From positions 1-39,802 of IMG/VR virus record IMGVR_UViG_2671180139_000002: a stretch of 39,802 nt of DNA; one strand, 5' to 3'. Positions 1 through 39,802 of the stretch are shown piece after piece (positions within the stretch are counted from its first letter, which is position 1; each line of letters begins with the position of its first letter). The notes beneath the pieces were generated by a model. It was not told where the DNA came from and made no database searches. It saw only the letters and a program-made list of their open reading frames with translations. This DNA comes from a virus. Lineage: Duplodnaviria; Heunggongvirae; Uroviricota; Caudoviricetes. Made by a program: the position numbers and the translations under genes.

Positions 1-59
1 GGTGTTTGAGCAACGGAGAGAAGATCGGACATAGGAGCCTTGAGTTGAGGCTTCTATGG

Positions 60-77
60 TAAGTCAATACTGACTTA
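60..77. promoter_or_regulatory. Palindromic motif TAAGTCA-N4-TGACTTA
   Basis: TAAGTCAATACTGACTTA; overlaps a stop codon. Confidence 0.8.
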
Positions 78-431
78 TGTTTCAAGCGAAAAGGACTGCT
101 CGAACGTGGCGGAGACCGAGCATCCGTCGTTGCCGTTTTTCTTGCTTTCCCATTCCTCGCAGGTCCACTTCACGGCCCGGAGTTCGTCTGAGGGTGTGTA
201 GTAGAAGGAGGTGTCGCCACCGTGCGCTTCCAGGAAGTTCACGATGAAGGCAGCCTGGTCCGGCAGAAGCCGGTCCCAGTTGAGCGAGAGTACGCGTCGA
301 ATGTGGTTGAGCCCGGCGCGCGTCGTCTGGGTGTAGCCATCGCCGAACTCAGCCTTCAGCAGAGTGAGCTTCGGCTTGTCGCTGGTGCCCGGCGAAGGCG
401 GGATCGGGGGATAGAAGACCCTGAGTGCCAT
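75..431 (-). CDS. Phage minor tail protein (lambda gpM-like distal tail)
   Basis: AEFGDGYTQ...GLN motif; directly downstream of the tape measure gene. Confidence 0.8.
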   Translation of the reverse strand: MALRVFYPPIPPSPGTSDKPKLTLLKAEFGDGYTQTTRAGLNHIRRVLSLNWDRLLPDQAAFIVNFLEAHGGDTSFYYTPSDELRAVKWTCEEWESKKNGNDGCSVSATFEQSFSLET

Positions 432-447
432 GATCGACCCTTACTGA

Positions 448-3400
448 TTACCGGCGGCCGTAGGCGATACCGCCCGGCCGCATCTGCTTCTGCAATTCGT
501 TGACGACCAGGCTGCGCATCGAGCCCTCGACCTGCTTGGAGACCTGCTTGGCGAGATCTGCGTTCTGATCGTGGGTGCCGCCGCTGGCATTCACGGTGAC
601 CGGCGAGTTGATGGTGATCGCCTGCATGTTTCCGCCGCCGGCAGAACCCATTGCCGCCATCTGCTCGGGCGTGAAGACGCCCTCCCCGCGACGAGCAACG
701 ATCGGCACCTCGTCCGGCCCGAGCCCGCGGCCACGAATAACACCGCCGGTGTGGAACTTCGGGGCATTGGCAAAGATCGCCGGATTGACCATCGTGGAGC
801 GCAGATTGGATGCGCCGATGACGCCGCCGGTGTGAGCCGTGCCGGTGAGCTTCGCGAGACCGCCGCCCTTACCTGCGCCGCCGCCAGCGGCCGCGCCCTT
901 ACCTGCGCCACCACCCTTCAGGCTGCGAGTCAGGCCGCTCGTGGCCCACTGCAGGGACATCTTGGCAAGATCCTTCAGGATCGACTGGGTCAGCGACGCG
1001 AAGTCGGCCTTGCCGGTGGTGACGAAGGTCGCAAGACCATCGAGACCGCTGTCGATCCAGCCAGCCATGCCCTTCTGCAGATTGCCGCCAAAGTCGGCAT
1101 ACTGCTGAAGCTCCTTGGCGATGGGGCTCTCCTGGGCAGTCTTTTCACGCACCAGGCGGATATGCTTCTGAATCGCATCTTCGAGACGCTGACGCTCCTC
1201 CGCGCTGCCCTTGAAGTTGTCGAGGAGCTTCTGGGTGCGGTCGATCTCCTGCTGGAGCGAGTTGTCGCGCGCAGCGCCCTGGGCCATGAGCGAACGCTCC
1301 AGCTCGGCATCCTGCTGAGCCAGGCCCGCGATCGTCGAGGTGACCTCGGAGTTCTGGAAGTTCTGAAGCGCGACCTTCTTCTGCTCCAGCGCGTCCTTGT
1401 AGTTCTGGCTGTCCTTCCCGTAGAGCTCCCCGAGCTTCTGGATCTGATCGTCCCACTGGCGCGAGAGCGAGAAGTAGCCGTCCGACTGCTTGGTCGCAGA
1501 CGGGTCGTTCAGCCGGGCCATGGCCTCGGCCTGCTTGTCGGCAGCTTCCTTTGCCTGCGACGCCAGACGGTCCTGACCGGAATCAACGGACGAGCGCAGG
1601 CGCTGGTTCTTCTTCGCCTTCGCGTCGGCGTCGTCCCAGTCCTTCGTGAGCTTGATCAGCTCCTTGTAGCGATCGCTGTCGGGGTTCTTGTCCGCTCCAT
1701 AGACGCCTTCCTTGATCTGCTTGCGCAGAGCGGAGACGTGCGCGCCGAACCCGTCGGCCTTTTCGGTAGCCTGGGCGATGGCATCCTTCGTCTTCAGGAA
1801 CGTTTCGGCGAGATCGTTCTCCAGCTTCTTGGCATTTGCCAACTGCTCGATCTGCTGGGTCGCATTGAACTGCGAAACTTCGTCACCGTTCAGACCCGCC
1901 GGCGCAGCAAGCGTCGGATCGCCCGGGTTCTTCGGCCCCGCATACTGCCCGCCGGCGATCGGCGCCGTGGTGGGCGCGAAAGTCCGATTAGAGCCGAACT
2001 GAGCTGCAAGACGGCTCTTGAGCTGGCCCGCGGTGACGTTCTGCCACTTGTTCGCGGAGATCTGATCCGCGCCCAAAAGAGCACTCAGCAACGTGTCGGG
2101 CGCGGCCTGCAGCACCTTCAAGGCGCCGGAGGAGTCCAGCATGTGCGCGAGCTTGAGCTGCCAGTCGTTGGCCTGGAAGCCCTTGGACTGGAGCACCTGT
2201 GCGTTCTTGTTCGCGTACCAGGTGGCAGCCTCCACGGACATGGCCGCATTGCGACGCATGTCGAGAAGCTGGGCTGAGTTCATCACACCGCCCTTGCCGT
2301 CCTTCTGGATCAGCTCGGAGTGCATTTCCCGGATGAACTGCATCCAGGTGCCCTTGATGAACTGGGCAGCTCCCAGAGCAGACGAGGTCGAGGACTGCGC
2401 ATTGGCGTTGCCGCTGCTCTCGGAGTGGATCAGCTTCCCGAGGAAGCCGGCGCCGGGGATGATGCCGGAGAGCGAGCTGAAGGCGCCACCGATGCTGCGC
2501 ACCGCGCTGGGATCGAATGACAGCGCGCCGGCGACGTTCGTGCCCGAGACGTTGCCACGGAACGAGCTCCAGGCTTCATTCAGGCGCTGCACGGCGTTGA
2601 TCAGCGTGTTGGCCGCATTGATGATCGGGCCACCGAAGACGGTCGACTGCATCGTGCGGGCAGCGTTCTGGGCAGCCGTTTGTGTGTTGGCGAGCTGCGT
2701 GTTGATACCCTCGACCGCGCGCTGCATAGGCGTGGCGTTGGGCCCGACGCCCTTGTAGAGCCCGGCTTTCACGCCGATCGCGATCTTGTCGGTCTCGGTG
2801 AGCTTGGTCTTGCCGAGCTCCGCGCTGCGGATGACCTCCTTGTAGTACGACTCCTCGGCGCTCGCCTGGGCAGCCCGGAGATCGTTGTCGAGCTTGTTGC
2901 GGCCCTCCATCAGCTCCTGGAGCTCGCGCACCTCAGCCTTAGCCGCGATGAGCTTGTCGGTGAGGTCCTGGACCTCCTGGCGCCCCATGTCGCCATACTT
3001 GCCGTTCTGCAGGAGCTGGGTGAGGTTCATCACCTCGACGTCCGCACCCTGCAGCGCAGCCTTGTAGGCGGTCGCCTTGTCCGTCAGGCTTTCCAGGAGC
3101 TGAGCGCCCTTCTGGAATGCCTTGTCGTCGTTGACGGCCTTCGGCGCCATCGGAACGCCACTGATCAGGCTGCGCGTGGACTCGCGCTGCTGCTGAAGCG
3201 TGCGGATCTGTCCGGTGATGTTATCCGCAACCGAGAGCGCCGTGCCCTTCTGCACCGCGTCGACGGCGTTGGCAGCCTGCTCCTGGTAGTGCGTCAGGTA
3301 GGTCTCGAGATCGGCGATCTGCTTGTCGTAGAAATCGAGCGCAGCCTTCCGGGACTCCTGCTGATAGCGCTCATCCTCGTCCTTGATGGACTTGTGCGCC

Positions 3401-5130
3401 GTGGAGAGCTCGCGGACCTGCTTGTCGTGCGCGTCGGCCGCTACACGAGCCTGCTGGTCATAGGCACGCGAGGTCGCGGTCAGGCTGTCCTGGATCCGGC
3501 TCAGTTCGAGCTGCAGACCCTTGCTGACCTCGTCCTTCTCCTGCTGCCCAGTCCAGGTATCCAGCTTTTCGCGCAGCTTCGGGATCTTCGCCTCGAGATC
3601 GGCGATCTGCTGAAGCGTGTCGTCGTACCACTGACGGTTCGGGTCGTTCTCCGACAGGGTGTCGAAGCCCGCCTTCTTGAGCTGGTCGCGCTGTGCATAG
3701 AGCTTGTCGAGCTGCGCCTGCTGCTCCTTGACGTAGCCGGACGCGTCCTCGATCTGCTTGCGGGAGACAGCGCCGAACTTCTCCAGCTCCTGCCAAGCGT
3801 CCCGCGCCTTATCCTGAAACAGGCCGAAGTAGTTCGCGACCGCGACCACACCCATACCCAGCGCCGGCAGGATGCCGACAATGGAGGTGAAGCCGGTGAG
3901 CAACATCGGCGCGACGGAGGCCAGCCCTTCAGACGTGAGTGAAACGGCCGCCAATGCATCCCGAAGACTGCGAATACCGGTGACGGCTCCGCCCCAGCCG
4001 GCGAAGGCATTACCCACTACGGACGCCTGATTGCGCAGGAGCTGCAACTGAAGGCCGAGTTCGGTGAACCCGCTGGCGATCAGCTCATGCAGGGCGAGCA
4101 CCATCTTGCCGCCGAACCATGCAACGAAAACCGCGCCGACCTGCTCAATGACGCCGCGGTACTCGATCGCGGTCTCGATGACCTCACGAAACCCGGTGAT
4201 CAAGCTGCTGAGGCCGCGGCCGAGGGAATCGGCCAGGCCGTTCGCGAACTGCCCGGAGAGCAGGTTGTTGAGGTCGATGACCTGCTGCTTCACCGTATCG
4301 AAGAAGCCAGCCTGCCCCACCTTGAGGGCGAGGCTCTGCATGTTGGTGTTGACGTTCGAGATGAGGCCGTTCCAGGTGCTCATCTGAGCCTGGGCAGCGC
4401 CACCAAAGGCGCGCTCCATCTCCAGCGAGAGAGCTTCGATCGCGGGTCGTGCCTGAACCGTGCCCGTGTTGATCTTCTGGAACAGCTCGGTGACGGAAAC
4501 GCCCATGGAACGCGCCATGAGCTCGGTGGCGCGCGGCATCGCCTCGCCCAACTGCTGGCGCAGCTCTTCCATCTGGATGACGCCCTTACCCGCCATCTGG
4601 GAGATCGCGAGGGTGGCGCGCTGCAGGGTCTCGTCGGTGCCACCCATCGCGGCGACACCATCCATCAGAGCCTGCATCGAGCCCGCCATCGGGTCGATGC
4701 CGGTCGACTTGAGCTGGACGTAAGCCTTGGTCATACCCTGCAGCGAGTACGGGACCTGCAGGGCCTTCTGGCGGAGCCAATCGACCTGATCGGCCGCATC
4801 CTTGATCGGATCGGCGGCCTTGCTCATTCCCTGGAGCTGCTTGGTAAGCCGCTCCATCTCGGCGTTGACCTTGATGATATCGCCGAGCCAGCCGGTCGCG
4901 ACATCGTGGAGCTTGCCGAAAGCGCCGGTCGCGACACCGGCGACGATGGAGACGTCGCGAAGGGTTCCGAGGAAGCCCTTCGAGCTGTCAGTCATGCGCT
5001 CCAGGGCAACGATGTTGCCGTTCACGGTGCTCTGGAACTGCTGGACAGACTGCCCGGCGTGCAGAATCCGGGAAGTGAACTCCCCGGTATCAAGCTCCAG
5101 TTCAACGCGAATTCCGGCCATACTCACCAC
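448..5130 (-). CDS. Tail tape measure protein with an internal lytic transglycosylase-like domain
   Basis: 1560 aa, Ala/Gln-rich helical; N-terminal tape-measure motif (GKGVIQMEELRQQLGEAMP); internal HSESSGNANA...GAAQFIKGTW; start GTG 5130 or ATG 5121. Confidence 0.92.
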   Translation of the reverse strand: MVSMAGIRVELELDTGEFTSRILHAGQSVQQFQSTVNGNIVALERMTDSSKGFLGTLRDVSIVAGVATGAFGKLHDVATGWLGDIIKVNAEMERLTKQLQGMSKAADPIKDAADQVDWLRQKALQVPYSLQGMTKAYVQLKSTGIDPMAGSMQALMDGVAAMGGTDETLQRATLAISQMAGKGVIQMEELRQQLGEAMPRATELMARSMGVSVTELFQKINTGTVQARPAIEALSLEMERAFGGAAQAQMSTWNGLISNVNTNMQSLALKVGQAGFFDTVKQQVIDLNNLLSGQFANGLADSLGRGLSSLITGFREVIETAIEYRGVIEQVGAVFVAWFGGKMVLALHELIASGFTELGLQLQLLRNQASVVGNAFAGWGGAVTGIRSLRDALAAVSLTSEGLASVAPMLLTGFTSIVGILPALGMGVVAVANYFGLFQDKARDAWQELEKFGAVSRKQIEDASGYVKEQQAQLDKLYAQRDQLKKAGFDTLSENDPNRQWYDDTLQQIADLEAKIPKLREKLDTWTGQQEKDEVSKGLQLELSRIQDSLTATSRAYDQQARVAADAHDKQVRELSTAHKSIKDEDERYQQESRKAALDFYDKQIADLETYLTHYQEQAANAVDAVQKGTALSVADNITGQIRTLQQQRESTRSLISGVPMAPKAVNDDKAFQKGAQLLESLTDKATAYKAALQGADVEVMNLTQLLQNGKYGDMGRQEVQDLTDKLIAAKAEVRELQELMEGRNKLDNDLRAAQASAEESYYKEVIRSAELGKTKLTETDKIAIGVKAGLYKGVGPNATPMQRAVEGINTQLANTQTAAQNAARTMQSTVFGGPIINAANTLINAVQRLNEAWSSFRGNVSGTNVAGALSFDPSAVRSIGGAFSSLSGIIPGAGFLGKLIHSESSGNANAQSSTSSALGAAQFIKGTWMQFIREMHSELIQKDGKGGVMNSAQLLDMRRNAAMSVEAATWYANKNAQVLQSKGFQANDWQLKLAHMLDSSGALKVLQAAPDTLLSALLGADQISANKWQNVTAGQLKSRLAAQFGSNRTFAPTTAPIAGGQYAGPKNPGDPTLAAPAGLNGDEVSQFNATQQIEQLANAKKLENDLAETFLKTKDAIAQATEKADGFGAHVSALRKQIKEGVYGADKNPDSDRYKELIKLTKDWDDADAKAKKNQRLRSSVDSGQDRLASQAKEAADKQAEAMARLNDPSATKQSDGYFSLSRQWDDQIQKLGELYGKDSQNYKDALEQKKVALQNFQNSEVTSTIAGLAQQDAELERSLMAQGAARDNSLQQEIDRTQKLLDNFKGSAEERQRLEDAIQKHIRLVREKTAQESPIAKELQQYADFGGNLQKGMAGWIDSGLDGLATFVTTGKADFASLTQSILKDLAKMSLQWATSGLTRSLKGGGAGKGAAAGGGAGKGGGLAKLTGTAHTGGVIGASNLRSTMVNPAIFANAPKFHTGGVIRGRGLGPDEVPIVARRGEGVFTPEQMAAMGSAGGGNMQAITINSPVTVNASGGTHDQNADLAKQVSKQVEGSMRSLVVNELQKQMRPGGIAYGRR

Positions 5131-5135
5131 CTGAA

Positions 5136-5153
5136 TAAGTCAATATTGACTAC
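5136..5153. promoter_or_regulatory. Palindromic motif copy
   Basis: TAAGTCAATATTGACTAC, upstream of the tape measure gene. Confidence 0.75.
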
Positions 5154-5180
5154 CGACGGCGGGCAGGCGTTTCCCGGCCT

Positions 5181-5522
5181 TTAGAGCTTTCCCAGCCCCT
5201 TGAGCGCGAGAAGACCGTCCCGGTCGTATGCTGCTTCCTGCATGGCGAGCTGGCCCTCGTCGTACTCGACGACGGTCCCGATCTGCTTCCGAAGCCCCGT
5301 GAGAAGCTCTCGAACGCCCTCGGGTGTGTGGACCTGGGCGAGGATGGTCGCGGTGCGGTAGTCCCGCTCGGCGGCCATTCGGTCGATGTTCTTGTGAAGG
5401 AGCCAGAACATCTCGATCGGCAGATCGAGAACGTCTCTGGGCTTCATTGCGTATTCAGAGACGATGCGGGTGAAGATGTAGCCGAAGTCGACGGCTCTTA
5501 CTGCCCCGCCGCCGGAGGGTTT
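5181..5522 (-). CDS. Tail assembly chaperone C-terminal (gpGT-like) frame, reached by -1 frameshift; the ORF track starts it at ATG 5447
   Basis: Frame is open from the slippery heptamer at 5516-5522 and contains coding-like VDFGYIFTRIVSEY upstream of the first ATG; lies between the chaperone and tape measure genes. Confidence 0.7.
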   Translation of the reverse strand, partial: KPSGGGAVRAVDFGYIFTRIVSEYAMKPRDVLDLPIEMFWLLHKNIDRMAAERDYRTATILAQVHTPEGVRELLTGLRKQIGTVVEYDEGQLAMQEAAYDRDGLLALKGLGKL

Positions 5523-5857
5523 GCGGTAGCCTCAGCCTCCGCGCTCGCTTCACCCTGCTTCTGCCCGTTGTTCTTGTGGGCAAAATCCAGGAGCGCGTTG
5601 AGCTTCACCAGCTCCAGCTTCTTGAGCTGCTCGACGGTCATCGTCGGGAAGGCGCGCACGAGCATCTGGATGACGGTGTCGACCTCGTCTTCGAGCTTGC
5701 CGCTGACGCCCAGCGACTGGATGAGCTTGGTGTTCTCGACGAAGTCCTCGACCGTGACCGGCTTGAGATGATGCTCCACGCCGCCGAGCTTCACGACGAA
5801 TTCGTTCTCGGTGAGGTCAATGGCGTCGAGGTCGAGATACTTGACGGAATCGGTCAT
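5498..5857 (-). CDS. Tail assembly chaperone (gpG-like)
   Basis: Position between tail tube and tape measure genes; ends just after A-AAC-CCT. Confidence 0.75.
   Translation of the reverse strand: MTDSVKYLDLDAIDLTENEFVVKLGGVEHHLKPVTVEDFVENTKLIQSLGVSGKLEDEVDTVIQMLVRAFPTMTVEQLKKLELVKLNALLDFAHKNNGQKQGEASAEAEATANPPAAGQ
5516..5522 (-). other. Candidate -1 ribosomal slippery site A AAC CCT
   Basis: Fits X XXY YYZ in the gpG-like reading frame. Confidence 0.65.
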
Positions 5858-5876
5858 GCTTCCTGCTCTGCTGGAG

Positions 5877-5905
5877 GACTGACGACGGATTTCCCGTCGT
5901 CAGTC
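5877..5905 (-). other. Strong RNA hairpin (12-bp stem) between tail tube and chaperone genes
   Basis: GACTGACGACGG / CCGTCGTCAGTC inverted repeat; no U-tract on the coding strand. Confidence 0.6.
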
Positions 5906-5932
5906 AGTAATGATTGTGAAATGGAGCCGCGA

Positions 5933-6463
5933 TTACGCGGCTTCGGCGGTGTCGTCGCCGACGGTGAAGAGGGTCTTGGTGTCCGGGTCCGGATAGCCCT
6001 TGAAGGTGACCGTGAAGACCCGCTCGTCATCCAGCTTGTAGCTGAACTGCAGAGCGCCGGAGGTCGCCGCCTTGGGGATCACGAAGTCTTCGGAATAGTC
6101 GTCGTCGGCCAGCGCGATCGGATGCAGCACAAGCTCCTTGGCGAGCTCGAGCAGCGAAACGCCGATGCCGTTCGTGACCACGACCTTCTTCTTCGTCGGG
6201 TCGACGTGATCGGTGATCAGCGTGGCGCCGGGCATGATGCGGACCAGGTTGTCCAGCGTGGTTTCCGCCAGCGGAACCTTCGCCGTCACGGTACGGCCCA
6301 TGATGTACTCGTTGATCGGGCTCTGGCCGAACTGGTCGACCTCGACCTCGTGGGTCTGGGTCTGCACCTCGACGTCAACGCCGCCCTTGGTGTAGCCGAG
6401 ATCCTGACCGGCGAGCAGTACCCGGCAAACGCCGAGCTTCACGTTCTTGGTATCGGATGCCAT
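5933..6463 (-). CDS. Major tail (tube) protein
   Basis: LGYTKGGVDVEV...DQFG motif typical of siphovirus tail tubes; ATG at 6463. Confidence 0.8.
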   Translation of the reverse strand: MASDTKNVKLGVCRVLLAGQDLGYTKGGVDVEVQTQTHEVEVDQFGQSPINEYIMGRTVTAKVPLAETTLDNLVRIMPGATLITDHVDPTKKKVVVTNGIGVSLLELAKELVLHPIALADDDYSEDFVIPKAATSGALQFSYKLDDERVFTVTFKGYPDPDTKTLFTVGDDTAEAA

Positions 6464-6479
6464 GGTTCTGTCCCTACGG

Positions 6480-6497
6480 TAAGTCAATGTTGACTTA
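6480..6497. promoter_or_regulatory. Palindromic motif copy
   Basis: TAAGTCAATGTTGACTTA, upstream of the tail tube gene. Confidence 0.8.
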
Positions 6498-6523
6498 TTC
6501 TAGCATCGTTGAGGCAGATAGAA

Positions 6524-6541
6524 ACAGTCAAAATTGACTTA
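6524..6541. promoter_or_regulatory. Palindromic motif copy
   Basis: ACAGTCAAAATTGACTTA; overlaps a stop codon. Confidence 0.7.
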
Positions 6542-6949
6542 GTGGGGCAGAACCAAAGAACAGGCGAAATTGATCGACCACTCCAGGGCGTCGGAATCTG
6601 CCCGGGGATACACGATCGGCAGCGTCTCCGGCATCAGGCGGTTCACCTGCATGGCAAAGGAGCCGTCCTGATTGGTGAAGATGCGGCGCTGGTTGATCGT
6701 AAGGACCTGGATCACCTTGCCCGCAAGGTCTTCGCCGGCGCCGTGCGTCATCGCGCGCACGATCACCTGCAGGCCGAATTTGAAATAGCCCGGCAGCTCC
6801 TCATTGATGGCGATGCCGGTCAGCGGCGTTTTGATCAGCAGCCCCTGCGAACACTCGGCAGGCATCTCGTAGAGAAACAGGCTTTCTCCGGCGACGCCCA
6901 AGCCCGCGTCGCTCAGAAGCTCGGCCAGCAGATCAATCCTCATCGTCAT
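6539..6949 (-). CDS. Tail terminator/completion protein
   Basis: Position between the gp10-like gene and tail tube; GLQVIVRA and YPR motifs; start uncertain (6949 or 6943). Confidence 0.6.
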   Translation of the reverse strand: MTMRIDLLAELLSDAGLGVAGESLFLYEMPAECSQGLLIKTPLTGIAINEELPGYFKFGLQVIVRAMTHGAGEDLAGKVIQVLTINQRRIFTNQDGSFAMQVNRLMPETLPIVYPRADSDALEWSINFACSLVLPH

Positions 6950-7418
6950 CGTCGGAATCTCCTTCACCGCCCTCCAGGGTCCATTCCTCTGCAACGGCGC
7001 TGATCATCGCGTTCTTGAGCTTGGCCTCGCTGTCCGCCATGGCGCGCTCCAGGAACTTTTCGCCGATATAGACGCCAGGGTTCGCCATGCGCTTGGCGAT
7101 CGTGCCGGCGCCTGGCTTCAAGCTGGAATAGTTTTCGTGCACCAGCAGCGCGTACCGGTCGACATTAACGCCGTTCACCTCGCCACCCATCACGATGTCG
7201 ATCTTCAGACGACCTCGGCGCTCGTACCCGATCTCCTTGTGAATCGAGTCTTCCAGGTTGTGCTTGTCGACCGGGGCGTAGAGCTGCGCCGTTTTTACGA
7301 TCTTGTCGGCGCCGCGCCGCATCGTCTTGCGCGCCTTGTCCTCCACGCGCTCTCCGGCATGGCGAAGGGCGATGACGAGCTGGTCAAAGCCTTCCGCGCG
7401 CATCTTCGCCTTCATCAA
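6933..7418 (-). CDS. HK97 gp10-like neck/tail component
   Basis: APVDKHNLEDSI, YALLVHE and KFLERA motifs. Confidence 0.75.
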   Translation of the reverse strand: MMKAKMRAEGFDQLVIALRHAGERVEDKARKTMRRGADKIVKTAQLYAPVDKHNLEDSIHKEIGYERRGRLKIDIVMGGEVNGVNVDRYALLVHENYSSLKPGAGTIAKRMANPGVYIGEKFLERAMADSEAKLKNAMISAVAEEWTLEGGEGDSDDDDED

Positions 7419-7759
7419 GGACCCCAGTGCGCGAAATCGACCTCGTAATGATCCAGGATCCCGAGCACGCTGTATCGCGGCTGGACCGTGATCACCTTGA
7501 GTGTAAAGCCGGCGATCTCGAAGCGGTCGCCGGCGATGATCGTGACGGTGGCGGGAAACAGGATCTTCGCGTCGGACACGGTTTCCTGCGCCGAGCCGCG
7601 GGAGGCGGAGCTGTCGGAGCGAACGGACGTCTTCTGATCGGTGTTGGCGAGACTGACGACGCCGCAGTCGACGGTTTCGGGGATGCTGAAGCGCGCCTCG
7701 GCCTTAATGGTCATGCCGATCTTGCGGCTGAGCCGCCCGGTGTTGTTGGGAATGAACAT
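7415..7759 (-). CDS. Head closure / head-tail adaptor protein
   Basis: Size, position, GDRFEIAGFTLKV...HYEV pattern. Confidence 0.6.
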   Translation of the reverse strand: MFIPNNTGRLSRKIGMTIKAEARFSIPETVDCGVVSLANTDQKTSVRSDSSASRGSAQETVSDAKILFPATVTIIAGDRFEIAGFTLKVITVQPRYSVLGILDHYEVDFAHWGP

Positions 7760-8520
7760 CAGTCGGCTCCCCTGGTCAGGATCGCGTCCGCATTGGGGTG
7801 GAAGATGCCGGAGCGCACCTCTGCATAGGTCGGAAGCTCGGAATCGGACGACATGGCGATCCGCATTCCATGGCTTTGCGCATTCGGATCGACGTGGCTC
7901 ACCTCAGCCTGGTCCAGGCCGTGATCGGCCAGCGTCAGGAGCACGATCTCGTTGTAGAGGCTGAGCAGGTGATGACGCCACACGGCGCGAACGAACTTAC
8001 GGGATGGCCACTTGGCGTTGCCGCGATCGTGAAAGAAGAACTGGATGTCGGCGGCGTTGCCAATGCGGTACTGCAGCAGCGCCGCCTTCATGGTAATCCG
8101 ACGGGAGCGGGCCGCGATCGTTACCTGCAGCACCGCCTTACGCAGCGATTCCACCAGATGCGCAACGTCGCGCTCGATCTGCACCGAGAGTTCGTGCGTC
8201 AGATAGCTCACCGCAGCGATCAGGTGCTCACCGGCAGCTTCCGTGAGCTCGCTCGCACTCTCAGCGCCCAGCTCGCGCAAAGTCGTCTGGTGAGCTTCTG
8301 AAGCGATTTCGACGCTGTGCGCGTCAATCATCGCCGCTTCGGTGCTGATGAAGGTGCGAGCCAGATCGTAGGCTTCTGCACGCACGTCGGCGAGCTGCCG
8401 AGCGGACCCGAAATCGGGGGAGGCGATGGCGGCCTGGTAGATTGCGCGCCATGCTTCGATCAGGAGTTCGTAACGCTGGGCCGCGGCTTCACTCTCCGCG
8501 GTCATACGGGTCGTGATCAT
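7759..8520 (-). CDS. Conserved phage head-module protein (possible minor head protein)
   Basis: Coupled to both neighbours; C-terminal IFHPN motif reminiscent of minor head proteins. Confidence 0.5.
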   Translation of the reverse strand: MITTRMTAESEAAAQRYELLIEAWRAIYQAAIASPDFGSARQLADVRAEAYDLARTFISTEAAMIDAHSVEIASEAHQTTLRELGAESASELTEAAGEHLIAAVSYLTHELSVQIERDVAHLVESLRKAVLQVTIAARSRRITMKAALLQYRIGNAADIQFFFHDRGNAKWPSRKFVRAVWRHHLLSLYNEIVLLTLADHGLDQAEVSHVDPNAQSHGMRIAMSSDSELPTYAEVRSGIFHPNADAILTRGAD

Positions 8521-9368
8521 GAGCGGGTCGTCGTCACTCTAAATTCGAGGTAGCCGGCGAGATATTCCAGCGCTGCGGAGCTCATGCCGAGATCGAGCGG
8601 CTTGCCGGAGCGGAACATCATCGAGCTCTCGCCGATGGACTCGGAGAGCAGTCCGGAGCGCCGCTTGGCGTTTGCTGTGCCACCCTGCAGAACCTCGTCT
8701 GCCTCGGCAACCTGCGCCTTGCAGAGCGCCAGGCGGAAGCGGCTCGGATAGCGCTGCCACAGTTCGGCGTCCATGTAGCGCCACAGCGTCGCCGGGATGA
8801 CCGTGTCGTCCGCGACGGCTGCCCGGTACATGATGTCCTGATCCTCCGGGCGCTGCACCCGATAGCCGAGTCTGGTCAGCCGCCGGAAGGCTTCCACCAG
8901 GGCGTTCTGCCGCTCCATGTCCGTTGCAGCGTTCCAACCGGCGAGACGAGGCATGGTGGAGACGTGTATCAACGCCTGCTCGTAGGTCTGGAAGGTGTTG
9001 CGCAGCAGCACGAAGCGATTACGCGCCTGTAGCAGGTAGGTCTGCCCCGTCGTGAAGACGCCACCCTCGGTGGTGATCTCCAGCTCCACGGTGCGAGCGC
9101 CAGTGGTTGCCTGAAGAATGCCCTCCTCGTCGAAGGTGCCGTCCTGCTTCTGATCGGGAAAAGGCGCCAGGGTATTAGTGGCAGCCTTGACCATGATGTC
9201 GATGTCGGTGGCGCCGGTCTCGAACGAGATGTCGGAGAAAGCTACAACCTCCTCCCCGTTCTGATCGAGCACGCGCGCCCGCAGCCCCGTCGGCGTGACC
9301 GGATCACCATTCAGGTCGATGAGCGGAATGACAACGTTGACGGCAACGCCGGCGGGGAACGTGTGCAT
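8517..9368 (-). CDS. Head-tail connector / head completion protein with an N-terminal beta-rich domain
   Basis: C-terminal ALVEA..RL and SESIGESSMMF motifs; position downstream of the capsid gene. Confidence 0.6.
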   Translation of the reverse strand: MHTFPAGVAVNVVIPLIDLNGDPVTPTGLRARVLDQNGEEVVAFSDISFETGATDIDIMVKAATNTLAPFPDQKQDGTFDEEGILQATTGARTVELEITTEGGVFTTGQTYLLQARNRFVLLRNTFQTYEQALIHVSTMPRLAGWNAATDMERQNALVEAFRRLTRLGYRVQRPEDQDIMYRAAVADDTVIPATLWRYMDAELWQRYPSRFRLALCKAQVAEADEVLQGGTANAKRRSGLLSESIGESSMMFRSGKPLDLGMSSAALEYLAGYLEFRVTTTRS

Positions 9369-9371
9369 GGA

Positions 9372-9980
9372 TTACGCCTGTGTCTCGGTCGCGTCGATTT
9401 CGTCACCAGCGCCGGTGAAGGATGCGCCCTCATCGCCGGTAGCCGGCACGGGCTCCTTCTCCACCAGCTCCTCGACGGGAACCTCGACCTTCTCGCCGGC
9501 GATCTTGGTGCCGTTCTTGCGGGCGACGAACTCGGCCTGAGCCTTCAGGATTGCGACAAGCAGACCCGGAATAGACCGATCGCGCACGCCCCAGGGCTTG
9601 GCGATCTCACGCAGTCCGTTGATGCCCTTGTCGTCCGCGATCGCCATCAGCTCCTTCTGGGTGTAGAGCGTGTCGGCGGGCGGGCGGCCCGCGGTATCCT
9701 TCAGCCGCTTCTGCTCGGCTTCGCGATCAGCCTCGCTGGCGCGGGCGAGCGGGTCGATTTGCACAGTCAATGTGGCGCCGCCGATGATGCGCGCCGCAGC
9801 ACCCGCTTCGTCTTCCAGACCGTCTTCGTCGATTTCCACGACGCCGATGCTGGCCGAAACTCGATCCGCCAGAACCTGCGGCACGACGCTCACGGAGCGA
9901 CCGTCAACGAATTCGACCATGCCGATATGACCGGTGTACCCTTCCCAGCCTTTGGCGGTAATCCTGAGATGCTTCATCAC
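9372..9980 (-). CDS. Hypothetical phage head-module protein
   Basis: Coupled to the glutaredoxin-like gene; acidic tail; phage-like codon usage. Confidence 0.65.
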   Translation of the reverse strand: MMKHLRITAKGWEGYTGHIGMVEFVDGRSVSVVPQVLADRVSASIGVVEIDEDGLEDEAGAAARIIGGATLTVQIDPLARASEADREAEQKRLKDTAGRPPADTLYTQKELMAIADDKGINGLREIAKPWGVRDRSIPGLLVAILKAQAEFVARKNGTKIAGEKVEVPVEELVEKEPVPATGDEGASFTGAGDEIDATETQA

Positions 9981-10237
9981 TGTCCTCCGAGAAGCTGTTC
10001 GATGATCCCCGCCCTTTCGGCCGCCTCAAACGCGGCGAGATCGCCGACGTGGTGGGTTCCGACGAAGATCTGCGGGAGAGTTGCGCTGAGAGGCGCACGA
10101 CGCCGGAGCTCACAGAGCGAAATCAGGTCGCCGGCGGCGTCGCGGACGACATGAGAATATCGCCGGCGGTCACAGAGCGCCTTGGCGGCCTCGGTATCGG
10201 CGCAGAGCACAGGGCTGCCATAGATTTCGACGTGCAT
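9977..10237 (-). CDS. Glutaredoxin-like protein with a single-Cys active-site motif (CADT)
   Basis: VEIYG..CxxxxxAK and TLPQIFVG..HVG are glutaredoxin hallmarks. Confidence 0.75.
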   Translation of the reverse strand: MHVEIYGSPVLCADTEAAKALCDRRRYSHVVRDAAGDLISLCELRRRAPLSATLPQIFVGTHHVGDLAAFEAAERAGIIEQLLGGQ

Positions 10238-10247
10238 GGGGCCTCAA

Positions 10248-10275
10248 GCAAAAGGGCGAGGTTGCCCTCGCCCTT
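10248..10275 (-). terminator. Intrinsic terminator-like hairpin after the capsid gene
   Basis: Coding strand reads AAGGGCGAGG-GCAA-CCTCGCCCTT, whose 3' end runs into a short T-tract (TTTT). Confidence 0.7.
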
Positions 10276-10279
10276 ATGG

Positions 10280-10297
10280 TAAGTCAATGTTGACTTA
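10280..10297. promoter_or_regulatory. Palindromic motif copy
   Basis: TAAGTCAATGTTGACTTA, after the capsid gene. Confidence 0.8.
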
Positions 10298-10306
10298 CGT
10301 CAACGA

Positions 10307-11209
10307 TTAAACGTTGGTGACACCCTGCAGACGGGCAACCGAGTGGGTTGCCTTCAGGGCGGTGCCGACGTACCACTTCACGCGGTAGCGGACAGCGTCC
10401 TTGTTCTGGATCGTGCCGATCGACTCGACCTGGATGCCGGCGTTCGGGCCGCCGTAGATGCCGTGGAAACCGTCCGTCTCGTTCAGACGCAGCGCGTAGA
10501 TCGAGCAGGTGGCATCGGCCGTGCCCTGGACCTCGTCGGCGGGCAGGAAGTCGTTGATGATGACCGGCTTGCCGTCATAGCAGGGAACCGCCTGACCGAA
10601 GTTCTTGATCATCATCGTGGCAGCTTCATTGCCGCCGGCGGCACGGAGCAGCGCACGCACAGCGCGCCAGGTGCCCTGACGCATCATCAGGACGTCGGCG
10701 CCGTTCTTCACCGCATCCTTCAGCTCGTCCAGCATACCGAAGTTGACCGCGGAGCCATTGGCACCGGCAACCAGGGTCTGCGCGGCCGGAGTGAGGGCAC
10801 GAATGCCGTCGAATTCCTTGGCGTTGACGCTGGAGTCGCCCTGGACCAGAGCCCGGCGGAACTTGCGGCCGAGCGCCTTCGACTTGGACGCGATCTGGAT
10901 CGCGAGCTGGTCGTTGGTGTCGGACTGGGTGGTGATCAGGAACTTGTCCAGGTCGACGTCGCCGGCAAGGATGCGCAGCTTGGTCATGACTTCCTTGAAC
11001 GTGGCAGCGCCCTCCGGGACCACCTCGTAGGGATCCAGGAATTCACCTTCCGAGAGGGTGTCCTCGCGGTTGTAGACATAAGCCTTCCCGTTCACGCCCA
11101 TGAACGGAATGAGAGCAAAGAGCTCATCGGTATCGATGATCTCCTCGATGACTCCGCGCTCCATCTGCTCCTGGGAGAGCTTCGCGGCCTCTTCAACAAG
11201 CAACGGCAT
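10307..11209 (-). CDS. Major capsid protein (HK97-like fold)
   Basis: About 300 aa, directly after the scaffold gene; GD....EFDGI motif; AGGAG upstream of ATG 11209. Confidence 0.9.
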   Translation of the reverse strand: MPLLVEEAAKLSQEQMERGVIEEIIDTDELFALIPFMGVNGKAYVYNREDTLSEGEFLDPYEVVPEGAATFKEVMTKLRILAGDVDLDKFLITTQSDTNDQLAIQIASKSKALGRKFRRALVQGDSSVNAKEFDGIRALTPAAQTLVAGANGSAVNFGMLDELKDAVKNGADVLMMRQGTWRAVRALLRAAGGNEAATMMIKNFGQAVPCYDGKPVIINDFLPADEVQGTADATCSIYALRLNETDGFHGIYGGPNAGIQVESIGTIQNKDAVRYRVKWYVGTALKATHSVARLQGVTNV

Positions 11210-11239
11210 TTGAATCACTCCTTGGGGATAGATCGCCGA

Positions 11240-11257
11240 TAGGTCAAAACTGACTGA
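11240..11257. promoter_or_regulatory. Palindromic motif copy
   Basis: TAGGTCAAAACTGACTGA, upstream of the capsid gene. Confidence 0.6.
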
Positions 11258-11301
11258 CCATTATTTTAGGACGGCGATCTCCATTTCACCAAGAGGAAAA
11301 T

Positions 11302-11319
11302 GCAGTAAATACTGACTTA
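11302..11319. promoter_or_regulatory. Palindromic motif copy
   Basis: GCAGTAAATACTGACTTA. Confidence 0.6.
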
Positions 11320-11328
11320 TTTTCCTCG

Positions 11329-12243
11329 TTACTTCGAGGCGAGCTTCGTGAGCGCCGCGGCAATGCGGCCCTTTCCGAAGACATCGCCCGTATTCGGGGG
11401 CACCCGATCATTCTGCGTGCTGGAGCCGGCCCCGTTTTTCAGGGTCGAGCGTACCAGACTGTTACGATCCGGGTCCGCCTCGACGAGCTTCTTGATGGCG
11501 GCCTCGAAGCTGAACGGCTTGCCGGAGCCATCCACGAGAAGCGTGCGGCCTTCCGAGCCGCGGGGCTTGTCGTAGGCGACAACTTCGCCGTCCTTGACCT
11601 CGAAATGCTCGCCATACACCTTGCGCGCCTTGGCGGGCGTGAGCACCGTCTCCTTGCTGACGAACTCGGAAGTGCCGAAGGAATTGCCGATGGTCAGCTC
11701 GTCGATGGTTGCGCGAGCCTTCGCCAGAGCCGTTTCGCTCTCCGTCAGCTTGGCGTCGCGCGCGACGAGCTCCTTCTGGTGCTCATCAGCCATCATCTGC
11801 TTCACCCGGTCGAAGTCGCCCTTCGCCTCGGCCGCAGCCTTCTCGGCGTCCTGCTTCTCCTTCACGAGCTTGCGCAGCTCGTCCGGATCCAGGCCGTCGA
11901 ACGCCGCGAGACGGGTCTTGGTCGCCTCGAGCTCCTCGTTGGCCTTCTTCAGCTTGGTCTTCTTGTCCATGTTCTCCTTGAGAAGCTCAGCTTCCCGATC
12001 GGAGAGACCAGACTTGTTCCGAGTCTCCTCCTCGGCCTTTTCCTTGGCCTCGGCGGCAGCCTTGTCCGCAGCTTCCTTGGCAGCCGCATCAGCAGCAGCC
12101 TTGGCCGCTTCGTCGTCGGCGTTGCCGGTGCCCGTGCCGTTTTCAGCTTCCAGCGCGATCCGAAGACCGAACTGAAGCGGAGAGGCGAAGATGCGGACGG
12201 CAGATGCTCCGACGAGAGCGGTGCGGTTGTGGACGATGTTCAT
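11329..12243 (-). CDS. Capsid scaffolding protein
   Basis: Charged coiled-coil protein between portal and capsid; GSG/GAGS C-terminal motifs. Confidence 0.75.
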   Translation of the reverse strand: MNIVHNRTALVGASAVRIFASPLQFGLRIALEAENGTGTGNADDEAAKAAADAAAKEAADKAAAEAKEKAEEETRNKSGLSDREAELLKENMDKKTKLKKANEELEATKTRLAAFDGLDPDELRKLVKEKQDAEKAAAEAKGDFDRVKQMMADEHQKELVARDAKLTESETALAKARATIDELTIGNSFGTSEFVSKETVLTPAKARKVYGEHFEVKDGEVVAYDKPRGSEGRTLLVDGSGKPFSFEAAIKKLVEADPDRNSLVRSTLKNGAGSSTQNDRVPPNTGDVFGKGRIAAALTKLASK

Positions 12244-12256
12244 CACTTACTCCTGT

Positions 12257-12368
12257 CGACCTGTCTCTCGGTCGGGTTGAAAGGACCTGTCTCTTGGTCC
12301 GTTGAGCAGATCAGGCGACCTGCTTATTCGCGGTCTCGGAAGTCACCTGACCCTGTCTGTTCTGGGTC
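12257..12368 (-). repeat. Four GACC...GGTC hairpin repeats at the portal-scaffold junction
   Basis: GACCTGTCTCTCGGTC (12258), GACCTGTCTCTTGGTC (12284), variants at 12317 and 12349. Confidence 0.75.
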
Positions 12369-13873
12369 TGAGGATTCTTGTTCGAGGCGTTGAAACTGGT
12401 GGGTGGCTTGCTGGAGGCAGCCGCGGCCAGATCGACGGGATCAGCGGGCCAGCTCTTCAGCTCCGTTTCGATCGTCTTCCGGAGATCCGCAGCCAGGCGC
12501 GGGAACAGCTTGTCGACGACCTGCAGCATCTGCTCGCGGCGCACGGTCTTGGGCGCGTCCACGAGGGAAAGGTTCTGGGCGATCGTGAATTCGTCAAAGA
12601 GACTGCGAACGTCGAAGGTGTCCGGGTACTTCACCAGCTCTTCAGCCGGCGCAGCCTTGCCGTGCCACTTCATGACCATCTCGACGAGACGGTTCTCTGC
12701 GTTCTCCAGGCTGTCGGCTTTGTTGGCGAGCAGCGAGTTCACGCGCTCGAAATCATAGGCTTTGGCGACGCCGGAAGAATTGTCGATGCCGACGGCGTTG
12801 TCTTCCTTGGTGCGCTCGCCCGCCATGCCGACGGTGTTGTAGATCTCGGCAATGATCTTGTTGATCACCGTGATGATCAACTGCGCCTGGGACGGATCGG
12901 GGGAGATGTACTCGGGCTTGGCCCCGCCCTCGCCGTCGTAGACGAAGATGCGCTTCGTCCCCATCTCCAGGAGCGCGTTGTACTTGTCCTCGCCCGGAAG
13001 CATACCCTGCGCAGGCATCGCGAGCTGGCTGAAGGTCTGATCCTGGATGATTGCATCCAGGTTAGAGAGGTAGTTGGCGACGGCGCGGTCGAGATAGGCT
13101 GAATCGTCGATGAGGCCGGGCGCCGTGTAGCGGTTCTCACCCAGCACATGGTCGACCGGGAAGCAGGGGACCTCGCCCAGCTCATTGATGCCGGAATCCA
13201 GCATACGGACGACTTCGCCGCGCTTGCCCGCCTGGATGATGTCGAAGAGATACCAAGCGTCCGGGGTCCAGAGGCGATATTCCAGAGTGATGTTGCCAGT
13301 CGCGGTGAACGGGTCCTGATCGTCGCGCCGCGTTTCCATCACCAGAATCCAGGCAATGCTGCCGTCACGGGCAAAGCCGACGTCCAGGATATTCTGCGGC
13401 TTCACGAAATAGGCGTAGACGCCGACCTGGGCTTCCTTCTCGTCAGCCGCGGTCACCACCTGCTGGGTCTTGTTGGTGTCGGTGAACACCCAGATGCGAC
13501 CGAAAATGGCCGACATGCAGGAGACCAGCATCATGAACTGATCGATATCGAGGCCCGACTGCGTCGCCTTGTTCCAGAAGTCCCCGATTTCCTTCGGCGC
13601 ATCATTCGAGCGCTCGACGTCGGACTTGAAGATGTACTTCTGGACGAGATCGACGGTCTCGCGCGTATGGTTGAACCGGTACGCGCGGCCGAGACGGTCG
13701 TTGAACTCCTTCTCGCCTTCCTTGATGTAGCGGAAGATGTTCGCCCCGAACCAGTCGCGGCCACCCTGGTAAGTGGACTCCACGAAGGTCCAGTGCGGCA
13801 GGGACGTGTAATACTCCGGGTGACGACGCTTCAGGAAGTTCTTCAGCGTCTCCTGATCGGTTGTCACAGCCAT
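12311..13873 (-). CDS. Portal protein
   Basis: 520 aa directly downstream of terL; SGVAKAYDF motif. Confidence 0.85.
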   Translation of the reverse strand: MAVTTDQETLKNFLKRRHPEYYTSLPHWTFVESTYQGGRDWFGANIFRYIKEGEKEFNDRLGRAYRFNHTRETVDLVQKYIFKSDVERSNDAPKEIGDFWNKATQSGLDIDQFMMLVSCMSAIFGRIWVFTDTNKTQQVVTAADEKEAQVGVYAYFVKPQNILDVGFARDGSIAWILVMETRRDDQDPFTATGNITLEYRLWTPDAWYLFDIIQAGKRGEVVRMLDSGINELGEVPCFPVDHVLGENRYTAPGLIDDSAYLDRAVANYLSNLDAIIQDQTFSQLAMPAQGMLPGEDKYNALLEMGTKRIFVYDGEGGAKPEYISPDPSQAQLIITVINKIIAEIYNTVGMAGERTKEDNAVGIDNSSGVAKAYDFERVNSLLANKADSLENAENRLVEMVMKWHGKAAPAEELVKYPDTFDVRSLFDEFTIAQNLSLVDAPKTVRREQMLQVVDKLFPRLAADLRKTIETELKSWPADPVDLAAAASSKPPTSFNASNKNPQTQNRQGQVTSETANKQVA

Positions 13874-13907
13874 TCAAACACGTTCCTGAACAAGATCGAA
13901 GCTATGA

Positions 13908-13925
13908 TAAGTCAACATTGATTTA
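13908..13925. promoter_or_regulatory. Palindromic motif copy
   Basis: TAAGTCAACATTGATTTA, upstream of the portal gene. Confidence 0.75.
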
Positions 13926-13934
13926 TCTACAAGG

Positions 13935-15197
13935 TCACAGAGAAAGTCCGAGGATCGTCACCTCACGAACCGGGAATTCCAGGTCGATGCAGTAGCCGAC
14001 GGCGTCGGCCGGATGCTCGTAGCCGGCGGATTTGTCCACCTCGCGCGTGCCCGGCTTGTAGATCGTCTGCTCGAAAGCGGCGATCGCGTGCTTGCACTTG
14101 CTGTCGACCCGGAGGCGGATCTGTCCGTCACCGGACTGGAACATGCGGTTCACGGCGTTGATACGATCGGCAACCTTCGGATGCTTGCGGCGGTACTTCA
14201 GACGCTTGAAGCCAGCCTCGCGAAGAATGTCCAGGTCGGATTCGCCGCGCGAGTGTCCGCGGTTGGCGCCGGCGGGATCGGGATAGAAGGTGGTCTGTCC
14301 CATGTGCCGGTAATAGCGCCGGGAGATCTCGTTTGCCGTCTCCTGGGTGTTCGAGCCGAACAGGATCGCCTCATCGACGATCCACACCTCGCCGTTCTCC
14401 TGCTGCTGCATGATGACGGACGACATCGGGTCGATATTGAAGTCCTGACCAACCCAGATCGGCAGCTTCGGATTGAAGGCGTAGTCCCCGACGTGAATCT
14501 TGCGATCGAAGGCATGGTAGACGCGACCGGACATGGTCTCGAAGGACGCCTCGAACTCCTGTCGAAAGCTCTTCTCGTCCATGTCGCCGCGCGCGGCCTC
14601 GATCTCCTCCTTCGGAATGAAGGGCGAAGTGATCGTCGGAAACTGCCAGGACTTCCACGGGTTGAGCCGGCGCTGACCCTTCTTGGTCACGTAGTGATCG
14701 CCGCGCTGACCCAGCATGTAAAGGTCGTAGAGCCAGTTGAACGACTTCGGCGTGCCAATGATGAGCACGTCGCCGCGCGTGGAGGCGAGCGTCGGGCGCA
14801 GGACCTTGTACCAGGTGTCCTCGCGGATATCCTGGGCTTCGTCGATGATCAGGTGATTAAGGCCGACGCCGCGCAGGGTATCGGGCTTGTCTGCCCCCTT
14901 CAGCTCGATGCGGGTGCCGTTGTGCAGGCGGATCGACATGCGCGTCTCGTTGACGCTCTGGATCCACGCGCGCGGGATCGCCTCGCGCAGCTCGTCCCAA
15001 AGGATCGAGCGCGCCATGCCGTAGGTCGGCGCGACGTACCAAATGAGCTGCTTGGGCTTCGATGCTTTCCGGCAGATCGAGATCTTGGAAAGCTGCGTCT
15101 TGCCCCAGCGGCGTCCGGCGACCACCACCTTGAAGCGGCGGTGGTCCCTGAAAACTGTTCTCTGTCCCTTGTGTAGTGTGAGAGTGTGAGCGGTCAC
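13935..15197 (-). CDS. terL: Terminase large subunit
   Basis: Walker A GRRWGKT, Walker B LIIDEA, GTPK coupling motif, nuclease GQDFN and HPADA. Confidence 0.95.
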   Translation of the reverse strand: MTAHTLTLHKGQRTVFRDHRRFKVVVAGRRWGKTQLSKISICRKASKPKQLIWYVAPTYGMARSILWDELREAIPRAWIQSVNETRMSIRLHNGTRIELKGADKPDTLRGVGLNHLIIDEAQDIREDTWYKVLRPTLASTRGDVLIIGTPKSFNWLYDLYMLGQRGDHYVTKKGQRRLNPWKSWQFPTITSPFIPKEEIEAARGDMDEKSFRQEFEASFETMSGRVYHAFDRKIHVGDYAFNPKLPIWVGQDFNIDPMSSVIMQQQENGEVWIVDEAILFGSNTQETANEISRRYYRHMGQTTFYPDPAGANRGHSRGESDLDILREAGFKRLKYRRKHPKVADRINAVNRMFQSGDGQIRLRVDSKCKHAIAAFEQTIYKPGTREVDKSAGYEHPADAVGYCIDLEFPVREVTILGLSL

Positions 15198-15832
15198 TCC
15201 TCCCCTTCCAAGACGACATCGTCGTCGGCGAGGTCTTCAAGCTCCGGCAGCTCGAGGTCGAAATCGTCCTCGTCGCGGTTCTGAAGGTCCGTAATCTCTT
15301 CGTCGCTCAGATCGCGGACGATCAGGTCCGGAAGCGAGTTGTCATCGATCTCGTTTTCGATCTCCAGGATCTTGTAACGCTCCTGACGGACCTGGGCGAG
15401 AATGGCGGACGCGGCGCGCAGATGCTTCATCTCCGCGGCCGCAAGCGGCTTGGAGCCCTTGTGAGCCTCCACCAGAGCCTTCATCACCATGGTATGAACC
15501 ACGGTGGTCGCCTGGTACGCCTGCTGCTTGGTCTCCTCGATACGGGCGCGCTTGAGCATCGCGAAGTTCGTGACGGCTTCGACCGCCTCCGCCTTCACGC
15601 GCGAACCCACCGCCTCGGCGACCTCGGCTTTGCGCGAACCCCGGGTGATCTTGTGCCGCTTGAAGTAGCTGGAGATCGCGGTGTGCGTGATGCCGAACCG
15701 GGCGACCAGATCCGACATGGTGATTTGCCCGAGTTCCCACAGCTCTGTGGCCTCGGCCCATTGTGCCGGGGTCAGGCGCTTGGCCTTCTTCTCTTCGGTT
15801 TCCGGATCATCTCCGGCATCAGCTTCAGCCAT
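15194..15832 (-). CDS. terS: Terminase small subunit
   Basis: N-terminal HTH (LWELG..TMSDLVARFGI); overlaps the terL start; ATG at 15832. Confidence 0.7.
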   Translation of the reverse strand: MAEADAGDDPETEEKKAKRLTPAQWAEATELWELGQITMSDLVARFGITHTAISSYFKRHKITRGSRKAEVAEAVGSRVKAEAVEAVTNFAMLKRARIEETKQQAYQATTVVHTMVMKALVEAHKGSKPLAAAEMKHLRAASAILAQVRQERYKILEIENEIDDNSLPDLIVRDLSDEEITDLQNRDEDDFDLELPELEDLADDDVVLEGEE

Positions 15833-15839
15833 CGTCTTG

Positions 15840-15857
15840 CCAGTCAATGCTTACTTA
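15840..15857. promoter_or_regulatory. Palindromic motif copy
   Basis: CCAGTCAATGCTTACTTA, upstream of terS. Confidence 0.6.
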
Positions 15858-15864
15858 TCACTCC

Positions 15865-15970
15865 GGACGTGGCAATGCCCAAAGCCGCGCGTTCAAATAT
15901 ATAATACACAGTTAGTAGTCTCCACGTATATACATTATTTGAACGCGCGGCTTTGGTCATCACCACGTCC
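15865..15970. repeat. Inverted repeat with 35-bp arms (3 mismatches) and a 36-bp AT-rich spacer, upstream of terS
   Basis: 15865-15899 pairs with 15936-15970; the core CCAAAGCCGCGCGTTCAAATA is a perfect 21 bp. Confidence 0.9.
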
Positions 15971-16251
15971 TATGCTTCTATATTGGTTTCGTCTTTCCGG
16001 AAATGCTTGTAAGCCAGCAGCGTTGGCTTGATGAACAGCTTCCCGGAACGGTATTCCTTCTCCACCATGTTCCACTTCACGAGGAACCGGATGGAGCACT
16101 GCACCGCCTGCTTGGTCACCTCGGCGCCGTAGGAGAGCTTTTCCTTGAGCTCTGCCAGACTCAGATGCTCTCCGGCGTGGGCGGCGGTCAGGACGAGCGT
16201 CATGATCTCTTCCTGCTTCGGCGTGCGGTTGAATTCACCCCAGGCGCCCAT
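15970..16251 (-). CDS. Small winged-helix DNA-binding protein
   Basis: 93 aa from an ATG overlapping the GNAT stop (TGATG); LSLAELKEKL...TKQAVQCSIRFLVKWNMVEK. Confidence 0.65.
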   Translation of the reverse strand: MGAWGEFNRTPKQEEIMTLVLTAAHAGEHLSLAELKEKLSYGAEVTKQAVQCSIRFLVKWNMVEKEYRSGKLFIKPTLLAYKHFRKDETNIEA

Positions 16252-17207
16252 CAGTGCAGGATCCTCGGCACGGACGCGTCGCCGGGGATGAAACCTCCAG
16301 TGAACAGGAAGGGCGCGTTCGGCGCCTGGTTGTCGAAGGCGGTCAGCGGCAGACGATCGGGAATGTCGCGCCCCGCGTCCGGGTTCTTCCAGACACCGTA
16401 CATGGGCGAAGCCAGCACGATCTGCTGCAGGGACTTGATGACGGTGCGAGCCGACATGGCATCGACGCGCCCCTGCCCCTTGTCGCGGTTGTTGCCGGTC
16501 TTCTCCAGCGCCGAGTGGCGATAGTAGAAGTCCTTGCACTTCTGCAGCAGCAGCTCGCGCTCGATCTCCGGCTTCGCTTCCAGTTCCGCCAGGATCGCCT
16601 CGAAATCCTGCGGGCTCGCCTCAAAATGGGCCCGGAAGAACTTCAGCCCCTGCTCGTACTTGGCGGCATTCAGCGGCCGCACGAATGAGAAGCCGGCCTT
16701 CTGGCCGAAGAGGTTGAACTTCGACATGGAGGACTGGATCTCCATGTAGGTGTTCCCCTCCATCCGCGAGACGAGATTCATCATCCGGTAGCCGCAGCCG
16801 ATGCCGCGGTACATCGTGTCGACCACGAAGCGCGAGATGACGCGGAAATTTCCGTTGATGAAGTTGTAGCGCCGGGTGTTGGTGAAGCGCGTGTCGTTGC
16901 CGTCGGGCTTCAGCTTCGGGAAAGCGATGTGTCGCTCCTTCAGCAGGCCCTTCGGGTTCGCCGTCACCAGGACGCCGATCGTCTCGCCGTAGAGCGTCAG
17001 CTTCCAGAAACGCGGCCCGATCGGCAGGTTCTCCGCCTTGTAGTGAAGATCGTGCAGCAGATTCCAGTCGCTCTTGTCACCCCGCTCGACAATCATGTCG
17101 TCAAGCAGCGAGAAATGCGCTCTGGGCGCATCCACACGCTCGATGAGTGTCGTCGTAGCACCCGAATCGAAATGCTCGCTGGTGAGCTCCTGAAGCGTTT
17201 CTGTCAC
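16251..17207 (-). CDS. GNAT-fold acetyltransferase-like protein (possible DNA-modifying enzyme)
   Basis: ISRFVVDTMYRGIGCG matches GNAT motif A (acyl-CoA binding). Confidence 0.7.
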   Translation of the reverse strand: MTETLQELTSEHFDSGATTTLIERVDAPRAHFSLLDDMIVERGDKSDWNLLHDLHYKAENLPIGPRFWKLTLYGETIGVLVTANPKGLLKERHIAFPKLKPDGNDTRFTNTRRYNFINGNFRVISRFVVDTMYRGIGCGYRMMNLVSRMEGNTYMEIQSSMSKFNLFGQKAGFSFVRPLNAAKYEQGLKFFRAHFEASPQDFEAILAELEAKPEIERELLLQKCKDFYYRHSALEKTGNNRDKGQGRVDAMSARTVIKSLQQIVLASPMYGVWKNPDAGRDIPDRLPLTAFDNQAPNAPFLFTGGFIPGDASVPRILH

Positions 17208-17554
17208 GACAGCACCAGCACGAGCGCGAACGCGGCCAGCGCAATCGCCGCCAAGACGAGACCGCGAATCCAGCCTTTCAGATCACCCCACGAGAAGATG
17301 CCGGCAATCGCATCCAGCGAGCCGGAAACGCTGTCGCCCTCGTTGAGCTCGATCACGCGCCGGCAATGATCCTTGTCCAGGAAATCCAGGCAGCGGCACA
17401 TGACGCAGCCCCAGCGTTTTCCGGTGAGCCAGGCTTTGGCGGAGCGCGAGGAGATCGTCTCGTCCGGGTAGCCGCCGGCGAGCGTGTTGGCGAGCTGGTC
17501 GATGGAAACCAGCACGTTCAGGATGTAGCGTCCGCAGGAGGTAACCGCGGGCAT
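17204..17554 (-). CDS. Conserved phage hypothetical protein with a C-terminal hydrophobic segment
   Basis: NVLVSIDQLANTLAGGYPDETISSR...C..LD..HC pattern; TGATG-coupled to the HAD gene. Confidence 0.65.
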   Translation of the reverse strand: MPAVTSCGRYILNVLVSIDQLANTLAGGYPDETISSRSAKAWLTGKRWGCVMCRCLDFLDKDHCRRVIELNEGDSVSGSLDAIAGIFSWGDLKGWIRGLVLAAIALAAFALVLVLS

Positions 17555-18015
17555 CAGTAGTCGCCCTCGCATACCTGCAGGCAGCGGACACCGTTCTCGC
17601 GCCACATCGCCGTCACCGACTTGCGATCTTCCACGGCGAAGAGCGGCTCAAACCCGGTTTCCCGGATCTGATCGAGCATCTCCTTCTTGATCTCCGTGTC
17701 GGGCCGCCGATCGCGGCGGTCACGCATGAGCAGGAAATTGTAGGTGATGCCGAACTTCTTCAGCCAGGCGGAGGTCATCTCCAACTGGTCGTCCTTGCGC
17801 CCGGTGCAGATGAACACCGGCACATGGGCTGACATCGCGTTGTTGAGGAGCTTGATCTCCTCGTTGACCGTGTCGTCGGCGGCCGCGGCCAGGAAGGCTT
17901 CCCAGTCGGGCGCCTGGTCGATGGCGGAGTTCGTGCGGCCGCCCAGGAGATGCACGCGGTGCTCAGCGTTCGACAGGGTGCCGTCGATATCCATGATGAT
18001 GCAGGGGCGGCTCAT
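17554..18015 (-). CDS. HAD-family phosphatase (T4 Pnk 3'-phosphatase-like)
   Basis: DIDGT motif I, TGR motif II, EDR..V..MWR motif. Confidence 0.85.
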   Translation of the reverse strand: MSRPCIIMDIDGTLSNAEHRVHLLGGRTNSAIDQAPDWEAFLAAAADDTVNEEIKLLNNAMSAHVPVFICTGRKDDQLEMTSAWLKKFGITYNFLLMRDRRDRRPDTEIKKEMLDQIRETGFEPLFAVEDRKSVTAMWRENGVRCLQVCEGDY

Positions 18016-18656
18016 TTCGTCTCCACGTCGACGCGCTCGCGGAAGCGCTTGGTGATGGTGAGGTCCGGTCCCAGTTCGTCCTTGAGATCGGTGTGGGTTG
18101 TGGCGACCATCAGGGTCTTGCCCTGCGCGCGAGCGACCTTCTGGACGTTGAAGGCGATGACCTTCGCGGTGACGCGGTCGAGCACGGCGCCAAATTCGTC
18201 GGCGATCCAGACGTCGGCGCCGGATTCCATGACCTTGGCAAGCTTCAGGCGGTAGCGCTGACCGTCGGAGAGCTCAGATGGCTTGCGGATGTAGATCCAG
18301 GCGTCGGAAATGCCGGCCTTGGCGAGAAGATCGGCGGCTTCGGTCGTGGTACGGCCCACGAGCTCGATCACCGGACGATCCTCCAGCTCGATTTCGTTCA
18401 GATCCGCGACCTTGAGCCCGGCGGCCCGCATCTGGGCGCTGAGGTCCTTGAGGAGCAGCGACTTGCCCGAGCCCGACTGCCCGGTGATGTAGACGACATC
18501 GTCGGCGCGCACGTCGAGCGCCAGGTTGTCGTAGACCACGAATTCCTTGTCGGAGAGGCCCAGGCCGAAGCCTTCGGCGATCTCCAGGACGCGCGGTGTC
18601 CGCTCCACCGACGAGGTGAACTTGCGATTGATCGTGTAGGTCATCAGTCCACCCAA
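18012..18656 (-). CDS. Stand-alone ABC-type ATPase
   Basis: GQSGSGKS Walker A, LSDGQ signature, ADEFGA Walker B, H-switch THH; no permease nearby. Confidence 0.85.
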   Translation of the reverse strand: MGGLMTYTINRKFTSSVERTPRVLEIAEGFGLGLSDKEFVVYDNLALDVRADDVVYITGQSGSGKSLLLKDLSAQMRAAGLKVADLNEIELEDRPVIELVGRTTTEAADLLAKAGISDAWIYIRKPSELSDGQRYRLKLAKVMESGADVWIADEFGAVLDRVTAKVIAFNVQKVARAQGKTLMVATTHTDLKDELGPDLTITKRFRERVDVETK

Positions 18657-19018
18657 TCCAGGTCGGGATCGTCAAAGCCTTCCGGCGGCTGGCTCGGATC
18701 GACCCCGTCGGCGAGCAGCAGCAGATCGGACTTCAGAAGTTCGAGGTCTCCCACCATGCGCAGCGGGCCGACCTCCGGATCAGGCGGAAGCACGAGATAG
18801 TGGACGAAGCCGCGGTCCCGGGCATTCCAGACCACCGCTGCGAAGCCCTGTAGCTCCCCTGTGTCGACGCGCTCCTTCAAGCGGGCGAGTGCATCCTGGG
18901 TCGCTATATCGGGCCGAGCGGGGTCTGGTTCGTGAACGGGCGGCGGAGGCACGTACACATCGCGGGTCGCGATGCTCAGAACCTTCCGATCCTCCGCAGT
19001 CTCTGGCGAGTCCGTCAT
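18644..19018 (-). CDS. Hypothetical protein
   Basis: Fills the operon gap; phage-like codon usage. Confidence 0.6.
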   Translation of the reverse strand: MTDSPETAEDRKVLSIATRDVYVPPPPVHEPDPARPDIATQDALARLKERVDTGELQGFAAVVWNARDRGFVHYLVLPPDPEVGPLRMVGDLELLKSDLLLLADGVDPSQPPEGFDDPDLDWVD

Positions 19019-19035
19019 GAGTCAGTCCTGACTTT
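19018..19035. promoter_or_regulatory. Palindromic motif copy
   Basis: TGAGTCAGTCCTGACTTT, spanning a stop-start gap. Confidence 0.6.
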
Positions 19036-19699
19036 AGATGTAGCCTGCGGAGTTGAGGTGCTCGAGGAAGGCGTCAGCCCCCTTCTTGCCCGTTTCCGCC
19101 TCAAGCTTGGTCATGAAAGCCCGGATGCGCCGGGACTGGAGGATCGTCACGCGCTTGAAGCCGAAGGCGTCGCCGATGGGTGCCGCGCTCTCGTCGATCT
19201 CGCCGACCTTCTTGGCGTTTTCGGTCTTCTGGGTCTCCACCGCGGCGCTGATGTCATCCACGAACGCGCCGAGATCGAGATCGCCGATATCGTCGGCCGC
19301 GAACTCGATCTCCTTGAGATCGAAGCCCGTCAGATCCATGTCGAAGCCGTTCTTGAGGAGCTCGGAAAGCTCGTCATTGATCAGCTTCATGTCGTAGTCG
19401 GTGGAGGCGACGCGGTTGTCGGCCAGGCGCAGGGCATTCGCCTGTTCCTTGCTGAGGTCGTTGCGAACAACCACCGGGACCTTCTTCAGGCCCAGCTTCA
19501 GCGCGGCAAGGCGACGCCCGTGACCGGCGATGATCACATAGTCCCGGTCGACGACGATCGGCTGCGACCAGCCGAGACCCTGAATGGCCTTGGCGAGCTT
19601 CTCGACCTGCTCGGGGGAATGGATCTTGGCGTTTCCGGCGTAGGGCTTCAGGCTTTCGAGCGGCAACAGCTCGACCGAGATCTTGTCACTCGTCGTCAT
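19034..19699 (-). CDS. ParB/Srx N-terminal domain protein
   Basis: LKPY..NAKIH...PIVVD...IIAGHGR.LAALKLG. Confidence 0.85.
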   Translation of the reverse strand: MTTSDKISVELLPLESLKPYAGNAKIHSPEQVEKLAKAIQGLGWSQPIVVDRDYVIIAGHGRRLAALKLGLKKVPVVVRNDLSKEQANALRLADNRVASTDYDMKLINDELSELLKNGFDMDLTGFDLKEIEFAADDIGDLDLGAFVDDISAAVETQKTENAKKVGEIDESAAPIGDAFGFKRVTILQSRRIRAFMTKLEAETGKKGADAFLEHLNSAGYI

Positions 19700-19877
19700 T
19701 GTCTTCCATCCTGGAGAGGTAGGTCATGAGCTCGCGCTCGTCGGGCAGATCGTCGTCGATCCGCTCCTCGAAGAATTCGCCGGCGCCGCAGCGCACGCAG
19801 AGGGGCGAGGGGCGCGAAGGCGAGTAGAAACGGCAGTCCCGGCAATCCTCAAACTTCGGCTTGAACCGGGTATTCAT
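19686..19877 (-). CDS. Small Cys-rich (CxxC...CxxC) protein
   Basis: Overlaps both ParB-like genes; four cysteines. Confidence 0.6.
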   Translation of the reverse strand: MNTRFKPKFEDCRDCRFYSPSRPSPLCVRCGAGEFFEERIDDDLPDERELMTYLSRMEDNDDE

Positions 19878-20545
19878 GCCTCGTCGGTCTCCTCGAGACC
19901 TTCCGCGCCCATCACGAGGTGGATCAGCGCGTCGCCGGCATTGGTGAGATCGTCGGAAGAGGTGTAGCCGAAGCGCTTCTGGGTCTGGGCGATCAGCGCA
20001 GTGAGGCGCTCGGAATCGCCGATCGACACCTTGAAGCGCATCACCGTGTGCGTTTTGGGTGCCTTTGCCGCTGGCGGCTCTTCGATTTCGGCTGACTTGT
20101 CGAAGTTTTCGTCTAACTCAAGCTCGTCCAGCGCTATGTCTACGCTTGAGAAGATCGAAGTGATGTCTGCGTCGGTGTAGGGAAGGAACTGTTGAAGGTC
20201 GTCAGCCGTGCCGATATCCTTCAGAAGGTCTGCCAAAGACAGCGTGTCGTCCGCGCCGTAGCGAGCATTGTCGGCGAGCGAGATCTCCTTGGCCTTCTGG
20301 TCATCGATCGGTCCCAGGTTCATGACCGGGACTTCCTTCAGACCGAGGCGCTGCGCCGACTCCCAGCGATGCTCGCCGCCCAGAATCTCGTAATCGTCCC
20401 CTACCTCACGCACGATGATCGGCTTGAAGAAGCCGAAGCGCTTGATCGCCTCGTCGAGCTTGGTCTCGTTCTCCGGCGAGACGAAGTTCGTGTTCCAGTC
20501 ATTGGCCCGCAAAAGGGCGGGATCGAGAGAAAGGGCTTCAGCCAC
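19874..20545 (-). CDS. ParB/Srx N-terminal domain protein
   Basis: WNTN....KPIIVRE...YEILGGEHRW. Confidence 0.85.
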   Translation of the reverse strand: MAEALSLDPALLRANDWNTNFVSPENETKLDEAIKRFGFFKPIIVREVGDDYEILGGEHRWESAQRLGLKEVPVMNLGPIDDQKAKEISLADNARYGADDTLSLADLLKDIGTADDLQQFLPYTDADITSIFSSVDIALDELELDENFDKSAEIEEPPAAKAPKTHTVMRFKVSIGDSERLTALIAQTQKRFGYTSSDDLTNAGDALIHLVMGAEGLEETDEA

Positions 20546-20554
20546 CTGGCTTTC

Positions 20555-20584
20555 CTATGATAAGTCAGCGCTTACTTATCATAG
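20555..20584. promoter_or_regulatory. Extended 30-bp palindrome containing the motif, at the divergent ParB/helicase junction
   Basis: CTATGATAAGTCAGCGCTTACTTATCATAG. Confidence 0.8.
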
Positions 20585-20603
20585 ATCCTCAGGCTGGCAA
20601 GCG

Positions 20604-20621
20604 GAAATCAATAATGACTTA
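20604..20621. promoter_or_regulatory. Palindromic motif copy over the helicase start codon
   Basis: GAAATCAATAATGACTTA. Confidence 0.6.
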
Positions 20622-22200
20622 TCATGTGACCATCGCCGCGAACGCCACTGTCGCCAAGCTCATCAATCCTGAGAAGGAGGTGAAGGACATCGTTTCCGAG
20701 CTTCTGTCCTATCAGGTGGAGGGCAAGGAGTTCATGAGTGGCTTCCAGAGCGGCACCTGGGATGGTCGCTCCTCGTTCTTCTCACACCGCACGGCAAGCT
20801 TCCCGGCGGGCTTCGTCCATCTGGTGCATTCCGAGCTGACGCGCCGCGGCCACAAGGTGAACCTGGTGCGCAAACCCGCACCGGCACCGCTCGGGCCGGA
20901 GAACCCGATCGTCGACGAGTTCGGCAACGACGATCCCCGCTACGACTACCAGCTCAAGGCTTTGCGCCAGGTCGAGCGTCACGGCCGCGGGATCGTGCAG
21001 ATCGCGACCGGTGGCGGCAAATCCAAGATCGCCAAGCTGCTCGTCGCCCGCTATCGGCGCATGACGCTGTTTCTGACCACCCGCGGCGTTCTCATGTACC
21101 AGATGAAGGAAGGCTTCGAGTCCACCGGCTTCAATGTCGGTGTTGTGGGCGATGGCGTCTGGTCGCCGGTGAAGGGCGCCAACGTCGGAATGGTGCAGAC
21201 GCTGGTTGCCCGGCTGCAGGAGCCGGATCTCGACGCCGAGGTGCGCAAGGTCATCGAGGAGGTGAACCTCAAGGAGATCAAGGCCACCAAGGATCAGATT
21301 CTGGAGCTTGCCCAGCAGCGCTTCCGTGAAAAGCAGATCACGCGCGCCCGCACCATCAAGTTCCTGGAGATGGTCGAGGTCGTCATCGGCGAGGAAGCGC
21401 ACGAGGCCGGCGGCAACAGCTATTTCGAGATCCTGCGCCACTGCAAGAACGCCAACATCCGGGTCGCTCTGACTGCCACGCCGTTCATGCGCGACGACGC
21501 CGAAGACAACATGCGGCTGATGGCGGCGTTCGGACCCATCCTAATCAAGGTGAGCGAGGACACGCTGATCAAACGCGGCATTCTCGCCCGGCCCTACTTC
21601 AAGTTCGTGGACTCGCGGCCGCATCCAAAGCTGCGCAAGACTTCGCCTTGGCAGCGCGCCTATCAGCTCGGCTACACCGAGAACACCTTCATGCACGAGG
21701 ACATCATCAACGATGTGATCCTGGCGGCACAGCACGGGCTCCCGGTGATGACGCTGATCCAGCGCAAGCAGCACGGGCTCACGCTGAAGAAGGCGATGCA
21801 GGAAAAGGGCCTGAGGGTCGAGTTCATCCAGGGCGAGAACGATCAGGACGCTCGAAAGGCGGCGCTAAAGAAACTCGGCAGCGGCAAGATCGACGTTCTG
21901 ATCGGCACCACCATCCTCGATGTCGGTGTCGACGTTCCGGCGGTGGGCCTGGTGCAGCTCGCTGGCGGCGGAAAGGCAGAGGTCGCCCTTCGTCAGCGCA
22001 TCGGCCGCGGACTTCGCTCCAAGAAGCCGCCGTTCCCGAATGTGGCGTTCATCGCGGACTATTCCAGCAACGTCAACATCACCCTGCGCGATCACACTCG
22101 TCAGCGCCGGGCCGTCGTGGATTCAACGCCGGGCTTTGCTGAGAACGTCGTGATCGATTTCGATTGGTCGATCTTCAAAAGCATGAAGAAGGCTGCGTGA
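20614..22200 (+). CDS. Superfamily 2 (DExH-like) helicase
   Basis: ATGGGKS, EEAH, TAT, T.ILDVGVDVP and QRIGRGLR motifs; ATG 20614 preferred. Confidence 0.9.
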   Translation: MTYHVTIAANATVAKLINPEKEVKDIVSELLSYQVEGKEFMSGFQSGTWDGRSSFFSHRTASFPAGFVHLVHSELTRRGHKVNLVRKPAPAPLGPENPIVDEFGNDDPRYDYQLKALRQVERHGRGIVQIATGGGKSKIAKLLVARYRRMTLFLTTRGVLMYQMKEGFESTGFNVGVVGDGVWSPVKGANVGMVQTLVARLQEPDLDAEVRKVIEEVNLKEIKATKDQILELAQQRFREKQITRARTIKFLEMVEVVIGEEAHEAGGNSYFEILRHCKNANIRVALTATPFMRDDAEDNMRLMAAFGPILIKVSEDTLIKRGILARPYFKFVDSRPHPKLRKTSPWQRAYQLGYTENTFMHEDIINDVILAAQHGLPVMTLIQRKQHGLTLKKAMQEKGLRVEFIQGENDQDARKAALKKLGSGKIDVLIGTTILDVGVDVPAVGLVQLAGGGKAEVALRQRIGRGLRSKKPPFPNVAFIADYSSNVNITLRDHTRQRRAVVDSTPGFAENVVIDFDWSIFKSMKKAA

Positions 22201-22207
22201 CCTCGCT

Positions 22208-22420
22208 ATGTCCCGTCAGATGACACGCAACAAACCCAATCCGGTCCATGTCTTCGAGCGCGACGGCGCCTCCAAGCTCAACAGCGAGCATCTGGCCCGC
22301 GAGAACGACAGGCTCGGCCGTGAGAACGCCGATCTGCGCCGGCGGCTGAAAGCGGCTCAGGAGCGGCTGCGCTTCGTCGGCGACCCGCCGCCCGAGGAAG
22401 ACCGACTCCGTTTTCACTGA
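22208..22420 (+). CDS. Small coiled-coil hypothetical protein
   Basis: Follows the helicase stop by 7 bp. Confidence 0.55.
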   Translation: MSRQMTRNKPNPVHVFERDGASKLNSEHLARENDRLGRENADLRRRLKAAQERLRFVGDPPPEEDRLRFH

Positions 22421-22466
22421 TCTGACGCTCCGCTGATCGCGGGGCGTTTCTGCTCGTCCGTGATCA

Positions 22467-22484
22467 TCAATAAATATTGACTTA
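22467..22484. promoter_or_regulatory. Palindromic motif copy at the dNMP kinase start
   Basis: TCAATAAATATTGACTTA. Confidence 0.55.
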
Positions 22485-23062
22485 TGAAAGACAAAGACAT
22501 GCAGCTCCCGCGTTTGATTGGCATCTGCGGCAATCCTCGCTCGGGCAAGTCCGAAGCGCAACGCATCCTGAAAGAGCAGTACGGCGTGCAGCCGGTGGAT
22601 GATGGCTTCGCGCTCCGGCACTTCGCCGTGCGTCACCTGGGTCTCTCCTGGGAAGACGTGCAGACGCAGGAGGGCAAGGCCCGCTACACCGATATCCTCG
22701 GCGGCACCTGGCAGAACCGGGAGATCCTGGGCGAACTCGGCAACAAGCTGGAAGGGATGTTCGGAGAGCACATCATGCCCTTCATGGCGACCCGCGGGCT
22801 GCCGGCCGAGGGCAGCTTCTCCTTCGGGTCCGTTCGTAAGCTGCAGGGCGAGTTCTTCCGGGCTCAGGGCGGCGTGGTGATCGAGATCAGCAATCCGCTC
22901 GCGCCGCCTTCACCCTACGACTTCGACTGGTACTCACGCGAGGCTGTCAACTTCACCATCGAGAACGACGCGCTGGCCCGCGGGCTGCCCGCCGAGGAAG
23001 CCAGGCTCGATCTGGCGGCGAAAATTCATGAGCTGGCGCTGCGGATGGTTGAAAGCTCCTGA
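22484..23062 (+). CDS. Deoxynucleoside monophosphate kinase-like P-loop kinase
   Basis: LIGICGNPRSGKS, resembling T4 gp1-type dNMP kinases. Confidence 0.7.
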   Translation: MKDKDMQLPRLIGICGNPRSGKSEAQRILKEQYGVQPVDDGFALRHFAVRHLGLSWEDVQTQEGKARYTDILGGTWQNREILGELGNKLEGMFGEHIMPFMATRGLPAEGSFSFGSVRKLQGEFFRAQGGVVIEISNPLAPPSPYDFDWYSREAVNFTIENDALARGLPAEEARLDLAAKIHELALRMVESS

Positions 23063-23514
23063 TGTCGATCCTGCAGGATATTCCGGTCTCCGTTCAGCTC
23101 GACCTCAACAACCTCTTCGTCGGTGAGAAGCTGGGTCATGGCTGGCATCGGGAGGTCTACGCCCATGCGCTGGACCCGAGCCTCGTCATCAAGCTGGAGA
23201 CCAAGGACAGTAAGCAGTTCTGCAACATCCACGAATGGGCGATCTGGGATGAGTTCAAGGACGATCCGGAGCTTTCCAAGTGGTTCGCGCCTTGCGTGGC
23301 GATTTCTGCGAACGGCTCGGTCCTGGTTCAGAAGCGAACCGGCCCGATCGCGAAGCGCCCTGCCCGCATCCCCAGCCTGCTGGCAGATACCCACATCAAC
23401 AACTGGGGCACCTATAAGCGACGGGCCGTGATGCACGATTATGGCAACCACAACCTGTTCGATGTCGCCCGCAAGAAGTGGAAGATGGTCGACCTTCCCG
23501 TGGACACGTACTGA
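23062..23514 (+). CDS. Minimal protein-kinase-like fold protein
   Basis: LGHGWHREVY, VIK, DTHINNWG and DYG motifs. Confidence 0.65.
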   Translation: MSILQDIPVSVQLDLNNLFVGEKLGHGWHREVYAHALDPSLVIKLETKDSKQFCNIHEWAIWDEFKDDPELSKWFAPCVAISANGSVLVQKRTGPIAKRPARIPSLLADTHINNWGTYKRRAVMHDYGNHNLFDVARKKWKMVDLPVDTY

Positions 23515-23587
23515 CCCGGGCTGGCCCTTTAACCGAACGTTAGTTAACGATGTGGCGTTTTAGCGAAAACGCGCGAGCCGCCACATC

Positions 23588-24232
23588 ATGCCTGTATCTC
23601 TCAGCATCGCCTGTCTTTCGCAGAAAGGCGGCGTCGGAAAATCGACACTCTCCCGCCTGATCGCCCGCACCTATGCCGCCGCGGAGTGGCGCGTGAAGAT
23701 CGCGGACTTCAATCCCAAGCAGAAAACCAGCGTCGACTGGGTCGCCCTCCGCCTGGAGCAGGGTGTCACCCCGGAGATCGCCGCGGAAGCCTTCAACTCC
23801 GTCAAGACGGCCCTCAAGCAGGACTACGATCTGATGGTGTTCGACGGGCGCCCGGATTCCGAGCCCACAACCCTCGAGATCGCCAAGGAGGCGGATCTCA
23901 TCGTGCTGCCCTCCGGCGTCTCCCTGGACGACATGAAGCCCCAGGTCCTCTTCGCCCACGAGCTCCGCGCCCGCGGTATCGACGCCAAGAAGATCATGTT
24001 CGTGATCAACAAAACGGCCGACAGCCAGGTCGCGATCGCGGATGCACACCGGTATCTCTCCGACGCCGGCTACAAGGTCGCCAAGAACGACCTGCCGATG
24101 AAGACCGGCTACCAGATCGCCCAGAACAGCGGCCGAGCCGTCTCGGAGACGGGCTTTCCCACGCTCAACGAGCGCGCCGAGGCGCTTGCAGGTGAAATCG
24201 TCGCCCGCGCGACGGAATTGACGGGTGAATGA
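23588..24232 (+). CDS. parA: ParA family partition ATPase
   Basis: KGGVGKST deviant Walker A; DFN..Q; FDGRP. Confidence 0.92.
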   Translation: MPVSLSIACLSQKGGVGKSTLSRLIARTYAAAEWRVKIADFNPKQKTSVDWVALRLEQGVTPEIAAEAFNSVKTALKQDYDLMVFDGRPDSEPTTLEIAKEADLIVLPSGVSLDDMKPQVLFAHELRARGIDAKKIMFVINKTADSQVAIADAHRYLSDAGYKVAKNDLPMKTGYQIAQNSGRAVSETGFPTLNERAEALAGEIVARATELTGE

Positions 24233-24489
24233 CGATGGCGAGCAATGTTCCCAAGCCCCCAAGGGCACCCAGGCAGCGTCTGATGGTCTCGGCGCCGACG
24301 CCGACTTTCACGCCCGACAACCTGTCGAAGTCACCTGAGGAGCTGAAGGATCTCAACTTCAAGGTCTCGCCGGATCTGCATCGCGACTTCAAGTTGACGG
24401 CGACCGCCTGGGGCATGTCAATGAAGGAGCTTCTCGAGGCCGCCTACAAGGGCTGGGTGGAGAAGCACGGGAAGTTCCCAGGGGAGTGA
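24229..24489 (+). CDS. Small RHH-type centromere-binding partner (type Ib ParG-like)
   Basis: Coupled to parA; flexible N-terminus, then LNFKVSPDLHRDFKLTATAWGMSMKELL. Confidence 0.75.
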   Translation: MTMASNVPKPPRAPRQRLMVSAPTPTFTPDNLSKSPEELKDLNFKVSPDLHRDFKLTATAWGMSMKELLEAAYKGWVEKHGKFPGE

Positions 24490-24732
24490 TGATGCGGGGG
24501 TCTTGGTGACGATCTCAATGGGTGGATGCCCGTGTAGTGGCAACCCGAATTGTTGATTTGCTAATCGGCAAATCAGCTATAGTTCACATTGGACGACATT
24601 CGAGAGGGCATCCCAATGCGGAGTGCAGCGCTGCGGCGGCCAGCGTCATCCACGTCCAGGCCGGAAAGACAAAGACCTTCCATCGGGCACAACTCCATCT
24701 GGAAGACCTCTTCGGAGGGAAAGGCAGGGAGA

Positions 24733-25068
24733 ATGTACGCAATCGCATTCGACATGGATCAGGAGGCGCTAGCTGCGCACTATCCAGGTAATTCTCCTAA
24801 CAACGCTTATGAGTCCGTGCGCCGAGTTTTGGAGCGATTCGGTTTTCATCGGCAGCAAGGAAGCGTTTATTTCGGCAACGATACCGTGACGCCGGTCACA
24901 TGCGTCATGGCAGTGCAGGCGATGCAGAAACGGTATCCTTGGTTCGGGAAGGCCGTTTCCGACATTCGGATGCTTCGCATCGAAGAGCACAGCGATTTGC
25001 TTCCGGCGATTGCGGAACTGGAACTTGAATTAGAAGAGCCAGACGCGAATTTTGCTACCTCAGCTTAG
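24733..25068 (+). CDS. vapD: VapD family (Cas2-like) nuclease
   Basis: MYAIAFDMD...AY..V...L...GF.RQQGSVY...VSDIRMLRIEE..DL. Confidence 0.88.
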   Translation: MYAIAFDMDQEALAAHYPGNSPNNAYESVRRVLERFGFHRQQGSVYFGNDTVTPVTCVMAVQAMQKRYPWFGKAVSDIRMLRIEEHSDLLPAIAELELELEEPDANFATSA

Positions 25069-25186
25069 GTGCTGTGGCGTGCAAGAGAACGAGCCGCATT
25101 TCTGCGACAGGGCGCCCACAGGAGAAGCATAGCCGTGTTGTCGTTCAGAGTATGACCGTTATCGGGGCAGAGTTCGTCTGCTTGAG

Positions 25187-25702
25187 CTAAAAGCCTGCTT
25201 CCTTGCTGGCCTTGTCAATTGCGGGAAGCCAAGTGCGCAGGCTTTTATCCTTCAATTGAAGGACGCTTTCACGATCAAGGATCGAGTCCTTGTCAACAAG
25301 GACCGATTCGCTCATTCCAATAGCTCGCATATTGCGCTGGGAATCCGTCTCGTTTGCCAGACGCAGCAACCCGCGTCCTGTATAATACGCAAGGTCCGTG
25401 CAAAGCCCTTTAGCTTTGTCGCTCTTCTCATAATCTCCGAGAGCAATCCCTTCGATGTAGCAGGCAGCTTCCCAAATGCGGAACCGGGTCTTCCCTTCAG
25501 CCCATCCTAAGGGAGATAGGGGAAAAAGCCATTTCCAGCACGCAATAAGCATCCACCCGAAAGCTCCATAGATGGACACTATTCCCCCGACGGTCAAAAG
25601 CGGCCAGCCGATCCAAGGCGGCAGGGTCGGGATCGTCATGGGAAGAACCCACGAGCAAAAGGTGATTCCCCGCAATGCAATCGTTTTGTGCCAAGCCCTC
25701 AT
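25187..25702 (-). CDS. Accessory membrane-anchored hypothetical protein (start uncertain, possibly 25639)
   Basis: N-terminal hydrophobic segment; lower GC than flanking phage genes. Confidence 0.5.
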   Translation of the reverse strand: MRAWHKTIALRGITFCSWVLPMTIPTLPPWIGWPLLTVGGIVSIYGAFGWMLIACWKWLFPLSPLGWAEGKTRFRIWEAACYIEGIALGDYEKSDKAKGLCTDLAYYTGRGLLRLANETDSQRNMRAIGMSESVLVDKDSILDRESVLQLKDKSLRTWLPAIDKASKEAGF

Positions 25703-26134
25703 ACCGACAGGTTTGCATTACGACTGACTTCATTGCGAGTCATCTCCGCGCGAGCTGCGATCAGGTGGTTCCGAATATTCAAATTGAGCGAACGAGCTCC
25801 TGAGCGCCGGAGATGTCGGGAATGTTGCGGGATGTTGGGTGAGCCAAGGCTAGGAACCGCGGGTTCCTGCGGGCGCCAAGGATAGGTCACCGGAAGAGAG
25901 GCGAGCCAGAAGGCATCCCCCTGGCACACGCAAAATTTTTCTAGGACATCGACCCCTGTGGCGGGGAAGTCACGCGCAAGCACACCACCAATCCCACTCG
26001 CAACGCGCTCGCATGTGACTCGAAAGTCACACGCTCTAGAACGCTTTTAGAAGCTCACTGACAGCGATTTAGCGAATGAGCTACGAGCGTAGCAGAGAGC
26101 GCTAGAAACGCTCTCTGTGTCGCTCTGTGATCGT

Positions 26135-26722
26135 TTATTGCAGCTTCGCAAGCAGCGCTTTCGTCACGTCGCTTTCTGTGTTGAGCGTGTAGCAGATCGC
26201 ATTGCTTTCGTCGCGCGTTTCGCGAAGCACATCGAACATTTGCAGCGCATTGATTGAAGATGACGACTGCGTTGAAGCAGTATTAGCAGCGACGTGTTTC
26301 ATGTACTTAACAATGATCTTTTCGCGCTTTGCATCGCTCTTGCAAGACATAGAGCACGCGCTGATAGCGTCTTTGTGTGTCATGCGAAGTTCTGCGTTCT
26401 GAAATGCTTGCGCAGTCAGAAGAATAGCGCGCGTGTAGTGATTAAGCTGCGCTGCGCTTGCGCAAGCGCGAGCAACGTTGATGACTTTTTCAGAGGCATA
26501 CACGTTGAAGCGTGCATTGCTACGTTCTGCGCGATTGATGAAAGTAGCATCGACGTTTGCAGCGAGCATGATGCTTGCGATTGCGTCGTGATCGACGCTC
26601 TTTTTCATCGTCGCGAGCGTGTTTTGCATCGACGTGTTTTCGCTATTCTTAGCGCTTTCGTAAGTAGCGCGAGCGTCGAAAGCGGCGATGAGCGAAGCGC
26701 GGTAGGCAGTGACGTCGGACAT
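26135..26722 (-). CDS. Hypothetical 195-aa protein lacking Gly/Pro/Trp; paralog of 28638-29636
   Basis: ATG 26722 preceded by GAGAG and a sigma70-like promoter; aligns by eye with the 332-aa protein (LAANxD, NVYA, TAxTQxSS). Confidence 0.85.
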   Translation of the reverse strand: MSDVTAYRASLIAAFDARATYESAKNSENTSMQNTLATMKKSVDHDAIASIMLAANVDATFINRAERSNARFNVYASEKVINVARACASAAQLNHYTRAILLTAQAFQNAELRMTHKDAISACSMSCKSDAKREKIIVKYMKHVAANTASTQSSSSINALQMFDVLRETRDESNAICYTLNTESDVTKALLAKLQ

Positions 26723-26766
26723 GGTGTTCTCTCTGTGTTTGTTATGTGTCGTTATCGACAAGATGC

Positions 26767-26794
26767 AGAATAGAGCTTTGACAGAACGGGTCAA
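26767..26794 (-). promoter_or_regulatory. Sigma70-like promoter TTGACC-N16-TATTCT
   Basis: -35 at 26789-26794 and -10 at 26767-26772, about 45 bp upstream of ATG 26722. Confidence 0.5.
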
Positions 26795-27110
26795 GCACAA
26801 GAACGCATAGCTGTGATGCATAAATATGTGAGATAGTGCGTTGACAGAGATAGCGCAAAATGCAATTGTGTTTTCAGAGATTGAGAGGAGCGAACGATGA
26901 AGCGAACGGATGACACGAGCTGACCGAAACGGCGCAAAAGCCACAGTGGCCCAGGCGCCACATCCCAGCCCCGATCGGCACCGCGCCAGACCGCGGACCC
27001 CAGTGGCTCTTCCGCCACAACACCCCAGCCCTCCTGCCCACGGCGCCCCGAGGCGCCCCATGTCCGGCCCGCGGTTTATGCCATGGCTCTCCATGGCGCC
27101 GTTCCGCGGA

Positions 27111-27135
27111 TCCCACTGACCCAAGCCGTACCTAA
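27111..27135. repeat. 25-bp direct repeat copy 1 (TCCCACTGACCCAAGCCGTACCTAA)
   Basis: Identical to 28507-28531. Confidence 0.95.
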
Positions 27136-27334
27136 AATCCGCGCCGCCCGGAGATTTCGCCCTTCCCGGGCCATGAAATCCAACCCATGCGTGCTCATGG
27201 CGAGAAGCTGGCGAGACCGTGGCGAATATGTGTCCCTGAGAGCCCCATGGGGCACCGGGGAGCAACCGGCACCATGGAGCCCCGTAGACGCGCTCCGAAG
27301 AGAAGGGGCGCCGTAGCACCCCTCCCCTGTCGCG

Positions 27335-27682
27335 TCAGATCGCGACGTTCAATCCCATCTCGATGGCGAGCGCTGCAGCGGCGTCGTTGGCGCGCTGCGT
27401 CTTGGAGCGGCGGCGAAGAATGGCGACCCGTTCGCGCTTGCGCTCCGAGATGAGCCTACGCGCTTGCTCCCGCACGTCCTGCATCGTGATGCCCTCGGGG
27501 CAAGCACGCTCGAAGCGAACCCAGAGCTTCGCCCACTGATCGCGAGCCCGATCGCAGAGCAGCTCCTGCTCCGCCGTCTGGCGCACGCCGAAGACGATCT
27601 CAAACGAGCTGTCCATGAACTCGATGTAGTCAGCGGCGCGGGTGATGACAGAGGGGGCGACGAGAGTGATGCGGGACGACAT
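27335..27682 (-). CDS. Hypothetical protein (115 aa)
   Basis: GGAG RBS upstream of ATG 27682. Confidence 0.65.
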   Translation of the reverse strand: MSSRITLVAPSVITRAADYIEFMDSSFEIVFGVRQTAEQELLCDRARDQWAKLWVRFERACPEGITMQDVREQARRLISERKRERVAILRRRSKTQRANDAAAALAIEMGLNVAI

Positions 27683-27934
27683 TTGCTTGCTCCGTGTTCG
27701 TGTCGTTTTCGACATCGTCACTGTCGCGCGTCCGCTTCTGGGATGCGGGCGGGAGCGGATGGCGCGTGCGCGCTCCGGAGACGCTTGGGAGGTCATGGCC
27801 GCGGGAGACGGCGATCGCCGGCGCCATGGTCATCCATGGAGCGCCACGGCCTGAGTTTCACGGACCATGGCGGCCTGCGGAGAAAAGACCTGGCCTGGCC
27901 TCGAGAGACCAGACCGGCCTATGGTGCGTGGACC

Positions 27935-28165
27935 TCAGTAGCCCCAGGGGCTCAGATCGGGGATGCGCCCGAACCGTCGGTGGTACTTGCGATAGGTCTT
28001 GGCGATCAGCGTCGCCTCCGAGAGCATCATGGAGCGTTGCTCATGGGCGATGTGGCGCACATAGGCGCCGAACTCGTCGCTCCAGGTCTGAACCCGAAGC
28101 TGCCACCGGAAGAGCTTCCTGGGGTCGCGCTCCAGGCGAACGATGATGGAGGTCCGCGCGCTCAT
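27935..28165 (-). CDS. Hypothetical protein (76 aa)
   Basis: TGATG-coupled to the 38-aa upstream ORF. Confidence 0.55.
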   Translation of the reverse strand: MSARTSIIVRLERDPRKLFRWQLRVQTWSDEFGAYVRHIAHEQRSMMLSEATLIAKTYRKYHRRFGRIPDLSPWGY

Positions 28166-28281
28166 CAGCGGACGCTCGCGAGGACGATGACGAACGTCAG
28201 GAAGAGCACGGTGCAGGCGAACAGATCGGAGTTCACATAGCGCCAAAGCATCAGGTCGGCGGTGTTGAGGAACTTCTTCAT
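28165..28281 (-). CDS. Small 38-aa membrane peptide (MKKFLNTADL...FLTFVIVLASVR)
   Basis: Below the ORF-track cutoff; GGAG RBS, hydrophobic C-terminus, stop overlaps the next ATG. Confidence 0.55.
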   Translation of the reverse strand: MKKFLNTADLMLWRYVNSDLFACTVLFLTFVIVLASVR

Positions 28282-28294
28282 CTGCTATCTCCGT

Positions 28295-28312
28295 CCAGTC
28301 AGTGTTGACTGT
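28295..28312. promoter_or_regulatory. Palindromic motif copy
   Basis: CCAGTCAGTGTTGACTGT, upstream of ATG 28281. Confidence 0.6.
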
Positions 28313-28506
28313 CAGAGTGTCGCGCAGCTCGAGACGGGATGCGGTTGGCACCTGGTGGGATCGCAAGTGGCTTCCCATGGAGCTCCTGGGAGCCCCGTGG
28401 AGCGCGTTTGTGCCTTGGAGCCCCACCGATGCCCTCGGGACGCCATGGAACCCGCCCTGGGGCCCCTGAGTCGCGGCAGAGCCATGGAGGAACGTCGTTC
28501 CTCGGG

Positions 28507-28531
28507 TCCCACTGACCCAAGCCGTACCTAA
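28507..28531. repeat. 25-bp direct repeat copy 2
   Basis: Identical to 27111-27135. Confidence 0.95.
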
Positions 28532-28595
28532 CCGCGCACGCGACCGTACCTGGTTTCCGCCTGGCGCGGCAGCTCCATGGGATCCTCGTGCCGCG

Positions 28596-28620
28596 AAAAA
28601 GGGACGCCGAAGCGTCCCTT
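28596..28620 (-). terminator. Intrinsic terminator
   Basis: AAGGGACGC-TTCG-GCGTCCCTT with a T-tract on the - strand, just after the stop at 28638. Confidence 0.85.
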
Positions 28621-28637
28621 CTCCATCCCTCCTTTCG

Positions 28638-29636
28638 TTACGCTGCGAGGAGCTCCTCGATCTTCCGGGCGACCGGGGTATCGGTCACGCGGTAGACGGG
28701 GTTGCGGGTCGAGCCCTGGACCGAGACGGCGCCGATCGTCTGCAGGGCCTGCATGGTCGAGGAGGCTTGCGTGGGCGCGGTCGAGGCGGAGACCGTGTGC
28801 GAGACCAGGTGCTTCCTGAGCGCCGCTTCCACGCGGACCTTGTCGGAGGCTGCAGCCTTGGCGAGCTCACCGGTGAAGTCGAGGCCCGCGGCCCGGAAGC
28901 GGAAGAGCGACTTCATGCAGGCGATGTTGATGGCGTTGGTCAGCGCCCCACCTCCGAGCATGGAGGCGATGTCGGCGAACTTGCCGATGGCGTAGACGTT
29001 GTAGCGGGACCCGTCATGGCGCGACCCGTTCATGAAGGCGGGGTCGATGTTGGCGGCGAGGAGGACCCTGGCGACACCGGGGCGGACCATCTTCTGCCGG
29101 GCCGACTTGAGGGTGCGCTGAATGTTGGCGTTGTCCTCGTTCTTCCACTTCTCGAAGTCGGCGCGCTCGTCGATCTCCTTGCCGATGGCGTGCAGCATGG
29201 TGTCGACCTCTTCCTCGTCGACGGCGTCGAGCATGGCGTCGAAGGTCTCCGGCTCGTTGTTGCCCTCGGCCTGCTCCTCCTGGACCTCGTGGATGGCCTC
29301 GGGTTCCTGGACCTCGATGGCCTCGAGGTGGAGGACCGCTGCTTCCAGGTCCTTCTCGGAGACGGGCTCGTCGCTCTCCGGAGCGGCTTCCGGTTGGGCC
29401 TCGGTCTCCAGGGTCGCTTCGGCGACTTCCTCAGCCGAGAGCTCGATGGTAGCAGGTTCGTCCTGGGGCGCAGCGGTGTCGGCGCTCTCCGGAGCGATGA
29501 TCTCCATCGCGTCTTCGGCGATCGTCTCGACGACGGGCTGACCCTCGGCAACGATCTCGGAGACCGCGTTGATGAGTTCGGCGTCGCTCAAGGCGGCGAC
29601 GGTGGCGGATGCGATGTTTTTCTTGCGACGTGTCAT
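28638..29636 (-). CDS. Hypothetical protein with an acidic N-terminal extension; paralog of 26135-26722
   Basis: High-GC3 codon usage, own terminator, homology to the island gene. Confidence 0.85.
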   Translation of the reverse strand: MTRRKKNIASATVAALSDAELINAVSEIVAEGQPVVETIAEDAMEIIAPESADTAAPQDEPATIELSAEEVAEATLETEAQPEAAPESDEPVSEKDLEAAVLHLEAIEVQEPEAIHEVQEEQAEGNNEPETFDAMLDAVDEEEVDTMLHAIGKEIDERADFEKWKNEDNANIQRTLKSARQKMVRPGVARVLLAANIDPAFMNGSRHDGSRYNVYAIGKFADIASMLGGGALTNAINIACMKSLFRFRAAGLDFTGELAKAAASDKVRVEAALRKHLVSHTVSASTAPTQASSTMQALQTIGAVSVQGSTRNPVYRVTDTPVARKIEELLAA

Positions 29637-30489
29637 AGTATTCTAGTCCTCTGCGTTGCTCAGCGCTCGTTTGCGTCGCTGACAAGTATCAATTTACTGA
29701 TTGAGGCTAGGGGTACTACTGGAACGTAGTGGGACGTTTTCTTTCTTATTTCGCGCCATGGTGTACACACGCGCGCACGTACTCTATATATAAGCAATCA
29801 CCTGCGCCGCCCGACCATGGTATGACTTGAAGTCCCATGGTTCACCTTGGTGAGGATCTCCACGCCGGATGATGGCTTTCCTCGGAAGTGTGGATGAGGA
29901 CCTCCATGGCACCCCGAGGCAGATCATGGCTCTCCATGGTCTCGAGGCTATTCCGGGAATCCTGGAATGAGGACAATCCATGGGGCGCCATGCCGATGAG
30001 GCTTTCGCCATAGAGGTTCATGGGGCGTGGCGCGTGTGGATCGCCATAGTGAGGACGCCCGTGGAAGCGCGGAAAGTCCGTACCAGGTCCCGCCTCTACC
30101 GGGACATGCGTCCGTACCTAATTTCCGGCTGAGCGGCGAACCATGGAGAAATGCCGCCAAAAGAAAAGGCGCTCCGAAGAGCGCCTTGAGAGTTGAAGCG
30201 CGGGTGTCGAGGCCGCGCAAACACAGAGTGTCCGGCGAAGCTGCTCGGTGAGCGTCGTTCGCTGAACAAGATCGTTTATAGCTGATCGAACGAGGCTGTC
30301 ACGAGGGAGAAGGCGGATTTTCGAGGATGAGGCTTTCAAAGAGGACGTCGCCGGTCCCTCCTCTAGATCCACACCCTCACGCATCTATTCCCCACACACG
30401 GGCACACCTCTGTCCCTCTATACGCGGTCACTCTCTCTTGGGGTCTCTGGTGCGCATTCCGGAGAGTCTCTACCTCTTTGGGTATGGTG

Positions 30490-30561
30490 ATGCCCAAGCC
30501 CTCGCGCTCAATAAGTAGATACTTACGTATATATATTATTAGAAGACGCGGCTTTGGGCAT
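30490..30561. repeat. Second, more degenerate copy of the AT-cored inverted-repeat element
   Basis: 30526-30561 matches 15925-15960 at 31/36 positions. Confidence 0.85.
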
Positions 30562-30964
30562 TCGTTGGTTTTCTCACTCTTCCGGAGATGGTCGCGCTCT
30601 CTGTCTCTCTTAGGCAGAAGCTGTCAGTCTCTTCCGGGAGCGATCGTTTTCGATGCTATTTTCCGGGCTCAGATGCGTTTCGCTCGAATGTTCCCTTTCT
30701 TGAAACATTTGGATTTGGGAAATCGCGGAGTTCTGGGCTTTTGATGATGTTGCAACGGGTGCTATGGGTTTCGGCTGTAACTTAGCTGAAACATAGCACC
30801 AACATTTCATATACATAGCCATCAAGACGTAATTAGTCGTCTGATGGGAAATGTTTCAGGCGGCCTGAGGGTTTGAGACCTGCCCTCGGCCGTGGCCTGA
30901 TGGACCAGTACCTGTGTTCGGTGGACTAGAGCGTGGGTCAATGATGGCTGATGTCGAACCGGTC

Positions 30965-31384
30965 TCAGCTCTTCCGGTACTTAGTGGGGTCGCTCATACC
31001 GAGGCCGCGGCCCTTCGCGTCGAAAGCCTTCTCGTATATCAGGTGCAGCTTCGCTTTCTTGGTGCCGTCCCGGAATCTCTGGCCGCTGTCCGTAAATAGC
31101 ACGCTGTCTCCGTACATCTCGTTCAGCTTGTCGATCTCGGCGGTGAGGCCAGCCGTGTGTGCCTGCTCGACATCAAAGTGCAACTGAAGGCGATCGGCTC
31201 TCGCCTTTGTGCTCTCAAGCTCGGAGCGGAGTTGATTGATGGTCTGAGCCTGCTCACGAATATACCGATTTGCCTTCTCGATCTCAGCATTGGCCTTGTG
31301 GATTTGAGCGACGGCCGTGTTGAAGTCCCTATCGCCGTTCTGCCGCTCAATCATTGCGCCGATGAACATATCTTCGCTGATCAT
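30965..31384 (-). CDS. Coiled-coil hypothetical protein
   Basis: Open frame with heptad-like middle region; start 31384 or 31411. Confidence 0.6.
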   Translation of the reverse strand: MISEDMFIGAMIERQNGDRDFNTAVAQIHKANAEIEKANRYIREQAQTINQLRSELESTKARADRLQLHFDVEQAHTAGLTAEIDKLNEMYGDSVLFTDSGQRFRDGTKKAKLHLIYEKAFDAKGRGLGMSDPTKYRKS

Positions 31385-31482
31385 TGTCTCCACCCACCCA
31401 GCTTGGCCCATTGCTGAGGCAGCCTACGATAGCTATGGCAATTGCCTCAACTCGACTGGGTGAACTTAGTGAAGGATATTGG

Positions 31483-31659
31483 ATGATCGATCTGCAGAGG
31501 CTGTTGAAGAGACTGAAGGACGAACAGCGGCGCCTGGTGCTTGCCATGGCGAAGATTGACGCCCTGCCCTCTCATACGGACGTGAAGAAGGTGGCTGAGC
31601 TGGAGAACGCGATCCTGGCGGTCTCCGCTGTCATCGAGGAGCAGAAGAGCGGATCTTAG
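31483..31659 (+). CDS. Small helical hypothetical protein (58 aa)
   Basis: GAAGGA upstream of ATG 31483. Confidence 0.5.
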   Translation: MIDLQRLLKRLKDEQRRLVLAMAKIDALPSHTDVKKVAELENAILAVSAVIEEQKSGS

Positions 31660-31691
31660 GCGTTTATAGCTAAATCTCGCTATAAACGGGT

Positions 31692-32639
31692 CTAAATGCC
31701 TTTGCGAGTTCGGTCGATCTTTCGCCTCTCCTCAAGGTAAAGAGCTAACGTTTTCGCTTTTGCGGTGCCAAGATGCTCTTTCATGAGTTCATCCTGCTCC
31801 CGATCAGATGCGTACCCGAACTGCTCAGCTTGCCCGATCACGTCCAGATTCATCGTTCGGGCAAGTCTCCAGCTTGGAAGTTGCCGAAGGCGCTCCAGTG
31901 TCATTTCGTGTCGATAAGCTACGAACAGTCTTGTTGGGCTGATTGGCATCAGCAAGTAACTATCCGGATTAACCAAGACAACGGTGTAAACAACTGGCCG
32001 ATCAGATGTTACGAAATGATAATTGTGTCGAAGCTCCAGAGAGACCCATTTCATCGCTTTGATTGTTGTGATGACCTTTTGGTTCGACACCAGACTTTCG
32101 TAGGTTTGGAAAGTAGCTCGCTCGGACCACGCATCCTTCCTTGAATCCCAGAACTCATCCGCACTCGTCGGTTGATCCGGCGTCCGACTGAGCTCGTATC
32201 TAGCTCTCATCTCAGGAGTGAGATTGTGCCAGTCCTCTTTGATTGTTCTTCGAAAGTTTTCGAGATCGGCAGGGTGACGAAAGATCATCGTCATAATGAA
32301 CTTGGACCAGGCAAGCCTTAGCCGATCTGGAAGTATAGAAGGTGCGGGAGCTCGTAACAGAAAGTCGAGCGCCTCTGACGCCGCGGTGTCCACTGGCTCG
32401 AAGAAACGCTTCTCTAGGCTGGGAGCTGAACCGTCTAGCGAACTGTAGCCGAGTTCCTTGTAGCCCGTTCCACCTGGAGACCTATACTGAGAATTGACCA
32501 CTCCGCTGTAGACACGCTGGTATTGGACAAGCCTCCGATTAGGTGCGTTCCAGCCCTTAAGGTAGAACTCGGGAACGAAGTGATGTTTACGGGAGGGATC
32601 ATCTTCCACCTTCAATTCATCACCGCCCGACAAAGCCAA
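31692..32639 (-). CDS. DUF4238-like protein
   Basis: N-terminal KHHFVPEFYLKGW and FVTSDRPV motifs; lower GC. Confidence 0.7.
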   Translation of the reverse strand: MALSGGDELKVEDDPSRKHHFVPEFYLKGWNAPNRRLVQYQRVYSGVVNSQYRSPGGTGYKELGYSSLDGSAPSLEKRFFEPVDTAASEALDFLLRAPAPSILPDRLRLAWSKFIMTMIFRHPADLENFRRTIKEDWHNLTPEMRARYELSRTPDQPTSADEFWDSRKDAWSERATFQTYESLVSNQKVITTIKAMKWVSLELRHNYHFVTSDRPVVYTVVLVNPDSYLLMPISPTRLFVAYRHEMTLERLRQLPSWRLARTMNLDVIGQAEQFGYASDREQDELMKEHLGTAKAKTLALYLEERRKIDRTRKGI

Positions 32640-32688
32640 AGTTGCTCTCCTATTTCATTTAGCAGGGAGCGAGCGCGCGATTGCTCGC

Positions 32689-32961
32689 TCATCTCATACC
32701 AAAATGCATCTCTGGGTCTTCATCTTCGTCGGTGCCGTCGGAGACTCCTTCCGGAGTGTAGCCGGGCAAGCGGGACTCGATGCAGCTATGCGGGAGCGTC
32801 TCAGCAATTTCCTCGAACGTATAATGGTGCTGGCCGTCAACAAGTGGCAAGCGCTCTCTAACGGTAAGCTTTGTCCAATTTGGCAGGTTCTTGCACTCTT
32901 CACAGTGGACGGAGCTTGAGATCGTGCGCACTCGAGCGCCAGGGTTGTAGAAAGGCGTCAT
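32689..32961 (-). CDS. Hypothetical protein (90 aa)
   Basis: ATG overlaps the upstream stop (TGATG). Confidence 0.45.
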   Translation of the reverse strand: MTPFYNPGARVRTISSSVHCEECKNLPNWTKLTVRERLPLVDGQHHYTFEEIAETLPHSCIESRLPGYTPEGVSDGTDEDEDPEMHFGMR

Positions 32962-33347
32962 CAAAATACTCCCCATTCCTTGTTTGCCAGGAGCTCCGGC
33001 GTGGGCTCGACGCGCTCGGGCTCGATCTTGAGATTAAGCCTACGGCGCACCGCGGCGAAGTCTCTCTCCAACGCTCTCTCTGCCTGCTCGATCTTAACCG
33101 ACACGCCTGGAACGATCTCCTTGGGTGGGAGTCCATTCAGCTCGCGCACAAAGGTCTGAACGTAGTCGACGGCCGCTTTCATGCTGTGAAACCATTCCCG
33201 CGGCGGAGCCTTCCCATCGCAGAAGAGGCGAAACTTCCGAGAGGTCGCGAGCGCGTCCATCTTCCGGTAGCGGCGCTCGTCATCCTTGACGATCTCGAAG
33301 GTATGTCCGCCCTGCTTCCAGCTTCCCTGGCTCTCAGGTGTGATCAT
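32961..33347 (-). CDS. Hypothetical protein
   Basis: ATGA overlap in a coupled operon. Confidence 0.65.
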   Translation of the reverse strand: MITPESQGSWKQGGHTFEIVKDDERRYRKMDALATSRKFRLFCDGKAPPREWFHSMKAAVDYVQTFVRELNGLPPKEIVPGVSVKIEQAERALERDFAAVRRRLNLKIEPERVEPTPELLANKEWGVF

Positions 33348-33634
33348 CGACCTTCCTCATGGACGCTGATGAAGCGCTCGCGAATTTCGGCGCTGGTGAC
33401 GAAGTTCATGTATTCCTGGACGCGGTTCTGCACGTCGAGCGTTCGGCATCGCACCTCCACCGCCACGTTCTGGTGGTGCTCCATGAGGCTGCAGTAGGCT
33501 TCCTCGGCGCGCAGACAGACCTCGCGCTCGTTGTCGCCGGAGATGAGGAGCTCTTCCTCGTCGACCAGGCGATCGGGGCGCGACTTGAGGATCCGCACGT
33601 TGATCGGATGCTTGAAACCTGGTCTGTGGCTCAC
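33344..33634 (-). CDS. Hypothetical protein
   Basis: GTGA overlap in a coupled operon. Confidence 0.65.
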   Translation of the reverse strand: MSHRPGFKHPINVRILKSRPDRLVDEEELLISGDNEREVCLRAEEAYCSLMEHHQNVAVEVRCRTLDVQNRVQEYMNFVTSAEIRERFISVHEEGR

Positions 33635-34029
33635 CCTGTTCCCTCCTTCATGTGCGCGACCATCTCAGCCTCACTCTCGAAGACCTGGTCTCGGTTCCGC
33701 ATTTGTTCTGAATGCCACAAACCGAGGAAATTCGCCAGCCGAGGAAGCCGATTGGGGTTACCGAGCTTCTCCAGCATGATGAGGGCACCGGCGCAGAACT
33801 GATCGTCCGGGCCGGGCTCATAGGGGCGATAGGTGTCGTCCCAGTTCTCCTCCTCGACCTGCAGCTCCTCATCCCACCGATCGCCGCTGATCGTCTTGTG
33901 GCAGGTGAAGCTAGCGTCTTGGCGCACGATGCTGTCCAGGATGTCCTGGGCGCGCTCCGGATGTAGATAGCCCTGAACGTCCCGACGGAACGGGCAATCC
34001 TTACAGGGCGCGACCAGGTTGAACTTCAA
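33631..34029 (-). CDS. Cys/His-rich phage protein (PCxxCPFR...FxCH...CAG)
   Basis: Metal-binding-type motif; TTGA overlap. Confidence 0.7.
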   Translation of the reverse strand: MKFNLVAPCKDCPFRRDVQGYLHPERAQDILDSIVRQDASFTCHKTISGDRWDEELQVEEENWDDTYRPYEPGPDDQFCAGALIMLEKLGNPNRLPRLANFLGLWHSEQMRNRDQVFESEAEMVAHMKEGTG

Positions 34030-34385
34030 AACGGCGACTTCCCACCACCGAGGGTGAACTTGAACCTTCGCGCCAGCTCCTCAGCTTCCTGAGAACCGAG
34101 TGTCTCATTATCTTCGAGATAGTAGCCGCCCCATCTACCTCCAGGGCCGAATTGCCGATGAATGAGGAGCTTCTGACCGGCGTACCCAATGACCCATTGC
34201 GCCTCTTCGTCGGTTTCGCTCACCGGCACCTGTCCGGCGTTCTCGAAAGGTCGCAGAGCTTCGCGCGCCGCCTCGAGTGCCGCTTGGATCGTTCGCTGCT
34301 CCTCGGATGGTGCACCTTCAGCGAAGATTTCCGCAACCCGGCGAAGAGTAGCCAGGTGATGGACGTCGATCTCAACCTTGCTCAT
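34026..34385 (-). CDS. Hypothetical protein
   Basis: GAGGGA RBS; first gene of the coupled operon. Confidence 0.65.
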   Translation of the reverse strand: MSKVEIDVHHLATLRRVAEIFAEGAPSEEQRTIQAALEAAREALRPFENAGQVPVSETDEEAQWVIGYAGQKLLIHRQFGPGGRWGGYYLEDNETLGSQEAEELARRFKFTLGGGKSPF

Positions 34386-34479
34386 GGTCCCTCTCTGCTC
34401 TCGTGATCTTCAACTCTCGCACGTCTGCGTGAGGATGTCGGCTGGCACAAGCAGGAGAATTGACTCTCGCCATGGACTA

Positions 34480-34494
34480 GAACAAACATGGAAC
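34480..34494 (+). promoter_or_regulatory. Alphaproteobacterial LexA (SOS) box GAAC-N7-GAAC
   Basis: GAAC AAACATG GAAC immediately before ATG 34495. Confidence 0.7.
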
Positions 34495-34746
34495 ATGATC
34501 CCTGAAAACATCCGGGCGTGCCAGAGCACCGACGTTCCGATCTGCGTGGAATGCCTGAACTGTCACCATAAGGCGGTCATGGAATCCGAGTACCTGCTCT
34601 CCCGGTCTGCCAGATTGCACCCGGACGTCAGTCTGGTGCATGTCTCGCGTCTGCTGAAGTGCGGCGACTGCGGTTCCAAGGCGCTGAAGGTCTTCCGGCC
34701 GCCGGATCGTGACGCTGCGGCCGACTTTATCGCGACAGAGCTTTAG
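34495..34746 (+). CDS. Small zinc-ribbon protein (CxxC...CxxC)
   Basis: CLNC and CGDCG motifs. Confidence 0.65.
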   Translation: MIPENIRACQSTDVPICVECLNCHHKAVMESEYLLSRSARLHPDVSLVHVSRLLKCGDCGSKALKVFRPPDRDAAADFIATEL

Positions 34747-34829
34747 AAGCTCACAGAGACGCGCTTTTTGCGAGCGCTACAACGTGACGTGAAAAGCGTT
34801 TCCGTCGCTCAGTGCGCGTCTCTGCGCGT

Positions 34830-35092
34830 TCACGACGCTGTTCCGATCGCTTCGCTCGATTTGTCGAAGCAGATGATCTCTTCCCTGAACTGCGTACAGG
34901 CGCGATTTATGTCGTGGGCGCAGTCTCGGCAGTAGTAGGCGCGCGTGGAGATGTTGAACCAGGTCGCGCCGGGGCGTTGGCAGGCCGTGCGATTGCACGA
35001 CCCGCGAAAGAGGCCCTTGTCCAGCTTCAGTCCGGACGTGGACGTTTCGGGGTGCCGGAGACGGCGGTGAGGCGATCGGCATAGCGACCCAT
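34830..35092 (-). pseudogene. Cys-rich small protein gene with an apparent 1-nt frame discontinuity
   Basis: The coupled ATG at 35092 stops after 21 codons; the Cys-rich DKG..GSCNRTACQ...YYCxxC domain is in the adjacent frame. Confidence 0.35.
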
Positions 35093-36402
35093 TACTTCTT
35101 CCTCCAGGGCTGGGGCTGATCACCCGCCATGATCGAGCCATAGGGGAGGATCTCGTCGACGATCTCGGCGAGCCCGTAGTGGGCGATCTGCGACCGCACC
35201 GTCGCCGCGCTCTTGTAAGCATTGGGGTGCTCCGAGAAGTCCGGCGTCCCGCAGAAGGACCTGACGTCAATATGCTCGGGCCAGGCCGCCGGCGCGGACT
35301 CCTTGAGGAACTGGGTCCGGCTCATGTTGCGCCCCGCCCCATGCGGAAGGAAGCCGAGGCCGTTGGCTGCGTCCGTTCCGCGGGTGATGAGGATCGGCTC
35401 CGCCATGTTCAGCGGAACGATGGTCCGATCGTACTCCGCCCAGCCCGGGGTCGCGCCCTTCGCATGGAAGAAGGTGTCGCCGCGCTGGAAGATGAAATTG
35501 TGCTCGTTCCAGAACCAGTCGTTGATCGGGAAGCCGATGAGCTGGTGGATCTTGAAGTGGCTCTCGCGGGTCCAGTCCTTGATCGCCTGCAGCGCTTCCC
35601 AATAGTCCTGGCCCTCCTTCGTATCGAAGGGGATCCAGGCCGCAGCCTTGGGCACCTCGGGCGCCAGCTTCTCGCGAAAGCGTTCTGCGTCCTGCATACC
35701 GGCCTTGTAGAGCCTGGCGCCGGGACCGCGCGAGCCGTGGTGGGTTACGACGACCGTATCGCCCGTGCTCTGGAGCGTGCCGACGTAGAGGAAGTGGTTG
35801 CCATCGCCCTGGGTGGCGAAGTGCGAGATCATGGGCTGCAGGTGCCACTGCAGGAAGCGATTACGCTCGAAGCGGTCCATCACCTCGGCCGAGGGCTTGT
35901 GCTGATCGCGCTGCTGACGGCCGCCGGGGCCGAAGTGGGTCACGGTCATCGCCCGATCGAGCACTTCCTTCGGGTCGACGCGGCCGAGATTGGCGACAGC
36001 TACTGAGCAGCAGATGTCGGCTGAGTGGAAGCCGGGATGAATGGCGCCCTTCACCGCAACCACGCCGCCAACCGGGATGACGCCGGCCGGGCAGGCATCG
36101 GGCATCACCGCGCCGGCTTCAACCGTCGGTACGCGCATGAGCTCCTGCATCGTGGCGGAGACGGCAGCGATGTTGTCCGCGTCCCCCTCCCCTTCCGCAT
36201 GGATGTTGAGGTGAAACGCGACCTCGCCAGCGGCTCGAAGGCCGCGCGGCTCGACCGGTGGCGGAACGTGTTGGGCGATGATCGCCCGGATCTCCGCCTC
36301 GGTGGCGCCGTGCGCTTCCGCATCATTGGCGTCGTGGAGCGCGGCGCCGAACCACGATGCGGGCTGGTAGCCCCACTCGATGAGGGTCTTGCCGGTGATC
36401 AT
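35092..36402 (-). CDS. rtcB: RtcB family RNA ligase
   Basis: DACP.G.IPVGGV, ADICCS, GNHF, HHGSRG, HGAGR and AYK motifs. Confidence 0.88.
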   Translation of the reverse strand: MITGKTLIEWGYQPASWFGAALHDANDAEAHGATEAEIRAIIAQHVPPPVEPRGLRAAGEVAFHLNIHAEGEGDADNIAAVSATMQELMRVPTVEAGAVMPDACPAGVIPVGGVVAVKGAIHPGFHSADICCSVAVANLGRVDPKEVLDRAMTVTHFGPGGRQQRDQHKPSAEVMDRFERNRFLQWHLQPMISHFATQGDGNHFLYVGTLQSTGDTVVVTHHGSRGPGARLYKAGMQDAERFREKLAPEVPKAAAWIPFDTKEGQDYWEALQAIKDWTRESHFKIHQLIGFPINDWFWNEHNFIFQRGDTFFHAKGATPGWAEYDRTIVPLNMAEPILITRGTDAANGLGFLPHGAGRNMSRTQFLKESAPAAWPEHIDVRSFCGTPDFSEHPNAYKSAATVRSQIAHYGLAEIVDEILPYGSIMAGDQPQPWRKK

Positions 36403-36866
36403 TCCTGGTCCTCGTAATTCTCAGGGTGGAGTTTCTGATCGGTCTTGTCCGCGCAGCTCGGGCATTCGCCATCGAAGCCGTCGCCGCCGTCCTCGTATTG
36501 GGCGCCGCAGGTGCGGCAGAGATCCTCGTTCTCTTCCTCGGCGGCCTGCGTTCGCTCGCATTCCTTGCAAAGGCCGCTGTCGGCCCGTTCATCAAGCGTC
36601 CATTCGCCGTTGCAGCACTCGCAGACGAAGGTCTCGCTCGGCACCCACACCCAGGCACTGACCCACACGCCGTTTTCGGCATTGGAGACGATCGGATCAT
36701 CATCGATTTCCAGATCGTCATCGGCATAGCGCTCTCGCGCAATCGCGATTTCGCTTTCGGCGGCGGCCGCCTCGCTTGCGGTGGCTTTGTAGCGTTCGGT
36801 GACGGACGCGAGCGCGGGCACGAAGGCGATCAGCGCCGCCTCTTCCTCGGTGATGCGCACGAACAT
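36399..36866 (-). CDS. Acidic Cys-rich hypothetical protein
   Basis: Several CxxC pairs; coupled to both neighbours. Confidence 0.7.
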   Translation of the reverse strand: MFVRITEEEAALIAFVPALASVTERYKATASEAAAAESEIAIARERYADDDLEIDDDPIVSNAENGVWVSAWVWVPSETFVCECCNGEWTLDERADSGLCKECERTQAAEEENEDLCRTCGAQYEDGGDGFDGECPSCADKTDQKLHPENYEDQE

Positions 36867-37624
36867 CAGCGGGTCTCCCCAGGGTTGCCGAACGTGTGCA
36901 GGGCGTGTGCCTGGTCAGGGTAATCGCTGGGCAAGCCGAAGGCTCGAAGCGCTGCCTGTAGGGCCGTCTGCACGTCGCTCCAGTCCACGTCTTCCGGGTC
37001 GTTGCAGTAGGTGTTCACCAACGTCCGACACGCAACCTGCGCCGCGGAGTCCGCGATCAGCGGCAGGTCGTCAGGAATGCTAGCCGGATGCGCGAGGAGC
37101 TCGGTGTGCTTGTTGATCGCCGGCGCTCCGAACTGAGCCCCGAAGATGTCCTGAATGACCGGGTCGCACCAGACGGGGCGGCCGCCGGTGGTGCGGGCCC
37201 ATAGAGTGAGGCCGCCAAAGTCGAAGTCGATCCGCTCGCCACGCTGCTCCAGGTGATAGGCCAACCAGTCGGTGACGACCCAGCATTCCGAAGTGTCGGC
37301 ATCGTTTAGATCGATGCCGTATTCCAAACAAAGATCTTCCCAGCCGGTTTCATCCGTGGGTGACGCGGAAGCGGCTGTTTCTTGCTGATGATGAACGAAC
37401 AAGCCATCATCTACCAACCATCCGCAGGAACGAGCTGCCTTCTCGTAGGCTTGCGGAAATCCGGCGAACTTCATGGCTCGATTGCAAAGTCGGGCCAATT
37501 CAATCCGGTCGGTGACGCGGTGAGTGTTGATGTCGACCAGATCGTCGCCCTGTGCCAGAGCGAGCATCAAATCGGAAACATCGGCGAGCGTGTGGGCCCG
37601 CACCATCTGCTCGACGGAGCGCAT
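36866..37624 (-). CDS. Conserved phage hypothetical protein
   Basis: W.V.DWLA..LE..GE.....GGLTLWARTT.G pattern; strong RBS. Confidence 0.7.
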   Translation of the reverse strand: MRSVEQMVRAHTLADVSDLMLALAQGDDLVDINTHRVTDRIELARLCNRAMKFAGFPQAYEKAARSCGWLVDDGLFVHHQQETAASASPTDETGWEDLCLEYGIDLNDADTSECWVVTDWLAYHLEQRGERIDFDFGGLTLWARTTGGRPVWCDPVIQDIFGAQFGAPAINKHTELLAHPASIPDDLPLIADSAAQVACRTLVNTYCNDPEDVDWSDVQTALQAALRAFGLPSDYPDQAHALHTFGNPGETR

Positions 37625-37673
37625 TTCTCTCTCTCTCCAGAACTAACGTCTTGATTTCGTTGACCTTACGCGA

Positions 37674-37976
37674 TCAGGCGCGGGTTGCTTTCGGCAGCAG
37701 ATGGGAGATGTCTTCGATATTCCGGACGAAGAAGTTGAAGGCTTTCAGGGCGTGGCCTTGGGAGATCACCCGCTCTCCGGCAGCCTCGACGTACATGAAC
37801 GCGACGAGCTCCTGCAGCTCGACAGCCTTTTCCGTCGCGACCTTCGCCTTCTGGGCGCACGGTTTACAACGGAAGGCCCGCTTGTCTCCCTCGAACGGCT
37901 CGGCGCAGGTGCCGCATCGGCACCAATAGCCGCCTGACGCAAAGCCGAAGCTGACCAGAGAAGACTCGGTCACCAT
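37674..37976 (-). CDS. Small zinc-binding hypothetical protein
   Basis: CRCGTC...CKPC. Confidence 0.6.
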   Translation of the reverse strand: MVTESSLVSFGFASGGYWCRCGTCAEPFEGDKRAFRCKPCAQKAKVATEKAVELQELVAFMYVEAAGERVISQGHALKAFNFFVRNIEDISHLLPKATRA

Positions 37977-38266
37977 GTCGTTTTTGCCCAGTTTAGAATT
38001 GCGGGAATTGTGGGCTCTACTTCATACGCCTTGCAGGCGGCCTCATTGAACTCGACTCTCATCCCGATCAGATCGTCTTGGTCGATCCAGACGATGTCGG
38101 AGGACTCTCGAACTCGTGCGTAGATGGACGTTCCATCGAGGATGACGCTGTCGGTCGCGATGACTCCTCCATCCGACAGACTAAGGCTGATCGAGCCGAT
38201 TAACTTGTTTATCTCCGGATTTAGAATTGGCAGGGCGTCGAGCATCTTCTTCATCGTGCTGCGCAT
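37970..38266 (-). CDS. Hypothetical protein
   Basis: Coupled operon. Confidence 0.6.
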   Translation of the reverse strand: MRSTMKKMLDALPILNPEINKLIGSISLSLSDGGVIATDSVILDGTSIYARVRESSDIVWIDQDDLIGMRVEFNEAACKAYEVEPTIPAILNWAKTTW

Positions 38267-38274
38267 AGGGTGTC

Positions 38275-38493
38275 CTACTGGTCGAGATAGCTGGCGATCG
38301 GGGCAGACACGCGGCCGCCGTTCTCGTGCTGAATGGTGAGGATAGACTGCGGGCTAGCGCCGCGCCGGAGACACTCCTGGGCCGCGGCAAGCGACGGGCG
38401 CCGGGAGACCTCGTCCCAGTCAGCGCCTTCGACAATATAGAAGCCTGGCCGCAGTGAATGCTGCCGAACGGTCACGATCTGCTCGGGAGACAT
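38275..38493 (-). CDS. Hypothetical protein
   Basis: AGGAG RBS upstream. Confidence 0.6.
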   Translation of the reverse strand: MSPEQIVTVRQHSLRPGFYIVEGADWDEVSRRPSLAAAQECLRRGASPQSILTIQHENGGRVSAPIASYLDQ

Positions 38494-39022
38494 AAGTCGC
38501 TCCTGATGTGTGCGTGTGTTGCGAATTCGTTATGCGACAAAGCATTATGGAAGTCGCTTGGCTGTGGTAGGATAAATCAAAACTGATTGTCAATCGGGAG
38601 AGAGTCCGATGATGAGCCTGCTTCACAAGCTCCAGTCCTACGAAGCGCTCGTGGGTCCTCTATTTGCGGTCGTCAGTGCGCCGCAACCCGCGCTGCAGAT
38701 GTTGAGATTCTTGGCCCTTTGACAGCCCGCCAATTGGCGCTATCTTATTCGGAGTGGAGCGAGGGTTTCCCCTCGCTCCGTTTGGCTAGCCTATCGAGAT
38801 TTCAAGGGCGAGTTGGAAGCTGCGGCCCTTAATTTTCTCGACGGTAACCGACAGGCGTATGCGTGGTATTAGCCACATCATCGTCTGTGCCTCCGTACTG
38901 ACCAAGCGGGGCCTCCGCCCGAGGACGCCGAGTAGCCTACTCGACGTGGGGCCCCGCTTCCCTAGGGCCCTGGCGTACCGCCTGATCAATCTCGTCGTTC
39001 TATCGCACCCCGATGCGGGATG

Positions 39023-39259
39023 CTACTGCTGAGCGGCGTTCTCCGCAGCGCGCTCACGCAAGCGCCGCATGTTCTCTTCCGAGGTCGAGCGCACCGCCGC
39101 TTTCACAGAACTGATCAGCGACTGGCGATCGGCCAGGGAATACTCATCCAGGGGTTTCACTGGGCATTCGCAGCCGGGGTTCCGACGAACCCACTCACGG
39201 CGCATAGCCACGAGGAAGGTCTTCGTCGCGACCAGTGCCTGATCATCGCTAACTTGCAT
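39023..39259 (-). CDS. Hypothetical protein
   Basis: Shares its leader with the gene at 28281. Confidence 0.6.
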   Translation of the reverse strand: MQVSDDQALVATKTFLVAMRREWVRRNPGCECPVKPLDEYSLADRQSLISSVKAAVRSTSEENMRRLRERAAENAAQQ

Positions 39260-39330
39260 CTGCTATCCGTCTAAATCAGTGTTCATTGATCATAGCGAAG
39301 CAGGCTCGGGTTGCGATCGGATGCTCTCGG

Positions 39331-39708
39331 CTACTTGCGCTCGATGTTGCGAACGGTCTCTGCTGACCAGCGATCGGCGTGGAGTGGCTTGATACCGCGG
39401 GCGTCGAGGGCTTCGGCGATCTGCCGATATGATGAGAAACCCTCCTCCCGCAGTTTAGCGATGATCGGGCGAAGCTTGTTGCGCCTTTCCTCAGCTTCGG
39501 CTCCGCGCTTGGCACCGGCTCGGCGGCGTGCCTCTGCGAGATACGGGTTTCCCTTGCGGCCGCCGTCGCCGCCGAGAGCGGTAGCCGCCTGCTCCTGCAG
39601 TACGAGGAACCGGTCCCGGAAGTCAGGCTGTGCGGGGTCGAGCTCCTGGACTGCGCGGGCCACGTTCCGCAGCCGGCGCATAAGGACGCTGGTCTCAACT
39701 TCAGCCAC
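39331..39708 (-). CDS. Protein with a C-terminal 'Recombinase'-type DNA-binding segment and no catalytic serine domain
   Basis: SYRQIAEALDARGIKP....RWSAETVRNI; GTG 39708 overlaps the upstream stop. Confidence 0.55.
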   Translation of the reverse strand: MAEVETSVLMRRLRNVARAVQELDPAQPDFRDRFLVLQEQAATALGGDGGRKGNPYLAEARRRAGAKRGAEAEERRNKLRPIIAKLREEGFSSYRQIAEALDARGIKPLHADRWSAETVRNIERK

Positions 39709-39802
39709 TGTTCTTGTTCTCCGGCAGCACATACTCAACGGTGAAGGGCGGCGTGATGTCCTTGGCCGCGGCCGTCATCACTTCCGCCATCGACTTGAAC
39801 GA
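39701..39802 (-). CDS. 3' end of a gene truncated by the window edge
   Basis: Open frame ...SFKSMAEVMTAAAKDITPPFTVEYVLPENKNSG*. Confidence 0.45.
   Translation of the reverse strand, partial: SFKSMAEVMTAAAKDITPPFTVEYVLPENKNSG

Follow-up and report, generated by a model that had tools for sequence, protein, structure and literature searches.

The window, i.e., the whole stretch of 39,802 nucleotides of phage DNA analysed here, carries a gene cluster beside the terminase, an operon almost devoid of the dinucleotides CC and GG (hereafter, the desert), and blocks of short palindromic boxes upstream of leftward genes. Next to the gene for the terminase large subunit (13935-15197, minus strand; Pfam Terminase_6C/_3/_6N), the minus strand encodes a GNAT-fold protein (16251-17207), a HAD/PNKP-type phosphatase (17554-18015; Pfam HAD_PNKP, 1e-26), an ABC-type ATPase (18012-18656; Pfam ABC_tran, 3e-13), and two proteins with a ParB N-terminal domain, namely, protein 2 (19034-19699; Pfam, 3e-9) and protein 1 (19874-20545; Pfam, 8e-14). 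A sequence-only reading of this DNA had proposed such a terminase-adjacent ParB-ParB-ABC-GNAT cluster, and its members were recovered by Pfam for both ParB_N domains, the ABC domain, and the terminase, and via AlphaFold/Foldseek for the GNAT fold. The phosphatase gene had gone unmentioned in that reading; in relatives, its slot is occupied by a DUF2829 gene. ParB protein 2 contains no methyltransferase domain, and its PADLOC match is confined to the ParB-like N-terminal part of a model for a fused methyltransferase.

The GNAT-fold protein was missed by the Pfam, NCBIfam, and PADLOC profiles. Its homologues are named 'ABC-type ATPase with predicted acetyltransferase domain' by JGI, Atlas features match Acetyltransf_1 clusters, and its AlphaFold model (pLDDT 79.5) matches GNAT enzymes in Foldseek (probability 1.00, E 6e-5), where this predicted structure aligns with TmcA, NAT10, and Mu Mom, among others. 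It is taken as the acetyltransferase half, and the ABC-type ATPase as the ATPase half, of a split COG2401-type pair. As in COG2401/MK0520-type ABC ATPase-GNAT systems, a GNAT fold is combined with an ABC ATPase, here beside ParB-like proteins in a phage; in contrast to the single polypeptide of COG2401, the pair is encoded by two genes with two ORFs, the HAD phosphatase gene and orf133, between them. The halves are encoded separately in nickie, SSU5, BUCTxx99, and JGB6 as well. Section 3.4.7 of a comparative genomics study (PMC7824862) predicts DNA-base acylation for pairs of a GNAT and an ABC ATPase, a function that is a prediction only for all members of this type. The pair is a plausible nucleic-acid acyltransferase. 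The cluster was found in 17/17 genomes examined and belongs to the core of the SSU5 supergroup.

An operon depleted of CC and GG

The desert, a whole transcription unit plus its upstream control region, spans 25994-26887 and contains 8 CC/GG in 893 bp, against about 90 expected at 51% GC. It is real and far beyond chance, as the sequence-only reading had held: CC/GG is absent from a 501-bp run (25994-26495), and the next gaps measure 189, 98, and 65 bp, while in the 4.2-Mb genome beyond this contig, the CC/GG gaps reach 79 bp at most. The desert is a single occurrence in that genome, and none of the other dinucleotide classes yields a comparable gap. Both strands are purged, and the GC content is 0.51, compared to 0.61 for the contig.

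A single operon fills this span, from its promoter to its putative terminator. Its gene (26135-26722, minus strand) encodes a 195-aa protein with an N-terminal helical part and a C-terminal winged helix. The translation contains zero Gly, Pro, and Trp, since the proteins of an operon kept free of CC/GG cannot contain these residues. In the AlphaFold model (pLDDT 93), residues 85-195 resemble winged helices of the MarR/PadR/histone-H1 type (Z 7-8.1, rmsd 2-3 A over 72-84 residues); sequence comparison placed the protein in no known family. It is referred to here as a putative regulator, because winged-helix folds are widespread (Z ~8). Also in agreement with the sequence-only reading, the gene is preceded by a sigma70-like promoter, TTGACC-16-TATTCT (26767-26794, minus strand), the -35 of which contains two of the few CC exceptions of the unit. 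In relatives, the -35 elements (TTGACC, TTGCTCC) contain the only CC of the unit, and in strict deserts the in-unit exceptions lie at the -35 or immediately 5' of it, with zero downstream of the -10. An AGAGAGA-type purine run without GG (26726-26740, minus strand), 8-12 nt 5' of the ATG, stands in for a Shine-Dalgarno sequence and is kept in all relatives, including the relaxed clade. Two hairpins without a U-tract follow the stop codon (26011-26120, minus strand), and the desert ends about 10 nt past the second; read from the sequence, they may act as the terminator. A long paralogue of 332 aa (28638-29636, minus strand; 33% identity over 147 aa, E 2e-21) has a normal composition and an acidic N-terminal extension, and the shared domain contains 12-20 G/P/W in such long forms.

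Of the 13 related elements from Alphaproteobacteria, which measure 110-122 kb, 12 have exactly one desert (0.85-1.7 kb), and so does Pseudomonas phage nickie; a desert is absent from the M. oryzae plasmid, Stenotrophomonas phage BUCTxx99, and SSU5, and weak in JGB6. Hosts of desert carriers range from Rhizobiales to Pseudomonas, to which a marine contig is added, and the desert protein of a Rhizobium phage is homologous to that of the window (hhalign 97%). The family comprises 412 clusters at 50% identity. G/P/W are missing altogether from 85 of the 120 close homologues, and zero G/P/W is retained in homologues down to ~25% identity. In relatives, the operon has an extra small second gene, which is variable; these small cargo genes, without evident mutual similarity, are also without CC/GG. 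Upstream, the CC/GG-poor stretch often reaches 100-450 bp past the core promoter, and tRNA genes adjoin the desert in relatives. In the rest of the genome, CC/GG is near normal (rho 0.72-0.80, host 0.79-0.83), which indicates that the action of the avoided factor is tolerated elsewhere. Such a trait, in a phage-plasmid with relatives from Rhizobium to Pseudomonas phages, is apparently undescribed, and a full-text literature search returned no paper on genes of this CC/GG-free kind.

A CC-specific deaminase or other transcription-coupled mutator might have eroded CC/GG as a by-product, given that the tract equals a transcription unit and that deserts are GC-poor (46-53% vs 59-65%). However, CG and GC are enriched within the desert (rho 1.8-2.0), which points to avoidance and not decay, and as neither CT/AG nor TC/GA is in excess, decay by deamination is excluded. 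Moreover, 46 diverse homologues retain the reading frame and share 14 invariant residues, zero counts are held while the proteins diverge to 25% identity, and deamination of the non-template strand would hit sense CC hardest, the opposite of what is observed (see below). A mutational origin is therefore highly improbable; the desert shows a word far below expectation that is conserved in relatives and unexplained by mutation bias. It is just as hard to credit that selection acts on the protein or its tRNAs, e.g., for a product made without Gly, Pro, and Trp codons when tRNAs are cleaved or acetylated. The proteins lack exactly these three residues and tRNA genes lie nearby, but the purge extends to untranslated leaders, spacers, 3' regions, and DNA close to the promoter, as well as to out-of-frame CC/GG at codon junctions and to NCC/NGG codons for residues other than these three.

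The avoidance has a polarity relative to the direction of transcription. Sense-strand GG (template CC) is avoided more strictly than sense CC, which returns first in partly relaxed lineages: when related lineages were pooled, 26 CC were counted versus 2 GG, where simulated codon usage predicts about 2:1 (binomial p ~0.002). In the fully relaxed clade, CC stands at 0.9 of expectation and GG at 0.5-0.6. Because of this polarity, the factor probably reads CC on the template strand or GG in the transcript, rather than a symmetric duplex site. A duplex reader at the CC:GG step, such as a DNA-coating silencer, a restriction-like nuclease, or a CRISPR system by its PAM (CC in type I-F, NGG in type II-A), would suit the purge of both strands and of non-coding DNA upstream. 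These phages demonstrably evolve by avoiding sites, and their genomes are purged throughout of GTAC (0 copies in 10/13 elements), GGTACC (0 copies in 13/13), CACGTG, and TGGCCA; TGGCCA, GGGCCC, and CCCGGG are near 0 in many of the 13. Against such a reader stand the polarity itself, the breadth of hosts, for which one host system is unlikely, and the consideration that a cut or CRISPR match anywhere would be lethal, so that guarding 1 kb gains nothing. It is regarded as unlikely.

CCATGG boxes upstream of the leftward genes

The sequence-only reading had described phased arrays of CC/GG, a description that stood only in part. Repeats are present and often spaced by 10 or 20 bp, but their units are CCATGG boxes and one-mismatch variants instead of generic CC/GG. 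Within 27081-30141 lie 20 of the 26 CCATGG copies of the window, and the boxes are grouped in four blocks; each leftward gene has one such block upstream of it. The nearest-neighbour spacing is exactly 10 or 20 bp in 9 of 35 cases, and a long-range helical phase is absent (R=0.08, not above the jitter null). Block A (27081-27272), 5' of the desert promoter, is non-coding and CC/GG-dense, with 51-53 CC/GG per 200 bp around it; the stretch matches no Rfam family, and its RNA fold reaches a z of only -2.2. Block B (27824-27919) lies 5' of orf153 (27335-27796, minus strand), block C (28375-28575) at the start of and 5' of orf163 (27935-28426, minus strand), and block D (29756-30141), with 12 boxes spaced mostly by 10, 20, or 44 bp, 5' of the long paralogue.

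The palindrome is lineage-specific, being either CCATGG or CCTAGG, and is concentrated 5-12-fold near the desert; boxes are still present in the desert-less M. oryzae plasmid. With lineage-specific palindromes, one block per gene, and retention without a desert, the proposal that the arrays are landing pads for a DNA mark found no support, and the boxes look instead like protein operator or iteron boxes, i.e., a specific box repeated at regular short spacing in intergenic DNA. Most simply, they would be operator- or iteron-like sites through which a sequence-specific protein regulates the four leftward genes, and the winged-helix paralogues are candidates for this protein. They share with plasmid and phage-plasmid iteron or operator arrays the short palindromes, 10/20-bp spacing, intergenic position, variability between lineages, and location beside maintenance genes. 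They differ in their distance of 58 kb from the replication initiator RepC and in that the box-binding protein is putative.

Readings of the desert

The sequence-only reading had joined the three features into one system, in which the cluster, acting during packaging, puts a mark on virion DNA at CC/GG, the arrays serve as preferred targets that silence the early genes flanking them, and the mark-free desert gene is the first to be read and unlocks the others. In its favor, the GNAT fold and ABC ATPase adjoin the terminase, the GNAT model resembles the ATP-dependent cytidine acetyltransferases TmcA and NAT10 as well as phage Mu Mom, and the synteny of cluster and desert is conserved, nickie included. 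NAT10-type enzymes act at CCG in RNA. The stricter avoidance of template CC would suit a cytosine lesion hindering RNA polymerase, and the section of PMC7824862 mentioned above predicts that such a pair acylates a DNA base. However, the distribution of the cluster does not track the desert: all 17 genomes carry it, while a strict desert is missing from the M. oryzae plasmid, BUCTxx99, and SSU5. Cluster carriers that lack a desert were among the outcomes that the sequence-only reading itself had named as refuting its scheme. The GNAT and ABC proteins of the M. oryzae plasmid are 78% and 83% identical to those of the window, as close as those of the desert-bearing pAMS5a, and this plasmid retains its arrays of specific, lineage-dependent palindromes. 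A protective mark on every CC/GG is also unlikely, since it would make the genome-wide purge of CC/GG-containing restriction sites unnecessary; as far as can be judged from word counts, this purge implies exposed sites and argues against blanket marking of virion DNA. Furthermore, no methyltransferase was found in pLM21S1 (PMC5537653), and there is no obvious route by which a winged-helix protein would unlock marked DNA. The joint scheme is accordingly rated as quite improbable. The desert and the cluster were borne out, including the presence of a GNAT-fold/ABC pair, and the shaping of the desert at the nucleic-acid level is supported as an inference; the three features are real, yet nothing shows that they form a single system. 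Presence/absence screens identified no gene tracking the desert trait and no gene lost solely from the one desert-less clade. A GHKL ATPase pair, considered as the cognate factor, was excluded by these screens.

The reading preferred here, to which we give an even chance, is that the operon is kept exempt from a cis-acting factor that reads GG/CC. It retains the earlier idea of a unit escaping a CC/GG reader, with which the promoter-to-terminator extent, the persistence to ~25% identity, and the obedience of the cargo genes are consistent. The desert would be a self-contained operon of promoter, GG-free ribosome-binding substitute, winged-helix regulator, and hairpins, from which purifying selection on the nucleic acid itself would remove sense GG strictly and sense CC slightly less strictly. 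The factor would read the two-letter word and disturb the expression of ordinary transcription units in cis, without being lethal to DNA elsewhere. The regulator cassette may thereby still be expressed in a state in which the remainder of the 110-kb element, and perhaps the host as well, cannot be. As to how the word is read, we lean slightly to a lesion, mark, or nick at the C of CC on the DNA template, whereas a reader of GG at the RNA level is held to be somewhat short of an even chance; the purged stretch upstream of the promoter would be explained by neither a pure RNA nor a pure template-lesion model without a second promoter.

One specific form of a template mark appears quite improbable: the split COG2401-type GNAT and ABC proteins, helped by ParB, would acylate cytosine in CC on phage DNA, the mark would impede host RNA polymerase on the template strand, and the CC/GG-free operon would be readable from marked DNA. 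If true, the reaction would correspond, on DNA, to the ATP-dependent formation of ac4C by TmcA/NAT10, and desert-less lineages would have altered the word of the enzyme or the reading of the mark.

Several known systems share traits with the desert operon. Like acr-aca type operons, it has a conserved DNA-binding protein, a strong promoter, and, in relatives, diverse small ORFs, although the gene order is reversed, neither homology nor a role in anti-defence is shown, and the composition rule has no counterpart there. Like the first-step transfer DNA of T5 and the gene 0.3 end of T7, for which no dinucleotide ban is known, it is a small unit under its own control, and its function may be required ahead of, or independently of, the remaining genome. 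A 3.6-kb terminal repeat is recorded for B1VFA, in a record that does not give its location (PMC12509600). Finally, as in the avoidance of restriction or toxin sites, e.g., phage palindromes and the words of the mRNA interferases MqsR (GCU) and MazF (ACA), a short word is selected away from a reading factor; in the desert, by contrast, the word has two letters, one transcription unit is affected, the avoidance is polar, and three amino acids are lost.

A CC/GG-poor operon in a phage-plasmid family

The window forms the first 39.8 kb of contig C37 (109 kb, 61% GC), which belongs to an alphaproteobacterial assembly of 4.2 Mb with a chromosome of 66% GC. Its predicted gene content, i.e., terminase, portal, capsid, ParA, and a ribbon-helix-helix protein, with RepC elsewhere on the contig, marks C37 as a phage-plasmid. 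The family includes the Rhizobium phages RHEph10, B1VFA, V1VFA-S, RHph_X66, N1_10, and Y2_11, and the plasmids pLM21S1, pAMS5a, a Shinella plasmid, Rhizobium beringeri pRlX6, and a Methylobacterium oryzae plasmid (PMC12509600, PMC5537653, PMC4447125).

CC and GG are completely absent across 501 bp (window 25994-26495), which are followed by gaps of 189, 98, and 65 bp. The whole unit (25994-26887, here referred to as the desert) contains 8 CC/GG in total vs roughly 90 expected, and the longest CC/GG-free gap in the whole genome outside C37 is 79 bp; the desert noticed in the sequence-only reading is therefore real. None of the other dinucleotide classes shows a comparable gap. The G+C content stays near 51% owing to enrichment of CG and GC (rho 1.8-2.0). 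Dinucleotide spectra gave no enrichment of CT/AG or TC/GA in the desert and rule out deamination decay as its cause, and on this compositional evidence the desert is interpreted as selected avoidance.

The sigma70-like promoter proposed earlier for this unit was confirmed on the minus strand (TTGACC-16-TATTCT, 26794-26767). It is followed by a leader with a GG-free AGAGAGA run at the Shine-Dalgarno position (26726-26740, minus strand) and by the desert gene of 195 codons (26135-26722, minus strand), the translation of which lacks Gly, Pro, and Trp. Two hairpins lie 3' of the gene, and normal CC/GG density is back at most ~10 nt past the second one. Rfam and tRNA scans of the whole window gave no matches. 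In every lineage, including those without the CC/GG ban, the Shine-Dalgarno sequence of the desert gene gives way to an (AG)n purine run. In the relaxed clade, where this ban is lost (the M. oryzae plasmid L003; also L103), the promoter spacer is now a C-run, CCCCCGCCGCCCCC, located between a retained TTGCTC -35 and TATTCT -10; in L003 the run lies about 40 bp upstream of the -10 of the short paralogue. Between the ParA/ribbon-helix-helix pair and the desert, a VapD/Cas2-like protein is encoded (24589-25068, plus strand; Pfam CRISPR_Cas2, 5e-6), and no such gene was seen at the equivalent position in relatives.

The AlphaFold model of the desert protein is confident (pLDDT 93) and combines a helical N-terminal part with a winged helix at the C-terminus that resembles those of MarR, PadR, and linker histones (Z about 8). 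It suggests a putative DNA-binding regulator, although the winged helix is a common fold. The window also encodes a long paralogue (28638-29636, minus strand; 33% identity, E 2e-21). Within the family, which comprises 412 clusters at 50% identity, Gly, Pro, and Trp are absent from most short forms, and the long forms are normal in composition. Pfam, PHROGs, NCBIfam, and PADLOC provided no family assignment for the desert protein or its long paralogue, and an identity as RepC was ruled out, RepC being encoded at C37 84.8 kb.

Whole-record scans found exactly one desert (0.85-1.7 kb) each in pAMS5a, B1VFA, V1VFA-S, pLM21S1, pRlX6, the Shinella plasmid, X66, Y2_11, RHEph10, and a 52%-GC IMG/VR element, and N1_10, scanned in part, also has one. 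The desert of a Methylorubrum element is degraded, and the M. oryzae plasmid has none. The trait is both conserved and old. The desert proteins of the Rhizobium phages are homologous to that of the window (hhalign 97%), with their gene inverted. In several relatives, a second small gene within the desert also obeys the CC/GG rule; these second genes do not evidently resemble each other, and the rule is therefore a property of the locus and not of one protein. A desert of 1137 bp also surrounds gp019 of Pseudomonas phage nickie (NC_042091.1 103937-105074; L148:4438-5575), which encodes 184 aa without Gly, Pro, or Trp and shows no homology to the desert family detectable by hhalign. A search of genome contigs with the desert-family profile gave no confirmed match. 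In the relaxed clade, a low-power test for a switched banned word found no 3-mer significantly absent. In SSU5 (NC_018843.1), moderately long gaps in AGG/CCT (626 and 572 bp) and CCC/GGG (688 bp) occur at 95.2-96.9 kb, beside the repressor gene, as a weak signal of about twice the expected maximum.

A candidate writer, CCATGG boxes, and their relation to the desert

The sequence-only reading had joined the desert to a ParB-ParB-ABC ATPase-GNAT cluster beside the terminase and to phased CC/GG arrays in one system, in which the cluster marks CC/GG in virion DNA, the arrays silence their neighbours, and the desert gene escapes. Both ParB proteins consist of a ParB N-terminal domain only, and the ABC ATPase is encoded at 18012-18656 (minus strand). 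The 318-aa protein encoded at 16251-17207 (minus strand) has no profile match and is assigned to the GNAT enzymes by other means: JGI names its homologues 'ABC-type ATPase with predicted acetyltransferase domain', its language-model features point to Acetyltransf_1 clusters, and its AlphaFold model matches GNAT enzymes including TmcA, NAT10, and Mu Mom. No support was found for orf124 (18644-19018) as a GNAT protein. Because comparative genomics has predicted that a GNAT coupled to an ABC ATPase acylates a DNA base in a way not yet characterised (PMC7824862, section 3.4.7), the cluster is a legitimate candidate for a writer. In C37, the slot between the ABC ATPase and GNAT genes is filled by a HAD/PNKP-type phosphatase (17554-18015, minus strand); in pAMS5a, pLM21S1, and RHEph10 it holds a DUF2829 gene, labelled 'MW1434 toxin' in one record.

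The arrays exist, but as specific palindromes: they consist of CCATGG and one-mismatch variants. The window has 26 exact copies, 20 of them within 27081-30141. Four blocks of boxes each lie upstream of one leftward gene, namely, the desert gene, orf153, orf163, and the long paralogue. The generic CC/GG identity ascribed to the arrays thus did not hold, nor did their long-range helical phase, which was not significant, although 9 of the 35 distances between nearest neighbours measure exactly 10 or 20 bp. RNA folding of box block A was only marginally better than that of shuffles. Relatives share the arrangement with CCATGG, the B1VFA clade using CCTAGG instead, and about half of the box copies of each genome lie within 5 kb of the desert, as they do in the desert-less M. 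oryzae plasmid. Since they are lineage-specific palindromes in promoter-proximal blocks, the boxes are probably ordinary protein-binding sites (operator- or iteron-like) in the same regulatory neighbourhood as the desert, and are unlike the generic targets that a dinucleotide mark would use as landing pads.

Every relative carries the helicase-ParB-ParB-ABC-x-GNAT-terminase block, which also occurs throughout the SSU5 supergroup, i.e., in nickie, where it lies ~10 kb from the desert on the circular map, SSU5, Stenotrophomonas BUCTxx99, and Xanthomonas JGB6. The M. oryzae plasmid, BUCTxx99, and SSU5 lack a strict CC/GG desert, and JGB6 has a weak one only, which contradicts the proposed co-occurrence of cluster and desert; the sequence-only reading had itself named such a pattern as refuting its model. 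A change of specificity offers no easy escape, since the window's GNAT and ABC proteins share 78% and 83% identity with their M. oryzae counterparts, and the counterparts in desert-bearing pAMS5a are equally close. The ParB/ABC/GNAT module is of interest by itself, but none of the comparisons made ties it to the desert. With the cluster occurring without a desert and the boxes persisting in the desert-less M. oryzae plasmid, the comparison does not support a single system of the three parts; this negative result matters, as the writer/array/desert account is not to be treated as established.

A search from both the pAMS5a and C37 sides for a gene that only the M. oryzae plasmid lacks found none; an apparent candidate at C37 68945-69445 was a spurious antisense ORF. 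A GHKL ATPase and its partner (C37 49.4-53.1 kb) were the sole pair present in the first four desert-bearing elements yet missing from the M. oryzae plasmid, and were rejected as the cause: three elements with clean deserts (V1VFA-S, pRlX6, and the distant IMG/VR element G006) lack the pair or carry it truncated. This two-gene module, outside the window at C37 49451-53145 (L037:9649-13343), encodes a 786-aa HATPase_c_3 protein with a weak PADLOC TmtA match and a 445-aa partner. It varies among relatives: the M. oryzae plasmid, pRlX6, and G006 lack it, and V1VFA-S retains only a remnant of the partner.

Restriction words were counted in whole elements, the C37 counts being given for the window. 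GTAC has 0 copies in 10 of 13 related elements, with several hundred expected per 115-122 kb (C37 has 153 copies and G006 137), and GGTACC is absent from 13 of 13. C37 contains 0 CACGTG, 2 TGGCCA, and 2 GTGCAC, and many relatives have no or almost no CCCGGG and GGGCCC. These losses are lineage-specific footprints of restriction avoidance. As CC/GG-containing sites are among those selected against, they would be exposed to restriction in incoming DNA, which speaks, indirectly, against blanket marking. The counts also show that phages of this family can purge a word completely where a single hit is lethal.

Strand polarity and a proposed reader of GG/CC

In strict deserts, the exceptions within the unit coincide with the -35 hexamer or lie immediately upstream of it, with zero downstream of the -10. 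All 8 exceptions in the desert of the window are sense-strand CC, and sense GG, i.e., template CC, is absent across about 930 bp. Sense CC returns first in partly relaxed lineages, with 26 CC vs 2 GG pooled and about 2:1 expected when the same proteins are resampled with the codon usage of each element (binomial p about 0.002, though the lineages are related). In the fully relaxed M. oryzae clade, CC reaches 0.9 of expectation and GG only 0.5-0.6. Such polarity is not predicted by a symmetric reader of the duplex; it is expected if the factor reads the RNA, or the template strand while it is being transcribed, and we lean slightly towards template DNA over RNA.

The desert is best read as a putatively exempt operon, consisting of a regulator cassette and optional cargo. 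This cassette would have to stay expressible while ordinary transcription units are not, with a CC/GG reader that affects expression in cis but leaves genome survival untouched. That three amino acids are given up to avoid a two-letter word implies that a factor reading GG/CC decides gene expression. A literature search for CC/GG-free genes found no paper describing them, with matches only to vertebrate ultraconserved elements and nucleosomes, and no factor that reads GG/CC to gate expression is described in the literature searched. The CC/GG-free block is conserved in phage-plasmids of Rhizobiales, Methylobacteriaceae, and marine bacteria and in Pseudomonas phages, and identifying the factor would uncover a new level of phage gene control or phage-host conflict and yield a simple design rule for escaping genes. 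The relaxed lineages (M. oryzae type, with Methylorubrum as intermediate) and the cultured B1VFA, V1VFA-S, RHEph10, and nickie make the question testable.

CC/GG density outside the desert is only slightly below host level, and the reader would therefore be harmful only within the desert operon. In long ORFs of all elements, coding rho(CC) is 0.71-0.76 and rho(GG) 0.74-0.80 for desert-bearing elements, vs 0.79/0.82 in the M. oryzae plasmid and 0.79/0.83 in the host. This genome-wide lowering of 0.03-0.07 may be a faint echo of the CC/GG pressure on the desert, or may reflect host differences.

Follow-up and report, generated by a model that had tools for sequence, protein, structure and literature searches.

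Why would a phage-plasmid rid one small operon of the dinucleotides CC and GG? The question is raised by a stretch of Caudoviricetes DNA of 39,802 nt (IMG/VR record IMGVR_UViG_2671180139_000002, positions 1 to 39,802; hereafter the window), which contains a sharply delimited region, here called the desert, almost without these two steps.

The replicon is a phage-plasmid, as an earlier note on this DNA had implied. It is a RepC/ParA siphovirus element of ~110 kb and carries a terminase/capsid module together with RepC and ParA genes. It groups with the B1VFA/pAMS5a-type phage-plasmids of about 110-125 kb: the genes of the window were matched by Pfam, and pAMS5a, the M. oryzae plasmid and B1VFA are annotated in the same order. 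The shared architecture comprises a terminase/capsid/tape-measure module, ParB/Srx genes, a DEAD-box helicase, ParA with a small RHH protein, RepC and a DnaE of its own. With tblastn, almost every locus yielded ParA, a 192-aa protein and the paralog described below. The inverted-repeat arm on the terS side recurs as a third copy at 30537-30562 in the window, at a distance of 3.6 kb from the edge of the desert, and B1VFA shows a similar recurrence 2.3 kb from its own desert.

Composition and extent of the desert

The desert and the features within and around it are the following.

25996..26923, no strand: CC/GG desert, with zero CC and ten GG on the + strand; ~50% GC within a 61% GC replicon
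26924..27334, no strand: non-coding block dense in CC/GG, with CCATGG boxes; adjoins the desert on its upstream side and is G-rich on the sense strand
26946..26961, - strand: terminator-like hairpin and T-run of the upstream unit, just beyond the desert edge, marking the unit boundary
26767..26794, - strand: predicted sigma-70-type promoter TTGACC-N16-TATTCT; the same -10 box aligns in relatives
26747..26760, - strand: small leader hairpin UGUCG-AUAA-CGACA, with a hairpin at the equivalent place in most relatives
26728..26734, - strand: GG-free ribosome-binding surrogate AGAGAGA, 5 nt ahead of the ATG and conserved family-wide
26135..26722, - strand: coding sequence of a basic 195-aa protein (pI 8.9) with zero Gly, Pro and Trp
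25996..26134, - strand: 139-nt 3' untranslated tail, folding into two strong hairpins that contain no GG or CC (fold z = -3.5)
28638..29636, - strand: normal-composition paralog of 332 aa, containing 14 Gly and 14 Pro; its core shares 33% identity with the desert protein

The counts of the earlier note, a + strand free of CC with ten GG, were confirmed (GG at 26495, 26684, 26701, 26705, 26717, 26723, 26788, 26789, 26887 and 26908). The CC-free gap on the + strand (25995-26923) measures 930 bp, the runner-up in the window being 119 bp. Between 25996 and 26683 (688 bp, 50.7% GC) a single CC or GG occurs where base frequencies predict 89, a figure near the 'roughly 80' estimated previously, and 20,000 shuffles of the 928 bp gave a mean of 117 and a minimum of 83 where 10 are observed. 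The left 400 bp contain 33 CC and 37 GG and the right 400 bp 74 CC and 30 GG, for a window mean of 59 CC+GG per 400 bp; both edges are therefore abrupt, including the switch to CC-dense DNA at 26924 that had been pointed out before. In the entire 4.2-Mb assembly the desert provides the only 400-bp window with six or fewer CC+GG, and the longest CC/GG-free gap outside it is 128 bp. Scanning of the full replicon and of a relative, as the earlier note had advised, revealed one desert only in the 109-kb contig and one only in pAMS5a.

The avoidance is limited to CC and GG. TT (81), GATC (4), GCGC (19), CGCG (13), GAAC (6) and GTTC (4) are retained inside the desert, as previously stated, and four-base palindromes are near expectation in the pooled deserts of this element and its relatives (12.2 kb; observed/expected for CGCG 0.91, GCGC 0.96, TCGA 1.10, TGCA 1.28 and GATC 0.67), GTAC being the sole low palindrome (3 against 9.8 expected). 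General restriction-site avoidance was rejected on this basis, short palindromes showing no depletion beyond CC/GG in the 12.2 kb. No enrichment of a repeated motif was found inside the deserts, and the desert of this element contains no parS palindromes. As used here, the trait means that at least 0.7 kb is almost without CC/GG on both strands and takes in an entire small operon encoding proteins free of Gly, Pro and Trp; this element shows all of these features.

The desert is one complete host-type transcription unit. The gene runs on the - strand from 26722 to 26135, so that the + strand is the template, as had been recognized, and the mRNA is without GG; the sense strand has zero GG across 928 nt. 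Upstream region, promoter, leader, coding sequence and 3' tail are all clean, which bears out the earlier view that a whole unit is affected and not just codon choice. The desert begins right after the terminator-like hairpin of the upstream unit and reaches ~95 bp upstream of the predicted -35 box (up to more than 300 bp among relatives); the CC of this box is the source of two of the ten + strand GG. Terminator-like hairpins are also present on the antisense strand within the coding sequence. A cause acting on translation only, such as missing Gly, Pro and Trp tRNAs, was discarded because codon junctions and non-coding parts are just as clean.

The desert imposes a cost on both the ribosome site and the protein. 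All strict loci have AGAGAGA as their ribosome site; L040 and L041, two lineages that are fully relaxed, have GGAG. The protein is a short paralog of the normal-composition neighbour, which bears an acidic N-terminal extension of 149 aa (pI 4.05). Across 120 homolog clusters the composition is 0.2% Gly and 0.2% Pro with almost no Trp (7-12% in distant members), suggesting that a constraint on DNA drives the composition of the protein.

The AF2 model of the desert protein (pLDDT 95.8) predicts a winged helix in the C-terminal half. Residues 85-195 align to MarR, PadR and H1 domains with Z scores of 7.4-8.6, a range that the search tool describes as common, and an rmsd of 2-3 A over ~80 residues. 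The conserved NTASTQSSSSINALQ stretch is modelled as a helix, presumed to be the recognition helix, and the protein is most likely a DNA-binding regulator. The protein had no match in Pfam, NCBIfam, PHROGs or PADLOC, nor had ten distant homologs in Pfam, and fold searches of PDB, AFDB, BFVD and Atlas returned only uncharacterised relatives and generic winged-helix matches. The gene is absent from all 31 other genomes of the host's family, and no relative turned up in scans of genome contigs.

Conservation and loss among relatives

Orthologous units with 26-66% protein identity are CC/GG-free over 0.7-1.6 kb in Methylobacterium plasmids, in metagenomes and in the Rhizobium phages B1VFA and RHph_X66. 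The desert of pAMS5a spans 1531 bp with zero CC/GG, about a dozen IMG/VR and metagenome loci, one of them a TARA contig, carry a desert, and the two cultured Rhizobium phages have theirs around a 26%-identical homolog. Some deserts take in further small genes on the same strand, also devoid of Gly and Trp and with 0-2 Pro. In each lineage examined there is a single desert per replicon, always on the gene family of the desert protein.

Orthologs that differ at 186-265 of ~585 aligned bases have 0-1 CC/GG, where 38-50 would result if the bases at these sites were replaced at random; of all possible single substitutions, 27% would introduce a CC or GG, and synonymous recoding of the same proteins predicts ~30-40 CC and 16-21 GG per gene. 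The desert is thus maintained by purifying selection. The earlier note had asked whether orthologs stay free of CC/GG despite divergence: most of them do, but L014, L023, the M. oryzae plasmid, L040 and L041 have normal CC/GG content. The trait is therefore conditional, and it has been lost repeatedly. In the M. oryzae plasmid clade and in L040/L041 it was lost while the presumed recognition helix is unchanged, which argues that the trait depends on an outside agent.

Eight partly relaxed units have regained ~90 sense CC and 20 sense GG (the latter being CC on the template), as compared with a neutral ratio near 2:1. Sense GG is the last dinucleotide to return in such lineages. In most lineages CC is purged as fully as GG. 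The orientation of the unit relative to its neighbours is not conserved, which fits a duplex-DNA target better than an effect of the direction of entry.

Dense CCATGG arrays flank the unit in a Methylobacterium-like subgroup; such local arrays are lineage-specific. The possibility that they form a landing pad tied to the desert was rejected, since the arrays persist upstream of the unit in the relaxed L014 and L023 and are absent from the desert-keeping B1VFA and X66. Gene content of strict (C37, pAMS5a, B1VFA) and relaxed (M. oryzae plasmid) elements differs in rIIA/rIIB homologs and a few small ORFs. The rIIA/rIIB pair, present in the three strict elements and not in the M. oryzae plasmid, was judged an implausible reader and its association coincidental, because only one relaxed genome was compared.

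What could read CC and GG

We favour an explanation in which a CC/GG-linked block on the DNA template impedes transcription and the regulator operon in the desert is exempt, and give it a probability of about 0.38. Some activity of phage or host origin would recognize CC/GG on DNA, whether by modifying bases in that sequence context, by nicking or as a bound protein, and at some stage would turn ordinary DNA into a poor template for transcription. Recoding of the operon, including its ribosome site and amino-acid alphabet, would leave promoter and template strand without the target, and the regulator could still be produced from its host-type promoter while the activity is on. Lineages without the activity would let the trait decay. 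The target would thus be DNA rather than RNA, and the harm would be to transcription. We count in favour of a template block the uniqueness of the desert, its sharp edges, its extent at the level of the unit, selection, breadth, the effect on protein composition, cost, the dependence on an outside agent, the polarity of regained CC/GG, the restriction of avoidance to CC/GG and the variable orientation of the unit.

Several points count against a template block. No CC/GG-specific writer, nickase or binder was identified; methyltransferases of the common C5 or N4/N6 families are not encoded on the replicon and have matches on other contigs only. The model leaves unexplained how the other 100 kb of CC/GG-rich phage genes are transcribed for as long as the block operates. 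The strand asymmetry is modest and may in part be local base skew. Finally, given promoters further upstream or antisense transcripts, transcription could extend over the full desert, and the target could then be RNA instead.

Among the mechanisms listed in the earlier note, a template-blocking mark or a CC/GG-reading silencer may account for the desert, and three others fared worse. Avoidance of CC/NGG PAMs is weakened: the host assembly, which is 99% complete, yielded neither Csy3 nor Cas9, and a single kilobase free of PAMs could not shield a replicon of 110 kb. Phosphorothioation of the Ssp type at CCA does not fit the loss of every CCN, not just CCA, and avoidance of Dnd/Ssp motifs more generally does not agree with the retention of GAAC (6) and GTTC (4). 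A footprint of CC-specific deamination is contradicted by the concentration of the residual G+C in GC and CG steps (1.85 and 1.70 times expectation), by the sharp edges and by a trait that is selected and not decayed; the deamination products TC/CT, AG/GA and TT/AA are only at 1.0-1.25 times expectation.

The main rival, which we consider unlikely, places immunity at the level of RNA: with neither GG nor CC in the mRNA or in any antisense RNA, a dinucleotide-specific endoribonuclease would have nothing to cut, and the regulator would go on being translated as other messages are broken down. Such an enzyme might be a host-shut-off RNase of the phage RegB kind or a host HEPN/toxin RNase. RNases that read short motifs exist, such as T4 RegB, which cleaves GGAG, and Sulfolobus Csx1, reported as cutting at C-C. 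Messages without the ACA site of MazF, like T4 messages spared by RegB, escape sequence-specific RNases, and the unit resembles them in that a message without the cleavage word would stay translatable during RNA destruction. It is consistent with such an escape that GG is missing from the full sense strand and returns last, that the Shine-Dalgarno GG was given up too and is back on release, that leader and tail hairpins are built without GG/CC, and that the antisense hairpins within the coding sequence leave room for antisense RNA. However, CC and GG are both removed here, so that one RNA would need two specificities or full antisense transcription, and the DNA upstream of the promoter is clean as well. 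No candidate RNase was found, a Cas2/VapD-like ORF 1 kb away having no counterpart in the related loci compared, and we know of no such RNase in these phages or hosts.

Less likely again is that first-entering or terminal DNA has to outlast a host defence that reads CC/GG, be it by a restriction enzyme, a nickase or a CC/NGG PAM, for as long as it takes to make its product, as for the pre-early DNA of T5 or the leading end of T7. Davison and Brunel are said to have reported in 1979 that the first-step-transfer (pre-early) DNA of phage T5 lacks EcoRI sites. The desert shares with these cases a delimited region with a host-type promoter that is free of the word of a DNA-reading enzyme while the rest of the genome is not, and relatives of the element likewise have fixed ends and a terminal repeat. 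It differs in the removal of a dinucleotide on both strands rather than a 6-bp site, with a 17-letter protein alphabet as the result, and in its product, a basic predicted winged-helix protein and not a known anti-restriction protein; its location at a physical end is only hypothetical. B1VFA DNA is packaged with fixed ends and a 3,605-bp terminal repeat (PMC12509600), and the inverted-repeat arms near the two deserts may be added to the arguments for early entry. Yet the B1VFA record starts arbitrarily, inside genes, and is no guide to the position of the terminal repeat relative to the desert. Palindromes and other sites are not generally avoided, the unit varies in orientation, neither a type I-F system nor Cas9 is present in this host, and one protected kilobase leaves the rest exposed unless the product is an anti-defence protein, which a basic protein with a predicted winged helix does not resemble.

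We regard as improbable a self-avoidance in which the putative winged-helix protein or its paralog binds or spreads on DNA with CC/GG, its own operon being cleared of sites and thereby spared any silencing or roadblock. The constant association of the only desert with this gene family, the basic nature and predicted fold of the protein and the CCATGG arrays of the Methylobacterium-like subgroup would agree with it. Against it, relaxed lineages keep the presumed recognition helix and tolerate 40-90 CC in the gene, arrays and desert occur independently of each other in L014, L023, B1VFA and X66, and reading of two base pairs is unusual for a winged helix. Least probable of all is selection for a physical property, namely absence of G-clusters (R-loops, quadruplexes) or of GG oxidation hot spots, or an altered helix geometry, with the CC/GG-dense flanks as possible sinks: the sharp switch to flanks above average CC/GG density, the G-run-rich sense-strand stretch just upstream and the strictest avoidance falling on sense GG would suit it, but such effects are weak and graded whereas single GG are excluded here at the cost of Gly, Pro, Trp and the Shine-Dalgarno site, with no apparent reason for this operon alone or for full loss in some lineages.

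Parallels and significance

The nearest functional analogy to a template block is T4 Alc, which halts host RNA polymerase on cytosine-containing DNA and not on modified phage DNA. In both cases a factor would sort templates by base chemistry, but the whole T4 genome is exempt through base replacement, whereas here one operon would be exempt through choice of sequence. The CCD nickase and methylase Nt.CviPII/M.CviPII of a Chlorella virus, along with other readers of 2-3 bases, illustrate that a CC-based word this short can be recognized on DNA by viral enzymes, although no homolog was identified on this replicon. Avoidance of restriction sites or PAMs by phages is similar in that selection strips short words needed by a sequence-reading defence; it is statistical, replicon-wide and mostly concerns palindromes, whereas the purge described here is absolute, confined to one operon, spares palindromes and occurs in a host without type I-F or Cas9. 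Vertebrate RNA viruses show CpG depletion under ZAP, also a dinucleotide-level immune footprint, but one that is genome-wide, partial and on RNA in eukaryotes, in contrast to an operon-limited, complete footprint on both DNA strands of a bacterial virus. Our literature searches found no published description of a dinucleotide-free phage operon.

No known case of site avoidance comes near the purge of a single dinucleotide from an entire operon, complete and under selection. The price is three amino acids for the protein and the Shine-Dalgarno sequence for the message, and the trait has persisted in phages whose hosts amount to at least three orders. Such an extreme, costly and conserved purge implies a strong factor with two-base specificity, which could be a nuclease or RNase, a modification of the DNA, or something that blocks transcription. 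It is only somewhat short of an even chance that alphaproteobacterial phage-plasmids or their hosts have an undescribed activity reading the bare CC/GG step on nucleic acid (it might mark DNA in that context, nick it or block transcription), to which one 'pioneer' regulator operon has been rewritten to be invisible. The system is tractable, since the cultured phages B1VFA and RHph_X66 carry the trait and naturally relaxed lineages provide controls. Its reader could yield a new mechanism of defence or counter-defence, or an enzyme with dinucleotide specificity, and a CC/GG-reading activity, if true, would add a new principle by which genes are expressed selectively, either in infection or while the plasmid is carried.

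A leftward transcription unit nearly free of CC and GG

The earlier note reported that CC was absent and GG nearly absent from the + strand at 25996-26923 (hereafter the desert), and direct counts bear this out: 0 CC and 10 GG (one at 26495, nine at 26684-26908) against 43 and 75 expected from base frequencies. The CC+GG total was at least 83 in all 20,000 shuffles of the desert, against 10 observed; the 688-bp section, for which one GG against roughly 80 GG+CC had been estimated, contains 1 against 89 expected. The CC-free gap on the + strand between 25995 and 26923 measures 930 bp, the runner-up within the window being 119 bp. Both edges are abrupt, the 400-bp flanks holding 70 (left) and 104 (right) CC+GG against a window mean of 59, in agreement with the sudden switch to CC-dense DNA described at the right edge. 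Similar deserts elsewhere in host DNA would have weakened the case; across the entire 4.2-Mb assembly, however, 400-bp windows with CC+GG of 6 or fewer occur in the desert only, and the longest CC/GG-free gap outside it is at most 128 bp. The words named as remaining (TT, GATC, GCGC, CGCG, GAAC/GTTC) are all still present.

The desert is a single leftward transcription unit, with the + strand as its template as had been proposed:

26961-26946, - strand, terminator-like hairpin with T-run ending the upstream unit, just beyond the desert edge
26794-26767, - strand, sigma-70-like promoter TTGACC-N16-TATTCT, the sole one detected by promoter scan in the desert
26722-26135, - strand, CDS of the desert protein

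The depletion extends beyond codon choice, as claimed, since the desert takes in the promoter and some 95 bp upstream of it, the leader, the CDS and a 139-nt tail. The leader carries a small hairpin, and 5 nt ahead of the ATG stands an AGAGAGA box; the tail forms two strong hairpins without GG or CC (fold z = -3.5). Transcription from the + strand as template gives an mRNA with ten CC and no GG. At the right edge, an 8-codon mini-ORF (26897-26923, +), preceded by a TTGACA-like box and a GAGAGGAG ribosome site, heads out of the desert towards a block of CCATGG boxes. Just upstream of the desert, 26960-27070 (- strand sense) contains several runs of 3-4 G spaced by a few bases, a pattern able to form quadruplexes.

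Conservation and loss in related replicons

The window makes up the opening 39.8 kb of a contig that is 109 kb long and has 61% GC, against about 65-67% in the large chromosomal contigs. It encodes a siphovirus structural and terminase module, ParB/Srx genes, a DEAD-box helicase, and ParA with a small RHH protein. Its gene order is collinear with the Methylobacterium plasmid pAMS5a, which carries genes for RepC, DnaE, a DnaB-like helicase, sigma factors and ThyX, and with two cultured phages of Rhizobium, B1VFA and RHph_X66, which have been described as siphophages showing phage-plasmid features (PMC12509600).

Whether orthologs are CC/GG-free despite divergence, as the note asked, has a split answer: most keep the desert and several do not. 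In 8 of 19 related loci, including a TARA ocean contig with 32% protein identity, the gene has 0 CC and 0 GG within deserts of 0.7-1.6 kb. The orthologous stretch of pAMS5a has CC = 0 and GG = 0 over 1,531 bp, the single desert in a scan covering all but about 1.6 kb of its 117 kb. Deserts of 851 bp (B1VFA) and about 770 bp (RHph_X66) surround 26%-identical homologs, with 97% probability in a profile comparison. Locus L015 has two paralogs, one of normal composition and one in a desert, the latter within 1,102 clean bases; a long (CA)n microsatellite lies at the margin of this desert (L015:8933-9119). By contrast, the gene has normal CC/GG content in the M. oryzae plasmid and in loci L014, L023, L040 and L041.

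Amino-acid sequence and local codon usage predict 30-40 CC and 16-21 GG per gene, and a CC or GG would arise from 27% of all the single substitutions possible in the window's desert. Orthologs with 186-265 differences per about 585 aligned bases have 0-1 CC/GG, against 38-50 under random replacement at the differing sites. These comparisons indicate that the desert is conserved under selection. The longer deserts of relatives include additional small same-strand genes with no Gly or Trp and at most two Pro; the trait is a property of the operon.

Where the desert is absent (M. oryzae plasmid, L014, L023), the two loci that were scored have CC/GG counts of 46/16 and 43/12 in the gene. In L040 and L041 composition is fully normal, gene GC is 0.68-0.71, Gly and Pro are back, and GGAG replaces the AGAGAGA box at the same position. 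AGAGAGA therefore serves in place of a Shine-Dalgarno site without using GG, which shows that the constraint is costly. Eight partly relaxed units regained about 90 sense-strand CC against 20 sense-strand GG, where the neutral ratio is near 2:1; this modest asymmetry points to template-strand CC (GG in the mRNA) as the more harmful form.

The encoded protein and neighbouring sequences

The desert protein is 195 residues long, lacks Gly, Pro and Trp, has a pI of 8.9 and matches no family in Pfam, NCBIfam, PHROG or PADLOC. Its AlphaFold model (40-sequence alignment) has a pLDDT of 95.8, and residues 85-195 match MarR, PadR and linker-histone winged-helix domains at Z about 8, a moderate and generic match. 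We infer that it is probably a nucleic-acid-binding regulator. The invariant NTASTQSSSSINALQ forms, in the predicted structure, the helix directly preceding a two-strand hairpin and, going by the usual winged-helix layout, is presumed to be the recognition helix. A 33%-identical paralog lies 1.9 kb from the desert gene:

28638-29636, paralog of normal composition, with 14 Gly, 14 Pro, a basic core and an acidic N-terminal extension of 149 aa

Among the 120 nearest protein clusters Gly and Pro each make up 0.2%, with one Trp overall, whereas the share is 7-12% in distant members, many of which carry N-terminal extensions; it follows that the protein was shaped by the constraint on the nucleic acid and not the other way round.

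Of the 33 CCATGG boxes on the contig, 18 lie within 27081-30141, adjoining the desert, often about 10 bp apart in an extended form (CCATGGAGC); they occupy four non-coding blocks, each upstream of one leftward gene. Within the Methylobacterium-like subgroup such arrays are found again close to the gene; they look like operator or iteron arrays for some binder. We rejected them as part of the desert trait, because they are kept in relaxed loci and absent from B1VFA and RHph_X66. The terS start carries an inverted repeat (15865-15970; 35-bp arms, AT-rich core) with a third arm copy at 30537-30562, 3.6 kb off the desert edge and 14.6 kb from the terS repeat; in an analogous B1VFA pair (L044 about 5030-5120; L030:7400-7416) the recurrence is 2.3 kb from the desert. 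These repeats may be terminase or packaging sites, and the recurrences could hint at a virion terminus near the desert unit, a lead rather than evidence. B1VFA virion DNA has fixed ends and a 3,605-bp terminal repeat (PMC12509600); its sequence record begins at an arbitrary point inside genes.

Other neighbours include a solitary Cas2/VapD-like ORF (24589-25068, +) in a lower-GC island 1 kb from the desert (Pfam CRISPR_Cas2 E 5e-6; PADLOC Cas2 E 3e-10), for which no counterpart was found in the related loci compared. Two ORFs of 94 and 171 aa (25187-25983, -; local GC 53-57%) follow the desert on the same strand and lack both family matches and counterparts in the related loci. In pAMS5a, a DUF2829 protein (47921-48385) lies in the terminase-side cluster beside ABC-type ATPase and ParB/Srx genes; DUF2829 is the family to which the anti-Thoeris protein Tad2 belongs. 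The Rhizobium phages have tRNA genes 1-1.5 kb from the desert (L030:11629-11866; L031:8717-8965): in B1VFA these are for Met and Asn plus a pseudo-tRNA with CCA anticodon, in RHph_X66 for Met and Trp(CCA). The desert proteins lack Trp.

What the operon may escape

The pooled deserts (12.2 kb) show strong avoidance of no other word of two to four nucleotides, palindromes are about as expected, and no repeated motif is enriched; no parS-like palindrome was found at the window's desert. CC-specific deamination, one cause suggested earlier, does not fit, since the remaining G+C sits in GC and CG steps at about 1.8 times expectation, unlike a decay product. Avoidance of CC/NGG PAMs (type I-F, Cas9) is weakened as a cause, as neither Csy3 nor Cas9 was found in the 99%-complete host assembly, where common C5 and N4/N6 methylase families match on other contigs only. 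Comparison of gene content between strict and relaxed elements singled out only rIIA/rIIB homologs. These genes lie at 49451-53145 of the window's contig (- strand; PHROG E 2e-108 and 2e-80), occur also in pAMS5a and B1VFA (one annotated there as 'N4 gp34-like'), and are absent from the M. oryzae plasmid. The literature searched yielded no publication describing a CC/GG-free phage operon.

Some agent reads the CC/GG step, and selection has left the desert operon without a target for it. Our leading, still tentative, reading (probability about 0.38) is that a CC/GG target on the DNA template hampers transcription and that the desert operon is exempt. Several facts fit it: the clean zone takes in the promoter and extends upstream of it, most lineages are clean on both strands, unit orientation is free, template-strand CC is penalised more, and the trait decays where an outside agent is presumed absent. 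If the mRNA were instead immune to an RNase with dinucleotide specificity, this would explain the GG-free message and the given-up Shine-Dalgarno site equally well, but it sits less well with CC being purged to the same degree and with the upstream DNA being clean, and we consider it unlikely. Evasion of a host nuclease by early-entering DNA is more doubtful again. Self-avoidance by the encoded protein, whose presumed recognition helix is identical in relaxed lineages, is improbable, and a purely physical property of CC/GG-free nucleic acid marginally more so. If the target does sit on the DNA template and interferes with transcription, the putative winged-helix regulator would be the product that still needs to be made.

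Follow-up and report, generated by a model that had tools for sequence, protein, structure and literature searches.

One copy of a phage-plasmid paralog pair lacks glycine, proline and tryptophan within a local GG/CC desert

A paralog pair and the desert around its short copy

The window analyzed here is a stretch of 39,802 nucleotides (positions 1 to 39,802 of IMG/VR virus record IMGVR_UViG_2671180139_000002). It carries two related genes on the minus strand, the shorter of which lies within a local desert of the dinucleotides GG and CC. The features of the locus are as follows.

25994-26887, no strand: GG/CC desert of about 0.9 kb and about 51% GC, containing the predicted promoter, leader, short gene and 3' hairpins
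26015-26030, minus: second predicted hairpin, GTGACT-TTCG-AGTCAC, 3' of the short gene
26085-26125, minus: first predicted hairpin past the stop codon, a terminator-like stem made without GG or CC
26135-26722, minus: short paralog of 195 aa, devoid of Gly, Pro and Trp
26746-26760, minus: leader inverted repeat GTGTCGTTATCGACA (plus-strand letters)
26767-26794, minus: predicted promoter TTGACC-16-TATTCT, a consensus match and the only sigma-70-like one in the region
26924-27334, no strand: intergenic block dense in GG/CC and with CCATGG-type repeats, immediately upstream of the desert
27335-27796, minus: small conserved gene of normal composition between the paralogs
28638-29213, minus: residues 142-332 of the long paralog, the homologous domain, of normal composition (12 Gly, 5 Pro, 1 Trp)
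29214-29636, minus: residues 1-141 of the long paralog, an acidic arm (39 Asp plus Glu, net charge about -34), predicted to be disordered and absent from the short copy

Over nearly its full length, the short protein is homologous to the C-terminal domain of the 332-aa long protein (28638-29636). Pairwise BLASTP gave an E value of 2e-21 with 33% identity over 147 aa, and an hhalign comparison of a profile of 97 short homologs with a profile of 68 long homologs paired short residues 2-195 with long residues 142-332 (probability 100, E value of 1.1e-41, 194 columns). The similarity is thus significant over the whole shared domain, which supports the short and long genes as true paralogs and bears out the initial annotation, where the two had been aligned by eye. 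The same annotation had counted 12 Gly, 5 Pro and 1 Trp in this part of the long copy against none in the short one, and these counts are exact. Among the substitutions that it listed, P>A, G>E, P>S and W>A are found, but its "PG>DA" is P>H and G>D in the BLASTP alignment.

AlphaFold2 models of both proteins contain confident domains (pLDDT of 96.8 for the short model and 97 to 98 for the long domain, with about 50 for the long arm) and have the same predicted fold, with nine helices and two wing strands in a common order. The short model is matched, with a TM score of 0.87, by an AlphaFold DB entry that at 325 aa is as long as the long copy of pLM21S1. The short protein is predicted to have a helical N-terminal half followed by a C-terminal winged helix, and residues 85-195 of its model match MarR, RosR and H1/H5 domains with moderate Z scores of 7.2 to 8.3 (root mean square deviation of 2.5 to 3 Å over about 80 residues). 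Like winged-helix proteins of the MarR/ArsR families and the linker-histone globular domain, the predicted C-terminal half has a three-helix core and a beta-hairpin wing within a basic domain (pI of 8.9 in the short copy and 9.5 in the long one). Unlike those families, the paralogs have no sequence-level membership in Pfam, NCBIfam or PHROGs, and the N-terminal helical half is unmatched. Searches of Pfam, NCBIfam, PHROGs, PADLOC and PDB sequences assigned neither paralog to a family, and Foldseek returned no match below an E value of 0.06 against the PDB. Both paralogs are described here as predicted winged-helix DNA binders. They have in common a basic domain some 190 aa long, with a putative recognition helix that bears an invariant T-x3-Q-x-SSS motif.

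The element as a whole contains 0.147 GG/CC per bp, whereas the desert has GG/CC-free gaps of 501, 189, 98 and 65 bp; gaps of at least 90 bp occur solely on this contig within the 4.2-Mb genome. The GC content of the desert compares with 63 to 69% in the flanks. The short gene is not perfectly CC-free, since it keeps five CC (and no GG) despite encoding no Gly, Pro or Trp. Recoding its protein with the codon usage of the element predicts 55.6 ± 6.1 GG/CC (minimum of 36 in 5,000 trials), and protein composition thus does not explain the shortage. At codon junctions alone, 22 ± 3 are expected by recoding and 1 is observed. The purge extends to synonymous sites and to the untranslated flanks. Keeping the unit free of GG and CC bans the GGN, CCN and TGG codons.

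The edges of the desert appear to follow a transcription unit, with promoters, terminators and transcripts being predicted throughout. The CC of the -35 element is the last CC or GG ahead of the transcribed part, and the desert edge lies at the same position in relatives. At most loci, the GG/CC nearest upstream, 53 to 100 nt before the ATG, either lies in the spacer or is supplied by the CC of a TTGNNCC -35 element, and the 3' edge tracks the hairpins. The ribosome-binding stretch of the short gene is AGAGAGA, without GGAG. At four loci, the desert extends 270 to 470 bp upstream of the start codon, so that the edge does not always match one promoter. The span from the promoter -35/-10 to past the terminator hairpins suggests that the constraint follows the transcription unit, and these edges point at least as much to a transcript as to marked DNA. 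The leader inverted repeat has a near copy at 27700-27714, inside a 153-aa frame and before an internal ATG. We give no weight to a 17-nt imperfect inverted repeat that brackets the desert (25957-25973 and 27003-27019, 76% complementary), since a perfect core of 8 bp would arise by chance within 1.2 kb. An Rfam search over 25500-30500 yielded no credible match.

GG/CC-dense blocks similar to the one upstream of the desert lie at about 27800-27935, 28262-28637 and 29700-30150, and 18 of the 33 CCATGG sites on the contig fall within 27081-30141. By eye, the C-terminal tail of the small gene product between the paralogs is like the tails of genes in pAMS5a and phage B1VFA.

Distribution and relaxation of the purge

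Orthologs of the short gene in Methylobacterium, Rhizobium and Sinorhizobium phage-plasmids lie within deserts of 0.7 to 1.6 kb. These deserts contain no GG or CC at all in pAMS5a (1,531 bp), phage B1VFA (851 bp), pLM21S1 (1,334 bp) and seven further loci, and the orientation of the cassette differs between the Methylobacterium and Rhizobium types. In the pooled deserts, observed-to-expected ratios are 0.03 for CC and 0.00 for GG, while the GC and CG dinucleotides are enriched 1.7- to 1.9-fold. The purge is maintained although the protein diverges to about 30% identity, and the reading frame and fold are kept across more than 100 diverged homologs. A survey of 400 genomes from the same order recovered the short family only in the genome of the window itself, a scan of genome contigs gave no match, and a search of the published literature found no description of the trait. 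Among public sequencing runs, a single one, of DNA, contained the stretch, and no RNA run was listed for it. The RHEph10/pLM21S1-like phage-plasmids are about 117 kb in size and encode RepC, ParA and siphovirus genes; phage B1VFA (Rhizobium) and pLM21S1 (Sinorhizobium) are cultivable members.

Phylogenetic analysis of the family separates a short clade (SH-aLRT of 99) from a long clade (SH-aLRT of 96) and confines the G/P/W-poor trait to the former. Every long member has 9 to 28 of these residues in the domain, whereas the short clade comprises 35 G/P/W-free, 13 near-free and 16 members with at least 4. The residues are missing from about 85 of 119 homolog clusters, making this a trait of the whole clade. 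Because the tree is unrooted, the polarity of the change (loss in the short clade rather than gain in the long one) rests on the pattern of reversion.

This pattern is seen in lineages in which the constraint has lapsed. The idea of DNA-level selection would sit poorly with members of normal DNA composition that are nonetheless poor in G/P/W, and the Methylobacterium oryzae ortholog (2 Gly and 1 Pro, normal DNA) is such a case only in appearance: it is nested among desert-bearing lineages, which indicates a recent relaxation. Independent, fully relaxed lineages exist as well, and decay begins at synonymous NCC codons. Residues regained in relaxed lineages fall on conserved Gly/Pro columns of the long clade in 25 of 130 cases, about 4 times the 5.9 expected. 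This preference for the columns conserved in the long clade indicates that nucleic acid selection had overridden a protein preference. Together with the purge of synonymous sites, junctions and flanks and its persistence despite divergence, these data support selection at the nucleic acid level over protein-level preference in the short copy, as the initial annotation had proposed. Fully relaxed genes have a 3:1 ratio, from which the 25 CC and 3 GG retained in slightly decayed genes do not clearly depart, and the CC excess is thus no evidence for one strand.

What may read GG and CC

Taken together, these observations suggest an account that we consider probable as a whole, though by no means secure. 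Both genes would derive from an ancient duplication in a predicted DNA-binding family specific to the RHEph10/pLM21S1-like phage-plasmids of Rhizobiales. The short copy would form a one-gene transcription unit, with its own promoter, AGAGAGA ribosome site and hairpin terminators, that is kept free of GG and CC by selection on nucleic acid rather than on protein. Its fold would have been preserved via stereotyped swaps (Gly to Asn, Asp/Glu, Ala/Val or Arg; Pro to Ala, Ser or Val/Thr). Given a purge that runs from the -35/-10 elements to past the terminator hairpins, the most likely target of the constraint is the transcript, or else DNA undergoing transcription, with GG/CC being read by some factor. 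The shared recognition helix hints that the short protein may bind the DNA sites of the long protein, for which the neighboring CCATGG-type arrays are candidates, and may thereby act as an arm-less competitor or regulator. It might be made when GG/CC-containing nucleic acid is attacked, blocked or silenced, for example, upon entry into a new host.

A counterpoint is that GG and CC are both absent, a strand symmetry that is predicted by a reader of double-stranded DNA and not by a single RNA reader. No modification enzyme tied to the trait and no candidate GG/CC reader was found in a comparison of gene content, for losses accompanying desert loss, among the window's contig, pAMS5a and the M. 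oryzae plasmid. The proposal of the initial annotation that CC/GG sites are modified or bound on the DNA, with the short copy serving right after injection and the long copy at another stage, would go beyond what the present data support. A GHKL ATPase and its partner gene (rIIA/rIIB homologs) were considered as the reader and rejected; the pair is present in nine desert-bearing elements but missing from another element (G005) that keeps its desert. That Rhizobiales or these phage-plasmids own an undescribed factor acting on RNA or transcribed DNA at GG or CC, to which one regulatory unit has been kept invisible throughout the existence of the family at the cost of three amino acids, is a tentative proposition that could well turn out either way.

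Strand symmetry also suits enzymes that cut double-stranded DNA, and the desert might then be a restriction-proof, first-entering cassette, located at one tip of the DNA in the virion and stripped of GG/CC to keep it without any GC-rich restriction site until its product acts. Several hexamers and GTAC are absent across these elements against 20 to 184 expected. CAGCTG (45 expected), AGGCCT and GCATGC are missing from C37, GTAC (184 expected) and CTCGAG (145 expected) from pAMS5a, and GTAC and CAGCTG from the M. oryzae plasmid. Such whole-element loss of particular palindromes implies that these elements evolve by eliminating sites, and the deserts, too, lack CAGCTG, CTCGAG, GAGCTC and GTAC. 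Fixed ends and a terminal repeat of 3.6 kb are also known from the related phage B1VFA (PMC12509600). Even so, we regard this cassette as unlikely. The upstream edge of the desert lies at a promoter rather than at a fixed DNA end, and cassette orientation differs between host types. GC-rich sites without GG/CC are plentiful in the deserts (AGCGCT occurs 51 times versus 24.5 expected, and GCGCGC and TCGCGA are found too), the M. oryzae lineage lost its desert yet retains its own purged palindromes, and a predicted winged-helix DNA binder is not obvious as an anti-restriction protein. Symmetry and locality would likewise be accounted for if the desert allowed escape from a silencer that binds DNA, or from an array-binding protein of the element itself, that nucleates on CCATGG arrays and spreads over or weakly binds GG/CC DNA, so that a regulator gene kept bare stays expressed. 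The desert directly adjoins GG/CC-dense repeat blocks, with over half of the contig's CCATGG sites within 3 kb, and both paralogs are predicted DNA binders sharing a recognition helix. We know of no DNA binder, however, whose specificity comes down to two bases, as would be needed for every GG/CC to be removed. CC/GG is tolerated in the -35 element and the spacer, an odd finding if occupancy of the promoter mattered, and a host chromosome of 65% GC would be coated as well. These points make silencer escape distinctly improbable.

Type I-F CRISPR uses CC as its protospacer-adjacent motif (PAM) and Cas9-type systems use NGG, and PAM recognition is the best-known defense that reads exactly this dinucleotide on either strand. 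A stretch without these motifs would be neither targeted nor sampled, and the symmetry would be explained. Nevertheless, shielding 1 kb of a 110-kb replicon leaves cleavage elsewhere, the desert edges follow the transcription unit, and the present host genome (99% complete; this host only) contains no Cas1, which leaves PAM avoidance very improbable. The possibility that GG/CC is under no selection at all, either because a cytosine deaminase specific for CC once hypermutated the desert or because an all-helical protein was selected against Gly, Pro and Trp, might draw on the lowered GC content of the desert and on the M. oryzae ortholog, which has only three G/P despite its normal DNA. It is already contradicted by the data, and we attach almost no probability to it. 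P>A, G>A/V and W>A are common and unreachable by C-to-T changes, and GC and CG dinucleotides are enriched, not lost. Frame and fold are conserved, the purge includes codon junctions and noncoding flanks, and the nested position of M. oryzae and the columns at which Gly and Pro are regained speak against it as well. A GG/CC-reading factor that acts on the transcript or on transcribed DNA remains the reading that we prefer.

Significance and comparison with known systems

The locus offers a natural experiment in which a two-letter nucleic acid word constraint dictates the amino acids open to a protein, and it bears on how far nucleic acid-level selection can override protein optimization. One paralog keeps its conserved Gly and Pro while the other builds the same predicted fold without them, and freed lineages drift back at the same positions. 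A predicted winged-helix fold from a 17-letter alphabet is also of relevance to protein design. If a GG/CC factor is indeed involved, the paralog pair and the relaxed lineages would provide a ready genetic handle for finding it, and the cultivable B1VFA and pLM21S1 make the question directly accessible. For such a reader in bacteria or phages, no described counterpart is known to us, with ZAP/CpG in vertebrates and mRNAs free of toxin sites coming nearest.

Phages are known to avoid restriction sites, as in the first-step transfer of T5, whose first-entering DNA is site-poor, and in the leading end of T7 (gene 0.3/ocr). The likeness lies in short words being removed from DNA whatever the coding cost, with palindromes lost element-wide here. 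Unlike in T5 and T7, the word is a nonpalindromic dinucleotide and its complement, and the purge, which costs the protein three amino acids, is restricted to about 1 kb and tracks a transcription unit. We know of no enzyme with GG/CC specificity in the hosts. Proteins acting on words as short as CC/GG do exist, including the chlorella virus enzymes Nt.CviPII (CCD) and M.CviPI (GC) and the PAM readers type I-F Cascade (CC) and Cas9 (NGG). We know of none of these in Rhizobiales phage-plasmids, and they give no reason for a purge limited to one transcription unit.

A further comparison is with ACA-less mRNAs that escape MazF and GCU-poor transcripts that escape MqsR, toxins that read words of three to seven bases on the sense strand only. 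There, one message survives while others are cut, and avoidance is bounded by the transcript, as it is here by a predicted one. In contrast to the MazF/MqsR case, GG and CC are both missing from the sense strand. In vertebrate RNA viruses, ZAP reads CpG and RNase L acts at UpA, and viral sequences evolve to lack them. As with ZAP, a host factor that recognizes a dinucleotide within viral RNA, dinucleotide avoidance here shapes codon and amino acid use. While the ZAP system is eukaryotic and genome-wide and its CpG is self-complementary, the avoidance described here occurs in a bacterial host, is confined to one transcription unit and concerns a dinucleotide that is not self-complementary.

The paralog pair and the element that carries it

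The proteins encoded at 26135-26722 (minus strand, 195 aa; the short copy, P0001) and 28638-29636 (minus strand, 332 aa; the long copy, P0002) had been proposed in the initial annotation to be paralogs. Alignment upheld this, both pairwise (E 2e-21) and between family profiles (probability 100, E 1e-41), with the entire short protein corresponding to residues 142-332 of the long one. The residue counts given earlier were also exact: this region of the long copy has 12 Gly, 5 Pro and 1 Trp, and the short copy has none of the three (G/P/W). The pair is an internal control for the GG/CC trait.

The window lies within a 109-kb contig (C37) of a 4.2-Mb genome with 65% GC. Phage and plasmid genes occur on both the window and the contig, and include the following:

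ParA gene and ribbon-helix-helix gene, window/contig C37
Two ParB-N proteins, window/contig C37
UvsW-like helicase, window/contig C37

The homologous stretch in relatives carries terminase and tail genes. The relatives include ~117-kb plasmids of Methylobacterium (pAMS5a and one from M. oryzae), plasmids of Sinorhizobium (pLM21S1), Rhizobium beringeri and Shinella, and the Rhizobium siphophages B1VFA, V1VFA-S and RHph_X66. Published work treats these elements as the RHEph10/pLM21S1 group, whose members are plasmid-like prophages that carry a RepC replicon (PMC4447125, PMC5537653, PMC12509600). A VapD/Cas2-like protein (24589-25068, plus strand; Pfam Cas2 E 5e-6, PADLOC Cas2 E 3e-10) lies between the ParA/ribbon-helix-helix module and the GG/CC-poor stretch around the short gene; as neither pAMS5a nor the M. 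oryzae plasmid has an annotated counterpart, it is probably cargo.

AlphaFold2 models the short copy at a pLDDT of 96.8 and the same domain of the long copy at 97-98, behind a predicted disordered acidic arm of ~130-140 residues (39 D+E, net charge -34). The domain is basic in both copies, and its C-terminal half is a predicted winged helix (Z up to 8.3 against MarR, RosR and H1-type domains), with T148, Q152 and S154-S156 of the predicted recognition helix invariant and common to both clades of the family. Of the 33 CCATGG sites on the contig, 18 fall in 27081-30141, in intergenic blocks around both paralogs, where recurring units resemble (T/C)CCATGG(A/C/G) and are candidate binding arrays. 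We infer that both copies would bind the same DNA sites, with CCATGG-type arrays as candidates; the short copy might then act there as an arm-less competitor or regulator of the long copy.

Loss of GG and CC around the short gene

The short gene is enclosed by a stretch nearly devoid of GG and CC (25994-26887; here, a desert). At ~51% GC, it has uninterrupted GG/CC-free runs of 501, 189, 98 and 65 bp; the background density is 0.147 GG/CC per bp. Across all 43 contigs scanned, GG/CC-free gaps of at least 90 bp are confined to C37. The 141 bp 3' of the stop codon contain no GG/CC, and the 165 bp 5' of the start codon contain four, every one CC: two overlapping in the -35 element, a third immediately 5' of the ATG and the last at the outer edge.

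To separate protein from nucleic acid, the amino acid sequence was fixed and codons were drawn by the element's own usage in 5,000 trials. The short gene has 5 GG/CC, against 55.6 ± 6.1 expected (minimum, 36). With codons containing internal GG/CC barred, 22 ± 3 would be expected at codon junctions, and 1 was observed. The cause is selection on nucleic acid, not protein composition. In 14 pooled deserts, the observed/expected ratio is 0.03 for CC and 0.00 for GG, with GC enriched 1.85-fold and CG 1.74-fold, and replacements include P>A, G>A/V and W>A; this enrichment and these replacements together exclude a deaminase relic.

Several smaller features were observed. Other stretches of ~160-180 bp, each containing no more than 3 GG/CC, occur at C37:34721-34880 (within the window), C37:63351-63520 and C37:76041-76220, the first being rich in AGCG/CGCT boxes like the 3' flank of the desert. 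In that flank, the motif TCGCTAAATCGCT (26060-26075, minus strand) matches TTAGCGA/GCTAAATC boxes. A 15-nt inverted repeat (GTGTCGTTATCGACA / GTGTCGTTTTCGACA), perhaps an operator common to both sites or an RNA hairpin, is present both in the short gene's leader (26746-26760) and inside a 153-aa frame, before an internal ATG (27700-27714).

Age, spread and relaxation of the trait

The trait is old and extends across the family. Of 119 homologue clusters (47-66% identity), 85 lack G, P and W altogether, and in a wider comparison of representatives clustered at 50% identity, those of ~200 aa remain G/P/W-free down to ~30% identity, against 6-12% G/P/W residues in those of ~280-400 aa. An unrooted tree of 149 representatives splits into a short clade (SH-aLRT 99; 35 G/P/W-free, 13 near-free and 16 partly refilled members) and a long clade (SH-aLRT 96), in which every member has 9-28 G/P/W within the domain. 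Orthologue deserts of 750-1531 bp with zero GG/CC were found in pAMS5a and in seven loci of relatives (L003, L004, L005, L010, L012, L018 and L019). The more distant B1VFA, pLM21S1 and L015 each have one long normal copy and one 199-201-aa G/P/W-free copy, the latter a few kilobases from the long copy, inside a desert of 851-1334 bp, and with the orientation of the desert gene reversed. A metagenomic relative encodes, at L044:1520-2107 (minus strand), an unrelated 195-aa protein that includes an HTH-like segment (1 G, 1 P, 0 W; 4 GG/CC) and occupies a near-desert beside a short-family gene that has partly relaxed. The desert may thus belong to the locus and not to a single protein family.

Lineages that have lost the desert serve as a natural control. 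In M. oryzae, the orthologue (51% identity) is encoded by normal DNA, with 71 GG/CC and 62% GC, but has only 2 G and 1 P. Because the tree places it inside the short clade with pAMS5a (a perfect desert) and M. extorquens (6 GG/CC), its normal-DNA state is derived. Other independent relaxations have 29, 37 and 133 GG/CC per gene, and decay starts at synonymous NCC codons, those favored by the hosts' codon bias. Nine columns hold Gly or Pro in at least 60% of the long clade; among all relaxed short-clade members, 25 of 130 regained G/P/W fall on these columns with the same residue, versus 5.9 by random placement, and they represent at least about 19 separate origins on the tree by our own count. 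The protein thus prefers Gly/Pro at these turns, a preference that the desert suppresses, and this supports the earlier proposal that DNA-level selection overrides protein-level conservation.

Limits of the constraint and its possible causes

The sole sigma-70-like promoter predicted in the window's desert is TTGACC-16-TATTCT (26794-26767). Superfamily-wide, the last GG/CC 5' of the gene very often coincides with the CC in a -35-like TTGNNCC element (for example TTGACC, TTGTCC, TTGCTCC, TTGTGCC, TTGAGCC and TTGAACC) and at other loci lies within the spacer; at 9 of the 13 measured loci it is 53-100 nt 5' of the ATG. Downstream of the gene, the purge extends past one or two hairpins of alternating G and C. 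The ribosome site is AGAGAGA-like, without GGAG, at every locus, relaxed ones included. Some deserts take in a second small gene. One such gene (protein start MTLQDIAEMN; L002:6940-7320) is free of both GG/CC and G/P/W in pAMS5a. Its homologues in the M. oryzae plasmid and in L012, whose first gene has a perfect desert, are of normal composition and lie outside the desert; desert extent thus varies among close relatives.

The constraint appears to follow the predicted transcription unit, which suggests that what is read is the transcript or DNA during its transcription. Against reading of the transcript, the purge reaches 270-470 bp further upstream in four loci, and strand symmetry, the product expected of a double-stranded-DNA reader, argues likewise. 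Escape from a DNA binder that nucleates on arrays was considered alongside escape from a dinucleotide-reading RNase or RNA binder. We also considered a restriction-proof, first-entering cassette, given that B1VFA has fixed DNA ends (PMC12509600) and that the elements purge palindromes genome-wide (0 CAGCTG, 0 GTAC and 0 CTCGAG versus 45-184 expected); however, the desert edge sits at a promoter, and many GC-rich sites without GG/CC persist. PAM avoidance fits poorly with a host whose 99%-complete genome has no Cas1, and a local purge gives no protection to a replicon.

Palindrome loss itself is strong and lineage specific and looks like classical restriction-site avoidance differing by host: C37 has 0 CAGCTG, 0 AGGCCT, 0 GCATGC and 0 CACGTG; pAMS5a has 0 GTAC (184 expected) and 0 CTCGAG (145 expected); and the M. 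oryzae plasmid has 0 GTAC, 0 CAGCTG and 0 GTGCAC.

Gene-content comparison singled out homologues of rIIA (GHKL ATPase, 786 aa) and rIIB (445 aa) as candidates for the factor that reads GG/CC (C37:49451-53145, locus L035, outside the window). They are kept in 9 related elements and missing from the relaxed M. oryzae plasmid, but also from a distant element that keeps its desert (G005), and are therefore not the reader.

Literature searches found no published description of the trait. It is a form of motif avoidance, and its putative reader is possibly of a new kind; were that reader a dinucleotide-reading RNase or RNA binder, it would resemble ZAP or MazF-type systems.

Follow-up and report, generated by a model that had tools for sequence, protein, structure and literature searches.

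The window, a stretch of 39,802 nucleotides from a tailed-phage record, contains four intergenic blocks in which short CC-N2-GG sites recur at the pitch of the DNA helix, and the evidence supports a non-random, phased array that exists at the level of the DNA. We give a probability of roughly one half to the reading that these blocks form a cooperative binding lattice, which would act at the DNA level as the scaffold of an early-gene module and would be read by two paralogous proteins, F and F2; protein binding, the identity of F and F2 as binders and any effect of binding are what we infer from the data below. In Rhizobium, Mesorhizobium and Methylobacterium, as well as in soil viromes, phage-plasmids of the RHEph10/pLM21S1/B1VFA type occur commonly. 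The cis-element described here is conserved among them and is specified by unusually little sequence, four bases (CC and GG) in each helical turn; it is connected with their probable terminal repeat and with a unique end segment free of CC/GG (the desert), and two proteins are put forward as candidate readers.

Phased sites in four intergenic blocks

The 18 CCATGG sites listed in a sequence-only reading of this DNA were recovered at every listed position, all of them within four intergenic blocks (A, 26723-27334; B, 27683-27934; C, 28282-28637; D, 29637-30200) and none within a real gene, as had been claimed. Block counts were compared with 2000 dinucleotide-preserving shuffles. The excess of CCATGG holds for the whole window (26 sites against 9.55 ± 2.88 in shuffles), and blocks A-D contain 18 CCATGG against 0.8 (maximum 5) and 40 CCNNGG against 14.2 ± 3.5 (maximum 30). 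The proposed 10-bp periodicity stood up to the same comparison: ten pairs lie exactly 10 bp apart against 0.11 in shuffles (maximum 2), every 10-bp run named in the sequence-only reading is present, and when the same 40 CCNNGG sites were placed randomly 0.84 pairs fell at 10 bp, ten being reached in 0 of 20000 trials. Eight of the 27 CCATGG-N4-CCNNGG pairs of the whole 4.2-Mb genome fall in these blocks, and on the 109-kb contig the phased CC[not C][not G]GG sites, 13 in number, are confined to 27038-29914, the density in the remaining genome being 0.02 per kb. Each block is indeed located upstream of a leftward gene and starts just past the terminator of the preceding gene, and the module repeats the order terminator, array, putative promoter, gene four times (Table 1).

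Table 1. Features of the array module, from right to left, and of the neighbouring partition genes.
Feature	Position	Strand	Remarks
Terminator hairpin and T run	30166..30187	-	Closes upstream transcription unit; block D begins directly after
Block D array	29756..30146	.	Upstream of and around gene F promoter region; CCATGG at 29756, 29815, 29835, 29904, 29934, 29978, 30141; other CCNNGG at 29845, 29880, 29914, 30059; phased runs 29835/29845 and 29904/29914/(29924 TCATGG)/29934
25-nt element, partial third copy	30112-30121		CCGTACCTAA; oriented
AT-rich patch	29780..29800	-	TATATATA; between array sites; read by eye
Gene F	28638..29636	-	332 aa
Terminator hairpin after F	28598..28625	-	GGGACGC-TTCG-GCGTCCC, then T run
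Block C array	28375..28580	.	Eleven CCNNGG in block; CCATGG at 28375, 28443, 28482, 28575; phased runs 28375/28385/28395 and 28433/28443
25-nt element, copy 2	28507..28531	-	Gene-strand TTAGGTACGGCTTGGGTCAGTGGGA; oriented
Two small lineage-specific genes	27935..28281	-
Membrane peptide gene	28165-28281	-	38 aa
Second small gene	27935-28165	-	76-aa protein
Terminator hairpin	27892..27915	-	After 76-aa gene
Block B array	27799..27870	.	CCATGG at 27824, 27834, 27865; phased run 27824/27834/27844
Lineage-specific gene	27335..27682	-	115 aa; no family match
G+C-rich terminator-like hairpin	27300..27325	-	After 115-aa gene; by eye, absent from terminator scan output
Block A array	26950..27277	.	Thirteen CCNNGG in block; CCATGG at 27081, 27091, 27245, 27272; phased pairs 27038/27048, 27081/27091, 27245/27255
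25-nt element, copy 1	27111..27135	-	Oriented
Sigma-70-like promoter match	26767..26794	-	TTGACC-16-TATTCT, upstream of F2; consensus match only
Gene F2	26135..26722	-	195 aa
CC/GG-free stretch (desert)	25995..26683	.	25995-26494 and 26496-26683, one GG between
RHH (ribbon-helix-helix) protein	24229-24489
ParA	23588-24232

The AT-rich patch in block D probably represents the -10 region of the promoter of F; the corresponding place in B1VFA reads TATAAT, and in B1VFA as in the window array sites stand to either side of this candidate promoter. The match upstream of F2 is the sole sigma-70-like match in 25.9-31.0 kb, and in relatives the 25-nt element occurs on the gene strand only, just after terminators. 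Pfam and PHROGs searches with all module genes returned no family for any of them, and a tRNA search found none. A host repetitive element (REP or MITE) was considered and rejected, the motif pairs and the 25-nt element being confined to this locus in the 4.2-Mb genome. Likewise rejected was the ATG of CCATGG as a coding start, the ORFs there having no coding signature; a coding reading is also contradicted by the CCTAGG of a sister clade, a stop in either strand.

The folding of blocks C and D is more stable than that of their shuffles (z -4.9 and -3.4), and much of each array would be transcribed if the 25-nt element is a promoter, both of which speak for repeats that act in RNA, with self-complementary CCAUGG units in 5' leaders controlling translation or stability. 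Such low z-scores are, however, expected of any set of palindromes with an included terminator, and the spacing matches the DNA helical repeat (10, 20, 30). Moreover, CC and GG are symmetrically conserved with centre and spacer free and without co-varying partners, in B1VFA a terminator follows the first array, which is not part of any leader, and the companion desert is a property independent of strand and orientation. The window has no Rfam match at the gathering score, and we regard an RNA element as quite unlikely.

Conservation of CC and GG and the candidate reader proteins

The sequence-only reading had made its case depend on conservation in relatives, and the same syntenic blocks were found in 36 related loci (six Rhizobium phages and 30 IMG/VR contigs), which carry CC-N2-GG arrays built of CCATGG, CCTAGG or mixed CCNNGG at a pitch of 10-11 bp. 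In 32 related loci, pairs at distances of 10, 11, 20, 21 and 30 bp number 208, 71, 100, 45 and 67, compared with about 25-30 at other distances, and the family-wide core is CC[not C][not G]GG with an unconserved spacer. CCATGG as the target, or as two back-to-back CCA sites, did not survive this comparison: relatives have CCTAGG, CCGTGG, CCGCGG and others at the same places, and to judge from them CCATGG itself is lineage-specific and the conserved unit is CC-N2-GG. The CC/GG pair proposed as the determinant is borne out, core columns being less variable than other non-coding columns in both clades compared (1/80 against 162/1314, p = 9e-4, in one; 28/76 against 974/1345, p = 4e-10, in another). 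The variability of the motif centre does not differ from that of the background, and on these alignments purifying selection is on CC and GG only, not on centre or spacer. Small genes between the arrays have no homologues across loci, whereas the arrays persist; two loci (L015 and L020) keep F, F2 and the desert, yet have no strictly phased sites.

The variable centre also bears on the proposal that the sites are clustered targets of restriction-modification or DNA modification (NcoI, StyI or BsaJI type), which would serve as decoys or methylation switches. CCATGG, CCTAGG and CCNNGG are known Type II specificities, and CCATGG is about 2-fold under-represented elsewhere on the element (15 against 27.6 expected). 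The centre varies, however, within single arrays and between relatives, 10-bp phasing plays no part in Type II recognition, and neither one fixed recognition sequence, as is typical of Type II systems, nor any conserved restriction specificity was found in the arrays. No PF00145 or PF01555 methyltransferase was found on the 109-kb element (C37), matches occurring only on the chromosomal contigs C11, C30, C28 and C29, and we consider modification or decoy targets highly improbable.

The only protein family common to all loci is the F family, with 71 members in 37 loci. The arrays are always accompanied by two of these paralogous winged-helix genes, F placed among the arrays and F2 in the CC/GG-free end segment. 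The N-terminal half of F is acidic and of low complexity, its conserved C-terminal domain closes with a winged helix, and F2 is a paralog of this C-terminal domain (30% identity) without the acidic extension. The C-terminal domain of F is predicted to form a winged helix (pLDDT 86), and VIA-align matched it to AF1382 (Z 9.6); proteins of MarR/ArsR/TubR type are also among the fold matches, and the winged-helix matches are generic (Z 7-9.6). The winged-helix call rests on VIA-align and on a weak profile match to ArsR-type proteins, Foldseek against the PDB giving nothing with E below 0.001. An invariant TA.TQ.SS motif is located at the start of the recognition helix, which has no Arg or Lys at invariant positions; a recognition helix of this kind is unusual for guanine reading, and winged helices serve protein-protein contacts as well. 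Any association of the TQASS/TQKSS variants with the preferred centre is confounded by phylogeny, and there are exceptions to it. With F as query, 401 genomes of the same order gave one distant match only and a genome-contig scan gave no match; F-family proteins number at least 361, many of them on contigs of 112-118 kb.

Several readers had been suggested for the arrays, among them the ParA-linked RHH protein and the paralog proteins. The former finds no support (see below), and the latter fit best: no other protein of the module is conserved, and theirs is a winged-helix domain whose recognition helix is invariant. The F-family pair is the most likely reader. CC-N2-GG units spaced at one per helical turn would all face the same side of the helix, and such a lattice would suit side-by-side cooperative binding by a protein with two-fold symmetry. 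The array blocks would then be the non-coding scaffold of a compact early-gene module, in which binding of F and F2 may switch early units on or off and may organise the terminal repeat after DNA entry. A ParA/RHH centromere, restriction or modification targets and an RNA element are all less likely than this F-family lattice.

The probable terminal repeat, the CC/GG-free segment and possible genome-end handling

The published direct terminal repeats of the relatives B1VFA and V1VFA-S measure 3605 and 3939 bp, respectively (PMC12509600). In the same two genomes the span between the first phased pair and the final desert base is 3603 and 3938 bp, and on a whole-genome map the only B1VFA starts that fit both lengths within 5 bp are 39631-39808, at this module. 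In both B1VFA and V1VFA-S the first phased pair, CCGCGG-N4-CCACGG, lies at most 2 bp from the point where the repeat is inferred to end on the left, and in relatives the outer edge of the desert coincides with the end of the terminal repeat. Since span and published length match in both genomes, arrays and desert together very probably form the direct terminal repeat, which would be a module of early genes, an assignment that is based on the two published lengths in relatives and carried to the window by synteny only. The arrays, it appears, form the body of this direct terminal repeat, a point absent from the sequence-only reading. Contig ends of the IMG/VR relatives, taken as a proxy for genome termini, gave no consistent position, and the GenBank records of B1VFA and V1VFA-S have arbitrary starts and no annotated repeat feature.

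The desert is the only CC/GG-free stretch of at least 150 bp in the 4.2-Mb genome. Seven or more phased sites occur in 25 of the 27 loci that have a desert, and two or fewer in three of the four that lack it; the number of phased sites does not correlate significantly with desert length (Spearman rho 0.17), the co-occurrence being one of presence and absence only. A cooperative binder alone does not explain why every CC and GG was purged from the neighbouring desert. Tentatively, a new kind of mechanism could be at work in this widespread alphaproteobacterial family, an end-handling system that reads a dinucleotide step and depends on whether that step is present or absent: a CC/GG-free leader encoding F2 would make up one physical end of the virion chromosome, and the CC-N2-GG lattice the remainder of the terminal repeat. 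The naked leader would enter and be expressed, and its protein would then load on the lattice. Loading might control how further DNA enters, shield the two copies of the repeat or pair them so that the plasmid circle can form, and turn off the early genes. If this model is true, long terminal repeats whose repeats control early events would be known from a second, independent case beside T5.

The position of the first phased pair at the inferred repeat end could also mean that the arrays are structural signals of the genome end rather than transcription operators, either sites of the small terminase for recognition or wrapping during terminal-repeat formation or an injection pause like the iss of T5, read by a terminase, tail or portal protein or by a host protein. 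For ring-shaped small terminases, wrapping of phased repeats has been proposed. Only one of the four or five arrays is at the boundary, however, the remaining ones lying inside the repeat, beside promoters and after terminators; the arrays are without DnaA-box pairs, and the terminase genes are about 10 kb away and have no link to the motif. We regard this explanation as possible but doubtful. One argument for it is the likeness to T5-like phages, in whose long terminal repeat three untranslated regions of repeats are conserved although the ORFs vary (bioRxiv 10.1101/866236). The same contrast is seen in the present module: in both cases conserved non-coding repeat blocks, within a long direct terminal repeat of a ~120-kb siphovirus, are interspersed with fast-evolving early ORFs and few proteins are conserved. 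A location inside a long direct terminal repeat with fixed ends is found in B1VFA and V1VFA-S and is carried to the window by synteny only. T5 blocks, in contrast, are complex assemblies of long repeats, direct as well as inverted, and include DnaA boxes in pairs, whereas the arrays here have no paired DnaA boxes in large inverted repeats and consist of 6-bp CC-N2-GG units only, at a 10-bp pitch; DnaA-box-like CTTTACA repeats of B1VFA lie outside the terminal repeat. Moreover, there is no protein homology with T5, a CC/GG-free end segment is not described for it, and T5 DNA is transferred in two steps with a halt at the site.

In SPO1-like and Twort-like phages the terminal redundancy is packed with small early genes that have promoters and terminators of their own. 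These host-takeover modules resemble the present one in placing small early genes inside the terminal repeat but are 8-13 kb long, and no phased minimal motif or dinucleotide-free segment has been described in them.

Comparison with partition sites and operators

The genes of ParA and of a small RHH protein lie 2.4-5.6 kb from the arrays and are present in 26-27 of 37 loci, and the short repeats read by RHH dimers, each in one major groove, follow one another at a pitch of 8-11 bp. The arrays could accordingly be the centromere of a type Ib partition system, cooperatively bound like TP228 parH/OF or pB171 parC. In such systems the centromere repeats recur in the operator of the parA promoter, but CCNNGG is absent from the region upstream of parA (23515-23587), where TTAGTTAACG and TTTTAGCGAAAACG are found, repeats of the TTAGCGA type. 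A type Ib site would also stand beside the parA-RHH operon and travel with it; here the desert and other genes separate the two, the arrays track F and the terminal repeat and not parA, and several loci (L013, L031) carry arrays with no ParA or RHH within 6 kb. A centromere is thus unlikely.

A tandem order of short units, with roughly one unit in each helical turn, is shared with tubC/TubR (winged helix, 12-bp repeats), pSK41 parC/ParR (RHH, 10-bp half repeats) and TP228 parH/ParG, centromeres on which small dimeric proteins form filaments and whose DNA-binding protein is encoded adjacent to them, as is the putatively DNA-binding F here. TubR is among the fold matches of F, and one-per-turn repeats beside a winged-helix gene are found in both systems, a likeness of fold only; no TubZ/ParM-type motor was identified beside F, the scanned neighbouring genes having no Pfam match. 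Unlike these centromere systems, the present arrays have no copy of their motif at the parA promoter, are split into four or five blocks flanking separate promoters, and conserve only four bases per unit.

Iterated operators of global plasmid and phage regulators can also be compared, namely the heptad arrays of pSM19035 omega and the stoperators of cluster A mycobacteriophages, in which copies of a short motif stand at several transcription units as they do here, with cooperative occupancy presumed in all cases. Their motif is spread genome-wide, whereas here it is confined to one module of ~4 kb and is palindromic and strictly phased.

Phased CCNNGG arrays in blocks A–D

All 18 CCATGG sites listed by the sequence-only reading were found, and all of them lie inside blocks A–D, the four intergenic regions that hold the arrays; dinucleotide-preserving shuffles of these blocks yield 0.8 CCATGG sites, and for CCNNGG 14.2 sites against the 40 present. 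The 10-bp phasing it described was also recovered, with 10 pairs exactly 10 bp apart versus 0.11 in shuffled controls, and placing the same 40 sites at random reached 10 such pairs in 0 of 20000 trials. The window covers the initial 39.8 kb of contig C37 (109 kb, 61% G+C), part of a 4.2-Mb genome with 66% G+C. Gene content and relatives identify C37 as a phage-plasmid of the Rhizobium phage RHEph10/B1VFA type; the window represents the plasmid state with one copy of the putative terminal repeat. C37 has 13 phased CC[not C][not G]GG sites, every one of them within 27038–29914, compared with 0.02 per kb elsewhere, and the phased pattern is unique within the 4.2-Mb genome. CCATGG is about 2-fold under-represented in the remainder of C37. 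The CCNNGG pattern is thus strongly non-random and, as described below, deeply conserved.

The module comprises five leftward genes, blocks A–D in the gaps between them, and the desert, a CC/GG-free stretch around gene F2. Read leftward, it repeats one plan four times: terminator, array, promoter region and gene.

Features of the array module in the window
Feature	Coordinates	Strand	Remark
Terminator	30187–30166	-	terminator scan; precedes block D
Block D	29637–30200		intergenic
AT-rich patch, F promoter region	about 29786–29795		CCATGG sites on both sides
Gene F	28638–29636	-	
Hairpin	28625–28598	-	between F and block C
Block C	28282–28637		intergenic; then 38-aa and 76-aa genes
Terminator	27915–27892	-	terminator scan; precedes block B
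Block B	27683–27934		intergenic; then 115-aa gene
Hairpin	about 27325–27300	-	seen by eye; precedes block A
Block A	26723–27334		intergenic
Sigma-70-like match	26794–26767	-	consensus match; between block A and F2
Gene F2	26135–26722	-	
Oriented element (25–26 nt)	27111–27135, 28507–28531; partial 30112–30121	-	consensus GGGGAACGGCTTAGGATCAAGGGATC

Conservation in relatives and the selected unit

Six Rhizobium phage records and 30 IMG/VR contigs of about 115–120 kb were compared. A homologue of the winged-helix gene F is found in all relatives and two paralogs in nearly all (71 members in 37 loci). The expected conservation of the arrays was borne out, as CCNNGG clusters occupy the same syntenic places, namely upstream and downstream of F as well as between the small genes, which themselves show no conservation across the 37 loci. 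Across 32 pooled loci, the numbers of CCNNGG pairs at 10, 11, 20, 21, and 30 bp are 208, 71, 100, 45, and 67, compared with about 25–30 at other distances. CCATGG as such did not hold up as the target, since relatives carry other centres at the same places: it is the form in most lineages, CCTAGG replaces it in the V1VFA-S/B1VFA/X66 clade, others have mixtures, and in one relative (L033:6729-6775) five tandem units show the centres CG, TA, GT, CG, and TT. The pooled logo shows CC and GG as the only fixed bases; position 3 avoids C, position 4 avoids G, and the 4-bp spacer is free. In the two clades close enough for alignment, to which the column comparison was restricted, variable CC/GG columns amount to 1/80 versus 162/1314 other non-coding columns (p 9e-4) and to 28/76 versus 974/1345 (p 4e-10), while the centre columns of the unit do not differ from background variability. 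The centres in relatives, the pooled logo and the column variability together show CC-N2-GG, one per helical turn, to be the conserved and selected unit and CCATGG to be a lineage habit; this unit and the selection on its four bases only are new points.

The variable unit centres also speak against restriction or modification targets, an idea of the sequence-only reading that fits poorly, and no PF00145 or PF01555 methyltransferase is present on the element. An action of the arrays in RNA could be read from fold z-scores of -4.9 and -3.4, but it fits poorly: the spacing follows the helical pitch, CC and GG are conserved symmetrically, and one array is located outside any leader.

Candidate reader proteins

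A palindromic 6-bp core repeated on one helix face would suit a symmetric dimer binding side by side, as is known from ribbon-helix-helix proteins and TubR. Pfam and PHROGs gave no match for any module protein. The F family comprises the only proteins conserved with the arrays, and the C-terminal domain of F has a paralog in F2. This conserved domain has a predicted fold with a pLDDT of 86, and residues 67–174 adopt a winged-helix fold (VIA-align Z 9.6 to AF1382). Matches of MarR/ArsR/TubR type are numerous, and the fold matches are of a generic kind; the profile match to the ArsR-type NmtR is weak (E 0.009). Residues TA.TQ.SS at the start of the recognition helix are invariant, an arrangement compatible with an equally invariant CC/GG target. 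Given the generic fold matches, we put the probability that F/F2 is the reader of the CC-N2-GG sites at about 40–50%. AT centres predominate in lineages with TQASS, and TA, GT or GC centres occur in those with TQKSS; this link with centre preference is only a hint because it tracks phylogeny and has exceptions. The N-terminal half of F is long, highly acidic and of low complexity, varies in length among relatives and is missing from F2; it might act as a DNA mimic or as an autoinhibitory tail. The CDS annotated for RHEph10 gp142 (L002:4994-5884) matches the F family in an out-of-frame alignment only; the homologous frame is at about 5001-5765, and the GenBank annotation is probably wrong.

The ParA-linked ribbon-helix-helix protein (24229–24489), proposed previously as centromere-binding reader, is unlikely to serve the arrays, as the region upstream of parA contains no CCNNGG and carries TTAGCGA-type repeats instead. 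Such repeats lie at 23515–23587 upstream of parA and at 26040–26100 at the outer desert edge. Overall, the core idea of a phased array for a CC/GG-reading protein finds support, and its CCATGG, centromere and modification variants do not. By eye, the N-terminus of the lineage-specific 115-aa protein (27335–27682), SRITLVAPSVITRAADYIEF, resembles a ribbon-helix-helix protein; the 115-aa protein lacks both a family match and a homologue in the relatives and so cannot be a general reader. Between the ParA–RHH operon and the desert, 24589–25068 (+) encodes a Cas2-like protein (PF09827, E 5e-6) that lacks a homologue in related loci.

The desert, the probable terminal repeat and a proposed function

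The stretch 25995–26683, which holds F2, contains no CC and no GG except for one GG, and it is the sole such stretch of at least 150 bp in the 4.2-Mb genome. Among 31 usable loci, 27 have the second paralog embedded in CC/GG-free DNA of 200–1530 bp, in either orientation, and in loci without a desert the phased arrays are mostly absent too. The full purge of CC/GG from an end segment argues for a process sensitive to single sites; a cooperative binder alone does not account for it.

Fixed termini have been reported for B1VFA and V1VFA-S, with direct terminal repeats (3605 and about 3939 bp, respectively) whose position was not given (PMC12509600). The B1VFA genome was mapped base by base onto V1VFA-S, and for each start the segment of 3605 bp was checked for a counterpart of 3939 bp in V1VFA-S. 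Among 94890 testable starts only 39631–39808 fit within 5 bp; this range falls on the array that comes first upstream of F, and the corresponding ends are located just beyond F2. Independently of this map, the first phased CCNNGG pair and the last desert base are 3603 bp apart in B1VFA and 3938 bp apart in V1VFA-S, so that two feature-defined spans match both published lengths within 1–2 bp and the outer desert edge coincides with the inferred repeat end in both phages. From map and spans, arrays, F, small genes and desert very probably constitute the terminal repeat. One physical end would then begin at a CC-N2-GG pair, and the CC/GG-free segment would close the other. Nearly all B1VFA genes run one way, and the array/desert region forms the natural end of the series, which fits this placement. 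By synteny, the equivalent segment of the window would extend from 25995 to at least 30146. Outside the putative repeat, the non-coding region 30700–30860 of the window has its own repeats (TGAAACAT/ATGTTTCA), and B1VFA carries six DnaA-box-like CTTTACA(C/T) copies at 39100–39320; repeats just beyond the putative boundary recall the T5 iss region, which overruns the T5 repeat boundary.

The strongest rival explanation is a signal for packaging or entry that terminase or a host protein would read. The one array at the repeat boundary favours it; the other arrays, internal and promoter-linked, argue against it as a full explanation. We favour regulation by a bound protein: the module would be the early, first-expressed part of the genome, with small orphan genes that each have their own terminator and promoter within the terminal repeat. 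T5, SPO1 and Twort-like phages have the same arrangement. In T5-like phages, untranslated repeat regions of the terminal repeat are conserved and ORFs vary (bioRxiv 10.1101/866236), which resembles the conserved arrays and variable ORFs of the putative repeat here. Since array units lie to either side of the F promoter patch, in the window as well as in B1VFA, the simplest function would be cooperative occupation of each block that switches the early units; further roles in repeat handling are possible, namely in forming the ends, in DNA entry or in pairing the two copies so that the genome circularises. No published description of the array/desert design was found in the literature searched. 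The ties of the arrays to a winged-helix paralog pair and a CC/GG-free segment, and the placement of the whole unit in the terminal repeat, are new points, and there is a real chance that the design represents a new mechanism, repeat regions in phage terminal repeats and cooperative binding arrays being the known kinds.

Finally, the oriented element follows two terminators in the window, where a partial third copy is also present. In six relatives (L024, L027–L030, L037) it is always on the gene strand, directly after a terminator and twice per repeat; a possible role is that of a promoter used by the sigma factor that B1VFA is annotated to encode.
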